A stretch of DNA of 64,000 nucleotides from an uncultured Nitrospiraceae bacterium (lineage in GTDB: Bacteria > Nitrospirota > Nitrospiria > Nitrospirales > Nitrospiraceae), in NCBI GenBank assembly GCA_963706325.1, contig CAVPLT010000001.1, positions 896,001-960,000 of the forward strand, in the 5' to 3' direction. The notes below the pieces were generated by a model, which had not been told where the DNA came from, searched no databases, and saw nothing but the letters and a program-made list of their open reading frames with translations. This document shows, piece by piece, positions 1 through 64,000 of this stretch. Every line of letters begins with the position of its first letter. Position 1 is the first letter of the stretch. Made by a program: the position numbers and the translations under genes.

Positions 1-738
1 GTGACAGGAGCCGCCTCCATTGACTTCATTAAGGCTGCGGTCCGGCTTGCGCAGGCGGGCAGTCTGGCGGGAATCGTGACGGCGCCCATCAATAAAGAAG
101 CCATGAACATGGCCGGTTACCACTACCCGGGGCATACGGAGTTGCTGGCAGATCTGACTCAGACCAAGGAATTCGGGATGATGATTGTCGGCGGGCCGCT
201 GAAGATCATGTTCACGACTACGCACGTCGCGATCAATGCACTGTCCTCGATGTTGACCACGGAGCGTATTACGAAGGCTATTCGTCTCGCTCATCTTGGG
301 CTGACGCGTTACTTCGGCATTGCGCGACCGAAAATCGGTGTGGCGGCACTGAACCCCCATGCGGGCGAACACGGGTTATTCGGCAATGAAGAGGCGACCA
401 GCATCGTCCCGGCCGTGCAACAAGCCCGTGCCGCCGGAATCAAGGCCAGTGATCCGTTGCCGGCCGATACCCTATTTGGGAAGGCGGCCAGAGGCGCCTA
501 CGATGGCGTCGTGGCGATGTACCATGATCAGGGACTGATCCCCTTGAAGTTGCTCGCCTTCGGGACCTGTGTGAATCTGACGGTGGGGCTGCCGATCATC
601 CGGACGTCGGTCGATCACGGAACCGCCTACGATATTGCCGGTAAAGGGTTGGCCGAACACGGGAGTCTACTGGAGGCCGTCAAGGTCGCGGCCAGGTTGG
701 CCCAATCTTGGTCGCCTACCCAGGGCCAGTCTCGGTAA
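1..738 (+). CDS. pdxA: 4-hydroxythreonine-4-phosphate dehydrogenase (5'-truncated by window edge)
   Basis: Motifs TAPINKE, GHTELLA, LNPHAGE, AMYHDQG, RTSVDHGTA; precedes rsmA as is usual. Confidence 0.96.
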   Translation: MTGAASIDFIKAAVRLAQAGSLAGIVTAPINKEAMNMAGYHYPGHTELLADLTQTKEFGMMIVGGPLKIMFTTTHVAINALSSMLTTERITKAIRLAHLGLTRYFGIARPKIGVAALNPHAGEHGLFGNEEATSIVPAVQQARAAGIKASDPLPADTLFGKAARGAYDGVVAMYHDQGLIPLKLLAFGTCVNLTVGLPIIRTSVDHGTAYDIAGKGLAEHGSLLEAVKVAARLAQSWSPTQGQSR

Positions 739-760
739 ATAAGAGGGAGTACGCATTGCC

Positions 761-1069
761 ATGTCAGAAAAGACCGCTTCGATCATCGATCAGCAGGTGA
801 AGGAATTGGACGCGATTGCGAAGCGAACGGTCCAAGATTTTAATACCGTCTTGGGCGCAGAACGCATGGGGCAATGGAAGATCCGCACAGTGACATTGCT
901 CCAGCAACTTGCGGGAAAGAAGGAGGCGGATGAACTGGCGAGCAAGGATCCCGGCCCCGCCTTCACCAACGATCTGATCGAGGAATTCACCGACGAAGTG
1001 GAGTGTTATCGTTCTTACCTGGTGGCGCTTGCAAAACGGCTCCGGGCGGCGGTTCCTCCGCAGCCCTGA
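761..1069 (+). CDS. hypothetical protein
   Basis: 102-aa ORF with AGAGGGAG RBS-like sequence upstream, co-oriented between pdxA and rsmA. Confidence 0.75.
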   Translation: MSEKTASIIDQQVKELDAIAKRTVQDFNTVLGAERMGQWKIRTVTLLQQLAGKKEADELASKDPGPAFTNDLIEEFTDEVECYRSYLVALAKRLRAAVPPQP

Positions 1070-1085
1070 GAAGTGACGCGAGGCC

Positions 1086-1889
1086 ATGGCTCCCCCTTTC
1101 CCACCAGCACTGAAGCGACTCGGACAGAATTTCCTCATCGATCCGAACATCATCCGTAAAATCTTGACCGCGGCGGCGCTTGGTCCCGATGACCTGGTGC
1201 TGGAGATCGGGCCGGGTCGAGGGGCTCTGACGGCAGGCCTCTGCGCCGAAGCAGGACGGGTCATTGCCGTCGAGATCGATCCGCAGTTGCAGCCTCACCT
1301 TCAGAAAAATCTCGCACATTGCCGAAACCTGGATCTTCGAATTGAGGATGCATTAAAGTTTTCTTTCGACAGCTTGCCACCTCGCACGGTGGTGGTGGCG
1401 AATCTGCCCTACTACGCCTCCACCCCGCTCTTGTTCGCTCTGCTGGATGCCCGCGCTCAAGTGGATCGCATGGTTCTTATGCTACAGACGGAGGTGGCCC
1501 TTCGTCTGACGGCCAAGCCCAACAGCAAAGACTATGGAATTCTCTCGGTGCTGACGCAAGAGGCGGCAGATGTGGAGTTGGCCTTTCGCGTCTCCGCGAA
1601 TTGTTTCCGGCCGCGCCCGACGGTGGGGTCTGCCGTGGTGCGGTTGACTATCAAATCCCATGACGGGTTCGATCCGATTCGTCACGAACGATTTCGTCGG
1701 TTGGTGCGCGCGTCGTTCGCTCATCGTCGAAAAACATTGGTGAACTCGGTGCGTGATGAAGGATTTCCCGCGGATCGAATCGTCCGGGCAATGAATGTGG
1801 CAGGCGTGCCGTTGCAAGCCAGAGCTGAAATGTTGGACCTCGACACCTACCGAACGCTCGCACGCGCATTTGATCCGGATCCCTTGTGA
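1086..1889 (+). CDS. rsmA: 16S rRNA m6,2A1518/A1519 dimethyltransferase
   Basis: KRLGQNFL, VLEIGPGRG, VVANLPY, F-x-HRRKTL motifs. Confidence 0.96.
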   Translation: MAPPFPPALKRLGQNFLIDPNIIRKILTAAALGPDDLVLEIGPGRGALTAGLCAEAGRVIAVEIDPQLQPHLQKNLAHCRNLDLRIEDALKFSFDSLPPRTVVVANLPYYASTPLLFALLDARAQVDRMVLMLQTEVALRLTAKPNSKDYGILSVLTQEAADVELAFRVSANCFRPRPTVGSAVVRLTIKSHDGFDPIRHERFRRLVRASFAHRRKTLVNSVRDEGFPADRIVRAMNVAGVPLQARAEMLDLDTYRTLARAFDPDPL

Positions 1890-1952
1890 TTTCTGACAAG
1901 TAAGCCTTGAAAGGTGGAGGGTTCAACGGTCTGTGCAACATTTCCCCTTTGT

Positions 1953-1981
1953 TTGAAAAGCCTTTTTCCCTGTGCTACGAT
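1953..1981 (+). promoter_or_regulatory. sigma70-type promoter for ftsK (probably leaderless)
   Basis: TTGAAA-17 nt-(TGc)TACGAT, ending 7 nt before the ATG at 1989; no Shine-Dalgarno. Confidence 0.55.
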
Positions 1982-1988
1982 CCGCCGC

Positions 1989-4421
1989 ATGGGTGTATCC
2001 ACCACGGCAAAGCGCGGTGACGCCCGCTCAGCCCCCTCCCGTTCCTCACATGTGAAGCGTGAAGTGATCGGGGTTCTCCTGATCGCAGCCGGCCTTTTGA
2101 TCCTGCTCAGTCTGGTGTCGTTCTTTCCAGGCGATGCCAAATCGATCGCGGCATCCGGATCAGCCGGCAATCAGCCCAAGAACATGATCGGGTCGGTGGG
2201 GGCACTGGTAGCGGCGGCGTCTTTTTATACGATCGGCGGAGCTGCCTATCTCTTTCCCATTCTGCTCGGGCTGCTCGGCGCCCGCTGTTTCATGCCCATT
2301 CCACTCACCGTCCGACTCAGAAATGCAGGCAGCGGTGTGGCGGCGATGGTCTGTTTGAGCGCATTCCTCCATTTGGAAGTCACCGCGGTTCCGACTATTT
2401 CGAGCGGATGGGTGAACCGCGGCATGGCCGGCGGGATAATCGGCCAAGTACTAGCCGACGGCCTTCGGAGTTATTTCGCCAACACCGGCGCACATATTGT
2501 GATCCTCACCGGCCTAGTAGTCGCGTTGCTGTTTACTGTGCCTGTTTCTCTGACCTTGCTGGTCCAGCGACTTCCCGAGTGGTGGGCTGGAGCCCGCGAA
2601 CAAATGGCAGGTTGGTTGCCGGAGTGGCCGACCAGTCAAGAAAGCCCTTCGAAACGGTCGCGTGTGAAGGCGCCCCGTGTGCCGCGTGAGGCTGAAGATC
2701 ACTCGTTCGACCGTGAAGTGGAGGTCGTGGCGGAAGCGGTGGACCAGATAGCAGTCCCCATGATTCCGCCAAAAATTCAGCCTCCGATCAAAGTGGAGAA
2801 ACGCTTGGCGTCTGCCGAAGAACCGGCAGCGGCTGTCGCAATGAGCCCCTCCGTGGCGGACGGATATGTGTTGCCGGATCCGCAAGAATTATTGAGCGAC
2901 CCATCCGGACCTCTCGCCCGCCTCAGCGATGCAGAGATCACGCAGCAATCTGAAATTTTGACCAAGGCCTTAAAAAGTTTCATGATCGACGGACGGGTGA
3001 CGGAAGTGCGACCTGGCCCGGTGGTGACCATGTATGAATTCGAACCGGCACCCGGCACGAAGGTCGCCCGTATCGTCAATCTCGCTGACGATTTGGCTTT
3101 AGCGTTGAAAGCCATCAGCCTGCGCATCGTGGCGCCGCTTCCCGGCAAATCGGTCGTGGGCATCGAAGTGCCGAATCCGCACCGCGAGACCGTCTCGCTC
3201 AAGGAAGTGGTCACTAGCGATTCATTTTCCCGATCTCGATCCAAGCTCAGCTTGGCTCTTGGCAAAGATATTTTTGGCGGCGCCGTCAGCGCGGATCTCC
3301 AGAAGATGCCCCACCTTCTCGTCGCCGGCGCCACGGGAGCCGGCAAGAGCGTGAGTTTGAACACGATGCTGCTCAGCATTCTGTTCAGCGCCAGACCCAA
3401 TGAGGTGAAACTCCTCCTCATCGACCCGAAAATGTTGGAATTCCAAAGTTACGACGGTATCCCGCATCTGTTGCGTCCGGTTATCACCGATCCCAAATCG
3501 GCCGCGCGTGGATTGGGATGGGTGGTGCAAGAAATGGAGCGGCGATACAAACTCCTGGCCGAGGCCGGGGTGCGCAGCATTGAGGCCTATAATCTCAGGA
3601 TCTCCCAGGTTCAAGGGGCAGTCTCGGATGTGTGGCAATCCGGCAAAGCGGAGCAGGTGGAACTGACGTTCCTTCCTGAAGAAGAGCGGCTTTCACAGGG
3701 AGAAAATGCCGAACCAGCGGGTGACAATGGGCCGACTGCTTCGGTCAAGCCTACTCCGCCGGAACCGTTACCCTATATCATGGTTATGATCGATGAGTTA
3801 GCGGACTTGATGATGGTCGCTCCGAAAGATGTCGAGGACAAGATTGCGCGCCTGGCGCAGATGGCCCGCGCGTCCGGGATTCATCTCGTGTTGGCTACTC
3901 AGCGGCCGTCGGTCGATGTATTGACGGGTCTCATCAAGGCGAACTTTCCTGCCCGCATCGCATTCCAGGTCTCCTCCAAGACCGATTCCCGCACTATTCT
4001 CGACGCCAATGGCGCAGAAGCCTTGCTGGGTCGCGGCGACATGCTGTATCTCGCCTCGGGAACCGGGAAATTGATGCGCATTCATGGGTCCTATGTGTCG
4101 GACGATGACGTGCGGCGGGTCGTGGAATTCGTTAAAAAGCAGGCCTTGCCTTCCTATTGCCGTGAGCTGCAATCGCTCAAGCTGGATGAAGCAGAGGAGG
4201 AGCAGGCCAAGGACGATGTGTATGAACAGGCCAAGGAGTTGGTATTGTCGACCGGACAAGCCTCCGCATCGCTGATTCAGCGGCGCCTGCGAGTGGGATA
4301 TCCTCGGGCCGCGCGCATGATCGAACAGATGGAAGCAGAAGGGGTAGTCGGAGCGGCGGGTCGGGATGGACGTCGGGAGGTCCTGGGTCGTCGCGGGCCG
4401 GTCGGAGGAGATGAGGCATGA
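1989..4421 (+). CDS. ftsK: DNA translocase FtsK
   Basis: N-terminal TM helices, PHLLVAGATGAGKS Walker A, IDELADLMM, LATQRPSVDV, C-terminal gamma domain (ASLIQRRLRVGYPRAARMIE). Start moved to ATG 1989. Confidence 0.96.
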   Translation: MGVSTTAKRGDARSAPSRSSHVKREVIGVLLIAAGLLILLSLVSFFPGDAKSIAASGSAGNQPKNMIGSVGALVAAASFYTIGGAAYLFPILLGLLGARCFMPIPLTVRLRNAGSGVAAMVCLSAFLHLEVTAVPTISSGWVNRGMAGGIIGQVLADGLRSYFANTGAHIVILTGLVVALLFTVPVSLTLLVQRLPEWWAGAREQMAGWLPEWPTSQESPSKRSRVKAPRVPREAEDHSFDREVEVVAEAVDQIAVPMIPPKIQPPIKVEKRLASAEEPAAAVAMSPSVADGYVLPDPQELLSDPSGPLARLSDAEITQQSEILTKALKSFMIDGRVTEVRPGPVVTMYEFEPAPGTKVARIVNLADDLALALKAISLRIVAPLPGKSVVGIEVPNPHRETVSLKEVVTSDSFSRSRSKLSLALGKDIFGGAVSADLQKMPHLLVAGATGAGKSVSLNTMLLSILFSARPNEVKLLLIDPKMLEFQSYDGIPHLLRPVITDPKSAARGLGWVVQEMERRYKLLAEAGVRSIEAYNLRISQVQGAVSDVWQSGKAEQVELTFLPEEERLSQGENAEPAGDNGPTASVKPTPPEPLPYIMVMIDELADLMMVAPKDVEDKIARLAQMARASGIHLVLATQRPSVDVLTGLIKANFPARIAFQVSSKTDSRTILDANGAEALLGRGDMLYLASGTGKLMRIHGSYVSDDDVRRVVEFVKKQALPSYCRELQSLKLDEAEEEQAKDDVYEQAKELVLSTGQASASLIQRRLRVGYPRAARMIEQMEAEGVVGAAGRDGRREVLGRRGPVGGDEA

Positions 4422-5140
4422 TGCGGATGTGTTCTCTGGTCCTACTGTTGCTGTGGAGTGGATTCCTGGTGGCTCCTCGAACGGCGACGGCTGACGAACA
4501 GGCGGTCGATGCGCAGGCATTGCAGGAAGTTCAGGAGGTGGTGAAGAAAATCCAAGTTCGCTATGAAAAGACGAAAGACTTGCAAGCCTCGTTCACTCAA
4601 AAAACGAGAATCGAAGGGTTTTCCACCCCTGTGATTTCAACCGGCCGTTTTTACATCAAGAAGCCGGGCCGTTTGCGCTGGGACTATATCGAGCCGGCAA
4701 CGGAAGAAATTTACGTCAACAAAGACGATGTCAAAATGTACGTGCCGGAGCACAAACAGGTGCTGGTCGGGAAGCTTACCTATATGGCTGCCTCGCAGGC
4801 CCCGTTGCAATTATTGCAGGGCGTGGCCAAACTGGACGAAGAATTTGATATCGAACCCACTGCAAACACAGAGCGTGGGGCGGGGGGCATTCCTCTCGTG
4901 TCTCTGACGCCGAAGCAGGGTCGCGCCGAGCCGGAGCGAGCGATACAGAAAATCGTCATTGAAGTGCAACCCAAGACCTATTTTCTGAAGACCATCGCGT
5001 TGCATGAGGTCAGCGGCAATATCGCCACCTTCGAATTTACAGAACTGAAGCCGAACAGCGGATTAAAAGATGAGCTATTTGATTTCAAGACGCCGGCCGA
5101 TGTAGAAATCGTGAGGGCACCGGTGTTGAGCCGACCCTAG
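4418..5140 (+). CDS. lolA: outer-membrane lipoprotein carrier protein
   Basis: Signal peptide, ASFTQ...G-x-FYIKKPGRLRWDY motif, position after ftsK with ATGA overlap. Confidence 0.9.
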   Translation: MMRMCSLVLLLLWSGFLVAPRTATADEQAVDAQALQEVQEVVKKIQVRYEKTKDLQASFTQKTRIEGFSTPVISTGRFYIKKPGRLRWDYIEPATEEIYVNKDDVKMYVPEHKQVLVGKLTYMAASQAPLQLLQGVAKLDEEFDIEPTANTERGAGGIPLVSLTPKQGRAEPERAIQKIVIEVQPKTYFLKTIALHEVSGNIATFEFTELKPNSGLKDELFDFKTPADVEIVRAPVLSRP

Positions 5141-5262
5141 CAGGATGGTGAAAAAGTCCGCCAGCTTTGTTCTCGCATCGCGCAGAGGCTCAACGTACCG
5201 CAAGGGTACGCCTGCCTCTTTGCTCGCTGCGGCCTCGCCGGACGGCCTTTTTGACCATCCTG
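5141..5262. mobile_element. MITE-like element with terminal inverted repeats
   Basis: CAGGATGGTGAAAAAG ... CTTTTTGACCATCCTG (15/16 inverted match), flanked by CTAG and CTGG (possible 4-bp target duplication); no coding capacity. Confidence 0.7.
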
Positions 5263-5362
5263 CTGGCTCTCCGGTTTTTCGGGCAGTGAGATGCTTCGAC
5301 AGTCCGCAGGAAACAGGCAAGACTCAATGATGAATGATGAATTCTGACTTGATGAGGGAAGC

Positions 5363-6121
5363 ATGAACCAGGTCTGCGTGAACAGCGTCACGGAAGCGGT
5401 AGAACGGGCTATTGCGGCGTTGGACCTCGATCGGTTGGAGCGGGACTATTGGGATCAGAACGAATTCCTCTACATTCCGGAGTTTCTGCCGCGAGACTTC
5501 GTGGAGGCGATGCTGGTCCCGCAGGCGCAGGTGCTCAAGTCAGGATTGAACCGCAACTACATCCCCGGGCATAAGAAGGGCGGGAGTGTCAGCTACTATG
5601 CGGTGAGGGGCCAGGCACCGCAATTTATCGAGCTGTATCGATCAGAGGCTTTGCGAGCAATGCTCAACCGGTTGACGAAGGTCAACCTCCTGCTTTGCCC
5701 CGACAATGACCCCCATTCCTGCGCGCTGTATTACTACACGGAAGCCGGTGATCATATCGGGTACCATTACGATACGTCGTATTACAAAGGCGCCCGTTAT
5801 ACCATTTTGATGGGATTGTTGGACCAGTCGAAGCACTGCCGGCTGGTGTGCGATCTATTCAAAGACGTGCCGGGTAAACAGCCCGTTCATCGTGAGATAG
5901 CCACCGCCCCCGGCGATCTGGTGATCTTCAATGGCGATAAGCTCTGGCATGCAGTCACTCCACTTGGAGCCCAGGAGGAGCGGATTGTGCTGACGATGGA
6001 GTACGTCACGAATCCGGACATGGGCGCATTCAAGCGGCTCTATTCCAATCTCAAAGATTCCTTCGCCTACTTCGGATTACGCTCCGTCTTCAAGCGGTCC
6101 GCTCCCGATTCACGCGCATAA
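5363..6121 (+). CDS. 2OG-Fe(II) oxygenase superfamily protein
   Basis: HxD (YHYDT), distal His (KLWHAVTP) and downstream Arg (ERIVL) of the 2OG-Fe(II) facial triad. Confidence 0.8.
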   Translation: MNQVCVNSVTEAVERAIAALDLDRLERDYWDQNEFLYIPEFLPRDFVEAMLVPQAQVLKSGLNRNYIPGHKKGGSVSYYAVRGQAPQFIELYRSEALRAMLNRLTKVNLLLCPDNDPHSCALYYYTEAGDHIGYHYDTSYYKGARYTILMGLLDQSKHCRLVCDLFKDVPGKQPVHREIATAPGDLVIFNGDKLWHAVTPLGAQEERIVLTMEYVTNPDMGAFKRLYSNLKDSFAYFGLRSVFKRSAPDSRA

Positions 6122-6174
6122 ACTACTCACTAGGGCTGTATGCAAAGCCACTGTCCGCACTGAGCCCTCCACGG

Positions 6175-6612
6175 TCACGCGACGAACTGGTCCTTGAAGA
6201 GCGTGTGGTTATCGACGGCGCATTTCAGGACACGCAGGAGATCCTGCCTGGAAACCGGTTTCACCAAATAGTCTCGCACGCCCATCTTCATCAGAGTGAT
6301 AGCAAGGTCGCAATCCGGATACCCCGTCAGCACAATCACGGGAATCGACGGAAAATGTGTCCTGAAGAAATGGATCGCATCGATCCCATTGATGCGCGGC
6401 ATGCGGATGTCGCACAGAATCGCGTCGACCGTCAGGGGATTGTCTCCGTCGCCCAGGGCGGTGATGGCTTCCCCTCCGTCGCCGGCCTCGACGACTTCAT
6501 AACCTGCTTGCAATAGCGCAATTCGAATCGGCTTGCGAATAGGCAGCTCGTCATCCACGACGAGAATCCGTCCCTCTGATGCACGAGCAGGAAGGTGTAG
6601 GGGTTCAGACAT
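6175..6612 (-). CDS. single-domain response regulator
   Basis: ILVVDDE, LCDIRMP, VLTG, DYLVKP; GAGG precedes ATG 6612. Confidence 0.9.
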   Translation of the reverse strand: MSEPLHLPARASEGRILVVDDELPIRKPIRIALLQAGYEVVEAGDGGEAITALGDGDNPLTVDAILCDIRMPRINGIDAIHFFRTHFPSIPVIVLTGYPDCDLAITLMKMGVRDYLVKPVSRQDLLRVLKCAVDNHTLFKDQFVA

Positions 6613-6628
6613 GGCATGCCTCATTGGC

Positions 6629-9358
6629 TCAGACTATCGCGGGAAACCGCAACCGGAATGTGGTGCCTTGGCGCCCGGTGGTATCCACCGTGATAGTCCC
6701 GTTATGTTTCGTGACAATTTTATGGACGATGCTGAGGCCGAGCCCGGTCCCTTTCCCGGGCTCCTTCGTCGTGAAAAACGGATCGAAAATCTCCGGCAGG
6801 ATAGACGCCGGAATGCCTGGGCCGGTATCGGTAATGGTCACGTCGACCCAATCTGCTTCTTGCGCGATGGCCAGTGTTAAGCGCCCGGTTCCTTCCATCG
6901 CCTGGGCCGCGTTGCTGATCAAATTCACGAACACCTGATCGATTTCCCCTTTTCTCGCACGGATAAAGGCGAGCGTATTGAATTGAGTGACGACGTCCAC
7001 ATAGCCGAAGTGAGGTCCTCGCCGGACCATTTTGACCGCTTCCAGCAGACGCTCCGCCACATCGACTTCCGTTTCGCCATCACGACCCGTTGAACGGGCA
7101 TAGCTCGCAAAATCTCGGACGACGGTGGACACATGGCGCGCATAGTTCACGATATCGGCCGCGAATTCCCTGACCTTGCCGGGGTCCTCTTCTTCCTGAA
7201 TGAGCTCGGCCATGCTGAGAATGGCCTGGGCCGGGTTGTTGATCTCATGCGCCATACCCGACACCATCGTGCCGAGGCTCGAAAGTTTTTCGGCCTGAAT
7301 GAGTTGATCCTGAAGCCGCTTTTCTTCCGTGATATCCCAGAGCACGATGCCGAGCTGATACTGTGATCCCTCACGAGCGGCCACAGGAAAGAATCGATAG
7401 CGATAGACCCGCTTGGCAACTTCGCATTCGCGCTCCGACAAACCTCGCGCCACTTCTGACGATAGGGTGCTCCATTCCTGTGCCAGGCGTTGAGTAGCCA
7501 CATCCGTCAAAGCCAGAAATTGAGACAGGTCATGGCCGAGCAGAGAGCTTCCATCCGGGGCAAAATAGCGATGGGCCAGATCGTTCGCATATTCCACGCG
7601 CAAGTCGCGTCCGCAGAGGAGAACGGCGCCCGGCAAACTGGCCAACAGACTGTGTGTCATGTCATGGCTGGCGAGCAACGCCTGCGCGGCATGCGCTCGT
7701 TCCATGAACTGTCCAATCTTCATGCCCGTATCGGCCATGATCTGGATGAGCGTGTGATCGGTGGGGCGAGAGGTGCCGGAGAACAATTCCAACACGCCAT
7801 GAATCAAGCCGCCGGTGCGGATGGGAATGACACAGGCTCCATGTATTCCCAGTCGCGAGGCAGTCGGGGCACGGGTGAACTGAGGGTGTATCAACGCATC
7901 CGGAATCCAGAGCGGGAGTTTTGTGCTCCAGGCGATTCCAGGAAAGTCGATTCCCTGAGGAAAGACGCTTTTTCGACAGAGCGTGACGAAATCATCCCAC
8001 TGGTAAGCGGGGTGGATCCAGGCTCCATGACAAGTCAGCGTCTCACTTGTCATGGAGTGGTGCCAGAAGAGCCCCATGTCCCAGCGTCCCATCTCGCTGA
8101 CCACCCGAAGGAGTTCCGGCATCGCCTCGTCGATCGTGCCAACCTGAGCGAGAATATGGCTGATGGAAAGCTGCGCCCGCTGCAGGCTCTCCTGCCGCTT
8201 GTTGTCGGTGATGTCTTGAAACACAACTACCACTCCGACCATTCGATCTTGTTCGCGAATTGGACTCGTAGTGTAGTGAACCGGCAATGGAGTGCCGGCC
8301 TTCGTGCGGAAGGAATCATTTTGGATGCGGTGAATCGTGCCGTCGCGGAGCGCTGAGTCCAGAGAAAAGGGATCGGATGTCTGTGAAGCGCCGGAGGCGT
8401 CGAGGCGGTAGAGTAGGGGCGCCATCGCCTTGCCGATCAATTCTGCAGAACTCCAGCCTAGCATGCGCGCTCCAGTAGCATTGACGAACGTTGCGTGTCC
8501 CTGAAGGTCGAGGCCAAAAATACCTTCTCCGGCGCTGTCAAGGATCAAGGCGTTCTGCTGGCTGAGCCGGACGACGGATTCCTCGGCCTCCTTGCGCCGG
8601 GTAATGTCCCGAATGATCCCGCTGAAGAATAGGCCTTCCTTTGCATGCCAGGATGCCAGGGACAGTTCGATCGGAAACTCTTTTCCTGTGCTCGTGAGGC
8701 CCACCAGTTCAGTCGCGGTGCCGATCAACTTGGGTGTCCCACCGTGAGCCAAGCGCGTGATGCCGGCAGTGTGAGCCGATCGGAACCGCTCCGGCATCAA
8801 CATGGTGAGAGGATATCCCAAAGCTTCCCGCTTGCTGTGACCGAACATCCGTTCAGCGGCCCCATTCCACCAAATGATGTGGCCGTTCTGATCAGCGAGA
8901 CAGATGGCGTCGGCTGCAGATTCGACTAACGCTCGAAACCGTTCCTCACTGGCATGCAGAGCCTGCTCCACGTGTTCGGCTCGGACGGCCAGTCCCTTTA
9001 CCGATACGGCGCGGCGAAGAACGGCTTTGAGCTCTTGGGAATTGTAGGGTTTTGTGAGGTACGCGAACGCGCCTTTGGTCAGGGAGCCGATCGTATTTTC
9101 AGGCGTGGCGTTCCCAGTCAGAATGATGATCGGGAGGGAAGGGTCCAATTCCATCATCACCTTGAGGACCGAAAGTCCGTTCAGATCCGGCAGTTGAATA
9201 TCGAGCAGCGCTGCTCCGTATTGTTCCTGCTTTGCATAGCGCAGTGCCTCATTGCCGGTAGCGGCGCCCTGGACCGCATATCCTTCATGCGACAACATGT
9301 CGCCGAGCGATTCACGGATATCGGGATCGTCGTCAACAATGAGGATCGGTGTCTGCAC
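6629..9358 (-). CDS. hybrid sensor histidine kinase (REC-PAS-PAS-GAF-PAS-HisKA-HATPase)
   Basis: N-terminal REC (ILIVDDDPD), PAS/PAC repeats, GAF, EKLSSLG...AHEINNP H-box, DPFFTTK/GTGLGL. Start placed at GTG 9358. Confidence 0.92.
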   Translation of the reverse strand: MQTPILIVDDDPDIRESLGDMLSHEGYAVQGAATGNEALRYAKQEQYGAALLDIQLPDLNGLSVLKVMMELDPSLPIIILTGNATPENTIGSLTKGAFAYLTKPYNSQELKAVLRRAVSVKGLAVRAEHVEQALHASEERFRALVESAADAICLADQNGHIIWWNGAAERMFGHSKREALGYPLTMLMPERFRSAHTAGITRLAHGGTPKLIGTATELVGLTSTGKEFPIELSLASWHAKEGLFFSGIIRDITRRKEAEESVVRLSQQNALILDSAGEGIFGLDLQGHATFVNATGARMLGWSSAELIGKAMAPLLYRLDASGASQTSDPFSLDSALRDGTIHRIQNDSFRTKAGTPLPVHYTTSPIREQDRMVGVVVVFQDITDNKRQESLQRAQLSISHILAQVGTIDEAMPELLRVVSEMGRWDMGLFWHHSMTSETLTCHGAWIHPAYQWDDFVTLCRKSVFPQGIDFPGIAWSTKLPLWIPDALIHPQFTRAPTASRLGIHGACVIPIRTGGLIHGVLELFSGTSRPTDHTLIQIMADTGMKIGQFMERAHAAQALLASHDMTHSLLASLPGAVLLCGRDLRVEYANDLAHRYFAPDGSSLLGHDLSQFLALTDVATQRLAQEWSTLSSEVARGLSERECEVAKRVYRYRFFPVAAREGSQYQLGIVLWDITEEKRLQDQLIQAEKLSSLGTMVSGMAHEINNPAQAILSMAELIQEEEDPGKVREFAADIVNYARHVSTVVRDFASYARSTGRDGETEVDVAERLLEAVKMVRRGPHFGYVDVVTQFNTLAFIRARKGEIDQVFVNLISNAAQAMEGTGRLTLAIAQEADWVDVTITDTGPGIPASILPEIFDPFFTTKEPGKGTGLGLSIVHKIVTKHNGTITVDTTGRQGTTFRLRFPAIV

Positions 9359-9404
9359 AGGGTTACCAGTGTGTTTCGGGTCGAAGGCTGTGGCAATGAG
9401 TGGG

Positions 9405-9420
9405 CGCAATACCCATGCCG
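9405..9420 (-). promoter_or_regulatory. sigma54 (-24/-12) promoter
   Basis: Minus strand CGGCAT-GGGTA-TTGCG (GG-N10-GC), ~50 bp upstream of the kinase start. Confidence 0.65.
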
Positions 9421-9545
9421 CAGTTTCGTACCTGAAGCGCTTGGAATGCAGAGAACAACCCATTGATTCTGTGTAGGGTGTGTGTACGTTGGCGCCCTTC
9501 AAGTGCCAGCGATTGGAGGTACTTTTGTCCAAATGAATGCGTGCA

Positions 9546-9561
9546 ATATCGGATCAGATAC
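9546..9561. promoter_or_regulatory. GTATC-N6-GATAC palindrome (putative enhancer site)
   Basis: ATATC-GGATCA-GATAC, 126 bp upstream of the sigma54 motif. Confidence 0.6.
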
Positions 9562-9599
9562 AGTCGGGAGCGGGCATGGGCTAGACTGCGGAAAGGAGT

Positions 9600-11900
9600 T
9601 TACAACTTCAGGGACGGCGCGGTTTCGATCGGTAGGGTGAAACAGAACTGAGTACCGACACCCAACTGGCTCTCGACCCAGATCTGCCCCCCATGGAGAC
9701 CGACGAGACTCTTGGTAATGAAGAGGCCGAGCTGGGCCCCTTGTGATGTCGGCATCGCCGATTCCACCTTAGAGAATTCGTTAAACACCTTGGTTATCTC
9801 GTGGGGCGCAATCCCGCACCCGGTATCGGATACTGCAATAAGCACGAACCCGTCGTCCCGGAGCTCACATTTCACGGAGACGTGTCCGGCCTTGGGAGTA
9901 AATTTTATGGCATTGCCGACAAGATTCCAAAGTATCTGTTCGAGTTTATCGCGATCGGCGCGAACCGTGAGGGCCTGGTCACAGGGGACGACCTCCAACT
10001 CCATAGACTTCTCGGCGGCGAGGGTTTGAAAACTTTCTACGACATCCGTCACGAATTCGGCGACGCGTAGCGGTTCGGGTTTGATGTCGATGCGCCCGAC
10101 ATCCAGCCTCGACCAGTCCAATAGCTGATTGATGATTCGGGTGAGACGATCCACATTGTGTTTGATTCTCTGCAGATAATGCCCTTGCCGGTCAGACAGT
10201 TCACCGGTCAGCCCGTCCAACATGTTCTCAACGAATCCCTTAATAGACGTCATCGGCGTGCGCAATTCATGGGAGGCGACCGACACGAACTTCGAACGCC
10301 GTCGATCGTGCTCCTGAAGACGCTCGTTCACCGTCTGTAGTTCATGGGTTCGGTCCTGCACGCGCCGTTCGAGATGTTCCGTCAAGGCGGCCAGTTCAGA
10401 ATAGGCCCGTGCATTGTCCACTGCCACAGCTACGTGGCTGGCAATCGTCGCCAGGAGCTCCAGGTCTTCCTGCGTACAAGGCAGGGTCCTGCGATCGGCG
10501 CCTAAGTATCCGAGTATCCTTTGCTGACTACGGAGCGGTACCCCGACGAAGGAGAAAATTCCCATGTGGCGAAGCAGCGGCAGCACCGTGGGCGAGATGC
10601 GGTCGGCGACCGTGTCCAAGTTCGCCACCAGCAGCGGTTTGCCGTGGGTCAACAGGTCGGCCGCAAGGCCTCCGTCATCGCGGACTGGAATCGTCAATTG
10701 TCGGACCGTCGCTTCGTCCTCGGGCAGCATGCCAAAGACCTGTCCCACCGTCGCAAGTCCGCGCTCGTTATCCCACAGAAACAGGATCATTCTCGCGAAT
10801 CCCAAATTTTTGCTGAGTAACTCCAAGACCGTAGCTAGGAGCCTGTCCAGGTCGAGTGTGGAAGTGAGTGCGGCGCTGGATTGATTCAATGTCGTCAATT
10901 GGGTGACATGTCTTCTGATCGTATCCACGTTGGTGGAGATGGCCTGATCGCGTTCCTGGAGTGATTTGGTCATGAGATTGAAGAGCGTGGTCAATTGGCC
11001 CACCTCGTCCTGCGTCGTCGGCACGACAAAGGTGGAGAGATCGCCCTCCCCGACTTTCCGTGCACCGGCGGCGAGATTGCGCAAGGGAGTAATGATACGG
11101 CGAGCCAGAAAGTTGGTGAGCACGATGCCGGTCGTGATGATGCCCAACGTGAGGAAAAGAAAATTACGAAGGATCTTCGACAATTCGCGCTGCATCGGCA
11201 TCTCGGTCAGGCCGATTTGGACCACGCCGAAGGCTTGCGGGGCCGGCTGAGAGACTCCGCCTTTCCGGGTCTCTTCGTCTTGAAGCGCCAAGGCGTCAAG
11301 ACGAGATTCTGTACGTTTCAGGACAGGAATCGCGAAATCATAAAAGGTTTCCTCTCGAATGCCGGCTGTCGAGAAGGAAAGCGCCGAGTCCTGCTCGGTG
11401 ATCGGAATGGTACCGGAGCCACTGAGTCGGAGGCGCGTGATGATTGGTTCCGTGGGCGGGCGCTTGACCACTAATTCCGCAATGTCAGGACGAGGGTAGA
11501 ACGGCTGCTCGGTCGAGCGAACAGTAACGAGCGGGTTGATGAGTTTGCCCTTGCTTTTTGCGGCGAGGACTTGGCCATCACCGCCGGTGATCATCGCATA
11601 GACCACCTCATCGACTCCCATGACTCCATCAATGAATTGCTCCAGAATGACGCGTTCTTCAATGATGATTCCATACCGCACGTTGTGGGCGAGGTTCTTC
11701 ACCAGCACGGCCCCCAAATCCCTCACACGCTCAGTCATGGCGAGCCGCTTGGTGTAAATGAAGTACCAGCTCATTCCTGAGCAGGTCAAAATAATGATCA
11801 GGCTAAAAAACACCACGAATTTCGTCCGGAGACTGATGAATCGTCCCAATCCGCTCGGGAGAAATGGCGGTTTGATGAGGTGAATGGCGGGGCTCTTCAC
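9600..11900 (-). CDS. membrane sensor histidine kinase (periplasmic sensor-HAMP-GAF-HisKA-HATPase)
   Basis: Two TM helices, HAMP (PLRNLAAGARKVGEGDL...DEVGQL), GAF, SHELRTP H-box, NAIKFT; GTG 11900 preceded by AAGGA. Confidence 0.92.
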   Translation of the reverse strand: MKSPAIHLIKPPFLPSGLGRFISLRTKFVVFFSLIIILTCSGMSWYFIYTKRLAMTERVRDLGAVLVKNLAHNVRYGIIIEERVILEQFIDGVMGVDEVVYAMITGGDGQVLAAKSKGKLINPLVTVRSTEQPFYPRPDIAELVVKRPPTEPIITRLRLSGSGTIPITEQDSALSFSTAGIREETFYDFAIPVLKRTESRLDALALQDEETRKGGVSQPAPQAFGVVQIGLTEMPMQRELSKILRNFLFLTLGIITTGIVLTNFLARRIITPLRNLAAGARKVGEGDLSTFVVPTTQDEVGQLTTLFNLMTKSLQERDQAISTNVDTIRRHVTQLTTLNQSSAALTSTLDLDRLLATVLELLSKNLGFARMILFLWDNERGLATVGQVFGMLPEDEATVRQLTIPVRDDGGLAADLLTHGKPLLVANLDTVADRISPTVLPLLRHMGIFSFVGVPLRSQQRILGYLGADRRTLPCTQEDLELLATIASHVAVAVDNARAYSELAALTEHLERRVQDRTHELQTVNERLQEHDRRRSKFVSVASHELRTPMTSIKGFVENMLDGLTGELSDRQGHYLQRIKHNVDRLTRIINQLLDWSRLDVGRIDIKPEPLRVAEFVTDVVESFQTLAAEKSMELEVVPCDQALTVRADRDKLEQILWNLVGNAIKFTPKAGHVSVKCELRDDGFVLIAVSDTGCGIAPHEITKVFNEFSKVESAMPTSQGAQLGLFITKSLVGLHGGQIWVESQLGVGTQFCFTLPIETAPSLKL

Positions 11901-11913
11901 GGAGGTCCTTTCA

Positions 11914-12918
11914 TCAATAAAGCTCGTCGGCCTTACTCTCGAGGTCCTTGGGAATCTCGATTTCAAGGAACTTGGCGGTCTTGAGGTTGAGGCTCATTTC
12001 TATGCGGTTTGGGTGCAAGGGCCGCATGGGCAGCGCGACCTGGCCGTCGATAATCTTGCGGGCGAGAGTGCCGGCTTGGCGTCCGATATCGCCGTAGTTG
12101 ACGGAGAGGCACAGAAAGGCGCCGCTTCTCGCAAATTCACGGGAGAATCCGATGACCGGTACACGTTCTTCCAGGGCCGTGTTCAAGATAAATCGTAGGG
12201 ACTCATCGGTCACGACCGTGGAGTCGGGGACGAGCCACAAAGCCTTCACTGAAGGCAGCAATGCGCGTAACGCGCTGGGGACATCCCGCTCGCTCGTGAC
12301 TTGAGTCGGAACGAGGTCGATACCGTTCGATTTGAGCACGCGCTTGGCCTCCTCGATAAGGAGGGCCGTCTTGGACGGATCATACAGCGTGCCGATATGT
12401 TTCACATTGGGGAGCACTGCCCGGATCGTCGCCAGTTGCCGTTCAATCGGTACCTCCAGGAGAATGCCGGTCATGTTCGGAGTGTTGAGCCCATACTTCG
12501 CCGGGTCCAGTACCATCGAATAGACCACTGGGATGTCGACGATCTCCAGTTGTGCGGCCTTCGCGGCCTTTAACCCGATTGCGAACACGAGGGCAGGATC
12601 GACTGCCCGGATCTTGCGTGCTAATTTCCGGCCCTTCTCCAAATCACCCTGCAAATCATACTCGGAAAGCACGATGCCGCCAGGCAGGGCGGCTTTGAAT
12701 CCGCTGAGCGCCTGGTTATAGGCGGCGATGTCGGATGATTTGAGAATGACAATGTCCGTTGCCGACACCACGGCAGGGCAGAAGAACAACCAGAGGACGA
12801 GCCAGTGGCGTAGTCGCCCAGTCGCACGGGCCATGGTCGCGTGATGGTGTGACCGCACGGGTGTCACGAGTGACGTCCTTGATGAATCCGCCTGTTTCAT
12901 GTGTAGGCGCTGAGTCAT
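11914..12918 (-). CDS. ABC-type substrate-binding-like periplasmic protein
   Basis: Signal-like segment, IGTLYDP, LWLVPDS, NLKTAKFLEIEIP C-terminus typical of the ABC_sub_bind family; start uncertain. Confidence 0.82.
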   Translation of the reverse strand: MTQRLHMKQADSSRTSLVTPVRSHHHATMARATGRLRHWLVLWLFFCPAVVSATDIVILKSSDIAAYNQALSGFKAALPGGIVLSEYDLQGDLEKGRKLARKIRAVDPALVFAIGLKAAKAAQLEIVDIPVVYSMVLDPAKYGLNTPNMTGILLEVPIERQLATIRAVLPNVKHIGTLYDPSKTALLIEEAKRVLKSNGIDLVPTQVTSERDVPSALRALLPSVKALWLVPDSTVVTDESLRFILNTALEERVPVIGFSREFARSGAFLCLSVNYGDIGRQAGTLARKIIDGQVALPMRPLHPNRIEMSLNLKTAKFLEIEIPKDLESKADELY

Positions 12919-12923
12919 ACCGG

Positions 12924-15900
12924 CTATCTCGGCCCTTTCGCCTCCTGCACGATGCCAAAGACGCGCATGGCCTGGCCCTTCTGGTCTCGATGGATTCGTC
13001 CGGTCCATGCCAACCAGTACATGGTCCCATTCGGCCTGACAACGCGATGTCGAATGTTGATGGAGGTCTGATCGGACAGACTGTGAGTGATACTTGCCAT
13101 GACCGTGGCTTGATCTTCGAGATACATGGCGTGGATCCATGCGGCGTAGTTCCCCAGGAAGGAACCGGCCGTCAGGCCGAACAGGGCCTCGACCTGTTCG
13201 GACCAATAGACCGCACCGGTGCGCACGTCCCAATCCCAAATGCCGACCTCGCACGCGGTAAGTGCCATCCGCAATCGCTCCTCGCTGACACGTAGTTGCG
13301 TCTCCGATCGTTTTCGCTCCGTGATGTCGGTAGAGATCCCACACATGGCCGAGACGTTTCCGGCCTGGTCGAAGATCGGGACTTTTATGGATAGGTAGGC
13401 ATGGGGGCCGTCGGCGTGCGGTGCGTACTCTTCGATTTCAAACGGTTTGCCGTGTGTGAGGACCCATTGGTCATTGGTTCGAAATGCATCGGCAAAGTCC
13501 TTCGAAAAAATATCGTGATCGGTCTTGCCGATAACCTGGTCGGAGCTGAGATGGAAGATCTGCTCGAATTGCTTGTTGACCATGAGGTATCGCCCGTCGC
13601 GTTGCTTCGCATAGATGGCCGTGGTGGAATTGTTGATGACGGACCGGAGCAGTTCCTCGCTGCGGTGAAGCGCGTTCTCAGCGCGTTTGCGCTCGGTGAT
13701 GCATTGCAGAGAGCCAGCCATGCGTAGGGCTTGGCCCTTTTCGTCGCGCTGCACCACTTCGGCACGAGCATGCACCCATCGATAGTCGCCCTGCTTGTCC
13801 AGCAGACGGTACTCGATGTCGTATGGAGGTCTGCCCGGTTCGAGGCAGGCGGAGAGACGCTGGACCACTCTTCTCCGATCGTCAGGATGCAGTCGAGATA
13901 TCCAGCTCTCTAGAATGTCGGGAAACTCCTGCTGGTTGTACCCCAACATGTCACGCACACGTGGTGACCACCAGACAGGTGTAGACGGTGAGTTCCATGG
14001 TCGTCCCGGCAGCACATGACTGTCCCAGAACCCGTCGGTCGACCCGCGGATGACCGATTCCAGTCGCTCCTCGCTGGCATGTAGGGATTCCTGGACTCGT
14101 TTGTAGTCGGTGATGTCGCGGGAGATGGCCAGCAGGCGGCGGACATGGCCCTTTGCATCGAGCATGGGCGTCACTTGCACGTCCCACCATTTCGCCTCTC
14201 CCGTGGTGGTCGGGCAAAATCCCACGAATTTCCCCATTTCACCGGCCCTTGCCGCTTCCAGGGCAGCGAGCGCGGCATTGCGATCATCGCCTTCCCAAAA
14301 ATCTCCCCAGGGCTTATTGATGTATGTGCTGATGTCCGTGATGCCGAGTAGTGTTTGCCCAGTGTCGTTCATGTACTGTAGCCGTCCATCCAAATCCAGC
14401 ACCTTCATGCAGTCGGCGCTGCTGCGCAGGATTTGATTGGTGAGCTCCTCGCTGTTGCGCAGCGCGAGTTCGGCTTCCTTCATGGCCGTAATGTCCTCGC
14501 ACACCATGAGGAGGACCGGGCCCTGGTGCTCATTCGGGACGCCCTGCGCGGTGATACGCGCCCAGATCACGCGGCCGTCCTTGTGGACTTTGCGCACCTC
14601 CCATCGCCCGGGTTGGCTCATGTCCGAGAGACAAGCCGCGAGATGTCGGCGTACGGCGTCGCCATCGTCCGGATGGAATACATCCATGACCTGCCTCCCG
14701 AGCAGTTCTTCTACTCGGTAGCCAAGCCGCTCAGCCCCGCAGCGGTTCACCGACAGCACCGCGCCTTCTGCGTCCACCATGAAGTACATGGAGGGATTGT
14801 CGTCGAACAGCACCCGGTATCGTTGTTCGCTCTCGATCAGCGCGGCCTCGACGCGCTTGCGATCGGTCACATCCTCGGCCAAGCCTACGATACGGTAGAC
14901 CGTTCCCGAGGCATCGCGAATCGGATACGCTCGGTCCCAGATCCATCGAATCGATCCGTCGGGACGTACAATCCGATACTCTTCGCGATACGTGCCCTGT
15001 CCCTGCCGGGCGACGGCGGTTGTGATGCGCTGCCGGTCCTCCGGATGAATCGCCTCCATCCAAGAATGAGGCGAGGCGTAGACGCTCTCGCAGGAGCGCC
15101 CCCAGGCGTCCTCGTATCCTGGGCTAATGTAGATCATTCGATCTTTGGTGTGATTGGTAATCCAGAACACTTCACTGATGTGTTCCGCCAGCTGACGAAA
15201 CCGCTCCTGGCTTTCCTCGACGGCTTGTTCTGCCTCCTTTCGTTCGGTGATATCGCGGAATACCACGACGGCTCCCGCAACGACACCCTTCTCGATAATC
15301 GGGGTGCAGACATACTCCACGGGCATGCTTGTGCCATCTTTCCGCCAAAAGACGTCGCTTGTAATACGATGGATCAAGCCGTCTCGCAGGGACGTATAGA
15401 TCGGGCACTCCTCGGCCGGATAGGGGCTTCCGTCAGGCCGAGAGTGATGGAGGAGTGCGTGCATCGGTCGTTCGACCAGTTCGGAAGGCTCGTAGCCGAG
15501 CGACCAAGCCGCCGTCGGATTGACGAAAGTCGTCAGGCCGGCGCCATCCAGGCCATAGATTCCCTCGCCTGCTTGCGTAAGAATCACTTCGTGCAAATGG
15601 CGGAGGCGGTCGAGAATTTCTTCAGCTAGGCGGCGTTGAGTGATGTCACGAATGATGCCGCTGTAGAAGACGGCGTCGGCCGTTTTCCATGTGGCCAGCG
15701 ACAGTTCCAGCGGAAATTCGCTCCCGTCCTTTCGTAATCCTTCCAGCTCAACCAAGCGACCGATTAGCCGGGATTGGCCTGCTTCACCGAGGCGGGTCAG
15801 GCCGCGGCCATGGGCCGCGCGGTAGCGCAGGGGCATCAACATGGTGAGGGGATGCCCGACCACTTCTTCATCGGCATATCCGAAAAGCTTCGACGCAGCT

Positions 15901-16412
15901 CGATTCCAGGAGAGAATGTTGCCGTGGTGATCGGCCAGCACAATGGAGTCGGTCGCCGCTTCGACCAGCGACTGAAATCGCGCTTCGCTCTCGCTCAGCG
16001 CATGTTCAGCATGCTCGGCTTTAGCGGCCAAAGCCTGAACGCCCACCGCCCGTTGCAGGATTGCACGCAATTCATCTCGATTGTAGGGTTTCGTAAGATA
16101 AGCGAACGCGCCTTGTGTCAGCGATCCGACTGTACGATCGGTGCTCGTGTAGGCGGTGAGGATGATCACCGGCAGCTGTGGTTGAAGTTCGTGCAAGGTC
16201 CTGAGCACCGAAGATCCGTCTCCATCCGGTAGTCCCAAATCCAGGAGCACGGCGTTATAGTGGTGCTCATGTGCCTGTGAAATTGCCTCGGCGCAGGTGC
16301 CTGCCACGCTGACCTCATAACCGTCGTGATCGAGAAAATCCTGCAGGGCAAGGACGATATCCGGATCGTCATCCACAACGAGAATGGAGTGAGCCAATGT
16401 TGTCGGTGACAT
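12924..16412 (-). CDS. REC + eight PAS/PAC domain protein without output domain
   Basis: N-terminal REC, then 8 PAS-PAC repeats separated by DITxRK linkers; ends without HisKA/GGDEF; GGAGG RBS before ATG 16412. Confidence 0.88.
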   Translation of the reverse strand: MSPTTLAHSILVVDDDPDIVLALQDFLDHDGYEVSVAGTCAEAISQAHEHHYNAVLLDLGLPDGDGSSVLRTLHELQPQLPVIILTAYTSTDRTVGSLTQGAFAYLTKPYNRDELRAILQRAVGVQALAAKAEHAEHALSESEARFQSLVEAATDSIVLADHHGNILSWNRAASKLFGYADEEVVGHPLTMLMPLRYRAAHGRGLTRLGEAGQSRLIGRLVELEGLRKDGSEFPLELSLATWKTADAVFYSGIIRDITQRRLAEEILDRLRHLHEVILTQAGEGIYGLDGAGLTTFVNPTAAWSLGYEPSELVERPMHALLHHSRPDGSPYPAEECPIYTSLRDGLIHRITSDVFWRKDGTSMPVEYVCTPIIEKGVVAGAVVVFRDITERKEAEQAVEESQERFRQLAEHISEVFWITNHTKDRMIYISPGYEDAWGRSCESVYASPHSWMEAIHPEDRQRITTAVARQGQGTYREEYRIVRPDGSIRWIWDRAYPIRDASGTVYRIVGLAEDVTDRKRVEAALIESEQRYRVLFDDNPSMYFMVDAEGAVLSVNRCGAERLGYRVEELLGRQVMDVFHPDDGDAVRRHLAACLSDMSQPGRWEVRKVHKDGRVIWARITAQGVPNEHQGPVLLMVCEDITAMKEAELALRNSEELTNQILRSSADCMKVLDLDGRLQYMNDTGQTLLGITDISTYINKPWGDFWEGDDRNAALAALEAARAGEMGKFVGFCPTTTGEAKWWDVQVTPMLDAKGHVRRLLAISRDITDYKRVQESLHASEERLESVIRGSTDGFWDSHVLPGRPWNSPSTPVWWSPRVRDMLGYNQQEFPDILESWISRLHPDDRRRVVQRLSACLEPGRPPYDIEYRLLDKQGDYRWVHARAEVVQRDEKGQALRMAGSLQCITERKRAENALHRSEELLRSVINNSTTAIYAKQRDGRYLMVNKQFEQIFHLSSDQVIGKTDHDIFSKDFADAFRTNDQWVLTHGKPFEIEEYAPHADGPHAYLSIKVPIFDQAGNVSAMCGISTDITERKRSETQLRVSEERLRMALTACEVGIWDWDVRTGAVYWSEQVEALFGLTAGSFLGNYAAWIHAMYLEDQATVMASITHSLSDQTSINIRHRVVRPNGTMYWLAWTGRIHRDQKGQAMRVFGIVQEAKGPR

Positions 16413-16444
16413 GCCATCCTCCCGAGTCCCGGAGGGCTCGTACG

Positions 16445-18460
16445 CTAAAATCTTAGGGTCAACCATCCCATCACCCTGCTGCCGATCGTCTCGCCGAGGG
16501 GGTATTCCTGATGTTTGTCGTTGAGTGCGTTATATGCGGACACGGCCACTTCCGCCTTCTCGTGCCAAAACCGATAACCTGCGCGTAGGTTCAAGAGGTT
16601 GTAGGCCCCGACGTTTGGGTTCGGCAGCGTCACAAGGGAGAGGGGGGCTGAGAAAATGTAGTGAATGATTGCCCCGGTGGATAGCTCGCCGATCCATAAT
16701 AATGAAAGATCGCTTCGGCGTTGAGCCCATTGTCCCATTCGCCCCGCATCCCGATGTTGAATTTGTTGTGAGGGGCGGCCCGTTGGATGCGACCGGTGAA
16801 CGTTTGGTGGATGTCCTGGTACGAGTAGTTCACGAAATCCGGTCAGCCACTTAGTGGCGAGAATTTCAACCCCGACTTCTCCGCCATAGATATCCGCAGA
16901 GTGGTTATCGTTGGTATAGGTTGCCACCGTCGGAGACTGATCGCGTACGCTGATGAGGTCTGAGATATGATTGTAAAAGGCGTCGGCACGAACCAGGATC
17001 CGGTGGCGCCAGTACCATCCTTGGTATCCCAACTCGTAGGAGATGATCTGCTCTGGTGAAAGGCTCTGGCCTCCCACTATTGATGTCGATAGTGGGGGCA
17101 CCGGCGGGTTCGTGTTCACCTGCGCATTCGCCTTCTTTTCGAGAAGCGTTGGAGGTCGATAGGCCACTGAACCGGACACCCGAAAGGTATGATTCGGAGC
17201 TGGTGTATACAGGAGCGCTACGCGAGGACTAACGGTCGAATTAATAAAGGTGTCCATGTCATAACGAAATCCAGCCTGCAAGCTAAGTGGCTGAGCGAGC
17301 TTCCACTCATCCTGGAGAAAGAATCCCAGTCTATTCTCTGTACTGTATTGCGAGATGTCACTGCTCGACAGAGTATTGAGACGGTAGTTCAGACCATAGG
17401 TCACCCGATTGCTAGGTAGCATTTCAAGAGAATGTTGGACGTCAATATTATAGGTATTAGCCAAGAACGATGAGGTCGGCGACCCGTCCCCAGCATTGTA
17501 ACTGAGAAACGGTGCAAGGGGAGGCTGGAACCTCACAATCGATGTGGCGTTGTATTGATTCCAGAACGCTCGCACAAAGAAGTCACGTCGTTCATAGGCA
17601 ACACTGGCGTATCCCTGTACCGGTTTCTGAGAAGTCGTGACATCCTGACTCACACCGAAATTGAACGCATTGGAATCAACGAGTCCGCCTGAGACCTTGA
17701 TCTTTGACTCTGCCGACAGAGCATATTCGGTCAAGACATTGAACAGATTATCCCGAAAGGCCAAGGAACTGCTGTTACTCCAGGAGGCGTTCTGATTGTG
17801 ACCGATGGAAAGACGATAGCCAAACTTGTCCACCGTTCCGGCCTGGATCGCGGAGGCCATGATGGTCCCATAGCTTCCGCCTCCGAATTGCAAAGTGGTC
17901 CCCTTCATATCTTCTGGAGACTTCGTGATGATGTTGATGACTCCATCAAACGCGTTAAATCCCCACACCGCTGCCGCCGGTCCCTTCAACACTTCAATCC
18001 GCTTAATCTCCGGCAGTGTTACCGGCAATGCTTTCCAGTTCACCGTTCCCTGTACGTCGTTATAAATTGATCGTCCATCCACCATGACCAACAGTTTGTT
18101 GGCTCCCGTTTGATTGTCTCCGCGCACACTCACGTTGAAATCTGCGCCATTCATTTGCATGACTTCCATCCCGGGGATGCGCCGGAGCAGGGTTGGTATG
18201 TCGATGGCACCCGAATGCCGGATGTCTTCGTCTGTAATCACATAAACATTCGATGGCGCCTGAGAGATCGGTTGCTCATAGCGACTGGCGATGCTGACCG
18301 TTTCCTCTTCCTTCAGTAGTTCGAGTTCTTGACTCGCCTCAACGGGCACCGGCTCGGGCCTCTCAGGTGCAGCAGATTCTGCCCATGCACTGCCGGTTAA
18401 GCCGACCATCAGTGCCGCCGCGAGCACTGGATGACCTGATCGCTGGAGCTCAGCCTGCAT
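16445..18460 (-). CDS. TonB-dependent receptor (two compensating indels near the 3' end)
   Basis: Plug motifs (PSNVYVIT, LLVMVDGRS, IKRIEVLKGP, GVINIITK), beta-barrel, C-terminal Phe; barrel-like text continues in another frame at 16630-16833. Confidence 0.88.
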   Translation of the reverse strand: MQAELQRSGHPVLAAALMVGLTGSAWAESAAPERPEPVPVEASQELELLKEEETVSIASRYEQPISQAPSNVYVITDEDIRHSGAIDIPTLLRRIPGMEVMQMNGADFNVSVRGDNQTGANKLLVMVDGRSIYNDVQGTVNWKALPVTLPEIKRIEVLKGPAAAVWGFNAFDGVINIITKSPEDMKGTTLQFGGGSYGTIMASAIQAGTVDKFGYRLSIGHNQNASWSNSSSLAFRDNLFNVLTEYALSAESKIKVSGGLVDSNAFNFGVSQDVTTSQKPVQGYASVAYERRDFFVRAFWNQYNATSIVRFQPPLAPFLSYNAGDGSPTSSFLANTYNIDVQHSLEMLPSNRVTYGLNYRLNTLSSSDISQYSTENRLGFFLQDEWKLAQPLSLQAGFRYDMDTFINSTVSPRVALLYTPAPNHTFRVSGSVAYRPPTLLEKKANAQVNTNPPVPPLSTSIVGGQSLSPEQIISYELGYQGWYWRHRILVRADAFYNHISDLISVRDQSPTVATYTNDNHSADIYGGEVGVEILATKWLTGFRELLVPGHPPNVHRSHPTGRPSQQIQHRDAGRMGQWAQRRSDLSLLWIGELSTGAIIHYIFSAPLSLVTLPNPNVGAYNLLNLRAGYRFWHEKAEVAVSAYNALNDKHQEYPLGETIGSRVMGWLTLRF

Positions 18461-18472
18461 CACATCACTCAC

Positions 18473-18920
18473 CCAGAACCGTAGCGTGAGCCATCCCAGT
18501 ACCCGCCTGCCGATGATGTCGCCCAGTGGAGGCTCCCAAGGGATCTGATTGGCAAATCGTTGATGCCGCCTCGCGCGCTGACGTTAAAATCGGCGCCGGA
18601 CACCTGCATGATATCCAGACCGGGCACGGGCCGGAGCACGGTGGGAATGTCGGTTGCGCCGGAATGCCGAATATCCTCATCCGTGATGACATAGACGTTG
18701 GAGGGTGACTGGGAAATAGGTTGCTCGTAGCGGGTCGCGATGCTCACGGTTTCTTCTTTGAGAAGTTCGAGCGCGTCGTTCGCACGCCCCTTCTCTGTCG
18801 GGACGGAAAGAGCAGGCGAGTCCTCAGCCTGGGTCGCAATGGCGCTACACAAGGTTAAGATCCCTCCCCAGATGAGGAGGCAGGCAGTGACGAACGGTTG
18901 GTGGTTGGGTGATCATCCAT
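18473..18920 (-). pseudogene. internally deleted paralog of the adjacent TonB-dependent receptor
   Basis: N-terminal plug (ELLKEETVSIATRYEQPISQSPSNVYVITDEDIRHSGA) joined, in another frame, to a C-terminal strand EPPLGDIIGRRVLGWLTLRF matching the neighbour's EYPLGETIGSRVMGWLTLRF. Confidence 0.8.
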
Positions 18921-18995
18921 AGGGTATCGATCAGCCTATGACGGAGGGCCTGCGCTGGGTGGAACGATGTGACAGGCCTGCATTCGAGCGCGCAT

Positions 18996-19011
18996 GGCAT
19001 ATCGGGTGCCC
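18996..19011 (-). promoter_or_regulatory. sigma54 (-24/-12) promoter
   Basis: Minus strand GGGCAC-CCGAT-ATGCC upstream of the TonB receptor operon. Confidence 0.55.
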
Positions 19012-19198
19012 CTTACCGACCGTTTCCGAATAGTCTGACGCGCGTCGAGGAACGAGACTTCAGTTTCAAGAAGATCTCTCGCAAGAGGCGTGCTTATGGA
19101 GTGGGTAAGGAGAGCGAAGGAATAGGCCGTACTATGAGGGAATGTAAGCGATTTTCTACGTCTTCTCGTAGGAAAAGCACAAAGGTCCAGGGCTGGCC

Positions 19199-19492
19199 CT
19201 AGGCGCGTATCTGACTGGATACAGACTGTATATCTTCAGATACAGGTGCCTCGTGAATTTTGCTGGTGCGAGGCCTGCCTGGTTTTAGGTCTTGAAGCCG
19301 GGGCGAAAAGGGCTGGCCATTCTGCGACTCAAGATTATGGAGAAAATCTTGGAGCGCCGATGAGATGAGGCCTGCCATGGTGGTGCCGGAGGTCCAGTAG
19401 GCGGCATCGCGCATACGCTCAAGGAGATCGGTCGGCAGACTCACAGTCATTCGCTGGCGTCTCGGGCTTCTTAAGTAAACAAATCGGTTCAT
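19199..19492 (-). CDS. putative ribbon-helix-helix DNA-binding protein
   Basis: RMTVSLPTDLLERMRDAA...TMAGLISSAL pattern resembles CopG/MetJ RHH; AAAGGAG RBS. Confidence 0.65.
   Translation of the reverse strand: MNRFVYLRSPRRQRMTVSLPTDLLERMRDAAYWTSGTTMAGLISSALQDFLHNLESQNGQPFSPRLQDLKPGRPRTSKIHEAPVSEDIQSVSSQIRA
19207..19243. promoter_or_regulatory. tandem GTATC-N6-GATAC palindromes, 21-bp period
   Basis: GTATC-TGACTG-GATAC (19207-19222) and GTATA-TCTTCA-GATAC (19228-19243). Confidence 0.6.
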
Positions 19493-19597
19493 GATGCAAC
19501 TCCTTTACGGGGATGAGCGAAGACAAGCCAATGGGTTCGCATGTTCCCTCACGATCAAGTCACGGAGGGCAGCTGCTCCTTCAGGGTAGCCGCAGGC

Positions 19598-19723
19598 TCA
19601 TACTCCCCCCTGGGGAGAATGGGAATCAGACTGGCGTGAGACGGGATCCTTCCGTACCGCGATGATTAGCAGGGCCAACATGCCGCTGGCTCCAATCAGT
19701 AGGCCACCCAAGACGAGTTCCAT
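19598..19723 (-). CDS. 41-aa single-pass membrane protein
   Basis: MELVLGGLLIGASGMLALLIIAVRKDPVSRQSDSHSPQGGV; strong AGAAAGGAG RBS; below the ORF-track cutoff. Confidence 0.6.
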   Translation of the reverse strand: MELVLGGLLIGASGMLALLIIAVRKDPVSRQSDSHSPQGGV

Positions 19724-19799
19724 GTCAGGCTCCTTTCTGTGTCACATGGGTTTTCTGGGCCACCCAAGAGACTTTGAAATATTCTACAGGCAGAAGTGC

Positions 19800-19815
19800 A
19801 GCAACAGCCGTGCCA
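19800..19815 (-). promoter_or_regulatory. sigma54 (-24/-12) promoter
   Basis: Minus strand TGGCACG-GCTG-TTGCT, a full consensus match. Confidence 0.8.
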
Positions 19816-19932
19816 TTGTCATCTAAAATCCCTCACACCTCCTTCGTGCAAATATTTTGCGAACTTCTGTCTAGCATGGAGCGGGTCAATCAGTGATTGC
19901 GTCTCATGGCGAGCAGGTGCAGGGGAGAAACT

Positions 19933-19969
19933 GTATCGAATCGGATGCTAGGTGTATCTGATCCGATGC
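19933..19969. promoter_or_regulatory. tandem GTATC-N6-GATAC-like palindromes, 21-bp period
   Basis: GTATC-GAATCG-GATGC (19933-19948) and GTATC-TGATCC-GATGC (19954-19969). Confidence 0.7.
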
Positions 19970-20022
19970 GCGACTGCGCTGGGGAAATTTTAGATATTTG
20001 CGGGAAGAGTCAAGAAACGCTG

Positions 20023-20754
20023 CTAGCTGGGCAAGTACACCCCGGTTTGGTGTAACAGATGATCAAGCATTTGGCGCAAGGTATGCTTGTCATCATCATG
20101 CTCGATCAATTCAAGAAGGCAGGAAATAGCGTCATACCATAAGCCCGACTCAGAGTAGCGATAAATCGCCTCTCTACTGCAAGCGGTCCAAGTGCAGGGC
20201 ATGTCGAGGGCGCAAGCTTCGTCAAATGAAATCCGCTCGATCACTCCGCCTGCCACCACATCTCGGGACGGCCGGTTTGGGTCCACCACCAGCGTCACAA
20301 ACCACCGATAGGCCTCCTGCTCTTTGAACTCGACCCCATACTCACGAGGTCTGGTGCAATGAATACCGGCGCGAACAGGCGACGGAAGCGGTCGTTCAAG
20401 GACGGGACGAATTCCGCGTGAATCGACCACGGTGATGGTCATCGGTCGAGAGGTGTGCATGGATAGGTACCAACAGAGGGCTGGATCATTCTTGATCGTG
20501 AACGCAACATGATCTGGCACCAACGCCGTGAGGTGAGGCTCTTCCAGTTCACCGCCTCTGCTCTGTCCGCCAATACGTGCTCGGTGTTCGAAGTCCTGCC
20601 GCGGTTTATACAGGGGCATGGGAACTTCTGGAGAAGTGACGAGATCGGTTGCGTCACCGTGGGGAAGCGTGACCGGAAAAATGGCGATACCATGCCACGA
20701 GGCCAGCCAAATGGCCGTGACAACGAACATGAGCCTGAGCTTTTTAGATATCAT
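20023..20754 (-). CDS. DUF928-family exported protein
   Basis: Signal/TM segment, RIGGQSRG, LTALVP, PALCWY, YRWFVTL, YSESGLWYDA motifs. Confidence 0.8.
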   Translation of the reverse strand: MISKKLRLMFVVTAIWLASWHGIAIFPVTLPHGDATDLVTSPEVPMPLYKPRQDFEHRARIGGQSRGGELEEPHLTALVPDHVAFTIKNDPALCWYLSMHTSRPMTITVVDSRGIRPVLERPLPSPVRAGIHCTRPREYGVEFKEQEAYRWFVTLVVDPNRPSRDVVAGGVIERISFDEACALDMPCTWTACSREAIYRYSESGLWYDAISCLLELIEHDDDKHTLRQMLDHLLHQTGVYLPS

Positions 20755-20796
20755 CTTCTCGTTCCCGGACCTGTTGAAGCGACGGACTATCAAATC

Positions 20797-21531
20797 TCAC
20801 TCGTGCCGGAGCGCATGAGCCTGCGCCAGATCCCACTCAGCCACTTCATGGAGGCCAACTTGCTTAAGCAAGGCGGCGCGCTGCTTGCGCAGACCCGTAT
20901 CGGCGGGGTCGGCATCAATGAGCTCGCATAAACAGGCCATGGCATCGTACCAAAAACCCTTCGCGGCGCTCATCGCCACAGCCTCAGCCGTGCAGGTCGT
21001 GATGGCACCCAACATCACGCATTCGCTGAACTCGCACCGCTCAATCATTCCCCCCGTCACGATATCGCGTGAGGGCGAGTCCGCGTCTTTGATGACGGAG
21101 ATATACCAGCGGTATTGAACGTTGGTCTGCAGGGCGAAGCCCAGGTCATCGAGTTTGATGGCGTGCACGCCGGCCTGCTTCGGCGCCGCAATGGACTGCT
21201 CAACCAGCCCGCGAATCGATCGCTCGTCGATCAAGGTGAATCTTATCGGTAACGAGGTGTGACTGGAGAGAAACCAATTCAGTGCCGGGTGTTGTTTGGC
21301 GGTGAAGCCGACGTGGTCAGGCACGAGTGCCGCGACTGCGGGGTCTTCCCTGCTGCTACCTCTTAAGGTTCCGCCGATGCGTGCCCTGGGCGTGACCTGC
21401 TGAGGCGCATTGTACACCGGTAATTCGGGCCGTACTTCAGATACTCCGCCACTAGGGTTTACCAGCAGAGCGGCGAGCAGCACCGCCCCGCCTATCCCCC
21501 GGGCTAAGCAGCAATATCTCCAGGTTGACAT
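20797..21531 (-). CDS. DUF928-family exported protein (paralog)
   Basis: RARIGGTLRG, AALVPDH, YRWYISV, GFWYDA, LLKQVGL; clear paralog of the adjacent gene. Confidence 0.82.
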   Translation of the reverse strand: MSTWRYCCLARGIGGAVLLAALLVNPSGGVSEVRPELPVYNAPQQVTPRARIGGTLRGSSREDPAVAALVPDHVGFTAKQHPALNWFLSSHTSLPIRFTLIDERSIRGLVEQSIAAPKQAGVHAIKLDDLGFALQTNVQYRWYISVIKDADSPSRDIVTGGMIERCEFSECVMLGAITTCTAEAVAMSAAKGFWYDAMACLCELIDADPADTGLRKQRAALLKQVGLHEVAEWDLAQAHALRHE

Positions 21532-21640
21532 GGTGTCACCCTCTTCTCATGGGCGTCAGTAGGCTGCGGAACAACTCTGTTGCGATGCCGGCAATTCAAC
21601 CGCTGGCCCGTCTAGCACAATAGAAGAAATATCTCCGACG

Positions 21641-21805
21641 AAGCTCAAAAGGCCGCTAGCAGGGCCGCAATCAACGAACAGGCGACGCATCACATTCTTA
21701 TCAGCCAGGCGAAGAGCCTCCCAACCAGGTTCTTTTCCCCGGGCGGCACGTGAAGCCTCTGAAAAAAAACGAGAACGCCGCGCTGAATTTTCAGCCTCCT
21801 GTTAG
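21641..21805. repeat. degenerate, inverted copy of the 5141-5262 element family
   Basis: GCTCAAAAGGCCG...GGCCGCA...GAAGCCTCTG...CGAGAAC...TTTTCAGCCTCCTG resembles the reverse complement of the element after lolA; it overlaps the CHAT gene stop. Confidence 0.5.
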
Positions 21806-24144
21806 AGCCAATTGTTCAATAATAGAAATGCCGACCAATAAGCTGGATGTTCATAGAGCCCCTCCGACAGTAGCTTCAGCTGTGCAAGCTGCAAAGCACG
21901 TGCCTTTGATATCGAGGTGTCATGCAGTTGACGATAAAATTCTGACACCAGTTCCGACGACGCTTCATCGTTGATGAACCAAAGCGTGGCAAGGGCACTC
22001 CGAGCTCCCGCCTTCACCGCAACGCCGGCTAGCCCAAGTGCGGCACGGTCGTCCCCGATGCCGGTCTGACAGGCGCTCAAGGTGAGGAGTTCCAAAGGAT
22101 CTTGGCGAAAGCGAAACATGCCCACCAGCTGCTCTAACTGCGTCATGGTCAGTTTATCGTCGAATGTCAGCAAAAATGATTGGTTGACGTCCGTGGCGAA
22201 CTGGCCATGGGTGGCGATATGAAGGATAGTGTAACGGCCATCTTTCAACTCTGCTTCTATCCGTGGCGCGACGAAATTTGTGTCGAGCAGTTCCTCGCCC
22301 TTAAACAGCGAGTGAATATATCCGACTTCCTCAGCGACATGTGGCAGAGGAGGGAAACCCTGCACGGCTTTCGTCAGCCCACTGGACAGGAGTTGGACTC
22401 TGGCTCGATTGATGGGTTGAGGATCAGTCAAATCGAGGCCGGGAGTCATCGCGACGGCGTATTGCGCGATGAGGAATTGGTGGCCGTCATGTAGCGCCGA
22501 CATGGGGATGGTGCGGAGCGGGCCATCCGGTACAAAGACCAATGTGGTGACGTGGAGTCGGCGAAGGTCATTTTCAAGGGGCCGTACCAACCAGTCATAT
22601 AACCGGTTGGCATGGGGCAAGTACTCGCGAGTGGTCCGCTTTTCGAGCATGCGCCGGAAGCTGCGTATCTCCTCAGTCAGCGCTGACGCCGTCACCGGAA
22701 TGGAATGCCGTTTGAGGCCGTCAGGGAAGCTCACCAGCAGTTCGGTGCGATCGCCGAAGATGATCGGGTAAATGATGGCCGTGGAAGGAGAGACGGCATC
22801 CAGCTTGGTAATGCGAGCCTGCATCTGGTCGACGCAGTCATCCCGGAAATAATCCCGAAGCTCGGCCGCCTTGTAAGCCTCAATCGAATCGCGCGCCGCC
22901 TTCAAATAGGGTTCGGCCTGCAGGTCGTCACCCATCAAGGCCGCACGCTGCAACAGCAGATCGGCCGATTCAAAGTACAGTGAGCGGATGGACTGTTGAC
23001 CTGGCTCCAGAGAGGTTTGGGAAGCGAAGGTGACTTCAGCTCGAATCGGTTGCAAGGTGACCGCCGCTTCCTGATAGGCCGACAAGGCATCATCGAGCTT
23101 GCCCAGGCGCGTGAGTAGACGGCCGCTTTGCCACTGCCAACGGTACAGCGATTCGGGTGCGCGAGCTGACTGCGCGGAAAAAATGGCTCGCCGAGTGAGC
23201 TGCAGGGCTTCATCCAAGCGGCGTTCTTGCTCGTAGAGATGTCCGAGGTGTCCATACGCATAAGAGGCCAGGCGTGCACCGCCGGGCGTATCCGCCATCG
23301 CGGCTGCCTCTTGCAGCAGGGTCGCAGCCTGTCTCAGCGAGCGGTCATGAGAGTCCGGCTGAACCGATGCCAGGTCACGATATCCTAAGGCCAGGTTGAC
23401 GAGCCCATCGGCCTTGTCGTGCGAGGCCGGCGCCGGGGAAAGAATTCCGCCGGCGTCATTCAAGGCCGCCGCCGCCTCCTCAAATCGTTTCAATTGAATG
23501 GCCACACGCGCAGCGTTGACACGGGCGCGAACGGCAAGGGCGGGCAGGTTTTCGTCCCGCGCACGCGTGGCGCTGTCTTGAAACGCGGTCAGCGCTTCAG
23601 GGAGCTGGCCCTGTAACGCCCGGACAATACCGAGATCATTTTGCAGCGCCGCCGACAGCGCCCCGAAATTCTGTGACTGCGCAATGACGGCCGCCTGTGA
23701 CAGATAGTCTGAGGCGGTGTCGTATTGATGGCTTGCCACATAGGTTTTGCCAAGCTCCGAAAGTGTCACCGTCAGCCATTTGGGGTCGTCAATCTTGCGC
23801 GCGAGATTCATGGCCAATTCCTGATGCAGGAAGGCCTGGTTGAGGTGGCCCAAGGTGCGGGCGGCGTAGGCGGCATAGGAAAGCGCCTGGATATGATTCT
23901 TGGCCTGGCCGGCCTGGTCGTACAGTTGCGCAGCCTCTTTCCAGGCCACGAGTGCTTCCTCCATCGACCCTTGTTGCGCGGCCGAGTGTCCCCGTTGCAT
24001 GAGCTCGTCGGCCGTAGGCGTGGTTTCCGCCCTGAGCGTACTCACACAGGCGAGCAGGAATATGATGCATAGGACGAATGCCTTGGGGATTTTGGCGCGA
24101 GCCCTCGCGGCCATTGGAACTCGGCTCTCCAGCGGTGTTCTCAT
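21802..24144 (-). CDS. TPR-CHAT domain (caspase-like) protease with signal peptide
   Basis: TPR repeats, FVPDGPL, LHIATHG (catalytic His), LTLSACQTG (catalytic Cys), HPAYWSAF..NNWL; N-terminal hydrophobic signal. Confidence 0.93.
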   Translation of the reverse strand: MRTPLESRVPMAARARAKIPKAFVLCIIFLLACVSTLRAETTPTADELMQRGHSAAQQGSMEEALVAWKEAAQLYDQAGQAKNHIQALSYAAYAARTLGHLNQAFLHQELAMNLARKIDDPKWLTVTLSELGKTYVASHQYDTASDYLSQAAVIAQSQNFGALSAALQNDLGIVRALQGQLPEALTAFQDSATRARDENLPALAVRARVNAARVAIQLKRFEEAAAALNDAGGILSPAPASHDKADGLVNLALGYRDLASVQPDSHDRSLRQAATLLQEAAAMADTPGGARLASYAYGHLGHLYEQERRLDEALQLTRRAIFSAQSARAPESLYRWQWQSGRLLTRLGKLDDALSAYQEAAVTLQPIRAEVTFASQTSLEPGQQSIRSLYFESADLLLQRAALMGDDLQAEPYLKAARDSIEAYKAAELRDYFRDDCVDQMQARITKLDAVSPSTAIIYPIIFGDRTELLVSFPDGLKRHSIPVTASALTEEIRSFRRMLEKRTTREYLPHANRLYDWLVRPLENDLRRLHVTTLVFVPDGPLRTIPMSALHDGHQFLIAQYAVAMTPGLDLTDPQPINRARVQLLSSGLTKAVQGFPPLPHVAEEVGYIHSLFKGEELLDTNFVAPRIEAELKDGRYTILHIATHGQFATDVNQSFLLTFDDKLTMTQLEQLVGMFRFRQDPLELLTLSACQTGIGDDRAALGLAGVAVKAGARSALATLWFINDEASSELVSEFYRQLHDTSISKARALQLAQLKLLSEGLYEHPAYWSAFLLLNNWL

Positions 24145-25907
24145 TTAGAAAACCTGCGCGACAAGTTGAAGATGGATACCATAATCCTGCAGATTGCCTT
24201 CACCGCTCCGTACGTGATTAAGTTGCTGGCCCCAGTATATTTCAAATCGCGCGCGTTCTTGGGGCAGGATCATCCATCGTACTCCCACACCGACGCTGGC
24301 CAAGGTTTGCAAATCGGGCGTGGGGCCTTTCGCGCTCCAAGCATGTCCGAAATCGACGAATTGTGCAAACTGCAGTCGGTCTTCACCGGATGCAAAGCGC
24401 AATAATGGAAATCGTGATTCAACTGAAGCCAATACGGCATCATCACGCACGAGGGTATTTTCCCGATAGCCGCGCACGGTGAAGCGTCCGCCGACGGGCA
24501 TTTGTTCTAGGGGAAAGAGCCGGTCGCTCGCCATTTGCGCAGCCACACGACCTAATAGCTGAACGCCCCACCAATCATCTAGTCGCTTCACCACTTGCGC
24601 CTGACCCAGCCAGGAGACAAATTGACCGTCGGGTAGAGGTCCATTGTTGATCGTGGCCCCCAGGACGTTCAGGCCGACGCTTACGCGCGAGAGAGCCGCG
24701 AAGACAAAAGATGGAGATCGATGCGTATATTCCTGGCTGAATCGGAGCGCGCTGACGGTAGCCACGCCGGTCGTGGAAGAGCCTGGAATGAACAGCGATG
24801 GGAGCCCGGGGGCGTCGAACGCCGACGTCGTCTTCAGATACAAATGCTCGCCGGTGAGGGCCAGGGCAAACTCGTCGCTGACAGTACGGTACACAGGCTG
24901 GCGCAATGTAAGGCCGATGACTTCGGAATCCACGTTTAGATCCAAGGAGCGAAAAGGATTCTCGACCACCAGGAAGTCATTGCGCCGATAGTTGGCGGTA
25001 AGGGTCGTCTCGTAGGAATTGAGCGGCAGACTATAGGACGTATCGATGATGGGGTTGACGCCGCGTGACCGTCCGTAGGTGAACGAAAATGGATCGCCAT
25101 GACCCGTCACGTTCTGGTGCGCCACCGTCGCTAGGCCCCGCTCAGCTCCGACGACCGGGGTTTGATAGTTATTGAAATCCAGCCAGGCCCTTTAAAGGGG
25201 TTGGCGTCCTTCACGCGCACATTCAGGACGCTTTCACCCCGGATGTCGCCCGGTTTGAGCTCGGCATTGATGCGTTCGATACGAGGATCCTGTTGCAGCA
25301 ATTGAATCCGTTCTTGGAGCGGCTGGATGCTAAGGGGAGTGGACACACCGCGCGCGACACGATCGCGCAGATACGAACTGCGAAACCATTGGTTGCCCTC
25401 CACATCGATGCGCGCGAGTTTGCCTTCAACCATCTGAATGACCACGAGCCCCATCCTGACATCTTGATCGGGAATGATGGCGCCGGAGGTAAGATATCCT
25501 CTATTGACGTACAAGAGGGTGAGCGCGAGACGAAGCCGTTCCAGGTCATCGCTGGTCACTTCACGGTTACGATAGGGAGCGGTGACTTCAGCGAGTTCCG
25601 CGTCCGAAAAGACGGTGCTCCCGGTCACGTGGATGTCATGCACAAATATCCGGATATTTCCCAAACGATTGTCGGCCGGTTTTTGAGGGGTGGTCGGCAC
25701 TTCCGGAAGTATCGAGCTCGGTGGTTCTGTCAGCGGAGCTTTGAACTCCTCCTTGAAGGGGGCAGGCGGTTTTCCCGATTTGCCGGTCGGGTCAAAAATC
25801 GGCGGGAGCGTGGGCGCCACCTGAGCAAGGGCTGGACCTTCGAGGAGCCAGAGGCTCATTAAAAGGCCAACGCACAGAGCCCGGCTATAGAAGATGCTCA
25901 AAGGCAT
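24145..25907 (-). CDS. TpsB (ShlB/FhaC/HecB) two-partner secretion transporter, frameshifted near 25190
   Basis: POTRA domains (YVNRGYLTSGAIIPDQ...VEGKL), barrel GGRFTVRGYRE motif, C-terminal Phe; frames join as FK-AWLDFNNYQTPVVGAERG across TTTAAAGGGCC. Confidence 0.88.
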
Positions 25908-25942
25908 TCATTAACCTGTTCGTCGGTGTGCCGGCTCACCTG

Positions 25943-28900
25943 TCATGATCGACAGCCTGCCGTCCAATCGTGTATGCCTCGTTGGAATAGAGGATTCAGC
26001 TGTTCGATCCACGGTTCCGCTAGCGCTTGTCCCTGTCTCAAGGGATAGAGGGAGTCGCCGCCGACTGGAGAGGGTTGCAGAGAAGGCGTATCGTCTGCCA
26101 TCCATGTCATGGGGCTCATCTGCCATCCACCCGGTTCTGCGGGCAATGAATCCCGGCCCGCGATCACGAGGCTGCTCATGTGGCCATTCACCTGGGCAGC
26201 ACAGCGTTGTCGCATGAGTTGCTGCGCTTGCAGCGGTTGTTGCGGCAATGTGGTCAAGGTGTTACTGAGGCTCGACAGGGGCGATTGAATGTTCACGGCG
26301 CCGCTCAATCCGAATTGCGACGAGGCGCTCACGACGCTGCTTTGATCGGCGAGAAACGTGCCCGCAATGATGTTGATGTTTCCGCCTGACCCCTGCACCG
26401 CTTGCGCGAGCACCTGGCTGTTTTGCAGCGTGACGACGGCTGGGTCGAGGGTAATGTTTCCGCCGGAGGTGTTGGGGCCGCCCTGGACGGAGGTGCTGAG
26501 CTGGCTGTTGACGAGTCGGATTGAGTCGGTGGCCTGGATGAAAATATTGCCGCCGCTCGCCTGGTTCGCTTCCGTCGTGATGGACGAGTTTTGGCTTAGG
26601 AATTGCGGGCCGGCGTTGATGGCAATGTTACCGGCGTTGCCCAAATCGGTACTACTGGCGGAAATGGCCGCTCCGTCGCTCATGGTGACCTGGTCTTGCG
26701 CCTTGATGAAGATGCTCCCACCGCTCTGAGTACCTCGAGACAGGGCCGACACTCGACCTCCCTGCATCAGAAAAGTTCCGGTGGTCAGATCGATATTGCC
26801 CCCTTGCTCCTGCAGGTTGATGGACTGCGGTCTCACATCCGTCACGTTGGCCGAAATAGTGGAGTCGTGCAGTTCGACGGGGCCTCTGACGTTCAGAACG
26901 ATCTTTCCGCCGAGCGCATCGATATTGGTGTCCGTGAGCAGATCAGTTCCGGTGAGATTCACGGAAGTCCCGGGTGTTAAGGGTGCATCTCCCCGCGCCG
27001 GTGGCCTTCGCCCACTGATAGTGATCATCCCCGCACCGCCGCTGCCCGTACTGCTGCTGGAGATGACCACGCGAGCAGGATTATCGGGGTTTAATATTAT
27101 CGGCGAACCCAGAGTCCCTCCTGGCCCAGTTCCAGGCCGGGTGGTCAACTCATCGACTTGCAACTGAATGGTGCTGCCGATACGACTACCCCGGGTGGGT
27201 GCAATGATCCCGCCGCCGGTGATATCCAAGCTTTTCGCGGCGAGGAGAGTGCTGCCCTGGACGCTTCTGCCATCCGAGTTCACGGGGCCCCTTTCGCCCG
27301 CGCCGACGACGTCGATCAGATCACCTGCGCGGGTCCGGACATTGGACACATCGTTGGCTCGCGAGTTCAGGATCGTATGGTCAAGGGTGATGTTGCCGGA
27401 CCTGATTCTGAGATAGCCGGGAAGCCCGGAATGGAGAGCTTCGACCGTGACCTCTGAATTGACGAGATGGACTGTGCCTGTCGGTTTATCAGGGTAAAGG
27501 GTGTCCCAAATGGCGCCTTCGGTGAAATAGTGATCCCCGATGATTTTCGTGAGGCCTGCCTGAGCCCTCCCTCGACTGGTGTTGGTAATAAACGAATTGT
27601 TGGCGGTCACCGAGTTATCAGCCCGCAACCAAATCTCCCCTGCGGTTGGTCCTCCCTGGCACGTAGGGCACGTGCCGATATCCGACACCAGCGCGTCAGC
27701 CTTGACCGTGCTGTCATTCAGGACGATATCCGATGACATAATATCGATGTTACTCAGCCCCTGATATCGCGCGGGTTGACCGTTGGGTTTCGTCCCGTCC
27801 AGGTCGAAGTCTTGCGTCGCGACTGAAACGGTCGTGTCCGTCAACGATACCCGCTCTTGCCCTCGGAGAATTACTTTTCCGCCGGGGGCATTGCTTGTGG
27901 CTTGAGAATGAAGATCCGTACCTTGAAGGTCTATCCGACGGGAAAAATACATGGTCAGCGGATCGGTGCGCCCCAGCTCGGGCGTGAGAATAAAGGAGTA
28001 GTTTCGCGTCACGCTATGCGCGGCATCATGAAGACCTTGGATGGTAATATCGCCCGCTTGCCCGCCGAAACATTGGCTGCCACAGTTGCTGTCACTAGAA
28101 AAAAGAACACGTCCATCAGGTCCCGCGTGCGTCCTCAATGTATTCACATTCAAGGTGATCGCCCCGGCATCCGCCCCGCCGGTGGTGTCGGCCCTCAAGG
28201 AGGTCCCGTTCGCCAGCTCAACCTGTTGCGCCGTGATGACAATGTTGCCGGGGGCCACAGCTGGATCGGCGGTATTGGTGACGCCCGTCTCGATATGGGT
28301 GTTGCTCAGCCTGACCGCGTCAGCCGGTTCCCCTGCTTTTCCCCGAATGGCAATGGACCCAGCTCCGCCCTGGCCCGTGCTGGTACTGGCAATGGTCACT
28401 GGTAAAGCGCCGTTGAGAGCAATGCCGGCCGATCCGACATTGCTGCGGAAGGTGCCCGCCTCAAAGCTGATATCACCGGCCGTTCCGCCGGTGGTGGATG
28501 CGACGACGTTCGATCCATGCGAGAGGGTCACCTCCTCCGCTAGGACAGAAATACCCCCTGTTGCCGGAGCAGAGGGTGCTGCGTTCGGTGAGGTGGCCGT
28601 TGTGCTCGCCTCAAGACGAGCATTGTCCATGGTGAATTGTCCACCGCGGATTGCAATGCGCCCCGCAGTCGGTCCGCTCGTGTTCATCACACTTCCTTGA
28701 ACGAGCGAAATACTTCCCAGCGATGTGAAGCCGCTCAGCATAGACTCCCCGAGAGCCGCTGATGCTGTCGCCGACACTTCGCCGGCCGACGCGACCGCAA
28801 CCAGGGTGACCTGTCCACCCGGAGCGGCAAGCTGTGCCGGTTGGTCCGTGGTATGTTCGAGGACTCCACCGTGAGCGGTCAGATTGCCTCCCACCAAGGA

Positions 28901-29527
28901 CATGCCCTGCCCTTCCGAGACCGCCAGTTGGCCGCCCTGCAGGGTGATGGCCCCGGGGTTTGAGCCCAAGAATCCGAAGGCCGCTACCGGCGCACTCGTG
29001 ATCGAGGCGTCGAGCGATCCTGGAATCGCATTGAACCTGGCTCCATCTGCGAGGCGAAGATAATCAGCCGTTGTAAAACTGACCGATCCTCCGACATTTA
29101 ACGAAGCATTGGGTCCGAACACGATCCCGGCCGGGTTCATCAAAAACAAATTGGCGCTCGCAAAGCCAGTGGTTTGAATGGTCCCGAAGATGTTCGATGG
29201 ATTTCCGCCGGTGACACGGCCCAGAACATTCGACGTGCCGAGCCCCGAGTCGTTGAGAAAATTGGCCACGTTACTCGTGGGTACGCCGAATTCGCCGAAG
29301 CTGTGAAACAGGTTCGGACCGCTGCCAGGACGAGTGCCGCCGGTGATGTCATACACGTTGCCGCTTTTCGTGACGGTCGTATTCAGCCCCGACGAAGTGA
29401 TGGGCGCGGGCGCCTGGGCGCCCGCGCTATCCGGTAGACAAGGCGGGATCAGCCAACAGGCGAGCAGCACAGCAGAAAGATGTGGGCAACACTTATGGCT
29501 AGAACCAGTCAGAAGGCTGGTGAGCAT
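25943..29527 (-). CDS. TpsA / filamentous-haemagglutinin N-terminal domain exoprotein 1
   Basis: Signal peptide, TPS domain (NLFHSFGEF, LMNPAGIVFGPNASLNVGGS), beta-helix G-N-I repeats, conserved C-terminal module, ends TAGCRS. Confidence 0.9.
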   Translation of the reverse strand: MLTSLLTGSSHKCCPHLSAVLLACWLIPPCLPDSAGAQAPAPITSSGLNTTVTKSGNVYDITGGTRPGSGPNLFHSFGEFGVPTSNVANFLNDSGLGTSNVLGRVTGGNPSNIFGTIQTTGFASANLFLMNPAGIVFGPNASLNVGGSVSFTTADYLRLADGARFNAIPGSLDASITSAPVAAFGFLGSNPGAITLQGGQLAVSEGQGMSLVGGNLTAHGGVLEHTTDQPAQLAAPGGQVTLVAVASAGEVSATASAALGESMLSGFTSLGSISLVQGSVMNTSGPTAGRIAIRGGQFTMDNARLEASTTATSPNAAPSAPATGGISVLAEEVTLSHGSNVVASTTGGTAGDISFEAGTFRSNVGSAGIALNGALPVTIASTSTGQGGAGSIAIRGKAGEPADAVRLSNTHIETGVTNTADPAVAPGNIVITAQQVELANGTSLRADTTGGADAGAITLNVNTLRTHAGPDGRVLFSSDSNCGSQCFGGQAGDITIQGLHDAAHSVTRNYSFILTPELGRTDPLTMYFSRRIDLQGTDLHSQATSNAPGGKVILRGQERVSLTDTTVSVATQDFDLDGTKPNGQPARYQGLSNIDIMSSDIVLNDSTVKADALVSDIGTCPTCQGGPTAGEIWLRADNSVTANNSFITNTSRGRAQAGLTKIIGDHYFTEGAIWDTLYPDKPTGTVHLVNSEVTVEALHSGLPGYLRIRSGNITLDHTILNSRANDVSNVRTRAGDLIDVVGAGERGPVNSDGRSVQGSTLLAAKSLDITGGGIIAPTRGSRIGSTIQLQVDELTTRPGTGPGGTLGSPIILNPDNPARVVISSSSTGSGGAGMITISGRRPPARGDAPLTPGTSVNLTGTDLLTDTNIDALGGKIVLNVRGPVELHDSTISANVTDVRPQSINLQEQGGNIDLTTGTFLMQGGRVSALSRGTQSGGSIFIKAQDQVTMSDGAAISASSTDLGNAGNIAINAGPQFLSQNSSITTEANQASGGNIFIQATDSIRLVNSQLSTSVQGGPNTSGGNITLDPAVVTLQNSQVLAQAVQGSGGNINIIAGTFLADQSSVVSASSQFGLSGAVNIQSPLSSLSNTLTTLPQQPLQAQQLMRQRCAAQVNGHMSSLVIAGRDSLPAEPGGWQMSPMTWMADDTPSLQPSPVGGDSLYPLRQGQALAEPWIEQLNPLFQRGIHDWTAGCRS

Positions 29528-29565
29528 AGGGCCTTTCTCATCAGTCACACGTCTGCGTGCCGCTG

Positions 29566-32500
29566 TTAGGATCGACAGCCGGTTGTCCGGTCGAATACCA
29601 CTCGTTGTGATGACGAACCACGTTGATCAGACCACTGTCTTGAATGCCCCTGGATTTGCGGTGAGAGTTCGATGTCGGCTAAGTGAGCTTGTGGAGTCGG
29701 GACGTCGCCAGCCATCAACGCCATGGGGCTCATGAGCCATCCCCCTGGCTCCATTGGAAGGGAATCGCGCCCTGACACCACGAGGCTGCTCAGGTGACCA
29801 TTCGCCTGTGCGGCACAATGTTGCGTGAGTAGCGGCTGTGCTTGCAGCGGCCGTTGCGGCAGCGTCGCCAACGTGTTGCTCAAGCTCGACAAGGGGGATT
29901 GAATGTTCACGGCACCGCTCAATCCGAATTGAGATGAGGCACTGACGACGCTCGTCGGATCGGCAAGAAACGTCCCCGCGATGATGCTGATGTTGCCGCC
30001 TGCTCCCTGCACGGCTTGCGCGAGCACTTGGCTGTTCTGCAAGGTGACGACGGCCGGGTCGAGGGTAATGTTGCCGCCCGATGTGTTGGGGCCGCCTTGG
30101 ACGGATGTGCTGAGCTTGCTGTTAACGAGGCGGATCGAATCGGTGGCCTGGATGAAAATATTGCCGCCGCTCGCTTGAGCCGCTTCGGTGGTGATGGAGG
30201 AGTTCTGGCCCAGGAACTGCGGCCCGGCGTTGATGGTAATATTGCCCGCGTCGCCAAGGCCGATGCTGCTGGCCGAAACGGAGGCCCCATTATTCAAGGA
30301 GAGTGACTGACCCGCATTGATGGCAATGTCGCCACCGACACGCGTTCCTCTAGAAAGGGCGGAAATCTCTCCGCCCTGCATCGAGATACTTCCGCCCGAT
30401 ATAGCGATATTTCCGGTTTCCGCCTGGATGTTTGCAACGTTCGGTCGAACATCAGTTACGTTGGCTGATACGGTCGAATCGCGCAGTTCTATGGGGCCGG
30501 TCGCCCGCATTTCAATTTTTCCTCCGATTCCAACGCTGTTGGTTTCGGTCAGCACATCGGTTCTATTAAGAATGATGGAGGCCGAGGGCGGATGGGGAAC
30601 ACCGTCAGCTATCGGGACACTTACCCCAGTGATACTGACCAGGCCTGCCCCACCGCTGCCGGTGCTGTTGCTGGAAATCACGACCCTGGTCGGATCAGTG
30701 CCGTCGAGGACCATGGGAGAGGCAAGCGTTCCCGCTGGTCTGGTGCCGGGATGAGTGATCAACTGATCGGCATGCAATTCAATCCGATTGGCGATCCGAC
30801 TGCCCTGCGTAGGCGCGATAATTCCGCCACCGGTGATGTCAAGCACCTTTGCAGACATGTAGAGACTGCCTTGCACGCTTCGTCCATCGGTCACGGTTGT
30901 GCCCGCCTCGCCAGCACCAGCCACATCGATCAGTTGTCCTTGTGAATCTAGGACGTTCGTCACATTGTTTACTTTTGAATTGACGATAGAATGGTCAAGG
31001 CTGATGTTGTCAGCCCTGATTCTGAGATAGCCAGGCAATCCCTCGTGTTGAGACTCCACCGTGACTTCAGAATTCGTGAGCCTCACGGACTCCGCAGGAG
31101 CATCGGGGTATAGTGTGTCCCAGACGGCGCCGAATGAAAAATAATGGTCCTTGATGATCTTCGTGATACCGGCCTGGGCTCGTCCACGACTTCTATTCGC
31201 GATTAAAGAGTTATCCGCCGTTAGTGAGCGTTCCACGCGCAACCAGATTTCGCCGGCGCTCGGTCCTCCCTGACAGTATGGACAGGATCCAATATCAGAG
31301 ACATCGGCGTCGGCCTTAATCGTGCTGTCTTTCAAAACGATATCGTGCGCCATGATATCGATGCGGCTAAAGCCCTGATTATTTGCTGGCTCGCCATTGG
31401 GTTTCAGGCCGTTGATTTCAAAATCTTGTGTCGCGACTGAGACGGCGCTGTCGCTGAACGAAGCCGGTCCGTTCGTTCGCATGATGACCTTGCCGCCCGG
31501 CGCGTTAGCATAAGCGTCCGAATGGATATCGGTGCCTTTAAAGTCAAACTCTTTTGCGAAGTAGTAAGTGATGGGCCTGTTCGGCTCGGCATCTGGCGTC
31601 GTGACGTGGCGATAAATTCGTGTGGTGGGTGGCGTCACGCCTGGCATGCCTTGAATGGTGATGTCAGCCGCTTGTCCCCCCAGGCATTGGCTCCCGCAGT
31701 TGCTGTCGGCCGAAATCAGTACACGGCCATCAGGCCCCGCTTGCGTCTTAAGCGTGTCCAGGTTCAACGTGATCGCCCCGGCATCCGCGCCACCGGTGGT
31801 GTCCGACCGGAGGAGGGTGCCGTTCGTCAACTCCACCTGTTGTGCTGTGATGGCAATGTTTCCAGGTGCAACTCTCGGATTGGCGGCATTGGTGACTCCT
31901 GTCACGATATGGGTGTTGCTCAGGAAGACCTCGTGAGCCGGTCCTCCTGCCGCTCCTGTAATGGAAATCGATCCGGCTCCGCCGTGACCCGTACTTGCGC
32001 TGGCAATGGTCACGGGTGGTGCGCCGCTCAATGGCGTGCCATCGGCTCCGACGTTGCTACGCAAGCTGCCAACCTCCATGTTGATATTTCCGGCCGTCCG
32101 GTCGATGGAGGAAGCCAGGATGGTTGCCCCCTGTGACAGTGCGGCGTGATCCGCTTGGATGGAGATCCCCTCTGCTGCTGCTGCGGGAGAAAGTGACGCG
32201 TCCGGAACGGTGAACGTCGTGCTCGCCTCAAGGTGGGCGTTCTCCATGGTGAATTGGCCGCTACGTATGATAATACGACCAGCGGAGGGGGCGCTTGTAT
32301 CAATGACTGCGCCTTGCGCGAGCGACATTGTCCCCATCGCGGAGAAGCTGTTCAGTATAGGTCCAGCAGTTCCGCCCGTCAGCACCTCGCCGGCCGACGC
32401 GACACTCACGAGGTTGATTTGGCCACCGGGGGCCGTGAGGCGCGCTGGTTGTACGGCGCCGTTCGTGGCTGTTCCGGCGGTGATCTCGATATTCCCGCCC

Positions 32501-33135
32501 ACCAAGGACATACCATGTCCTTCTGAAACAGCCAATTGGCCACCTTGCAGAGTGATGGCTCCTGGATTTGATCCGAGAAATCCAAACGCGGCTACTGGCG
32601 CACTGGAGATGGCCGCATCTTGCAGGCTCGGAACCGCGTTGAATCGCGCGCCATCCGTGAAGCGGAGATAATCAGCCGTCGTGAAGCTCACCGACCCGCC
32701 GACATTCAGGGAGGCATTCGGGCCGAAGACAATCCCGGCTGGGTTCATTAAAAAGAGATTGGCGCTGCCGAAGCCGGTGGTTTGAATGGTGCCGAAGATG
32801 TTGGAGGGGTTGCCGCCGGTGACGCGGCCGAGGATATTAGATGTTGCGAGACCGGAGTCGTTCAAAAAGTTGGCGACGTGATTCGTGGGGACACCGAACT
32901 CACCAAAGCTGTGAAAAAGATTCGGACCGCTGCTAGGACGAGTGCCCCCGGTGATCTCATGCACATTGCCGCTTGTTGTGACGGTCGTATTCAGCCCCGA
33001 CGAGGTGATGGGCGAAGTCGCTTGGGTGTGGCCAAGAGCAGGCACAAAGAGTGAGATGAGCCCATAAACGACGAAGGCCGCTGAGGAATGTGCTGGTGGT
33101 TTGTGACGGGGGACCGTCAGAATGTTGCTCAGCAT
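29566..33135 (-). CDS. TpsA exoprotein 2
   Basis: Same TPS domain and C-terminal module, passenger paralogous to TpsA1, ends TTGCRS; start at ATG 33135 after GGAAGG. Confidence 0.9.
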   Translation of the reverse strand: MLSNILTVPRHKPPAHSSAAFVVYGLISLFVPALGHTQATSPITSSGLNTTVTTSGNVHEITGGTRPSSGPNLFHSFGEFGVPTNHVANFLNDSGLATSNILGRVTGGNPSNIFGTIQTTGFGSANLFLMNPAGIVFGPNASLNVGGSVSFTTADYLRFTDGARFNAVPSLQDAAISSAPVAAFGFLGSNPGAITLQGGQLAVSEGHGMSLVGGNIEITAGTATNGAVQPARLTAPGGQINLVSVASAGEVLTGGTAGPILNSFSAMGTMSLAQGAVIDTSAPSAGRIIIRSGQFTMENAHLEASTTFTVPDASLSPAAAAEGISIQADHAALSQGATILASSIDRTAGNINMEVGSLRSNVGADGTPLSGAPPVTIASASTGHGGAGSISITGAAGGPAHEVFLSNTHIVTGVTNAANPRVAPGNIAITAQQVELTNGTLLRSDTTGGADAGAITLNLDTLKTQAGPDGRVLISADSNCGSQCLGGQAADITIQGMPGVTPPTTRIYRHVTTPDAEPNRPITYYFAKEFDFKGTDIHSDAYANAPGGKVIMRTNGPASFSDSAVSVATQDFEINGLKPNGEPANNQGFSRIDIMAHDIVLKDSTIKADADVSDIGSCPYCQGGPSAGEIWLRVERSLTADNSLIANRSRGRAQAGITKIIKDHYFSFGAVWDTLYPDAPAESVRLTNSEVTVESQHEGLPGYLRIRADNISLDHSIVNSKVNNVTNVLDSQGQLIDVAGAGEAGTTVTDGRSVQGSLYMSAKVLDITGGGIIAPTQGSRIANRIELHADQLITHPGTRPAGTLASPMVLDGTDPTRVVISSNSTGSGGAGLVSITGVSVPIADGVPHPPSASIILNRTDVLTETNSVGIGGKIEMRATGPIELRDSTVSANVTDVRPNVANIQAETGNIAISGGSISMQGGEISALSRGTRVGGDIAINAGQSLSLNNGASVSASSIGLGDAGNITINAGPQFLGQNSSITTEAAQASGGNIFIQATDSIRLVNSKLSTSVQGGPNTSGGNITLDPAVVTLQNSQVLAQAVQGAGGNISIIAGTFLADPTSVVSASSQFGLSGAVNIQSPLSSLSNTLATLPQRPLQAQPLLTQHCAAQANGHLSSLVVSGRDSLPMEPGGWLMSPMALMAGDVPTPQAHLADIELSPQIQGHSRQWSDQRGSSSQRVVFDRTTGCRS

Positions 33136-33175
33136 AAGATTTTTTCCTTCCGACCGACCATTTTCATGGTCGTTC

Positions 33176-36115
33176 TTAGGACCCGCAACCGGTCTCCTGG
33201 CCTGAGACGCCTCGATGTGACAATGAGCGATATGGATCAGGCACATGTCCCACGTGCCGCTGAATGCGCTGCGAGAGCTCGAAGGCGCCGTTGGGGCGTA
33301 CCTGAGCGTGGGAACCCGGCTTTTCATGGGCAAGTAAGGCCAGCGGACTCATCAGCCACCCGCCCGGTTCGACAGGGAGCGCATCCCGTCCCGCGACCAC
33401 GAGGCTGCTCAGTTGACCATTCGCCTGGGCGGCACAACGCTGGGTGAGGAGCGGCTGTGCTTGCAAGGGACGTTGCGGCAGGGTGGCCAACGTGTTGCTC
33501 AAACTCGACACGGGCGATTGTATGTTGACGGCGCCGCTCAACCCGAACTGCGAGGAGGCGCTGACGACGCTCGTCGGATCCGCCAGGAACGTCCCCGCAA
33601 TGATGCTGATATTGCCCCCCGTGCCTTGCACGGCTTGCGCAAGCACCTGGCTGTTCTGCAACGTGACGACGGCCGGGTCGAGGGTAATGTTGCCGCTGGA
33701 CGTGTTTGGACCACCCTGGACGGAAGTGCTGAGTTGGCTGTTCACAAGCCGGATCGAATCGGTGGCCTGGATGAAAATATTGCCTCCGCTCGCCAGTGTT
33801 GCGTCGGTCGTAACAGAGGCGTCTTGACTGAGAAACTGAGCACCTGCCTTGATGGTGATGTTTCCGGCGTTGCCGAGGCCGGTGCTCCCCGCGGAAATCA
33901 TCGCTCCATTGCCCAATGAGACGGCCTGCCTGGCAGCGAGAGAAATGTTGCCTCCAGGGCCTTCCGCAGATGTGTTGCTCGTAATCTTGGTGGACTGATC
34001 CGCTCGTAAATTGGTTGCATTGATCGTAATGTTTCCAGCCGGCGCTGATCCCAGCGTGTCAGTCCTAATGGCGCTATTGGTCAGCTGGATCGCATCGGCA
34101 GTCATCGTGATCGTGGCGGGAACTATGGTGGCTGGGCCATCTTTCACTATCGTATGGAGCTGGACATTGTTCAACGTCACCAGCTGAGCCGCATCGGAGG
34201 GTTCTGAGCCGATGCCTGAGATGGTCAATGTCCCAGCCTGGCCAACCTCGCTTGAGCTAATGATGAGGGACGGAGGTTGGCCATTGATCGGTGTCCCGTC
34301 AGGTTTCACGTTTCCCCTCAAAATGTTGACGTTGAGGGCGATTGTCCCCGCTGGCGCAGCGGCGTTACCGAAGGCGCCGGAAAAAATCCCCGTTCGGCCG
34401 CTGAAACTCAGGGTGTCGGCGGTGATGACGGTTGCGCTTGATGCTGGCAGAGTCGCGGCTCCCCCATCCAGCCCGGAGCTGAATGAAGCATTATAGAGGG
34501 CAACCAGCCTTGCAGGGTCCGTGGCCTCAGGTCGGATTCCTGAAATCGTCAGGATTCCGGCCGGGCCGGCCGTGGTCCCCACGTCGTTGCCTGTGACAAT
34601 GAACATCCTGTGCGCGCCAACGATCGGCGTCTCATCGGGATAGACGTTCACAAGCAGCCGGTCGGTGTTGATGGCAATCGTGCCTGCAGGTCCGGGGCCG
34701 TTGGTGTTCGCTACAAGTGTGGCGGCGCCCACCCCTCGTTCATCGGGCCATACTTCATTGTGTAACAACACCGAGTCCGCGGTAATCGTGATGGCAGAAA
34801 GCCTCGTATCTGCCGTCCCGCCAAAAATCCTGGTGCTCAGCGAGGTGTCCCTGAGCGTAACGCTCTTCGCAGCGGTGCCGGATCCGCCCAGACCTTGGAC
34901 GATGATCCTCCCCGCAGGGCCCGCATCGGCGTCCCGGCTCCTGCTGTCGCTCGCAATCAGGTTGCCGTTCAACGTCCCGTCGTCAGTGGGGGGGTTGAGC
35001 AGGACGATATTGGCGCCGGCTTTCGTGGTCAGCGTATCGACATTGAAGGTGATAACACCTGCCGGCGCTGAGCCATGTGTATCCGCGGTGATGAGAACCC
35101 CATTGGTGAGCGACACGTTCTCTGCCGTGATGGAAATGGTTGGAGGAGCATTAGGCATATCGGCCACACTGTTCGAGCCGTTCACAGAAACGGCTTTCAG
35201 GGAGGCATCGTCCATGGCCAGCTGACCGGCACGAATCACGATCCGCCCAGCCATGTCGGCGCTCGTATCGATGGTTGCTCCTTGCGAAAGGGAGATGGTT
35301 CCAAACCTGCTGAACCCGCTTACCGAGGGTTCCGTATGTTCGAGCTGCGCATTGTTGAGCAGTACCTCGCCGGTCGACGTGACACTCACGAGGTTGATTT
35401 GCCCGCCTGGGGCTGAAAGCCGGGTTGGCTGCACCGTGGCATTTTCGAGCGTCCCGCTCTGAAGAGTGAGATTCCCTCCTACCAGCGAAATGCCCTGTCC
35501 TTCCGAAACCGCCAACTGACTGCCCTGCACTGTAATTGCCCCCGGATTCGAGCCGAGGAATCCAAATGCCGCCACCGGCGCGCTGGAGATGGAAGCGTCC
35601 TGTGAGCCGGGAATCGCGTTGAACCGCGCGCCATCCGCCAAGCGAAGATAATCAGCCGTGGTGAAGCTCACCGACCCGCCGACATTCAAAGACGCATTCG
35701 GGCCGAAGACAATCCCGGCCGGATTCATCAGGAGCAGATTGGCGCTCCCGAAGCCGGTGGTTTGGATGGTCCCGAAGATGTTCGATGAATTCCCGCCGGT
35801 GACGCGGCCGAGAATATTAGATGTTGTGAGACCGGAGTCGTTCAAAAAGTTGGCGACGTGATTCGTGGGGACGCCGAACTCACCAAAGCTGTGAAAAAGA
35901 TTGGGTCCGCTGCCAGGACGAGTGCCCCCGGTGATGGCATGCACGTTGCCGCTTGTCGTGACGGTCGTACCCAGCCCTGACGAGGTGATGGGAGATGTCG
36001 CTTGCGCGTGAGTCAGATCGGGCCGGCATAAAGGGATCAGACAACAGATTACCAAAGCGGTAGTTCGCAGTGAGTGGCGCTGATGCCTTGGGCCGGTCTG
36101 GAGCTTGCGCGTCAT
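33176..36115 (-). CDS. TpsA exoprotein 3
   Basis: TPS domain, different passenger, same C-terminal module, ends ETGCGS. Confidence 0.9.
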   Translation of the reverse strand: MTRKLQTGPRHQRHSLRTTALVICCLIPLCRPDLTHAQATSPITSSGLGTTVTTSGNVHAITGGTRPGSGPNLFHSFGEFGVPTNHVANFLNDSGLTTSNILGRVTGGNSSNIFGTIQTTGFGSANLLLMNPAGIVFGPNASLNVGGSVSFTTADYLRLADGARFNAIPGSQDASISSAPVAAFGFLGSNPGAITVQGSQLAVSEGQGISLVGGNLTLQSGTLENATVQPTRLSAPGGQINLVSVTSTGEVLLNNAQLEHTEPSVSGFSRFGTISLSQGATIDTSADMAGRIVIRAGQLAMDDASLKAVSVNGSNSVADMPNAPPTISITAENVSLTNGVLITADTHGSAPAGVITFNVDTLTTKAGANIVLLNPPTDDGTLNGNLIASDSRSRDADAGPAGRIIVQGLGGSGTAAKSVTLRDTSLSTRIFGGTADTRLSAITITADSVLLHNEVWPDERGVGAATLVANTNGPGPAGTIAINTDRLLVNVYPDETPIVGAHRMFIVTGNDVGTTAGPAGILTISGIRPEATDPARLVALYNASFSSGLDGGAATLPASSATVITADTLSFSGRTGIFSGAFGNAAAPAGTIALNVNILRGNVKPDGTPINGQPPSLIISSSEVGQAGTLTISGIGSEPSDAAQLVTLNNVQLHTIVKDGPATIVPATITMTADAIQLTNSAIRTDTLGSAPAGNITINATNLRADQSTKITSNTSAEGPGGNISLAARQAVSLGNGAMISAGSTGLGNAGNITIKAGAQFLSQDASVTTDATLASGGNIFIQATDSIRLVNSQLSTSVQGGPNTSSGNITLDPAVVTLQNSQVLAQAVQGTGGNISIIAGTFLADPTSVVSASSQFGLSGAVNIQSPVSSLSNTLATLPQRPLQAQPLLTQRCAAQANGQLSSLVVAGRDALPVEPGGWLMSPLALLAHEKPGSHAQVRPNGAFELSQRIQRHVGHVPDPYRSLSHRGVSGQETGCGS

Positions 36116-36154
36116 ATCACCTTATGTCGACCGGCCACTTTTTGTGGCCGCTTC

Positions 36155-39078
36155 TTAAGACCCACAGCCGGTTGCCCGGTCAGAAATACCTCGCTGGGGT
36201 GAAGAGCTCATTTGTCGTAACGACGCTTCTCCCGGAAGTTGGCTCTGCGCCGGTCTGACACGAGGGAAGCCGGCGACAGGCTGGGCACCCGGTTCAAGCC
36301 GTTCGGGGGTCAGCAGAGCCATCGGACTCATCAGCCACCCGCCTGGTTCGGCAGGCAGGGCATCCCGTCCCGTTACCACGAGGCTGCTCAATTGACCATT
36401 CATCTGGGCGGCGCATCGCTGAGTGAGCAGGTTCTGTGCTTGTAGCGGGCGTTGCGGCAGCGTGGCCAGCGTGTTGCTTAAGCTCGACACGGGCGATTGA
36501 ATGTTGACGGCGCCGCTCAACCCGAACTGCGACGAGGCACTCACGATGCTGGTCTGGTCGGCAAGAAAGGTCCCCGCGATGATATTGATGTTGCCGCCTG
36601 CGCCCTGCACCGCTTGGGCCGTGACCTGGCTGTTTTGGAGTGTGACGATGGCCGGATCGAGGACGATGTTGCCGCCCGCCGTGTTGGGACCGCCCTGAAC
36701 GGATGTGCTGAGCTGGCTATTCACCAGTCTGATGGAATCCGTCGCTTGAACTGTAATGTTCCCGCCGCTGGCTTGGTTTGCAGTAGTAGACAAAGTTCCA
36801 TTCTGACTCAAAAACTGAGCCCCTGCGTTAATGACAATATTGCCGGCATTGGCAGGACCGGTGCTGTTCGCGATGATCGAACCTCCGTTACTCAAGGTGA
36901 CGGACTGATTCGCTACGACTGAAATATTCCCGCCCGTTGCGCTGGGTTCGATCCCCGACGTTGATGCCGAAAGGACGCCGCCATTCTGAATGGTGACGGA
37001 TTGGGCTGATAGATTAATGCTGCCCCCGGCCCCGGTGCCTTGTGCGTCCGTGAAGATTCCGCTCCCGACTCCATCGATAACAATCGATTGCGCTGGACCG
37101 GGGACATTTGGACCGTAATCGTGCCGCCTCCACCGGTTGGAATTTCTACGAGCGCATCCGGAGCATCAAATGGGAACGGGGTGCTGCCGCTTTTGAGTTG
37201 CCCACCATTGGTGACTTGTAGACTATTCGTGAAGAGATTGAGCCTCCCTCCCTGTCCGGATTCGGAAGGTCTCGGTGGTGAGGAGACTTCCGCTCTGTCA
37301 CGAGAATCTGAGGAGCCGTGATCGTGAGGTCGGCGGCTGGAGCTGATCGGTAAGCATTAGTTGCAATTACAGAGTTGGCCATCCAGGCTCAATTGTTCGG
37401 AGAGCGTCACGGTGATGTTACCTGGTACATGCGGAGTCAAGTTGTCACCCTCGATTAGGGACCTTTCCTGAAGGGTCAGGTTTTGCGCGAGTGATCTCCA
37501 CCTTTCCCAACGACCGGTTATGTCGTTGCCGCGTTGAAGACAGTCGCTCCTTGGCTCAAACGATATCGCCATTGTGGTGCGTTTAAGGTGATGTTACCCG
37601 ACCTGCCGGTACTCAGGCTGGTTTGAGACGTAATGATAGGACTTGCCAGCATGTGAGTCCCTCGGGTGCTCGTGAGTTCGATATGACCTGCATTGCCCGA
37701 ATTGAGGCGATTCCTTCATCCACTCCTTGGCGTAACGGTCGAGATACCTCCAAAGTTCTCCGATTCAATGTTCCGAACCGCTCGTGCAGTGATGTTGCCG
37801 CTGTCACTCGCGCTCACGGTAGCGGTCGTGAGCTGCGCAAGCGTCTTTCATGAGGATGGAGTTGGCGTCCAACGTAATGTCCCCACTCTTCCCCCCCGCA
37901 CTCATCGGCGCCACATCGGACCTGATGCCGGTGAAGGGGAAAGTAAATGTCTCCAGATCGAACTCATTAATCCCAACCATCTCGATGTGATCGGCTCGTA
38001 TGCGCACGCCACCCGAGCCGAGGCCCGGTGATGCCTGGTCGGTCACATTGGTTTCAAGGACGGCGAGGTTCCGAATCACCACATCCTGGGCCATCTGAAT
38101 GTCGATCCCAGTCCCAGCTTGGCCCGGCTGTCCCGAGGGTGGGCCGGTCACGTTGGCCGAGAGCGTCGAGTCGTCAATAACAAAACTGCCGCCCCGAATA
38201 CGAATGGTCCCACCGTCGTAGCCGCTGCTGTCGATGACCGATTTTTGCGAAACCTGGATTGTGCCGAGCGCTCCAAAGGACTGTCCGTTTATATTGGGAG
38301 CTTGCTCCAAGGTGCCCGTGAGAATCTCTCCCGGCGAGGCAACGCTCGCCAGAGAAATCGCGCCGGCTGGCGCGACGAGCTGTGCTGGTCGGACGGTGCC
38401 GTCAGCAAGTGTGCCGGACTCAACGGTGATATTCCCACCGACGAGCGAGATGTTCTGGCCAGGGAGCACGGAGAGTTCTCCGCCCTGAACGGTAATGGCC
38501 CCGGGGTTCGATCCGAGGAATCCGAATGCTGCGACCGGTGCGCTGGAGATAGACGCGTCTGCCGATCCGGGAATCGCCGTGAACCTTGCACCATCTGCTA
38601 GACGTAGGTGATCAGCCGTTGTGAAACTGACTGATCCTCCGACATTGAGTGAGGCATTCGGGCCGAAAACAATCCCGGCTGGATTCATCAAAAAGAGATT
38701 GGCGCTGCCGAAGCCGGTGGTTTGAAGAGTGCCGAAGATGTTGGACGGATTGCCATCCGTGACCCGACCTAAAATATTGGAGGTAGCCAGGCCCGAGTCG
38801 TTGAGGAAATTGGCGGTGTTATTGGTCGGAACACCGAATTGTCCAAAACTGTGGAATAGGTTGGCTCCGTTTCCTGGCCTTGTACCGCCCGTAATATTAT
38901 AGGTGTTCCCCGCTTGGGACACGGTGGTGCCCAGGTTGCCGGCACCGGTAGTTGAAGTGATGGGAGGAGCTGTTTGTGCGAGACCGAGTGAGGCCTGCGA
39001 GGCTGCTATCAGAAGCACGAAAACTGGCATCGCACCTGACAGGGAGATGAATGACGCTCGGCCAGTAGTCCCTATCAT
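36155..39078 (-). pseudogene. TpsA exoprotein 4, multiply frameshifted (~37050-37850)
   Basis: Intact TPS N-terminus (37804-39078) and C-terminal module ending ATGCGS (36155-36895); beta-helix fragments (SGNITARA, VPGNITVT, AGGSINLS) continue in shifting frames between them. Confidence 0.82.
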
Positions 39079-39207
39079 GGAGGGTTCCTTTTGCCTAGGG
39101 TTACGATTCAGCTCTACTGAACAGTCGATGATCATGGGCTGGCGCCTGTTGGCCAGCCCATGATTTTTCTACTCATCCCCTTGCCAGCGACGCAAGGCTA
39201 CAGCCAA

Positions 39208-39600
39208 TTAGACGCTTTTGTCCATAGACCCGAGGCACCAGGACTTGATTCTAAACTCTGGCCCTGCGATGAGACGCGATGCGAGACTACCAATCGAGCG
39301 ATTCCCTCTCACATGTGCGACGATTTCCTTGGGCAGGTTGGTTGAAGGCAGAGTAAGGGATAGTGAATCATGACCCGTATTGAAAGCCGATGCGGGGGTG
39401 ATGGCAGCCGCATGGAGCTGAAAGAGATCAGTGCCACTCGCACGGCATGTGGCACATCCAGGTGTGCCACGCCACTGACAATTCCCTTGCGGATTCCAGC
39501 AGGGGCAGCAAAGGGCGTTAGCCTCAGTCGGGATGAAGAGTGATGGACCTGTGAGCAGCGTAAAGAGCATGAGTATAGGTGCGAGTCTGAGCATGAACAT
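39208..39600 (-). CDS. secreted Cys-rich hypothetical protein
   Basis: Signal peptide ending ANA followed by LCCPCWNPQGNCQWRGTPGCATC; GAAGGAGG RBS. Confidence 0.7.
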   Translation of the reverse strand: MFMLRLAPILMLFTLLTGPSLFIPTEANALCCPCWNPQGNCQWRGTPGCATCRASGTDLFQLHAAAITPASAFNTGHDSLSLTLPSTNLPKEIVAHVRGNRSIGSLASRLIAGPEFRIKSWCLGSMDKSV

Positions 39601-39651
39601 CGCGAGACCTCCTTCAGAAGAAGTCAGTTGAATGAGTGGTCAGTTGCCTTC

Positions 39652-40065
39652 CTACTTATGCTTGGGATCCACCTTTTTACCCCTCTCGTACAGAGCATTC
39701 GGGCACCTTGTGAACTCATAGGTGTCCCCTTCTGTTACAACTGTGCCCGGCATTACGGAGATCGTGTACACCTTGCTCCTTAGTTTTTTAACGTATTTTT
39801 TCTCAGTTTCGTCATTCATGTCTGGTTGAGTGACTGCGAAGACGGAGTCGGGATAGGTCACGTTTAAAGAACCTTTCTTGTCGTCCTTTTTTACGGTGAA
39901 TTCGGAAAAACAACCATCCGCACCCTCGCCACAGGCCTCACCTACTCGCGGGCAATTCATTTGATCTTTAGCGTTGGTAGCCGCGAATACAGGGGTAGCC
40001 TCGTTTACAGTTAGAGAAACCAGCGCAGCACAAACTGCTACATATCTACATTTGTTCATGATCAC
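39652..40065 (-). CDS. secreted hypothetical protein
   Basis: Signal peptide ending VFA, four Cys in the mature part, Lys-rich; GGGAGGAG RBS. Confidence 0.7.
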   Translation of the reverse strand: MIMNKCRYVAVCAALVSLTVNEATPVFAATNAKDQMNCPRVGEACGEGADGCFSEFTVKKDDKKGSLNVTYPDSVFAVTQPDMNDETEKKYVKKLRSKVYTISVMPGTVVTEGDTYEFTRCPNALYERGKKVDPKHK

Positions 40066-40128
40066 ATCTCCTCCCGATATGGAATGTGGAGCGCCCCTTA
40101 GACTGACGTATCCTCTGCCTGACTCCTT

Positions 40129-40401
40129 TCAATGCACTATCCAGGTACCGTATGGTGTCCTCTTCGCGCCACTGCAGCCTGGTCCATAGCTCGGCTCGCC
40201 GACATGCTTTCCATCCATTCGAAGAGTCCTCGCCTGGGTCGCGACAACACGCATCACCGCCATGTCAGCGAGGTGGCTAAGTGCCGGTGCTGGCTTCGGG
40301 ATAGTCTGTACCTTCGGTAATGGCGAGAGATAAATCGGTCTTGACGGGATGGGAATGCTTTGGCTTGACGGAGGGACTACGGAACTCGAGCAGCCATCCA
40401 T
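40129..40401 (-). CDS. possible hypothetical protein
   Basis: AAGGAG RBS before ATG 40401, Pro/Ser-rich, no recognisable motif. Confidence 0.3.
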   Translation of the reverse strand: MDGCSSSVVPPSSQSIPIPSRPIYLSPLPKVQTIPKPAPALSHLADMAVMRVVATQARTLRMDGKHVGEPSYGPGCSGAKRTPYGTWIVH

Positions 40402-40549
40402 GGCGCACTCCTTTTAGCTCTACTTTCCACCCTGCGTGGTGCCGAACCACGCGAGACGAGAGCGGAAGTCTTATGGACCGAACATCCTGGTCATTAACTT
40501 GAAACACAGTGCGGCTACACCCTTCGGATGTCGACCGCACATATCGGGG

Positions 40550-40726
40550 CTAGGCGACCGAGTCCTTGCCCGCGGGCATGTGGCGTAGAGAAACGGGATC
40601 GCCGGGGCTATTTGCTGCATTTGAATCGACCACGGGCAAATTTAGGGGGGACGCATCGATCCAGATACGGCCGGCCGCTATGAGAAGGAAGAGGATCCCG
40701 AGAAGCAGGAAGAGGAGCGCGAACAT
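40550..40726 (-). CDS. 58-aa single-pass membrane protein
   Basis: MFALLFLLLGILFLLIAAGRIW...; CAGGAGG RBS. Confidence 0.6.
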   Translation of the reverse strand: MFALLFLLLGILFLLIAAGRIWIDASPLNLPVVDSNAANSPGDPVSLRHMPAGKDSVA

Positions 40727-40806
40727 GGTGACCTCCTGTATCCGCTGTGCTCCCATCGGCGTGCCCTCCTAGGGAATTTCTATTTTTGGTTTCATATGAG
40801 GCAATG

Positions 40807-40822
40807 CGCAAAGGTTGTGCCC
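40807..40822 (-). promoter_or_regulatory. sigma54 (-24/-12) promoter
   Basis: Minus strand GGGCAC-AACCT-TTGCG. Confidence 0.72.
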
Positions 40823-40943
40823 TACGAATCTAGGTGGCTCATGCATTCTACGGTGGTAAAGATCTGTAGAGATTTTAAGGACATCTGGGTTTCGCCCCCA
40901 CTCCATTCAGACAGATACGAATGCACGTAGTGTTTTCGTTGGT

Positions 40944-40980
40944 GTATCTGATTCGATTCATGGCGTATCCGATCTGATAC
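40944..40980. promoter_or_regulatory. tandem GTATC-N6-GATAC palindromes, 21-bp period
   Basis: GTATC-TGATTC-GATTC (40944-40959) and GTATC-CGATCT-GATAC (40965-40980). Confidence 0.7.
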
Positions 40981-41071
40981 TCATACACTTCCCCATAGGA
41001 CCGGGGACAACGAAGATGGCTAGGGTCTAAATGCAGAACCAGCAGTCAAAGGAAGTTCTGTGCGAATAAGG

Positions 41072-41104
41072 TGCTGCGTCTCCGTGATGGGCGGAGACGC
41101 AGCA
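41072..41104 (-). terminator. 13-bp perfect hairpin, possible terminator
   Basis: TGCTGCGTCTCCG-tgatggg-CGGAGACGCAGCA; only a weak U-tract follows. Confidence 0.5.
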
Positions 41105-41285
41105 GATGGCGTGGGCAGAAGGCGGTCAGATCAGCGCTGGATGGGCACAATCCAGGAGGCCGTGACATGCGGCCGGTTCAAAAATCTTAACCGGCGACAG
41201 GAAACCGGCTCTGCTCCACACCGAGGTATCATGGCTGGATCATTAGGCCAGTTGAACGCAGGGCCTGATGCACGACATACAGAGA

Positions 41286-41301
41286 AGCAACCGCTATGCC
41301 G
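41286..41301 (-). promoter_or_regulatory. sigma54 (-24/-12) promoter
   Basis: Minus strand CGGCAT-AGCGG-TTGCT. Confidence 0.65.
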
Positions 41302-41432
41302 CTCACGCGTCCCACGTTCGCTGATGAATTCCACATCTGGCTGCACCGCAAGACTGCTCCGGCCCGGACGCAAAATATAACCGGATAGAATTACGGTTGG
41401 GCGAAATATTGCGTTGCAAGCAGGAGAGCGAG

Positions 41433-41448
41433 GTATCCTTTTCGATAC
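41433..41448. promoter_or_regulatory. GTATC-N6-GATAC palindrome
   Basis: GTATC-CTTTTC-GATAC, 132 bp upstream of the sigma54 motif. Confidence 0.6.
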
Positions 41449-41595
41449 ACGCGCGGGACATCCACTATCAGGGCGCGCCACTGCAAAGAACACAGGAAAA
41501 TCGGAAGTCGTGCCGGCGAGCGAGGTGGTGACAAGAATTGTCGGTCGACGATCCGTGCACGATGTGACGGTGGTCCGAGTCGGCAGGAGCGTGAT

Positions 41596-42988
41596 TCAGT
41601 AATTGAACCGAAGGGATAGGGACGCCGACGTGGATTAATGTATCGTACCGGCCGTTCACCGTGGGATTCTGGTTGCCGACGACGTTGCGCACTTCGTAGA
41701 TCCCGGTTTGATAGGACAGGTCGATTGCAAACAGTTTCGGTTTCAGTGATCCGATGCCTAAGTCGCCGCATTTGACTAGTCCAAAGAAATGACCCGTTCT
41801 GCCTGGCAAGCCAAGCCCAATCCCGATGGAAGGAATATGTGTGTTGGCGGACGGCACGCCGGGGTTGAAAGTACGATCGGGAATTTGGGCTTGTTGATTC
41901 ATGTAGCCGCCTCGTAGCGCCACCTCCCAGTCCGGCATCGCGGCGACGTGAAGCCATCTGTACTCCGTTCCGATCATGACGGTGTACGAGTTCTGCCAGC
42001 TTTGCGGATTCGCAATCACCGCGCCGTTTGCAAGGTGGATATCGAGATTCCGGTTGGCCTTCCACCCGACATAGTCAATATCCAGTTCCAGTTTCCATTC
42101 TCGCTCACGCGTCCGAACAGGCCAGACGGCCATGCCGACAGAGAAGACTTGTGGGAGCACAAAGGTTGCGGAGGCCGGAGAAATCGATGCGCCATTGGCC
42201 AAGAAGTTTCCGGTGAGGTGAAGGGTCGCCTGACTGCGGTAGACCAAACCGATGTTCGCCAGGGGTTTTCCGTCCGTATTGCGAAATGGCGTATAGAGAA
42301 GGCTGACGTTGAATCCAGCTGTGGTGTCACTGCCGTTCAGTTCCACCAGCGAGCCGGCCGGTATCCCCAGGCCTCCAGGCCAGACGGATTTTTGTTCGAC
42401 ATGGCCCTCGCCGAATAGTCCTGAGAAGGTGTAAATGTCCGCTCCCAAACCGACCGAGAGCTGGTCGTTCAGCTTGTAGGCCAAGGTAGGTTTGATGTCG
42501 AGTAACGGCAAGGTGGTAAACGTCACCGCGGTGCGAAATGGTCCGTCGTTCGGGTAGCGGGTGAGCGAGCCGAATGGATTGTTGAAGCCGATGCCAGCCG
42601 TGAGGTTTCCGAGCGCGGAGAATCCGAGGTCTTTGAGATTGGCGACGAGATAGATATGGCCGGGAGGGGGCCAGGCCACAGAGCCATTGCGGTCGCCTGT
42701 CGCCTGCGCGCCGGTTGGGCTGGTGAACTGCGTGGTGCCGCCGATCAAGGAGGTGCCGAACAGGTTCTGGAATCCATGCAGTTGGGTCATGCCGGCCGGA
42801 TTGTAATGGAGCGCCGACGGATCATCGGCTTGCGCCACGAAGGCATTGCCCATTCCTGCGGCGGAGGCAGACTGTCCTTGGAGTCGAGGCGTTTGAGCTT
42901 GGACGGTCGTCGGCGACGTGTAGAGCGTAACGGTTGCGAGGAGCAAGAACACAAGCCGGGTGCGCCAATAGCTCTGCGCGAAGTGCAT
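41596..42988 (-). CDS. FadL/OmpP1-family outer-membrane hydrophobic-compound channel (indel near the 3' end)
   Basis: AAGMGNAFVAQADDPSALHYNPAGM N-terminal motif; removing one base near 41625 gives the barrel-type end HVG-SLSLRFNY-stop at 41596. Confidence 0.85.
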
Positions 42989-42992
42989 GAGG

Positions 42993-45719
42993 TTATTTCC
43001 CCGCTGAGAAATGGTTCGGGGAGGAGTTGTTCCTGCCCTGAATGAACCAACGATCGACAACCTGCCGCAATCGATCACCGTCGAAGGGTTTCAGTAGGTA
43101 GCTCTGGGCTCCTGCCTCCACTGCTGCCATGGCTCGGTCCAACGCCCCTACGGCCGTCATCATCACCACGGGCAGCGCGGGGTGGGTGGTCCGCAGTTGA
43201 CAGAGCACATCAATTCCGTTCACTTCGGGGAGTTCAATGTCGAGCAAGACGCCATCGATCGGTGTGTCCGCCAGAATTCGCAGCGCCGTCCGCCCATCGC
43301 TGGCAAGGGACACCTGGAAGCCGTCCGATTCCAACCGGTCACGCAAAAGGTCGCAGATGTCGTGGTCGTCATCCACCACCAAGAGTTTTCCGCTGGTGGT
43401 GGGCAAGCGGGCGGGAGCCGTGTTTTCGTGCGGGTGCAGGGGCAGGCTGAAAGAAAATTGCGTGCCCTCGTGCATCGTACTCTGAACCGAAATGCTGCCG
43501 CCGTGCAGATCGACCAAATCTTTGACGATGGCCAGCCCGAGTCCCAGACCCTTCGTCTGGCTCCGCTCCTGCTGTTGCACACGAAAAAACGGATCGAACA
43601 ATTTGGGGAGCGCATCGGCAGGAATGCCCTGGCCGGTATCACGAACCACGATTCGCGCCATGTCCTGATCAGGAACCGACAGGTCGACTGAAATAGTCGC
43701 CCCATCGGGGGTGTACTTGATGGCATTATCGATCAGGTTCGTCAAAATCTGGCTGAGCCGGTCGTGGTCTGCCCACACCCGCAGCAATGGATCATGACTG
43801 TGTAGGTCCACGTGCAGATGTTTGACAGTAGCGAGGGGACGTAATTGCTCGATCACTTCCGTAACCACCTCGGGCAGCACGACGTAGTCGAAAGAAAGCA
43901 CCATCTTTCCAGCTTCCACACGTGACAAGTCGAGCAGATCGGTGATCATCCGCGCCAGCCTGTTGCCGTTGGCTTTAATGCGAGTGAGATACTGTTCCTG
44001 CTTCATGTTCAAGGACCCGACGAGACCCTCGATCATATTGTCGGCGAACCCCACAATGCTGGTGAGCGGAGTTCGTAATTCGTGGGAGACATGAGCCAGG
44101 AACTGAGACTTGAGACGGTCCAGTTGTTTGAGGCGTGCATTCGCGGCTTCCAGTTCCGCGGTGCGTTCATGTACGCGGGCCTCCAAGCCGGCATTCAATG
44201 ATTCGATTTCACGGTAGGCTTGCGCATTGTCCAGCGCGATGGCAACTTGGCTGGCAAGAGTCATCAGCACGTCGAGATCGTCTTGCGTGAGCGCCTGATC
44301 GTGCGTGCGGTCCACGGATAGTGAGCCGATGACGGCATCTTGGGTTTTGAGAGGCACGGTGATGAATGACTTCACATGGGCCATCGAGACCAATTTCTGA
44401 TTGAACGGCTGCAGGTGATCCCAAATATCGTGAATATTGTTGGTCAGCACCGGCTCGCCCCGCAACAAGACCTTCCCTTCCACGCTGTCGGGATCGGACA
44501 CCGGGACCTCTTGGGTACGCACAAACTCCGCCACCTCTTGCGGCACCCCTCGGACTCGAAAGTCATGCGACACCTGTCGAGCGCGATCGAAGTGGGCGAT
44601 CATGGCGCGGTCGTAGTGCAGCTCTCGGACGATCGTATCCAGAACCTTGGTGAGCAGTTCTTCCCGATCGAACGTGGAACTGAACAGCAGTCCGGCGCGG
44701 TGGAGCGTTGTCAGATCATTCACTTTTCGGCGTAGAGTAACCGCCGTACTCTGTTGCTCCAGGTAGGCCTCGCGTAATTCTTCATGGCGTGCATCGACGG
44801 CCTGCTCCTGATCCTTGATCAAGCGTTGCAGTGGTTTGGCCGCCTGCCGCATATGGAAAGTGATCATCCACCAGAGCAGGGATGCCGGTATGGCTGCGAG
44901 TCCTGCGGCCTCCATCGTCGGCATATCCGGCTGACGGAGATGCAGATATGTGTATGTGCTCCCTGCCACGAGCATCCAGATAGCCAGCGGGACAGAGCTG
45001 CGGATCTGCGGTGTCCATGTAAATTCCCACTCGCAATAGGGATCACCCAGTGCCGTACAAGCGAGGTCCCTGACCGTAGCGGCGGGGGTCCCGTGCATTT
45101 GTGTCTGAACCCGTGCAATGCTGCTTTTGCAGGACACACAGATCACATCGACGCATCGTTTGCGATAGGGGCCGAATTGAGCGAGGGCTCGGTCCGTGAA
45201 GGTCATCCGCAGAACCGCCGAGCGCGTGGTGACCCGGCCGACCTCAAATTCCAGCACGCCGCGGACATATTTACTGCCGAAATAGGGCCACATTTTGTAG
45301 AGCTGTTGCGTGGAAAACGGTCGAGCCAGGATTTGGATGATAGGCGGGACTTTTTTTTCCGTTCCCACATTGATGTGAAATTGAGGATCGCCGGAGAGCT
45401 GTTCGCAAAACTCACGAAGGTAACAGACAAATTCATAGGCGTAGCTATTCCAGGGATTTCGAAGAAAATCTGGAGTGACGTGATAGTTTCTGTCGGGTAG
45501 CCGGTCATTCAGCAACCGGCAGAGGCGGTCCATGGCCTGTTGAGCGGCTTCGGGTCCGGCGGTGTGTGTGAGGTAATCGCACATGTAATCGACGTTCGAC
45601 TGGACGACCACACCGGTGATGTCGCAGATCTTTTCACCTCGATCATCGAGGCCGAATGGGCGAAACTCCATGAACGGCCGTTCAAGAATGCTGTGGTCTT
45701 TTGGCAGGAGGTCAATCAT
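42993..45719 (-). CDS. hybrid histidine kinase (V4R-like sensor-TM-GAF-HisKA-HATPase-REC)
   Basis: CVSC...VRDLACTALGDPYCEWEFTW V4R-like motif, TM helices, GAF, SHELRTP, NAIKYT, C-terminal REC. Confidence 0.88.
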   Translation of the reverse strand: MIDLLPKDHSILERPFMEFRPFGLDDRGEKICDITGVVVQSNVDYMCDYLTHTAGPEAAQQAMDRLCRLLNDRLPDRNYHVTPDFLRNPWNSYAYEFVCYLREFCEQLSGDPQFHINVGTEKKVPPIIQILARPFSTQQLYKMWPYFGSKYVRGVLEFEVGRVTTRSAVLRMTFTDRALAQFGPYRKRCVDVICVSCKSSIARVQTQMHGTPAATVRDLACTALGDPYCEWEFTWTPQIRSSVPLAIWMLVAGSTYTYLHLRQPDMPTMEAAGLAAIPASLLWWMITFHMRQAAKPLQRLIKDQEQAVDARHEELREAYLEQQSTAVTLRRKVNDLTTLHRAGLLFSSTFDREELLTKVLDTIVRELHYDRAMIAHFDRARQVSHDFRVRGVPQEVAEFVRTQEVPVSDPDSVEGKVLLRGEPVLTNNIHDIWDHLQPFNQKLVSMAHVKSFITVPLKTQDAVIGSLSVDRTHDQALTQDDLDVLMTLASQVAIALDNAQAYREIESLNAGLEARVHERTAELEAANARLKQLDRLKSQFLAHVSHELRTPLTSIVGFADNMIEGLVGSLNMKQEQYLTRIKANGNRLARMITDLLDLSRVEAGKMVLSFDYVVLPEVVTEVIEQLRPLATVKHLHVDLHSHDPLLRVWADHDRLSQILTNLIDNAIKYTPDGATISVDLSVPDQDMARIVVRDTGQGIPADALPKLFDPFFRVQQQERSQTKGLGLGLAIVKDLVDLHGGSISVQSTMHEGTQFSFSLPLHPHENTAPARLPTTSGKLLVVDDDHDICDLLRDRLESDGFQVSLASDGRTALRILADTPIDGVLLDIELPEVNGIDVLCQLRTTHPALPVVMMTAVGALDRAMAAVEAGAQSYLLKPFDGDRLRQVVDRWFIQGRNNSSPNHFSAGK

Positions 45720-45868
45720 AGGCGATCAGACCGATTTGAGGCGTCTCTTCAAAGGAATCCTGCGCTAGGCGTACGGCCGGTTGAACTAAGCGAGCAGGCT
45801 CTCCGCAGTTGTATTGCATTGTCGACTTCGCGGAGGTCGGGTAGTCTCTCATCACGGATGGTGACTCG

Positions 45869-47602
45869 TTAGTCAAGGTCTCGGCAAGGTAGCGCGTCTC
45901 GGATGACGGAACGTTCGAGGTCACAAGTCTTTAGATATTCGATAATGGCCCAGCGATCGGCGACCGGCAATTCACATCCTAAAGTGCCGCCGCCCTTCGC
46001 CGTAGGCCCACAATCCGATCCCTTGAACTCGTGTCCCGCCATGCTGTTGCCTGGAAGTTGTGTTTTGAATTCGAAACCTCCCAATGGATCGCGGAAGGTC
46101 GGAGACCCATTGCATTCTGCAACGATAAAACCGACCTTGACCGGGTCAAACTCCATGTTGGGACTGAGATAGAAACAGCCAGGCCGGTCCTTCGCCGGGG
46201 AGAGCAATGCGTACAGATTGGGAATCGAGCCGTTGTGAAGAAATGGAGCGGTGGCCCACACCGCCAAATGCGGACGGGCTATATATCGGGGATCATCCCG
46301 CCACTTGTTGGTGAGATGATGGTAGTCAGGATGGTTCCCCGCGCCGCTCTGTGTCATCAATTCCGTGGTCACCCATTCAGATGCCTCCCTTGCCGATATC
46401 CGGCCTCGTCCCAGACGAGTGAGATCGACCGTCCGGTTGGCGAAGTTCTCCAGGTAGAGGCTGTCGGTGCCGATTTCCTTCTGAGGGATCAGGTGGACAT
46501 TCAGGCTCGGTCCGTTCGGATGAGGATTCTGGATTCGATCGGCGACATGGCAATGAGCGCAGAGGTTTGCAATTCCGTTCTCTCGGTTGCCGTGGTAGAG
46601 CTCTTTTCCCCGTGCGGCCAACTCCCGGTTGATGGCAGGAAAGGCGCTCGGCCATCTGGGGGGGTGCAGTCGTCTGGCAATATCCTCCAGTGATTGTAAG
46701 GCGGCCATATCGACCGACGACCGAAATGCCTCGCTCTTGTCCGCAGGTGTTTGGGGGGAGGTCTTCGTCCAATCAAAGAGCGCGGCATTCACACCAATGA
46801 CCTGAGCAATATTTCTGGCGAGCGGGTGTTGGATCGAGCCGGCCCACTGAACCCAGTCATATTCCCACACGCCCCACAGCGCTGGAATGCTTGCCGGCGC
46901 GTTGGCCGGTCTGAGGTTGTCTGGATTGAGGGGCCCGAAGACGGCATTGCCGCCACGACCGAGCGCGTCGAACCGTCCCGGGCCCCACAGTGCCGGCGAC
47001 GCATCCTTTCCTCCCCGAGTGATGAGATCCTTCACGACTTCGGCGAGCTTATTGGCTAGCTCCCCGAGGTTTTTCTGCGTCACTTCTTGCCCGCGACGTT
47101 GGAGCACACGAGTGGCGAAGGGAATGAACTTCTCGGGTGATTTCAACTCACCCAGACTTTCCAGGAAGATCTGCAGGAAGCGTTGGTTGTATTGAAGGGA
47201 GGGCCCGCCTTCGATGCGAATCGGGTTGCCTTGATAGGTGAATTGAGTGGTGTGACAAAATGCACAGGTCAGACCGACCTGCGGCTCTGAAACGTTCGGT
47301 CCTTCGGTTTTTGAAAATCCAATCGGAAGTCTGTCCGGATGGGTCGGGTCGACGAGTATGCCGGTTCGAGTAAAACTATTCCTTAATGGTTCGTCCTCAA
47401 GGGCAATAAACCAGTCATAGGGAATCAGTTGTGTGCCTGCCGAGGTATGGTACCACCCCTGCCGGTCTTGCTCCGTCCAGCCCTGAATGGGGGAAGGCTG
47501 TCGAGCCTGCGAAACAGGCAGGTCGGCCGCCCGGCAATGGACGGTCGAGCAAGCGCAAAGCAGTACTGCCAATGCCAGGATGCGTTGGATGTCAAAGAGC
47601 AT
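45869..47602 (-). CDS. exported di-haem c-type cytochrome, RoxA-like
   Basis: Two CxxCH motifs (CAFCH, CAHCH), GPGRFDA, WATAPFLHNGSIPNL, GNSMAGHEF, WAIIEYLKT; possible lipobox LCAC; CAAGGAG RBS before ATG 47602. Confidence 0.82.
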   Translation of the reverse strand: MLFDIQRILALAVLLCACSTVHCRAADLPVSQARQPSPIQGWTEQDRQGWYHTSAGTQLIPYDWFIALEDEPLRNSFTRTGILVDPTHPDRLPIGFSKTEGPNVSEPQVGLTCAFCHTTQFTYQGNPIRIEGGPSLQYNQRFLQIFLESLGELKSPEKFIPFATRVLQRRGQEVTQKNLGELANKLAEVVKDLITRGGKDASPALWGPGRFDALGRGGNAVFGPLNPDNLRPANAPASIPALWGVWEYDWVQWAGSIQHPLARNIAQVIGVNAALFDWTKTSPQTPADKSEAFRSSVDMAALQSLEDIARRLHPPRWPSAFPAINRELAARGKELYHGNRENGIANLCAHCHVADRIQNPHPNGPSLNVHLIPQKEIGTDSLYLENFANRTVDLTRLGRGRISAREASEWVTTELMTQSGAGNHPDYHHLTNKWRDDPRYIARPHLAVWATAPFLHNGSIPNLYALLSPAKDRPGCFYLSPNMEFDPVKVGFIVAECNGSPTFRDPLGGFEFKTQLPGNSMAGHEFKGSDCGPTAKGGGTLGCELPVADRWAIIEYLKTCDLERSVIRDALPCRDLD

Positions 47603-47947
47603 GGCGCATCTCCTTGTGGTAGGGCGAGACAATCCCGGCAGACGATTCTGCCAACGACGGAGTGTGGACAAGACAGTCATACGTATGTCTCAGGCCGATC
47701 TGGATTGGTATGGAGAAAAGAAGCCGCACCTCACCATATCGTGAGAGAAGCAATCCATAGATGCCATACGCGCGGAGGCAGGGTACCTGGATCAGAATGC
47801 GAATGCCATTATTTTTTAAGGGCTCCCAGCCTCTTTCGAGAAGGCGAGCCGAGCAAAATGGATGCATTTCGCCGACAGGCAAGATAACGGAAAGAGGTGA
47901 TATTGAAAGAGAGAAAGCGAGTAACACGAAACGGCGTGAGATGCCGG

Positions 47948-48463
47948 TTATTGATGCAGATGCTTCATCGCGGCCGCGCAAAGGATAATGAAAAATCCCA
48001 TCCACAGAGCTGCTCGTTGATAGGGGATCGATTCGTAGTGTTCGCCTTCCTCTTCTGCGTCCTGATCCGCTTTGAAAATGACGGTGTACAGAAACAATGT
48101 GAGCAGGCTAAGGACTAGGATGAGCTTAATGCACAGAATCCAGAGATACTTGGGATGGTGTTGTATGGCCTGGCCGGTCTGCGACGTAAATATTTGATTG
48201 ACGTAGCGCAGGTTGATGCCGCCGGTGAACAGCAGGACAATCAATAGAATCCCGGCAACGCGCTTATAGTATTTGTAGAAGGCGTCAGTGATTGGGCGGA
48301 CATATTCTTTCGGTAGCCCGGACTCTCGCAGCCCAGGCTTTACAGCCATCACGAGGAAGGCGAGCCCCCCGATCCAGATGACGGCTGACAGGAGATGGAA
48401 CCAATGGTTCACGATTGGAACCAGCTGATTCAGGTCGAGGAAAATGCTTTGTAAGGAATCCAT
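47948..48463 (-). CDS. four-TM membrane protein, CopD-like
   Basis: HWFHLLSAVIWIGGLAF motif and four hydrophobic segments. Confidence 0.7.
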   Translation of the reverse strand: MDSLQSIFLDLNQLVPIVNHWFHLLSAVIWIGGLAFLVMAVKPGLRESGLPKEYVRPITDAFYKYYKRVAGILLIVLLFTGGINLRYVNQIFTSQTGQAIQHHPKYLWILCIKLILVLSLLTLFLYTVIFKADQDAEEEGEHYESIPYQRAALWMGFFIILCAAAMKHLHQ

Positions 48464-48533
48464 TGTGATTGGTCAGGGGCGAACAGCGAATGCAGCTAGA
48501 GGCTACCGTAGGCAGTGCGTCTCGCCTGGTTTC

Positions 48534-49937
48534 CTAGTCCTTCCCTCGCATATCGAAATTGAAGACCGGCGCGTCGTTCCCGAAACGCTTCTTTCGGAGT
48601 TCTTCCATTAACTCCACGGTGACGAGCGCGATTCCATTTTCACGTGCGTGGCGTTCCACGCCTTTCTTGACCATGGCGCGAAGGAAGTAGGGGATTCGGC
48701 TGAGTCTGAGATCGGACGCCTCGTCCCATGCAATATCGGTTTCTTCCGGCGTGTTGAAAGCGACCTTGATCTTTTCGCCACCCTTGGGGGTGTACAGGCA
48801 CCATTGGTCTTCGTCAAGCCAGTCGCCATGATCCACGTAGGGTCGGGCCCGACACCCACCGCAGATATCCGTATATTCGCAATCGCCGCACTTGCCCTTG
48901 AGTTGCGGGTAGCGAAACGAATTGAAGACATCCGACTTTTCCCAGAGATCGACAAAGCTTGTCTCGCGGACATTGCCGGCTGATAGCGGCATATAGGGGC
49001 AGGGCGTCAGTTCGCCGTTCGGCGTAACCCGGGCATAGTTCGTCCCTGCCAGGCAACCGCCGCCCATGTAGCCGGTCGCTTTAGTCAACGGTGAATTGGG
49101 ATCCTTTTCGTACGCCAGCCGTTTGAAGTGCGGAGCGCAGCGGGCCCGTACTAACATGTCCTTATATTGATCCTGGCAATCCACCAGGTAGCCCAGAACC
49201 TCTTCATACTGTTGGGGTGTGATGTCGGTCAGTTCCTCTCCCCGTCCGGTGCACACCATGAAAAACACATTGAGCACCCGCGCGCCTAATGTATGAGCCC
49301 ACTCGACGACCGCTGGCAGTTCCTGGTAGTTCATCGGCTGGGCGCTGAAATGCACCTGGAATTGGAGCCCGTTGCGTTTGCAGGCTTCGATGCCGGCCAA
49401 TGCGCTGGCAAAGGCGCCGGGGACACCGCGAAACTTGTCGTGCTTGTCCGGATCAAGCGAATCGATGCTGATGCCCATGCCCATCACGCCGATTTCGACC
49501 AGCATTTTGGCCATGCGGTCATTGATCAACATGCCATTGGTGCCGAACACGACGATGAATCCAAGCTTCACGGCATGACGGGCAATGTCCAGGATGTCAG
49601 GGCGCACAAGCGGCTCGCCGCCGGTGATGACAAGCAGACAGCCTTTGTTCACTTCGGCGATTTGCTCGATGAGGCGGAAGCATTCTTCCGTGCTGAGCTC
49701 ATCCGACCCACCGCCGGCTTTCGTGGTGGCATCGAGATAGCAATGGTCGCACTTGAGGTTGCACCGTTTGGTGAGGTTCAGCGCAACAAGATAAGGTTTA
49801 AAGTCATCGACGGTGCGTCCATCGTTCGGCGCGGGCGACAGGGATCCCGGGGACATGAACTTGGAGATCTGTTGCTGGAGCGAATCCAGCTTCTCTCCAA
49901 TAAGCGGGAAATTAAGGACCGGCAATGACTTCCCCAT
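48534..49937 (-). CDS. radical SAM/SPASM protein (NirJ/Ahb-like) with C-terminal PCP_red-like domain
   Basis: CNLKCDHC, GGEP, SPASM CxxCxxxxxCxGGC; tail WDEASDLRLSRIPYFLR. Confidence 0.85.
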   Translation of the reverse strand: MGKSLPVLNFPLIGEKLDSLQQQISKFMSPGSLSPAPNDGRTVDDFKPYLVALNLTKRCNLKCDHCYLDATTKAGGGSDELSTEECFRLIEQIAEVNKGCLLVITGGEPLVRPDILDIARHAVKLGFIVVFGTNGMLINDRMAKMLVEIGVMGMGISIDSLDPDKHDKFRGVPGAFASALAGIEACKRNGLQFQVHFSAQPMNYQELPAVVEWAHTLGARVLNVFFMVCTGRGEELTDITPQQYEEVLGYLVDCQDQYKDMLVRARCAPHFKRLAYEKDPNSPLTKATGYMGGGCLAGTNYARVTPNGELTPCPYMPLSAGNVRETSFVDLWEKSDVFNSFRYPQLKGKCGDCEYTDICGGCRARPYVDHGDWLDEDQWCLYTPKGGEKIKVAFNTPEETDIAWDEASDLRLSRIPYFLRAMVKKGVERHARENGIALVTVELMEELRKKRFGNDAPVFNFDMRGKD

Positions 49938-52048
49938 TAGTGGCTCGCCCCGGCCTTGCTGGGTGAACCGGTCAGGTTGGCAATCATGTCTTTCAGATTG
50001 CCGGTCTTCATCGCATCGGCCATGTAGCCCTTGGCCTGCTCAATCCCCTCGGTCGCCACTTCCAACGTAATGACGGTGGTGCCGATCTTGTCCGCGTGTT
50101 TTTCAATCAGGGCCTTGGTGCACTCCCGCATAAACCCTTCCGGCGCCCGATCCAATCGAGCTTGGGCGTCCGGAGTCCAGGTATAGGGCGACACAGTTTC
50201 CTGAGGTGCCTGCCCCGGTTCGACTCCGGGGCCGTTCGGTGCGGGGACTTCGCTCCCGTTCGCTTCGGTTCCGGCAGCGGTCGGTTGAGGAGTTGTCCCC
50301 GTCCCCTTATTCGCAAAGATAGGGGTGTAATCTTCGGATGCCGCTTCTTTGATCATGGGGCCGGCATATTCGAGCGTAATCGTAGTCATGCCGAGTTTGC
50401 GTGCGCTCTTTTCAATCTTGGCCTTAGCGCGCCGACGTTGAAATCCCGCCGGTACGGAGCGAATGGCTTCCTTCGCGTCCTTCGTCCACTGCATGGGCAC
50501 GTCATCATAAGCCAAGTCGGTCTCGAGACCTCCCTCAGCTTTGGCCGCGGCCTCGAAGATGGTTTTATCGACTTGTTTGAATCGGGTGCCCTCGGCGCTG
50601 CACACCGGGCATTTCACGGGGGTATCGCCCTTTCCGATATAGCCGCACCCGTCGCAGACAAAGTAGTTCTGGCTCATGCGATCCAGGTACGCCTGGGTTC
50701 CTGGGCTATTGATCGGCTTTTCCTCGACGACTTGTGTCATCATGTTGCTGAGCGTGGACCCCATGAGGTCTTTGGCTACATCTTCGTCTGCTTGCATCTT
50801 GTTGCGATCAATGCCGGCGGCATCCAGGTTCCCACCCAATGCCCGCATGGCATCCATAGCCCCCTTCGGGAGGATGTGTCCGACTGCGGCATCGACGACC
50901 GTATTGCTGATGATGGTGTGTCCCTTCTCAATTGCGTACCGGTGAATGGCCGTTTTCGCGACGCCCCGCGCGAAGATAGGAATCCGCTCCATACGGTGCA
51001 GGGCCTCTTCCGTCCAGGCGATCGTATACTCCGCCTGCGTGTCGATCGGCGGCACATACTTGCGATTGGACACCAGAATGTTGCATGAAGCCGCCCGTAG
51101 CAGGTTTTCCGTGTTGCTGCCGATATCCATGTCTTCATCGCTGTGGACCCCAATTCGTCCAACGATGAGCAGCCACGGATTTTCTTTTCGCACATATTGA
51201 ATAATTTTTTCGAAGGCCTTTCCATCCAGCAGCGTCGTTTTCACGTCGGTCTGCTCGGCTTGGGCGATTTCACGTGAAATATCCAAGTGCGATTGGTAGA
51301 TCTTCGCCAGACCGCTGTCGATGACTTCTTCGTGCAGTTTTTCCTGTTCTTTGAAACGGAAGACCTTGCCGGCCTCTTCGTTAAGGACGCCGGAAATACT
51401 GTGAAATGCCGCATAATGGAAATAGGGATCGAAGGCGGAAATGGCTTCCACCGGCACGTTGAAGGCCTTGCCGAGCGCCAGACCCGTCATGAGCCCGCCG
51501 AAAGAGTAGGGGCTCCCATCCACAGCGACGACGATCTTACCGCTGCCCACCGGAGTCGGCTGTTTGATGATCAGCATGTCGGAATTGCGCACGCGCCGCA
51601 GGACCCGCTCCGTGTTGCTGCCGATCACACTATCTTTAACGGCTCCGACGCCCAAGGCCCCCATGATGACGAGATCGTAGGCGTTGGTATTGATGTCCTC
51701 GGCCAGCACTTTCCAATTGCGTCCTTCCAGGGAGCGACGCTCTACCGGAAGATTCGCCTCGGTACATTTCTTATCGACGTAATCAAGGTATGAATCTGTA
51801 ATGATCTGGAGCCCGCGGGTAATGAGTGAGTCGTGGATCTGGCGCTGCCGGTCAAGTTCCTTCTCGTCATGATATTCCTCGGGAAGGCCGGCTTCCATCT
51901 GCTTAAATCGTTTGTCGTGCATCTTGGCCGCATAGACGTGGCTGCCGACGATCTTGGAACCATAGGTCTTCGCCAACTCGACGCCGACATCAACGGCTGT
52001 ATTGGAATGGTCGGAATTATCGACCGGGATATAGATGGTCTTGTACAT
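49937..52048 (-). CDS. universal stress protein with rubredoxin-like and PCP_red-like domains
   Basis: Two USP domains (IPVDNS/VAVDGS, GSNTE), CDGCGY...CPVC, three W-T-x-E/D-A...P-x-F repeats; AGGAGG RBS. Confidence 0.85.
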   Translation of the reverse strand: MYKTIYIPVDNSDHSNTAVDVGVELAKTYGSKIVGSHVYAAKMHDKRFKQMEAGLPEEYHDEKELDRQRQIHDSLITRGLQIITDSYLDYVDKKCTEANLPVERRSLEGRNWKVLAEDINTNAYDLVIMGALGVGAVKDSVIGSNTERVLRRVRNSDMLIIKQPTPVGSGKIVVAVDGSPYSFGGLMTGLALGKAFNVPVEAISAFDPYFHYAAFHSISGVLNEEAGKVFRFKEQEKLHEEVIDSGLAKIYQSHLDISREIAQAEQTDVKTTLLDGKAFEKIIQYVRKENPWLLIVGRIGVHSDEDMDIGSNTENLLRAASCNILVSNRKYVPPIDTQAEYTIAWTEEALHRMERIPIFARGVAKTAIHRYAIEKGHTIISNTVVDAAVGHILPKGAMDAMRALGGNLDAAGIDRNKMQADEDVAKDLMGSTLSNMMTQVVEEKPINSPGTQAYLDRMSQNYFVCDGCGYIGKGDTPVKCPVCSAEGTRFKQVDKTIFEAAAKAEGGLETDLAYDDVPMQWTKDAKEAIRSVPAGFQRRRAKAKIEKSARKLGMTTITLEYAGPMIKEAASEDYTPIFANKGTGTTPQPTAAGTEANGSEVPAPNGPGVEPGQAPQETVSPYTWTPDAQARLDRAPEGFMRECTKALIEKHADKIGTTVITLEVATEGIEQAKGYMADAMKTGNLKDMIANLTGSPSKAGASH

Positions 52049-52149
52049 TGACAACGCCTCCTAGGCAAACACTCTTACAAGGGGGTCAGATCAGAGAACC
52101 GCCAAGAATTCAAACGGTTGAATGGGACGTTAACCCCAAAAGAAACGGC

Positions 52150-52179
52150 ATGATAGCACCGGGCTCTCGGGTAAAGCAA
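52150..52179 (-). promoter_or_regulatory. sigma70-type promoter
   Basis: Minus strand TTGCTT-18 nt-(TGc)TATCAT upstream of the USP operon. Confidence 0.45.
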
Positions 52180-52215
52180 GCAAACCGGAGGTGAGCAAGG
52201 GGCTGTGAATATCGT

Positions 52216-53859
52216 CTAACTGATTGTACTCGCAGCTGTCTTTTCCGTGGTGGCGGCAGGAGGATGAGCAGGCCGACGCGACCGGATAATGTCCTCTAAA
52301 TTCAGCAGGGCCTCCCGTCCGGAATTGTGTTCGATGCCTCGAATCAGATTCGCATCGGCATAATGGGCGGTATCGGGTGCCGAGTCAAGCGCAGGTCTCT
52401 GAGAGAGTGAGCCGGTCCAAGCGCGCGGGTCGCGGCTGCCTTGTTTCTGTTCCCAGGCGGCGAGGCAAGCCTTGGCGATGATCTTATTGAGAGGCGCTGG
52501 GTTATAGAGAAGTTTGCGGATGCTCGTCGGCGTGAGCATGAGAGGGTTATACCCCGCCGAGAGGTAGCCTTCTTCCAGCAACCGGTGTTCCAGGTCTGTA
52601 TTGGGTTGGATGCCCAGGAAGAACATCAAGGGGAATACCCGCTCTTCACCCAAGATGGCAGCGACTTTCTTGTAGGACTCGACACTCTGGAGCAGGCTTT
52701 CTTCCGTCTCCTTCGGGGAGTTCAGTGAGTAATTGAGGATCACCTTGCCCTTGAAACCAGCTTCGGCCAGATAACGGCATCCGTCGTAGAGCCGTTCGAG
52801 TTTGAAGCCCATGTGCAGGTTATTCAGCACCTCTTGCGAGCCGGATGTGATGGCGACTTCCAAATCACCGACGCCTGATCGCACCATTAGCTTGGCGAGA
52901 TCCGGAGTGATCAATGAGGTGCGGATGTAGCCTGACCACTCAATCTCCAGTTTTTCACTCAAAATCCGTTCGAGGATCTCAGTACACTGCGGATAGGCTT
53001 CCTTGCCGGTAATGAACTGAGCATCGGTAAACCAGAACCGTCGGGCGCCCCATTGGTGGTAATGCTGCGAAATGTCCTTCACGACCATTTCCGGGGGGCG
53101 GTACCGCACTCGTTTGCCTTCGATATAGGGATAGAGGCAGAAGGCGCAATCATAGGGGCAGCCGCGTTTAGTTTGAACGCCGATGGATTCATCCATATAC
53201 GAAGCGTGTTGAGGGAAAATGGATGTCAGGTAAGGAAGATCGACTGTGAGGGCGTCCAGGAGCGCCGGTGAGCCTTGCTTACCCTTGCGAGTCTGCTTCC
53301 CCTCGCGAATGATGTAGCGTTCGTTTTCAAGCGATTCGCCGTTGATCACTTTGAGAATTGCGTCCTCCCCCTCGCCCAGAATTCCGATGGTCCCTTCAGG
53401 CAATTTCTCGATCAGCTGATCGGCAAAGGCCGTAAACGCTCCGCCGCCGATCATGATCTGGCTCTGGGGAAATTCCTTGCGGATCAACCAGGGATACGAC
53501 AGGTTTGCGCGAATGTGGCTGTAGTAGCGATAGAGCTGCTTCAGGCCGGCGAATGAGGCCATCACGCGCTTCATGGGATTGCCGGCGAAATAGAAATTGA
53601 ACGCATGCTCCAGCGAAGCATCGCCTTCGTGGGGAGAGAAAATCTGAATGTCCCGCCAGGAAAAGCAAACGAGATCCGGCTTAAAGTCGAGCGCGGCATC
53701 GCGAATCGCCTGGGTGCGCTGCGATTCAGGAAACAACGACAGGTCGAGGATGCGTTGCCTGACCTCCGGCTTCCGGCGATGAATGAAATCCGCCAGATAG
53801 GTCACACCTATCGGGTAGACCTTCTTGCAGGGGAGGAAGATGTAAAGAATCGATTCCAT
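52216..53859 (-). CDS. cobalamin-binding radical SAM protein
   Basis: N-terminal B12-binding-like region (YPIGVTYLAD, IGGGAFT), KRGCPYDCAFC cluster motif. Confidence 0.85.
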   Translation of the reverse strand: MESILYIFLPCKKVYPIGVTYLADFIHRRKPEVRQRILDLSLFPESQRTQAIRDAALDFKPDLVCFSWRDIQIFSPHEGDASLEHAFNFYFAGNPMKRVMASFAGLKQLYRYYSHIRANLSYPWLIRKEFPQSQIMIGGGAFTAFADQLIEKLPEGTIGILGEGEDAILKVINGESLENERYIIREGKQTRKGKQGSPALLDALTVDLPYLTSIFPQHASYMDESIGVQTKRGCPYDCAFCLYPYIEGKRVRYRPPEMVVKDISQHYHQWGARRFWFTDAQFITGKEAYPQCTEILERILSEKLEIEWSGYIRTSLITPDLAKLMVRSGVGDLEVAITSGSQEVLNNLHMGFKLERLYDGCRYLAEAGFKGKVILNYSLNSPKETEESLLQSVESYKKVAAILGEERVFPLMFFLGIQPNTDLEHRLLEEGYLSAGYNPLMLTPTSIRKLLYNPAPLNKIIAKACLAAWEQKQGSRDPRAWTGSLSQRPALDSAPDTAHYADANLIRGIEHNSGREALLNLEDIIRSRRPAHPPAATTEKTAASTIS

Positions 53860-53946
53860 ATCGGAGCTGGTTGCTAATAGCCGATGACTGATACCTGAAA
53901 AAAGATTAATCCCCGCTGTCTGCTGCCATTCGTCATGTGGTTTTTG

Positions 53947-54729
53947 CTATTTGGTCGCCACGTGGATCGCGACGATGCCGCCGGTGAGGTTCCGGTGTTG
54001 CACCTGGCTGAACCCTGCCTCCCGCAGCAGCGCTGTGAGCCGCTCCTGATCGGGAAAGGTGCGAATCGAGGCTGGCAGGTATTCGTATACACCCGTGCGG
54101 TCGCGGGCAACCTTGGTGCCGACCCAGGGGAGCAGGCGGAACGAATACCAATCATAGAGCATGCGCAGCCAGCCGTAGGCCGGTCGTGAAAATTCCAAGC
54201 AGACAAACCGGCCGCCCGGTCGCAACACGCGACGGATTTCCATGAAGGCCTGCATCAGGTTGCCCACGTTTCGCATGCAGAACCCCGTCGTCACGGCATG
54301 GAAGGTCCCATCGGGAAATCCCAGCTGTTCGGCATTGGCCTGGAGGCAGGTCACCCGCTTGCGGAGCCCGCGTCCTGTCACCTTTCTCAGGCCTTCCGCC
54401 AACATGGCATGGTTCAAATCGGAGGCGACGACATGACCCTGCTCGCCCATCTTCGGTTCAATTAACAGCGCGAGATCTGCCGTTCCAGCGCCGATGTCGA
54501 GGGCTCGCCCGTTGGTGACCGTGGGCACATACGACGCGGTGAGGCGTTTCCAATGGTGATGGAGCCCAAAGCTGAGTAGCGTATTGTTAAGGTCATAGAC
54601 GCCGGCGATCGCGGTGAACATCCGCTGGACGGCCTGCTCACGTGCCTGCCCCGACCAGGTCGAGACGGCTTGCGGCTGCGGTGACAGCGGATCTGTCTCA
54701 TGCGTGGCCGGTTCTTGGATCTTCACCAT
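53947..54729 (-). CDS. ubiE: UbiE/MenG-family quinone methyltransferase
   Basis: [50 protein letters not shown]; start at ATG 54729. Confidence 0.9.
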
Positions 54730-54735
54730 ACGAGC

Positions 54736-54789
54736 GTGGTAGCACCAGCTTTCAAGCTTTGTCAAGCGAGTCAGTTCAGGTGGTATAAT
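54736..54789. promoter_or_regulatory. overlapping divergent sigma70 promoters (ubiE/uvrA)
   Basis: Plus: TTGTCA-19-(TGg)TATAAT 9 nt before the uvrA ATG; minus: TTGACA-18-(TGc)TACCAC 6 nt before the ubiE ATG. Confidence 0.55.
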
Positions 54790-54798
54790 CCGCCTCTT

Positions 54799-57306
54799 AT
54801 GAATAATTCGATCATCATCAAAGGGGCGCGTGAACACAATCTGAAGAATCTCGACGTCGAGATTCCCCGGGACAAGCTGGTCGTGATGACCGGTCTGAGC
54901 GGGTCGGGGAAATCCTCGCTCGCCTTCGATACGATTTATGCGGAAGGTCAGCGACGATACGTCGAATCCCTGTCTGCCTATGCCCGGCAGTTCCTCGAAC
55001 AGATGGGGAAGCCGGACGTTGATTCGATCGAAGGATTGTCGCCCGCCATCTCCATCGAGCAGAAAAGCACCAGCCACAACCCCCGTTCCACGGTCGGGAC
55101 CGTTACCGAGATCTACGACTATCTGCGGCTGCTGTACGCCCGCGTCGGTCACCCATTCTGCTTCCAATGCGGGCAGGAAATTACCGCGCAGACCGTGCAG
55201 CAGATGGTGGATGCGATCTGCGAATTGCCGGAGGGCTCAAAATTCCAAATCCTGTCGCCGATCGTGCGGGGGCGAAAAGGAGAATATCGAAAAGAATTGC
55301 TGGAGATGCGGAAGGCCGGCTACGTGCGGGCGCGAATCGACGGGGAATTGGTCGATCTCGATGAGGATGTGATTCTCGACAAGCAGAAGAAACACAACAT
55401 CGAGATCGTCGTTGATCGGTTGGTCATGAAGCCTGGTGATGCGCTGATGAGACGGGTGGCCGACTCCGTCGAAACGTCTGTGAAGCTCGCCGGCGGGTTG
55501 GTCGGCGTGTTATCGGAAACAGGCAAGATCCATCTCTATAGCGAGAAGTTGGCCTGCATCAAATGCGGCGTGAGTTATCCAGAGATCACCCCCCGGATCT
55601 TTTCCTTTAACAGTCCTCATGGGGCCTGTCCGGCCTGCGACGGAATCGGCTACGCCATGACGCCGGGGGCTTCGGAAGAGGAAGACTTTACGTTGTTGGA
55701 ACGCTGCGAGATCTGCCAGGGGGCGCGGCTCAAACCGGAAAGTCTGGCTGTCAAGATCGCCAAGAAATCGATTGCCGAAGTGACGCGACTATCCGTGCGG
55801 GCAGCGGCGGACTTTTTTTCGACGCTCAAGTTCACCGAGCGCGAACTCGTCATCGCCCATCGCATCCTGAAAGAGATTCGCGAGCGGCTAGGGTTTTTGG
55901 TCAACGTCGGATTGGATTATCTGACATTGGATCGTCCGGCGGCGACGCTGTCCGGCGGAGAGGGCCAGCGTATTCGTTTGGCTACCCAGATCGGCTCGGG
56001 GCTGGTCGGTGTGCTGTATATCTTGGATGAACCGTCTATCGGCCTCCATCAACGGGACAACCGTCGGCTGCTCACCACATTGCTCCGCCTGCGTGATCTG
56101 GGCAACACGGTGATTGTGGTGGAACACGATGCGGAGACCATGCAAGCGGCCGACTACATTTTGGACCTGGGGCCGGGCGCCGGCACGCACGGCGGCAGGA
56201 TCATCGCGCAGGGGACGCCCAAGCAGGTTATGGCGAATCCCGATTCACTCACTGGGAAATATTTGCGCGGTGAGCAAATGGTCTCGCTTCCTCAGCGGGC
56301 CCGCAAAGCCAAAGGGGCTTTGACCGTCGTGGGCGCGAAAAAGCACAACCTCAAAGGCGTGACCGTCAATATTCCCTTAGGCCTGTTAACCTGTGTGACC
56401 GGCGTCTCCGGATCCGGCAAGAGCACCCTCGTGCTCGAGGTCCTGTTCCACTCGCTCTCTCAGCTGCTCTATCAGAAGAAGCCAAAAATCGATGGGTGTA
56501 AAGAGCTCAAGGGCGACGACGCGCTGGATAAAATCATTGATATAGACCAGTCGCCGATCGGGCGCACGCCGCGGTCGAATCCAGCCACCTACACCGGTCT
56601 CTTCACGTTCATCCGCGATTTGTTTTCCAATTTGCCGGAGTCCCGCGTGCGCGGGTACAAGCCTGGCCGCTACAGCTTCAATGTGAAAGGCGGGCGTTGC
56701 GAAGCCTGTCAGGGCGACGGCCTCATCAAGATCGAGATGCATTTTCTCCCCGACGTGTATGTGACCTGCGAAGTCTGCAAAGGCCAGCGCTATAACCGCG
56801 AGACACTAGAGATTCAATATAAGGGTCGCAGCATCGCCGACATCCTTAATATGACAGTCGACGATGCTTTAGAATTCTTTGAGAACATTCCCTACATCAA
56901 GACGAAGCTGCAGACACTTCACGATGTCGGATTGCATTACGTCAAGCTGGGGCAGTCTGCGACGACCCTGTCTGGCGGCGAGGCACAACGCGTGAAGCTC
57001 TCCCGTGAACTCTCAAAACGTCCCACCGGTCGAACGATGTATATTTTGGATGAACCTACCACCGGGCTGCACTTCGCGGATATTCAGCGATTGCTGGATG
57101 TACTCAACCGTTTGGTCGAGACCGGCAATACCGTTCTCGTGATCGAACACAACCTCGATATGATCCGCAACGCCGATTGGATCATCGACCTGGGACCCGA
57201 AGGCGGGGATCGAGGAGGCGAAATTGTGGCCGAAGGCCCGCCGAAAGAAATTGCCAAGGTGAAACGGTCCTATACGGGGCAGGTGCTGAAAGAAGCGGGG
57301 GTGTAG
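54799..57306 (+). CDS. uvrA: excinuclease ABC subunit A
   Basis: [18 protein letters not shown], two LSGGE signatures, GVSGSGKST, zinc-finger Cys pairs. Confidence 0.97.
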
Positions 57307-57468
57307 CGGGCTGGCCGGTCGTCCTTCGAGGGCACGGCCGGCTCACCACTCGCCGGCGTGCGCAAACGTGACGCTCCTTACTCGTCGCGTCGCGCACCTC
57401 GCGCCACGCGCCGCCTCAGAAGACCCTCGTTGGACGCGCGCAGTGAAGGACGATCCAGCCAATCCGCT
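57305..57468. repeat. intergenic element with imperfect terminal inverted repeats
   Basis: AGCGGGCTGGCCGGTCGTCCTTC ... GAAGGACGATCCAGCCAATCCGCT, starting at the uvrA stop codon. Confidence 0.55.
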
Positions 57469-58086
57469 TTGAGGTTGGTAAGGAATAAGTATGGGCGCGA
57501 ATGCAGGTAGTATGCAGCCGGTCGTCATCATGCGTGGAACTGAGGCTGGGGCCTTTTCATTTCTCATGACTGGGTTCTTCTCTCAAAAATAATTAAGGGC
57601 GGAAGCCGCGGCGGGACGGTGTCATTCGACTCTCATCGTTTCGTTTCCTACCTGTCATCCAGCGCAATACCCCATCTTTCAAGTGGCCTGACATTTCGCA
57701 GAGGCTGTGTGATTGATTCTGGACTCAACTGAACATTGCTATGTTAAAGGCAAACTCGCAGCAAGAGATAATCTCCATAATCGGGCAACAATTTTTCACG
57801 CCAATTGCCCTACGAATGCGATCGGGCGCAGCTCAAGACGATTCTGTACGTCATCACCCTCATCATTTTTTACAGAGTCCTGCCGGGTGCTTGTTCTGTC
57901 GGTAGCCATGCGTTCTGACCCAGTTCCCACTGCCCGTCTCCAGCCTTCATTATCTCGCTAGGTCTTTCTTCGCGCTTCCCCAGGGTAATCACTAGGCCCG
58001 TCTCGTGCTTTCATCGGTTACAAAGTGAACTGACAGGCGAATCAAGAGTTTTAGGTTTCGCAGGGAGACAAGAAAAGGAGGCATTT

Positions 58087-58515
58087 ATGAAGGCATCACC
58101 ATCGGTTGGAAATCTGGGATTGGGCCTATGCATCGTAGCAGCCGGCTTATTGCTCGGGGGTTGTAATACGACAAAAGCCACGGTCGATACGACCGTCAAT
58201 TTCTTCTCCAGTACGACCCCGAATGAGCTCTTTTCTGCCGACGGCATGGTGTTGAAAGAACAGAGAATCAATCTATTCGCCGGAGTGACGTATGAGAATC
58301 TGCGGCAAGAAGCTGCGGCCGGTGGCGGACAATATGTGACTGCCTTGGCCTCTCTCTACGAAATCCCGGTGGCCAAACAGGACGACTTTAGTGTCGTCTT
58401 GCAGCGGAAACACGCGGACTTGTTCGCAGCAGGCTTGGACGAGGATCGCACGGCGCATCTCAAAATGGTCAGTGCATTGAATCGAGAATTGACGGCGGCG
58501 GCGTTACTGCCCTAA
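58087..58515 (+). CDS. lipoprotein, DUF3015-like
   Basis: Lipobox LGGC, NLRQEAAAGGGQYVTALASL motif; AAGGAGG RBS. Confidence 0.75.
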   Translation: MKASPSVGNLGLGLCIVAAGLLLGGCNTTKATVDTTVNFFSSTTPNELFSADGMVLKEQRINLFAGVTYENLRQEAAAGGGQYVTALASLYEIPVAKQDDFSVVLQRKHADLFAAGLDEDRTAHLKMVSALNRELTAAALLP

Positions 58516-58537
58516 GCCGTTTTAGGGGGAGGGCTTT

Positions 58538-58630
58538 ATGGGAACGATGGGCAAGGGATTCATGCTGTGGGTGCTCGGGGTTCCGGCAAGCCTCCTTCTG
58601 TTGCTGTGGTTTCTTGGAATTTTAAAATAA
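58538..58630 (+). CDS. 30-aa membrane protein
   Basis: MGTMGKGFMLWVLGVPASLLLLLWFLGILK; GGAGGG RBS; below the ORF cutoff. Confidence 0.6.
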   Translation: MGTMGKGFMLWVLGVPASLLLLLWFLGILK

Positions 58631-58685
58631 TCTCACACCGAAACCGAAGGTCGGCTGAGATAGATGTACATCTGGAGGTGAGAAT

Positions 58686-59069
58686 ATGGCATTACGATAT
58701 CCGCTGATGATGGCTGCGGCTCTCACAATAGCTGGGCTTCCCGCTTATGCCGCCGATTTGGAAACGCAAGTGGTCGATAAAAACTGCTACATTGAGGTCT
58801 TTGAAGATGACAACTTTGATCCCGATGATCCGCATGTCCTACTGCAAGGCCCCAAGGAGTATGCAACGCTGAAGAACTTGGCAGGGAAAGATTGGAGCAA
58901 CGATATTGAAAGCGTGATCGTTGGCTCAAACGCCACCGTGCGCGCCTACGAGGATAAAGATTTCAAAGGCACGGAGCTCGCGTTCGTGCCAGGACAACGA
59001 GTGGCTAATCTGGGAAAGCTGGACATGGCGAACGATATTGAATCGCTCAAAATTTCCTGCGGAAAATAG
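58686..59069 (+). CDS. secreted beta/gamma-crystallin domain protein
   Basis: Signal peptide, VFEDDNF...WSNDIESV, YEDKDFKG...NDIESL Greek-key repeats. Confidence 0.8.
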   Translation: MALRYPLMMAAALTIAGLPAYAADLETQVVDKNCYIEVFEDDNFDPDDPHVLLQGPKEYATLKNLAGKDWSNDIESVIVGSNATVRAYEDKDFKGTELAFVPGQRVANLGKLDMANDIESLKISCGK

Positions 59070-59108
59070 CCGAACGGATGACCGGGTGCACAGCCCGGTG
59101 AATCTCTT

Positions 59109-59138
59109 ACGAGCCTGCCACTTCCGTGGCAGGCTCGT
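59109..59138. terminator. 13-bp hairpin between convergent genes
   Basis: ACGAGCCTGCCAC-ttcc-GTGGCAGGCTCGT. Confidence 0.6.
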
Positions 59139-59253
59139 TATCGTTCAAGTGAGGTCAAATCGATACTCCTCAAGAGTGCCGACGATTTGCCTCGCATAGA
59201 CGGCTCGCCCGCTCGCGCAAACAAAAAGCAAGGGTGTTTCATCGCGGTGCCGG

Positions 59254-59607
59254 CTACGGAAGGAGCGCATCTCCCGCGACGTTCGTGGCTATGGGGGTAA
59301 AAATGAATCCAATGATTGGGACCAGATACCACATAGTGGCCTCATCCGATTGCACGATTCTCACCTTCGTGGCACCGTGTTTTTTGGCCTCATCGGCAAA
59401 ACTCTGAACCGTATTGCTCAGTGTAGCGTCTCCCCAGATCGGTTTGGTCATGAACAGGTGCACGGCATAGTTTCTCGTGTTGATGTGAGTCAGGTGGTCG
59501 CCATCCACCCCTTTGATTCCTCGGGGGTCAGACGCTACGCTGGAGATTGAGCAGCCGGTCCCGACTCCCATGACAATCATAAGCAATGCAAAAGTTATAT
59601 GTCTCAT
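59254..59607 (-). CDS. hypothetical lipoprotein
   Basis: Lipobox GTGC after a hydrophobic stretch; AAGGAGG RBS before ATG 59607. Confidence 0.7.
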   Translation of the reverse strand: MRHITFALLMIVMGVGTGCSISSVASDPRGIKGVDGDHLTHINTRNYAVHLFMTKPIWGDATLSNTVQSFADEAKKHGATKVRIVQSDEATMWYLVPIIGFIFTPIATNVAGDALLP

Positions 59608-59701
59608 CGATTCCTCCTTTGGACACAAGTGCGGTGTGAATTAACTCGCGTGAACTGGAACTTCGAGATGCTTCGTGTAGTGTAGGTGGAAATCTCCCCA
59701 C

Positions 59702-59854
59702 CTACAGTCGTCCGGTCAGCACCAGAATCAACAGAATTAGGACGACCAATCCGAGCCCGCCGCTGGGCGCATACCCCCAATTCGCGCTGTGAGGCCAGCT
59801 CGGCAAGGCGCCGATTAGCATGAGAATCAGAATGACTAGCAGTATGGTGCTCAT
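59702..59854 (-). CDS. DUF3309-family small membrane protein
   Basis: MSTILLVILILMLIGALPSWPHSANWGYAPSGGLGLVVLILLILVLTGRL; GGGAGG RBS; hairpin TGTAGGTGG/CCACCTACA at 59681-59706 overlaps its stop. Confidence 0.85.
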   Translation of the reverse strand: MSTILLVILILMLIGALPSWPHSANWGYAPSGGLGLVVLILLILVLTGRL

Positions 59855-60023
59855 GAGTGCCTCCCTCAGCAAGATGTTAATCCAGCGAGAAACTCTGCTG
59901 CGACAATCGACTGCGCTATGCGAATAATATCTTTGCGTCCGGCTGCCTCGTGGTGCGCATAGACCACACAGCCACGCTATGACCCTCGTTGTGGTTCATG
60001 CCCCGCACATGTGGCGCTCAATT

Positions 60024-61148
60024 TCACTTACCGATGAAATCTCCCACGGAAGAGAAGGGCTCAACATGGTCGCAGAAGATTTTAAATGCGACCAGGATCG
60101 GCACGGCGAGCAATGCGCCGCCGATCCCCCAGATCCATCCCCACAGCATGAGGCCGACGAGGAGCACCACAGGATTCATCTCTAGCCGTTGGCCAAGGAT
60201 CATCGGGGTGACGAACCAGCCTTCCAGGAGTGCCAGGCCACCGTAAGCAGCGCCGACTATGAAGACATGGCCCAATTCGTCGAAGGTCAGGGTCGCCACC
60301 AGCATGACCACGATGATGCCGAACATGTGGCCCAAATAGGGAATGAACGTGACCAGGGCGGCCATTGCGCCCCAGAGGATGGGATTCGGCATGCCCAGCA
60401 AATACATGGCCACGCCGACCAACGTCCCGAGTCCTAGATTGATACAGGTGACGGTAAAGAGATATCGAAAGAGCTGTTCTTCAATTTGTCGCACGATCTC
60501 CACGGCTCGCCGCTTATCCGGCCAGCGAGGGAGTACCTTCACAAGCTTCTGCAGAAATAGGTCGCCCGACGAGAGCAGGAAGTACAACAGAATGATGGTC
60601 GTTGCGGCCCCAATGAGGAATTCGCCCGTCACGCTGAAGAATTTCATCGGCCAGGCATCGCTCTTCACTTCAACCTGTTGCACTTTTTTTGTCCCATCCA
60701 ATGTGGCGGCTTTGGAGAGGAGCTCAGTCGCCTTGGTGACTTCCTGCATCGGTTGTTTGAACACGCGAAGTTTGTACTCGGCTTCGCGGAAGGCGTCTGG
60801 CACTCTGGCAGCCCAGTCAGCTGCCGGTTCGGCCAGTCGCGAGACCCCATAACCAAGGGTGGCCAGCACTAGCGACAGCAGAATGGCCGCGCCCACAGGC
60901 TCGGGAATGTGTAACTGTCTCAGACGGCGCAAGAGGGGCGCAAAGAGCACCGCGAACAAGAGTGCGATGGTGATGGGAAGGAAAATCACACGCCCAAGAT
61001 GGAGGGTAAAAAAGACGGCCAGAATAAACAAACCTGTCAGCGTGACGCTGTGCACATGCAGGTGTGGTCTAAGTTCGCTGTCGCTGACAGCCGGATCGAT
61101 ATTCGAAACCACTGGTGTCTGAGAAATCGTCGGATCGATCGTGGTCAT
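60024..61148 (-). CDS. AI-2E family transporter
   Basis: Multi-TM protein with FIPYLG, P-x-ILGQRLEMNP, WGIGGALLAVP motifs. Confidence 0.88.
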   Translation of the reverse strand: MTTIDPTISQTPVVSNIDPAVSDSELRPHLHVHSVTLTGLFILAVFFTLHLGRVIFLPITIALLFAVLFAPLLRRLRQLHIPEPVGAAILLSLVLATLGYGVSRLAEPAADWAARVPDAFREAEYKLRVFKQPMQEVTKATELLSKAATLDGTKKVQQVEVKSDAWPMKFFSVTGEFLIGAATTIILLYFLLSSGDLFLQKLVKVLPRWPDKRRAVEIVRQIEEQLFRYLFTVTCINLGLGTLVGVAMYLLGMPNPILWGAMAALVTFIPYLGHMFGIIVVMLVATLTFDELGHVFIVGAAYGGLALLEGWFVTPMILGQRLEMNPVVLLVGLMLWGWIWGIGGALLAVPILVAFKIFCDHVEPFSSVGDFIGK

Positions 61149-61197
61149 CGGTTCCTGTCTCCCGACCGTTCCTTCCGCGTCATGTGTCGCGAAGGGA

Positions 61198-62526
61198 TCA
61201 AGGTTTGAGCAGTGTCCTCGCCTGTGAATTGGCTGTGCAGTCGATTGAGGATGCGTCGAATGCCACCGCGGTGCTCTCGAATGTTGGATCCTGATCAGCT
61301 CGAAGTATTCTTGAAAGTATGTGATGGAGTTTTTCCCGCGGCTGTTCGGTGGCGATCAGCGCACCGAGGCGACCGGCCCGCAGTCGATAGGCAGGCTTGT
61401 CCATAATCTGCTTTATGATACGGGTCAAAGCCGAAAGCGAGGCTTCGCCGGCCCGGACAGATTCACCCGCTCCGTATTGCTGTACGTAATCCATCATGAG
61501 GTACTGATCCAGATTGGCCGGAATTCCCACGACTGGAACGCCCGCTGTGAAGGCTTGATAGACCGTGGCGCTGCCGCCGTTGCAGATGACGAGGTCTGCT
61601 CGCTTTGCCGCGTCAAGGCCGGGCAGGTACGGGGCGACCCATGTGTTGCCTGGGAGGTCTTCAGGCGGTGGGTTGCCGGCCGTGGAAACCAGAGCGCCGA
61701 TGCCCAGACACTGCAATGCGCCTAAGACACTCGACAGAAGCTCAGGTCTTCCGGAGGTGCCAAGGCTGACATAGGCCATTGGTCGAACAGGCGGAACGGT
61801 ACTCCACCATGCAGGCGTCTCTTCAGGCGACCAGAGCACCGGACCGAGGTAGTGGTGGTTCTGCGGCCGGTCGAAAGTTGGAACCAAATCGGGCAGGTCG
61901 GCGTAGAGGGTTTCATCAGCATCGGAAAAAATCTTCGACAGGCTGTATCCGATGGAGGACAAGCCATATTCCTTGCGAACGCGATTCAGCGCGGAGCTTT
62001 GTTGCGCGAAAACGAATGGCCTTATCATCGTGAAGAGCGCCTGCCCCAGTCGTGGACCGAATCGCTGCGTGATGGCAAGTTCGGGCACGATGAAATGCGC
62101 TCGTGCATAGGGACTCCAATGGGCATTAGTTACCGTAAGATAAGGAACGGCGGCCGTTCTGGCGCTGATTGAAAGAGACAAGCGAAAATCTCCGATCACG
62201 ACATCCGGATTCAAATCGGCCAAGAGGTGAAGGTCCTGCTTCACATAGCCTCGCAGTTCGTCTGTCCTGTAGAGCGGACTTCCCTTGCGCAGGCGATCCT
62301 GGAACTGTTCGCTGCTGATGGAATGTAGTGGATGAACGGTGACCGGCAGTGTTTCAAAGAATTGAAGATAGCGTCGATCGCAGGCCAAATGAACGTCATA
62401 TCGTTCAGGATCAAGCGCGCGCGCCAGCGCGGCAGCTCTCGCGACATGCGCGAGACTGACGGCCTCGGCCATAAAGAGTATCCGTCTGCGCCGAGGCAGG
62501 GGCGACCCACCGCGGGGCTGATGCAT
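61198..62526 (-). CDS. GT1-like glycosyltransferase
   Basis: ILFMAEAVSLAHV, YVSLGTSG, VICNGGSATVYQA..GVPVVGIP..LDQ. Confidence 0.85.
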   Translation of the reverse strand: MHQPRGGSPLPRRRRILFMAEAVSLAHVARAAALARALDPERYDVHLACDRRYLQFFETLPVTVHPLHSISSEQFQDRLRKGSPLYRTDELRGYVKQDLHLLADLNPDVVIGDFRLSLSISARTAAVPYLTVTNAHWSPYARAHFIVPELAITQRFGPRLGQALFTMIRPFVFAQQSSALNRVRKEYGLSSIGYSLSKIFSDADETLYADLPDLVPTFDRPQNHHYLGPVLWSPEETPAWWSTVPPVRPMAYVSLGTSGRPELLSSVLGALQCLGIGALVSTAGNPPPEDLPGNTWVAPYLPGLDAAKRADLVICNGGSATVYQAFTAGVPVVGIPANLDQYLMMDYVQQYGAGESVRAGEASLSALTRIIKQIMDKPAYRLRAGRLGALIATEQPREKLHHILSRILRADQDPTFESTAVAFDASSIDCTANSQARTLLKP

Positions 62527-63286
62527 TTCGGAACGAGTCGGGATTGGAGTGGCAGGGTCGCCGGCTCTTGAGCAAGCCGGGAATATCGAGCCGCTTGGCC
62601 AACAGCTTGCCGGCCACCATGCGGGTGATACACATCACATCCCGCACCTTCCGGAAATGGCTTTGTCTAAGGTGACGTCCATAGATGGCCGAGACCGGCA
62701 CTGTCCGAATCGGCACACCGATTCGGCCGGCTTCAATCAGCAGTTCACTCTCAAAGGCAAAACCCGACATCGCATCACAACCCGAACCCACCGCATTGAG
62801 CACCGCAGTCGGGTACAAGCGAAATCCGGATTGGCTGTCTGGAACGCGAGATCCAGCCGCCCAAGAGATCCAGAAATTCGCCACACGATTGGCGAGGTAC
62901 CGTACCCAGGGGATGGCGCTGCCGGCGCGCAGACGGGCACCGATGACGATGGCGGACGGATCGCGCCGGTGGAGGGTGATGAGAGACGGGATGTCTCCTG
63001 GGTCATGCTGTCCGTCTCCGTCGAGTGTGACGACAGCGCTCGCGCCTTGGGTCATGGCATGCTGCATGCCCAGCCAGAGCGCGGCAGCCTTGCCAAGATT
63101 GCGAGGATGCCGAAGCACCGTCACCGGTAACTCACGCAGGCAGTCCACGGTCTGATCGACGGACCCATCATCCACCACCACGACACGATCGAGATATTTC
63201 AGTGTCTGGGCCACGACCGCGCCGATCGTCCCCGCCTCGTTGTAGGCCGGTATGACGGCAACATACTCCGGAGCCGATGTCCTCAT
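62411..63286 (-). CDS. GT2 family glycosyltransferase
   Basis: VIPAYNE, VVDDGS, LDGDGQH, DSQSGFRLY; ATGA overlap with the fabG stop. Confidence 0.88.
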   Translation of the reverse strand: MRTSAPEYVAVIPAYNEAGTIGAVVAQTLKYLDRVVVVDDGSVDQTVDCLRELPVTVLRHPRNLGKAAALWLGMQHAMTQGASAVVTLDGDGQHDPGDIPSLITLHRRDPSAIVIGARLRAGSAIPWVRYLANRVANFWISWAAGSRVPDSQSGFRLYPTAVLNAVGSGCDAMSGFAFESELLIEAGRIGVPIRTVPVSAIYGRHLRQSHFRKVRDVMCITRMVAGKLLAKRLDIPGLLKSRRPCHSNPDSFRNASAPRWVAPASAQTDTLYGRGRQSRACRESCRAGARA

Positions 63287-64000
63287 GCCTGGGCTCCATT
63301 CATCGAGATAATCTGTCCGGAGACGTAGGCCGCGGCATCGGAAACCAAATAGGTCACGAGACTCGCCACCTCTTCTACGGTACCGGCGCGTTTCATCGGG
63401 ACCAATCGGCCGATGGCGTCGGTGTCGAAGGAGGCCTGCGTGGCTGATGTGGAGATGATCCCTGGCGCCACGGCATTGACTGTGATGTGTCGTGAGGCCA
63501 GTTCCAGCGCCAGTGCTTTTGTCGCGCCATGGAGCCCGGCCTTGGCGGCGGCGTAGTTGACCTGCCCACGGTTTCCGATGACCCCACTGATGGAGGTGAT
63601 GGTGACGATGCGTCCCCAACGCGTGCGAATCATGGGCAGCAGCAGTGGCTGTGTGATGTTGAAGAATCCGTTCAGCGACACATCGATTACCCTGCGCCAT
63701 TGTTCTCGGCTCATGCCGGCCATGGGAGCGTCGTCATAGATGCCGGCATTGTTCACGAGCACCTGGATAGGACCGGCGGTTTGCAGTTGTTCGAGGGCCC
63801 GTTGGGTCTGCTCGATATCCGTGACATCGAAGCAGATCGCCTCAGCCTGGCCTCCCTTGTCTCGAATGGACTGGGCAACCGCCTCAGCGCGCGCTCCGTT
63901 CGTGCAGCCATGGACGATGACGTGCAAGCCGGTTTCGCCCAGTGCCAAGCAAATGGCTCGTCCGATGTCGCCGCTTCCGCCGGTCACAAGCGCGCGCTTC
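63283..64000 (-). CDS. fabG: 3-oxoacyl-ACP reductase (start just beyond window)
   Basis: KRALVTGGSGDIG, NNAG, YAAAK, VNAVAPG SDR motifs. Confidence 0.88.
   Translation of the reverse strand, partial: KRALVTGGSGDIGRAICLALGETGLHVIVHGCTNGARAEAVAQSIRDKGGQAEAICFDVTDIEQTQRALEQLQTAGPIQVLVNNAGIYDDAPMAGMSREQWRRVIDVSLNGFFNITQPLLLPMIRTRWGRIVTITSISGVIGNRGQVNYAAAKAGLHGATKALALELASRHITVNAVAPGIISTSATQASFDTDAIGRLVPMKRAGTVEEVASLVTYLVSDAAAYVSGQIISMNGAQA

Follow-up and report, generated by a model that had tools for sequence, protein, structure and literature searches.

Does a palindrome that recurs ahead of σ54-type promoters mark the docking site of a single activator in Nitrospiraceae and, if so, which genes would this activator serve? 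The question arises from a 64-kb stretch of an uncultured Nitrospiraceae genome (referred to here as the window), in which an earlier note had listed five GG-N10-GC strings (at 9405, 18996, 19800, 40807 and 41286) with eight upstream copies of GTATC-N6-GATAC and had ascribed them to a σ54 regulon. Bacterial enhancer-binding proteins (bEBPs) bind DNA as dimers, form hexamers, loop the DNA and open the promoter at the expense of ATP. A sequence check located all eight palindromes and all five strings, the 21-bp offset holds for the three tandem pairs (19207/19228, 19933/19954 and 40944/40965) and the palindrome-to-promoter distances stand, with edge-to-edge gaps about 2 bp below the values first given. 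The window contains 11 matches with at most one mismatch, compared with 0.94 expected, and none of 100 shuffled windows reached 11. Scored with a matrix made from 20 exact sites outside the window, the eight listed palindromes give 15.6–22.0 bits and the three further matches (6681, 37732 and 40653) give 9.5–13.1 bits.

The genome holds 23 exact copies of GTATC-N6-GATAC, compared with 0–7 for the other spacers between 0 and 20. With a σ54 matrix hand-built from the general consensus, an element scoring at least 8 lies within 50–220 bp of 18 of the 23 exact sites, as against 10.8% of 6000 random intergenic positions; eight of ten control half-sites gave none. Strong intergenic −24/−12 sites (n = 54) have the motif upstream in nine cases and downstream in none. 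Among 99 predicted promoters, 17 have a palindrome of at least 14 bits and the next best reaches 9.7 bits, a count that is partly circular because this version of the σ54 matrix was retrained on regulon promoters. The consensus is GTATC-N2-AT-N2-GATAC, with the central AT preferred, position 3 an A in 32/32 validated sites and the outer base free; among 19 tandem pairs the spacing is 21 bp in nine, 22 bp in four, 23 bp in two and 20 bp in one. Several strong palindromes, such as C1:417610, C4:591898 and C6:205792, stand without a recognisable promoter. Far from the background frequency that the earlier note had named as grounds for doubt, the motif is in excess and tied to −24/−12 elements.

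The motif is also kept in the orthologous promoters of relatives, a check that the same note had proposed. Among 363 exact sites in 36 Nitrospiraceae genomes, which are non-independent samples, composite matches of site and −24/−12 element number 163, compared with 22 for a mis-ordered control; the pattern TGC-N7-YRCC is usable solely as a composition-matched control. The pairing recurs across nine genera. Conservation footprints are found at orthologous promoters for all five window promoters, and in them the palindromes form the main conserved upstream blocks amid divergent intergenic DNA. The features of a σ54/bEBP regulon are present, namely upstream palindromes, often in tandem, and −24/−12 elements (conserved at four of the five window sites, the fifth being an AG variant), and the genome encodes rpoN and 25 bEBPs, with AAA+ activators having a GAFTGA-type loop among them. 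A σ54 regulon whose activator site is an upstream palindrome is supported by these comparisons and appears larger than first claimed, with about 20 predicted promoters and a family-wide distribution.

Within the window, four of the proposed promoters score 8.1–18.3 bits and are conserved in relatives, but that at 18996 scores only 4.8 bits. Apart from the palindromes, which have no strand, all the elements and genes described here lie on the minus strand. The promoter GCGGCATGGGTATTGCG (9405..9421), predicted from its matrix score and the alignment of relatives, precedes a gene for a REC-PAS-GAF histidine kinase (6629..9358; Pfam, start by the gene caller). Its upstream palindrome (9546..9561; one mismatch, 19.0 bits) is kept in 5/5 aligned genomes, and a conserved block between the two (9456..9471) matches the integration host factor (IHF) consensus WATCAA-N4-TTR (PMC3045617, in its accessible part) at 9/9 positions and may be a bending site. 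IHF-like boxes occur at 4/22 regulon promoters, compared with a 5% null, and are therefore a minority feature.

The tandem palindromes at 19207 and 19228 (19207..19243) are kept as a tandem in 30/30 orthologous loci and overlap the 3′ end of a conserved 97-aa ORF (19199..19492; 127 synonymous versus 41 non-synonymous codon changes), which has no Pfam match and whose product could possibly, as a lead only, be a ribbon-helix-helix protein. The assignment of this pair to the GG-N10-GC site at 18996..19012 is probably wrong: besides its low score, the site is locatable in 18 of 30 orthologous loci and keeps GG-N10-GC in 13, and a better element lies at 19080..19096. This atypical −24/−12-like element, TAAGCACGCCTCTTGCG, has AG in place of GG in 30/30 loci; in the form AAGCAY-N5-TTGCG it is found 102–114 bp from the tandem pair in all 30 and is likely, on these comparative grounds, to be the promoter that the pair serves. 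Genes for a TonB plug fragment, a TonB receptor, a multi-PAS response regulator, an ABC substrate-binding protein and a HAMP-GAF kinase (9600..18852; Pfam, synteny) would form an operon behind it. The proposed control of this TonB/kinase operon can be refined: the operon does not directly follow the predicted σ54 promoter ATGGCACGGCTGTTGCT (19800..19816; 18.3 bits, 30/30 loci), behind which a 41-aa peptide and then the 97-aa ORF come first. The latter promoter has tandem palindromes at 19933 and 19954 (19933..19969; at least one site in 27/30 loci, two in 25/30). The 41-aa peptide (19598..19723), predicted to be a single-pass membrane peptide, is found in 27/30 loci; its gene has a strong Shine–Dalgarno site and third codon positions take 46 of 72 base changes.

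A similar arrangement is seen at the promoter AGGGCACAACCTTTGCG (40807..40823), predicted and kept in 5/5 aligned genomes, as are its tandem palindromes at 40944 and 40965 (40944..40980); the alignment of relatives reveals a conserved box, GATGTCCTTAAAATC (40871..40885), in between. The first ORF encodes a predicted membrane peptide of 58 aa (40550..40726; 68 aa if started at the upstream ATG 40756) and is kept in 4/5 aligned genomes. Small secreted-protein genes, TPS-domain genes, a ShlB/POTRA transporter (two ORFs), a TPR-CHAT gene and two DUF928 genes (20023..40065; Pfam) presumably form the downstream part of this unit; in one relative (G054) the next long ORF after this promoter is a TPS-family gene.

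The fifth promoter, GCGGCATAGCGGTTGCT (41286..41302), predicted to be σ54-dependent and preceded by an exact palindrome (41433..41448), fronts a candidate sRNA of about 215 nt (41060..41274, both ends estimated), supported by a z score of −4.1 and by covariation. The candidate has a conserved hairpin, GGAU-YGUGCCC-AUCC (41139–41153), which was named by eye and is not predicted by RNAalifold alone on the 26-sequence alignment, and a GC-rich terminator-like hairpin (41073–41103). It occurs in 33/65 genomes, Nitrospiraceae only, and has no Rfam match, GlmY/GlmZ included. The −24/−12 element is present at 26/30 sRNA loci, a palindrome of at least 13 bits together with the promoter at 16/30, and ten of the 26 promoter-bearing loci have no palindrome of at least 13 bits; palindrome, promoter and sRNA share a single syntenic place in 13/26 family genomes. 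The sRNA proposed by the earlier note thus holds up as a structured, conserved and promoter-linked candidate, and it may be the most conserved output of the regulon. Base-pairing of the sRNA to the leader of the peptide gene next to it was rejected (rank 35 among 4010 start regions, with a register that differs among relatives), and a search with the 22-nt core yielded no convincing target.

A predicted membrane peptide of 24–68 aa opens 8/23 regulon promoter units but only 4/82 others (p = 5 × 10⁻⁴). No significant paralogue emerged from an HMM search with the 41-aa peptide, so that the peptides form a class and not a demonstrated family. Predicted targets include TPS/CHAT, TonB receptor, tyrosinase, peroxidase/kelch, patatin and PAS kinase genes, and appear to lean towards envelope, secretion and signalling functions.

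Since the palindrome lies upstream of about 20 predicted σ54 promoters and is conserved in relatives, it is likely to be the docking site of one activator. GTATC-N2-AT-N2-GATAC is probably, judging from sequence comparison, the upstream activating sequence of one Nitrospiraceae bEBP encoded elsewhere in the genome, and one activator would control all the sites. This bEBP would bind single palindromes or tandems spaced by 21–23 bp, loop to σ54–RNA polymerase at a −24/−12 element some 70–150 bp away, aided by IHF-like boxes at the minority of promoters that have them, and so activate about 20 predicted transcription units.

None of the 25 bEBP genes lies inside the window, in line with the earlier placement of the activator outside it. 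The best single guess, a tentative one, is the bEBP at C1:68902–70305, which fits the presence/absence pattern best, although the fit of every bEBP is imperfect. No Pfam family matches its N-terminal sensor region, the bEBP also occurs in two genomes (G059 and G186) in which a search found no regulon, and the neighbouring multicopper-oxidase promoter has a different palindrome. A response-regulator bEBP at C5:319154 comes next, with a slightly smaller chance. Two genomes first scored as negative (G171 and G099) hold small regulons, which weakens the early profiling. No bEBP gene is adjoined by a convincing conserved palindrome and promoter that would indicate autoregulation; one pair lies divergently to an FHA-bEBP gene and is confined to G198. 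The CHASE2-bEBP C5:27099 initially looked attractive in view of the CHAT/DUF928 targets and its fit to the first eight-genome tree. It was rejected; its C-terminus was not found in G087, G120, G135 and G189, which have 4–8 composite sites each, nor in G099, G150 and G080. The FleQ-like, NtrX-like, C1:73841, C7:654144 and C7:552142 bEBPs are disfavoured: the recognition helices of the FleQ-like and NtrX-like proteins resemble those of Desulfovibrio proteins with other sites, g8 genomes, which are motif-negative, have orthologues of NtrX, 73841, 654144 and 552142, the loop of 654144 reads GAISSA in this genome and the promoter beside 73841 has CTGT-N11-ACAG in 13/23 loci.

A different class of protein could bind the palindrome. 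RhpR, an OmpR-family two-component response regulator, is not known to be a bEBP. Its element in Pseudomonas syringae, footprinted and ChIP-mapped according to the accessible parts of the reports, is GTATC-N6-GATAC (PMC4191427, PMC6426608), so that the operator, which the earlier note did not recognise as a described one, is identical to a footprinted site. An RhpR-like regulator might thus co-activate or repress the σ54 promoters, with a separate bEBP acting site-free, and the genome does encode seven OmpR-type DNA-binding domains, while no bEBP matches the presence/absence pattern cleanly. We consider this improbable: bEBP sites typically show the features seen here, namely a distance of 70–150 bp, placement on one side only and tandems in helical phase, the palindromes are the chief conserved upstream blocks, no site of at least 15 bits lies near the seven OmpR-type genes (matches of 13–14 bits fall inside genes only) and the best NCBIfam matches of their products are of the MtrA/PhoB, CusR, YycF and KdpE types. 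Somewhat less probable still is that the activator is the GlrR/QseF-like regulator C4:936528, whose gene is accompanied by genes for a kinase and a putative lipoprotein, in a Nitrospira counterpart of the GlrR–GlmY circuit. GlrR is its top NCBIfam match (495 bits, below the cut-off of 763), the GlrR site TGTC-N10-GACA has equal half-site spacing and lies upstream of a σ54 sRNA (PMC3045617, accessible part), and the gene is present in 31/35 family genomes and 3/3 g9 genomes and missing from 11/11 g8 genomes, its absence from G068 being due to a contig end. The proposal is largely refuted by G099 and G156, in which the operon is missing between contiguous flanks yet palindrome, promoter and sRNA are kept, unless the gene lies unassembled elsewhere in both; outside Nitrospiria its presence is uncoupled from motif density (0.93 versus 0.80 per Mb, p = 0.20). 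That the palindromes are chance matches, a repeat or a methylation motif unlinked to σ54 transcription is hardly credible: GG-N10-GC strings are frequent by themselves, a single claimed promoter out of five resembles a chance match and 5/23 exact sites fall in coding regions according to the gene caller used here, but the spacer-specific excess, asymmetric placement, intergenic conservation and nine-genus recurrence contradict this reading.

With a bEBP as the preferred binder, lineages with large regulons would have recruited the palindrome to promoters of tiny membrane peptides, envelope or secreted proteins and PAS kinases, amounting to a surface-remodelling programme. As a speculation, which we regard as possible yet doubtful in its entirety, this would be an undescribed master σ54 circuit of Nitrospiraceae. 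Its ancestral output would be a hitherto unknown structured sRNA, marked by an invariant YGUGCCC loop and acting without a recognisable Hfq; in some lineages the outputs would have expanded to secretion and surface genes and to 24–68-aa membrane peptides exerting feedback on the circuit's sensor; the invariant non-canonical AG promoter would give the TonB/kinase operon a threshold of its own; and nitrite oxidisers would use the whole as a switch for the cell surface or for biofilm formation. Cultures of N. moscoviensis change to biofilm growth (PMC6606698, accessible part), which, with the envelope, secretion and signalling targets, makes a link between regulon and biofilm a testable guess. 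All that is gained can be tested directly: a defined operator, some 20 predicted promoters, a candidate sRNA with a family-wide distribution and tiny, unannotated-looking peptides.

A literature search, with subscription papers and bioRxiv supplements mostly beyond reach, found no mapped site or sRNA family for the σ54 activators of Nitrospira, which are numerous (25 in this genome). Comparison with known systems draws on the accessible parts of the cited papers. RhpR binds its own promoter (PMC4191427, PMC6426608), whereas the analysis turned up no Nitrospira palindrome at the promoter of a regulator's own gene; unlike in the RhpR context, the Nitrospira sites lie 70–150 bp upstream of −24/−12 elements, often in tandem and with a central AT preferred, and the shared consensus probably reflects convergence. 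The GlrR (QseF)–GlmY/GlmZ system of Enterobacteriaceae is alike in its σ54 sRNA promoter, palindromes more than 100 bp upstream and IHF boxes, but TGTC-N10-GACA differs from GTATC-N6-GATAC with its free outer base (PMC3045617). The Nitrospira sRNA is also unlike GlmY/GlmZ, and two genomes keep the circuit without a GlrR-like gene. PrsR of the PEP-CTERM system likewise has a dispersed σ54 regulon of exterior proteins, found by pairing a motif with −24/−12 elements; its motif is 17 nt long, ends in TTTACA, lies about 63 nt from the promoter and is not the Nitrospira palindrome (PMC1569441). Feedback peptides of the MgrB type are tiny membrane peptides in a signalling regulon and offer an analogy only (PMC2789325). 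The Desulfovibrio bEBPs DVU2394 and DVU3381 have TGTATC/GATACA-like palindromes upstream of σ54 promoters, although these sites are 17 bp long, with spacing one base shorter and less conserved half-sites, and Desulfovibrio bEBP regulons mostly comprise 1–4 operons (12 at most) compared with about 20 promoters here (PMC4641369). The mechanism class of bEBP and σ54 is already well known; new here are the candidate sRNA as the putative most conserved target of the regulon and the peptide-first promoters.

The palindrome GTATC-N6-GATAC, the proposed upstream activator site, occurs exactly 23 times in the genome under study (G000), where every other spacer length from 0 to 20 yields 0–7 copies, and 18 of the 23 are intergenic by our own gene calls. 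The pairing with sigma54 promoters proposed in the earlier note held in a genome scan: a sigma54 score of at least 8 bits, on a matrix hand-built on the −24/−12 consensus, lies 50–220 bp from 18 of the 23 exact sites, compared with 10.8% of 6000 random intergenic positions. The same test gave 0 for eight of ten control half-sites, 3/14 for TGATC and 5/11 for inverted GATAC. Among 54 strong intergenic −24/−12 sites the motif lies upstream of nine and downstream of none, and among 99 promoters predicted after the matrix was retrained on the regulon's own promoters, a partly circular count, 17 have a site of at least 14 bits, the next best reaching 9.7. In all, 22 promoter–site pairs exceed the thresholds, including two doubtful ones inside genes. 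The edge-to-edge gap between promoter and site is 72–154 bp, tandem spacing is 21–23 bp in 15 of 19 pairs, and the consensus refined on 32 sites is GTATC-N2-(A/T)(T/A)-N2-GATAC with free flanks. An IHF-like box occurs at 4/22 promoters against a 5% null, including a conserved box at 9456–9471. On contig C7, an exact site at 344424 lies 48 bp from a −25 variant element (CG replacing GG) ahead of peroxidase/kelch genes, and a 16.3-bit variant site at 686506 lies between a gene for a sigma54 enhancer-binding protein (bEBP) and nxrA, with no −24/−12 element found nearby.

The genome carries nxrA-like genes and a single rpoN with an intact RpoN box. Within the window, which spans C1:896001–960000 of G000, the eight palindromes and five GG-N10-GC strings reported earlier were all recovered, and 11 palindromes with at most one mismatch are present versus 0.94 expected. 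On a matrix trained only on the 20 exact sites lying elsewhere in the genome, the eight score 15.6–22.0 bits and the three additional matches 9.5–13.1 bits. By domain content, the region carries a TonB receptor/PAS kinase cluster (6629–18852) and a TPS/ShlB/CHAT/DUF928 cluster (20023–39135). The first TonB gene (18469–18852) is a 127-aa plug fragment, the full receptor being found in two relatives (G054 and G126), and the ShlB transporter (24145–25907) is split into two ORFs that are one in relatives; either could reflect decay or assembly error.

Conservation in relatives extends this picture. In a survey of 201 phylum genomes, exact sites number 20–28 in each of six genomes of the same genus, 1–17 in the rest of the family, 7–10 in genus g9 and 0–4 in the 11 genomes of genus g8, and are mostly near control level in the remainder. 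A composite pattern, in which the site is followed after 65–165 bp by GGYR-N7-TGC, was found in 33 of the 60 genomes selected, its reversed controls giving about 0; for 363 sites in 36 family genomes, which are kin and not independent, it gave 163 matches versus 22 for a mis-ordered pattern. Conservation at orthologous promoters, a check put forward with the original observation, was likewise found: five-genome alignments show sites and −24/−12 elements as conserved islands within divergent DNA, and all 30 orthologous loci keep both the minus-strand promoter at 19800 and the 19207/19228 tandem, while 27 keep the site upstream of that promoter. The element at 18996, to which that tandem had been assigned, is probably not its promoter: it scores 4.8 bits and retains GG in only 13/30 loci. 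In its place, AAGCAY-N5-TTGC at 19080 is found in 30/30 loci, 102–114 bp from the tandem (with T for the first C in one locus), and has AG at the expected GG position in every one; this AG element is the putative promoter of the TonB unit.

The candidate sRNA predicted behind the minus-strand promoter at 41286 was strengthened by the comparative data. The region has a fold z of −4.1 and a 13-bp terminal hairpin, and open-frame lengths across its core differ widely among 17 homologues. Transcripts of the five window promoters are predicted to start near 9394, 19069, 19789, 40796 and 41275, and the sRNA would measure about 215 nt, its end lying near 41060. Site, promoter and the same core lie downstream of a CopD-like gene in 13/26 family genomes. 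Across an alignment of 26 copies, the terminator and a core hairpin whose loop reads YGUGCCC (identified by eye; RNAalifold detected the terminator only) have compensatory changes in 15 of their 20 pairs, a level reached by none of 500 shuffles, and pairing is 87% in register versus 37–42% for slid controls. A covariance model matched in 33 of 65 genomes, 25 of them training genomes and all Nitrospiraceae. A −24/−12 element is present at 26 of the 30 best loci, 16 additionally having a site of at least 13 bits; for the six held-out loci fetched, the counts are three and two. Rfam gave no match for the region or six homologous loci, the mRNA target search gave no outstanding candidate, and a regex motif scan of the genome found CsrA and an IHF/HU protein and no Hfq motif. 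A partial core copy at C7:442392, downstream of a transaldolase-like gene, has a weak −24/−12 element and no upstream site, and is not matched by the sRNA profile. In G156, a relative, the CopD-like gene, the site–promoter–sRNA unit and a 2OG-Fe(II) gene stand side by side, and the roughly 41-kb kinase/TonB/TPS block (6175–47680) therefore looks like a lineage-specific insertion into the site of the sRNA.

Small membrane peptides are enriched among the targets. After two duplicate rows were dropped, ORFs of 24–68 aa that lie within 130 nt of the promoter, have a Shine-Dalgarno site and encode a hydrophobic stretch follow 8/23 regulon promoters versus 4/82 of the remaining sigma54 predictions (Fisher p = 5e-4), and 13/61 pairs in relatives. 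Both window peptide ORFs are conserved, and the 41-aa ORF has a coding-type substitution pattern. Other first or near targets encode a tyrosinase, a haem peroxidase/kelch pair, a patatin, a PilZ protein and two receiver/PAS kinase pairs; many target genes have no Pfam match. Two paralogous 52–67-aa ORFs, at C1:143365 and C4:464950, are each preceded by a regulon promoter together with a short hydrophobic ORF.

As the earlier note had expected, the activator would be encoded outside the window, which contains none of the genome's 25 bEBP genes. The circuit of site, promoter and sRNA is retained in G156 (2.0 Mb, 80 contigs), in which only five full bEBPs and a fragment of a CHASE2-bEBP were found, the five being orthologues of C1:73841, C1:68902, NtrX, C7:654144 and C5:319154. 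C1:68902 occurs in 50/52 family genomes, in g9 (G159, G198) and in 0/11 g8 genomes, and also in G059 and G186, where the regulon was not found; the promoter beside it has a different palindrome. C5:319154 is absent among the 18 bEBPs of G198, although that genome has convincing pairs, and three of the five orthologues also occur in motif-negative g8 genomes. None of the bEBPs fits presence and absence cleanly. A FastTree phylogeny without bootstrap, built on 163 bEBPs of eight genomes, pointed first to the CHASE2-bEBP and later to a GlrR-like protein. Presence and absence contradict the latter, whose kinase/lipoprotein/GlrR-like set is missing at clpB in both G099 and G156, and rule out the former, found in about half of the searched Nitrospirales genomes.

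Several features of these regulators were observed. The different palindrome, TGTCYA-N6-TRGACA (C1:68765), conserved, bEBP-type and with a partial second copy, lies upstream of the sigma54 promoter that serves a large gene with a multicopper-oxidase domain, adjoining C1:68902; CTGT-N11-ACAG (C1:70891), conserved in 13/23 loci, lies upstream of the one that serves a lone receiver gene adjoining C1:73841. The bEBP at C7:654144–655541 has GAISSA in place of the GAFTGA kept in seven orthologues, and is possibly inactive in this genome. The unusual CHASE2-bEBP (C5:27099–29822; 907 aa, CHASE2-transmembrane-coiled-coil-AAA-HTH) follows a TPR gene, and the kinase, putative lipoprotein and GlrR-like regulator at C4:934268–937940 resemble qseEGF in order.

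The operator had not been recognised as a described one, but two papers give an identical consensus as the RhpR element of P. syringae (PMC4191427; PMC6426608). Our literature search turned up no mention of this sequence among bEBP sites or in Nitrospira, and none of the strings Nitrospir, GTATC and GATAC appears in the main text of PMC12316311. The sigma54 regulon is real, conserved and apparently unreported, and we infer its transcription, binding and function from sequence; interest is raised by the candidate sRNA family, the tiny-membrane-peptide enrichment and the invariant atypical promoter. Among the bEBP sites found in the literature, the nearest are the 17-bp motifs of DVU2394 and DVU3381 and the GlrR site TGTC-N10-GACA, and the regulon would be of a mechanistic kind already known.
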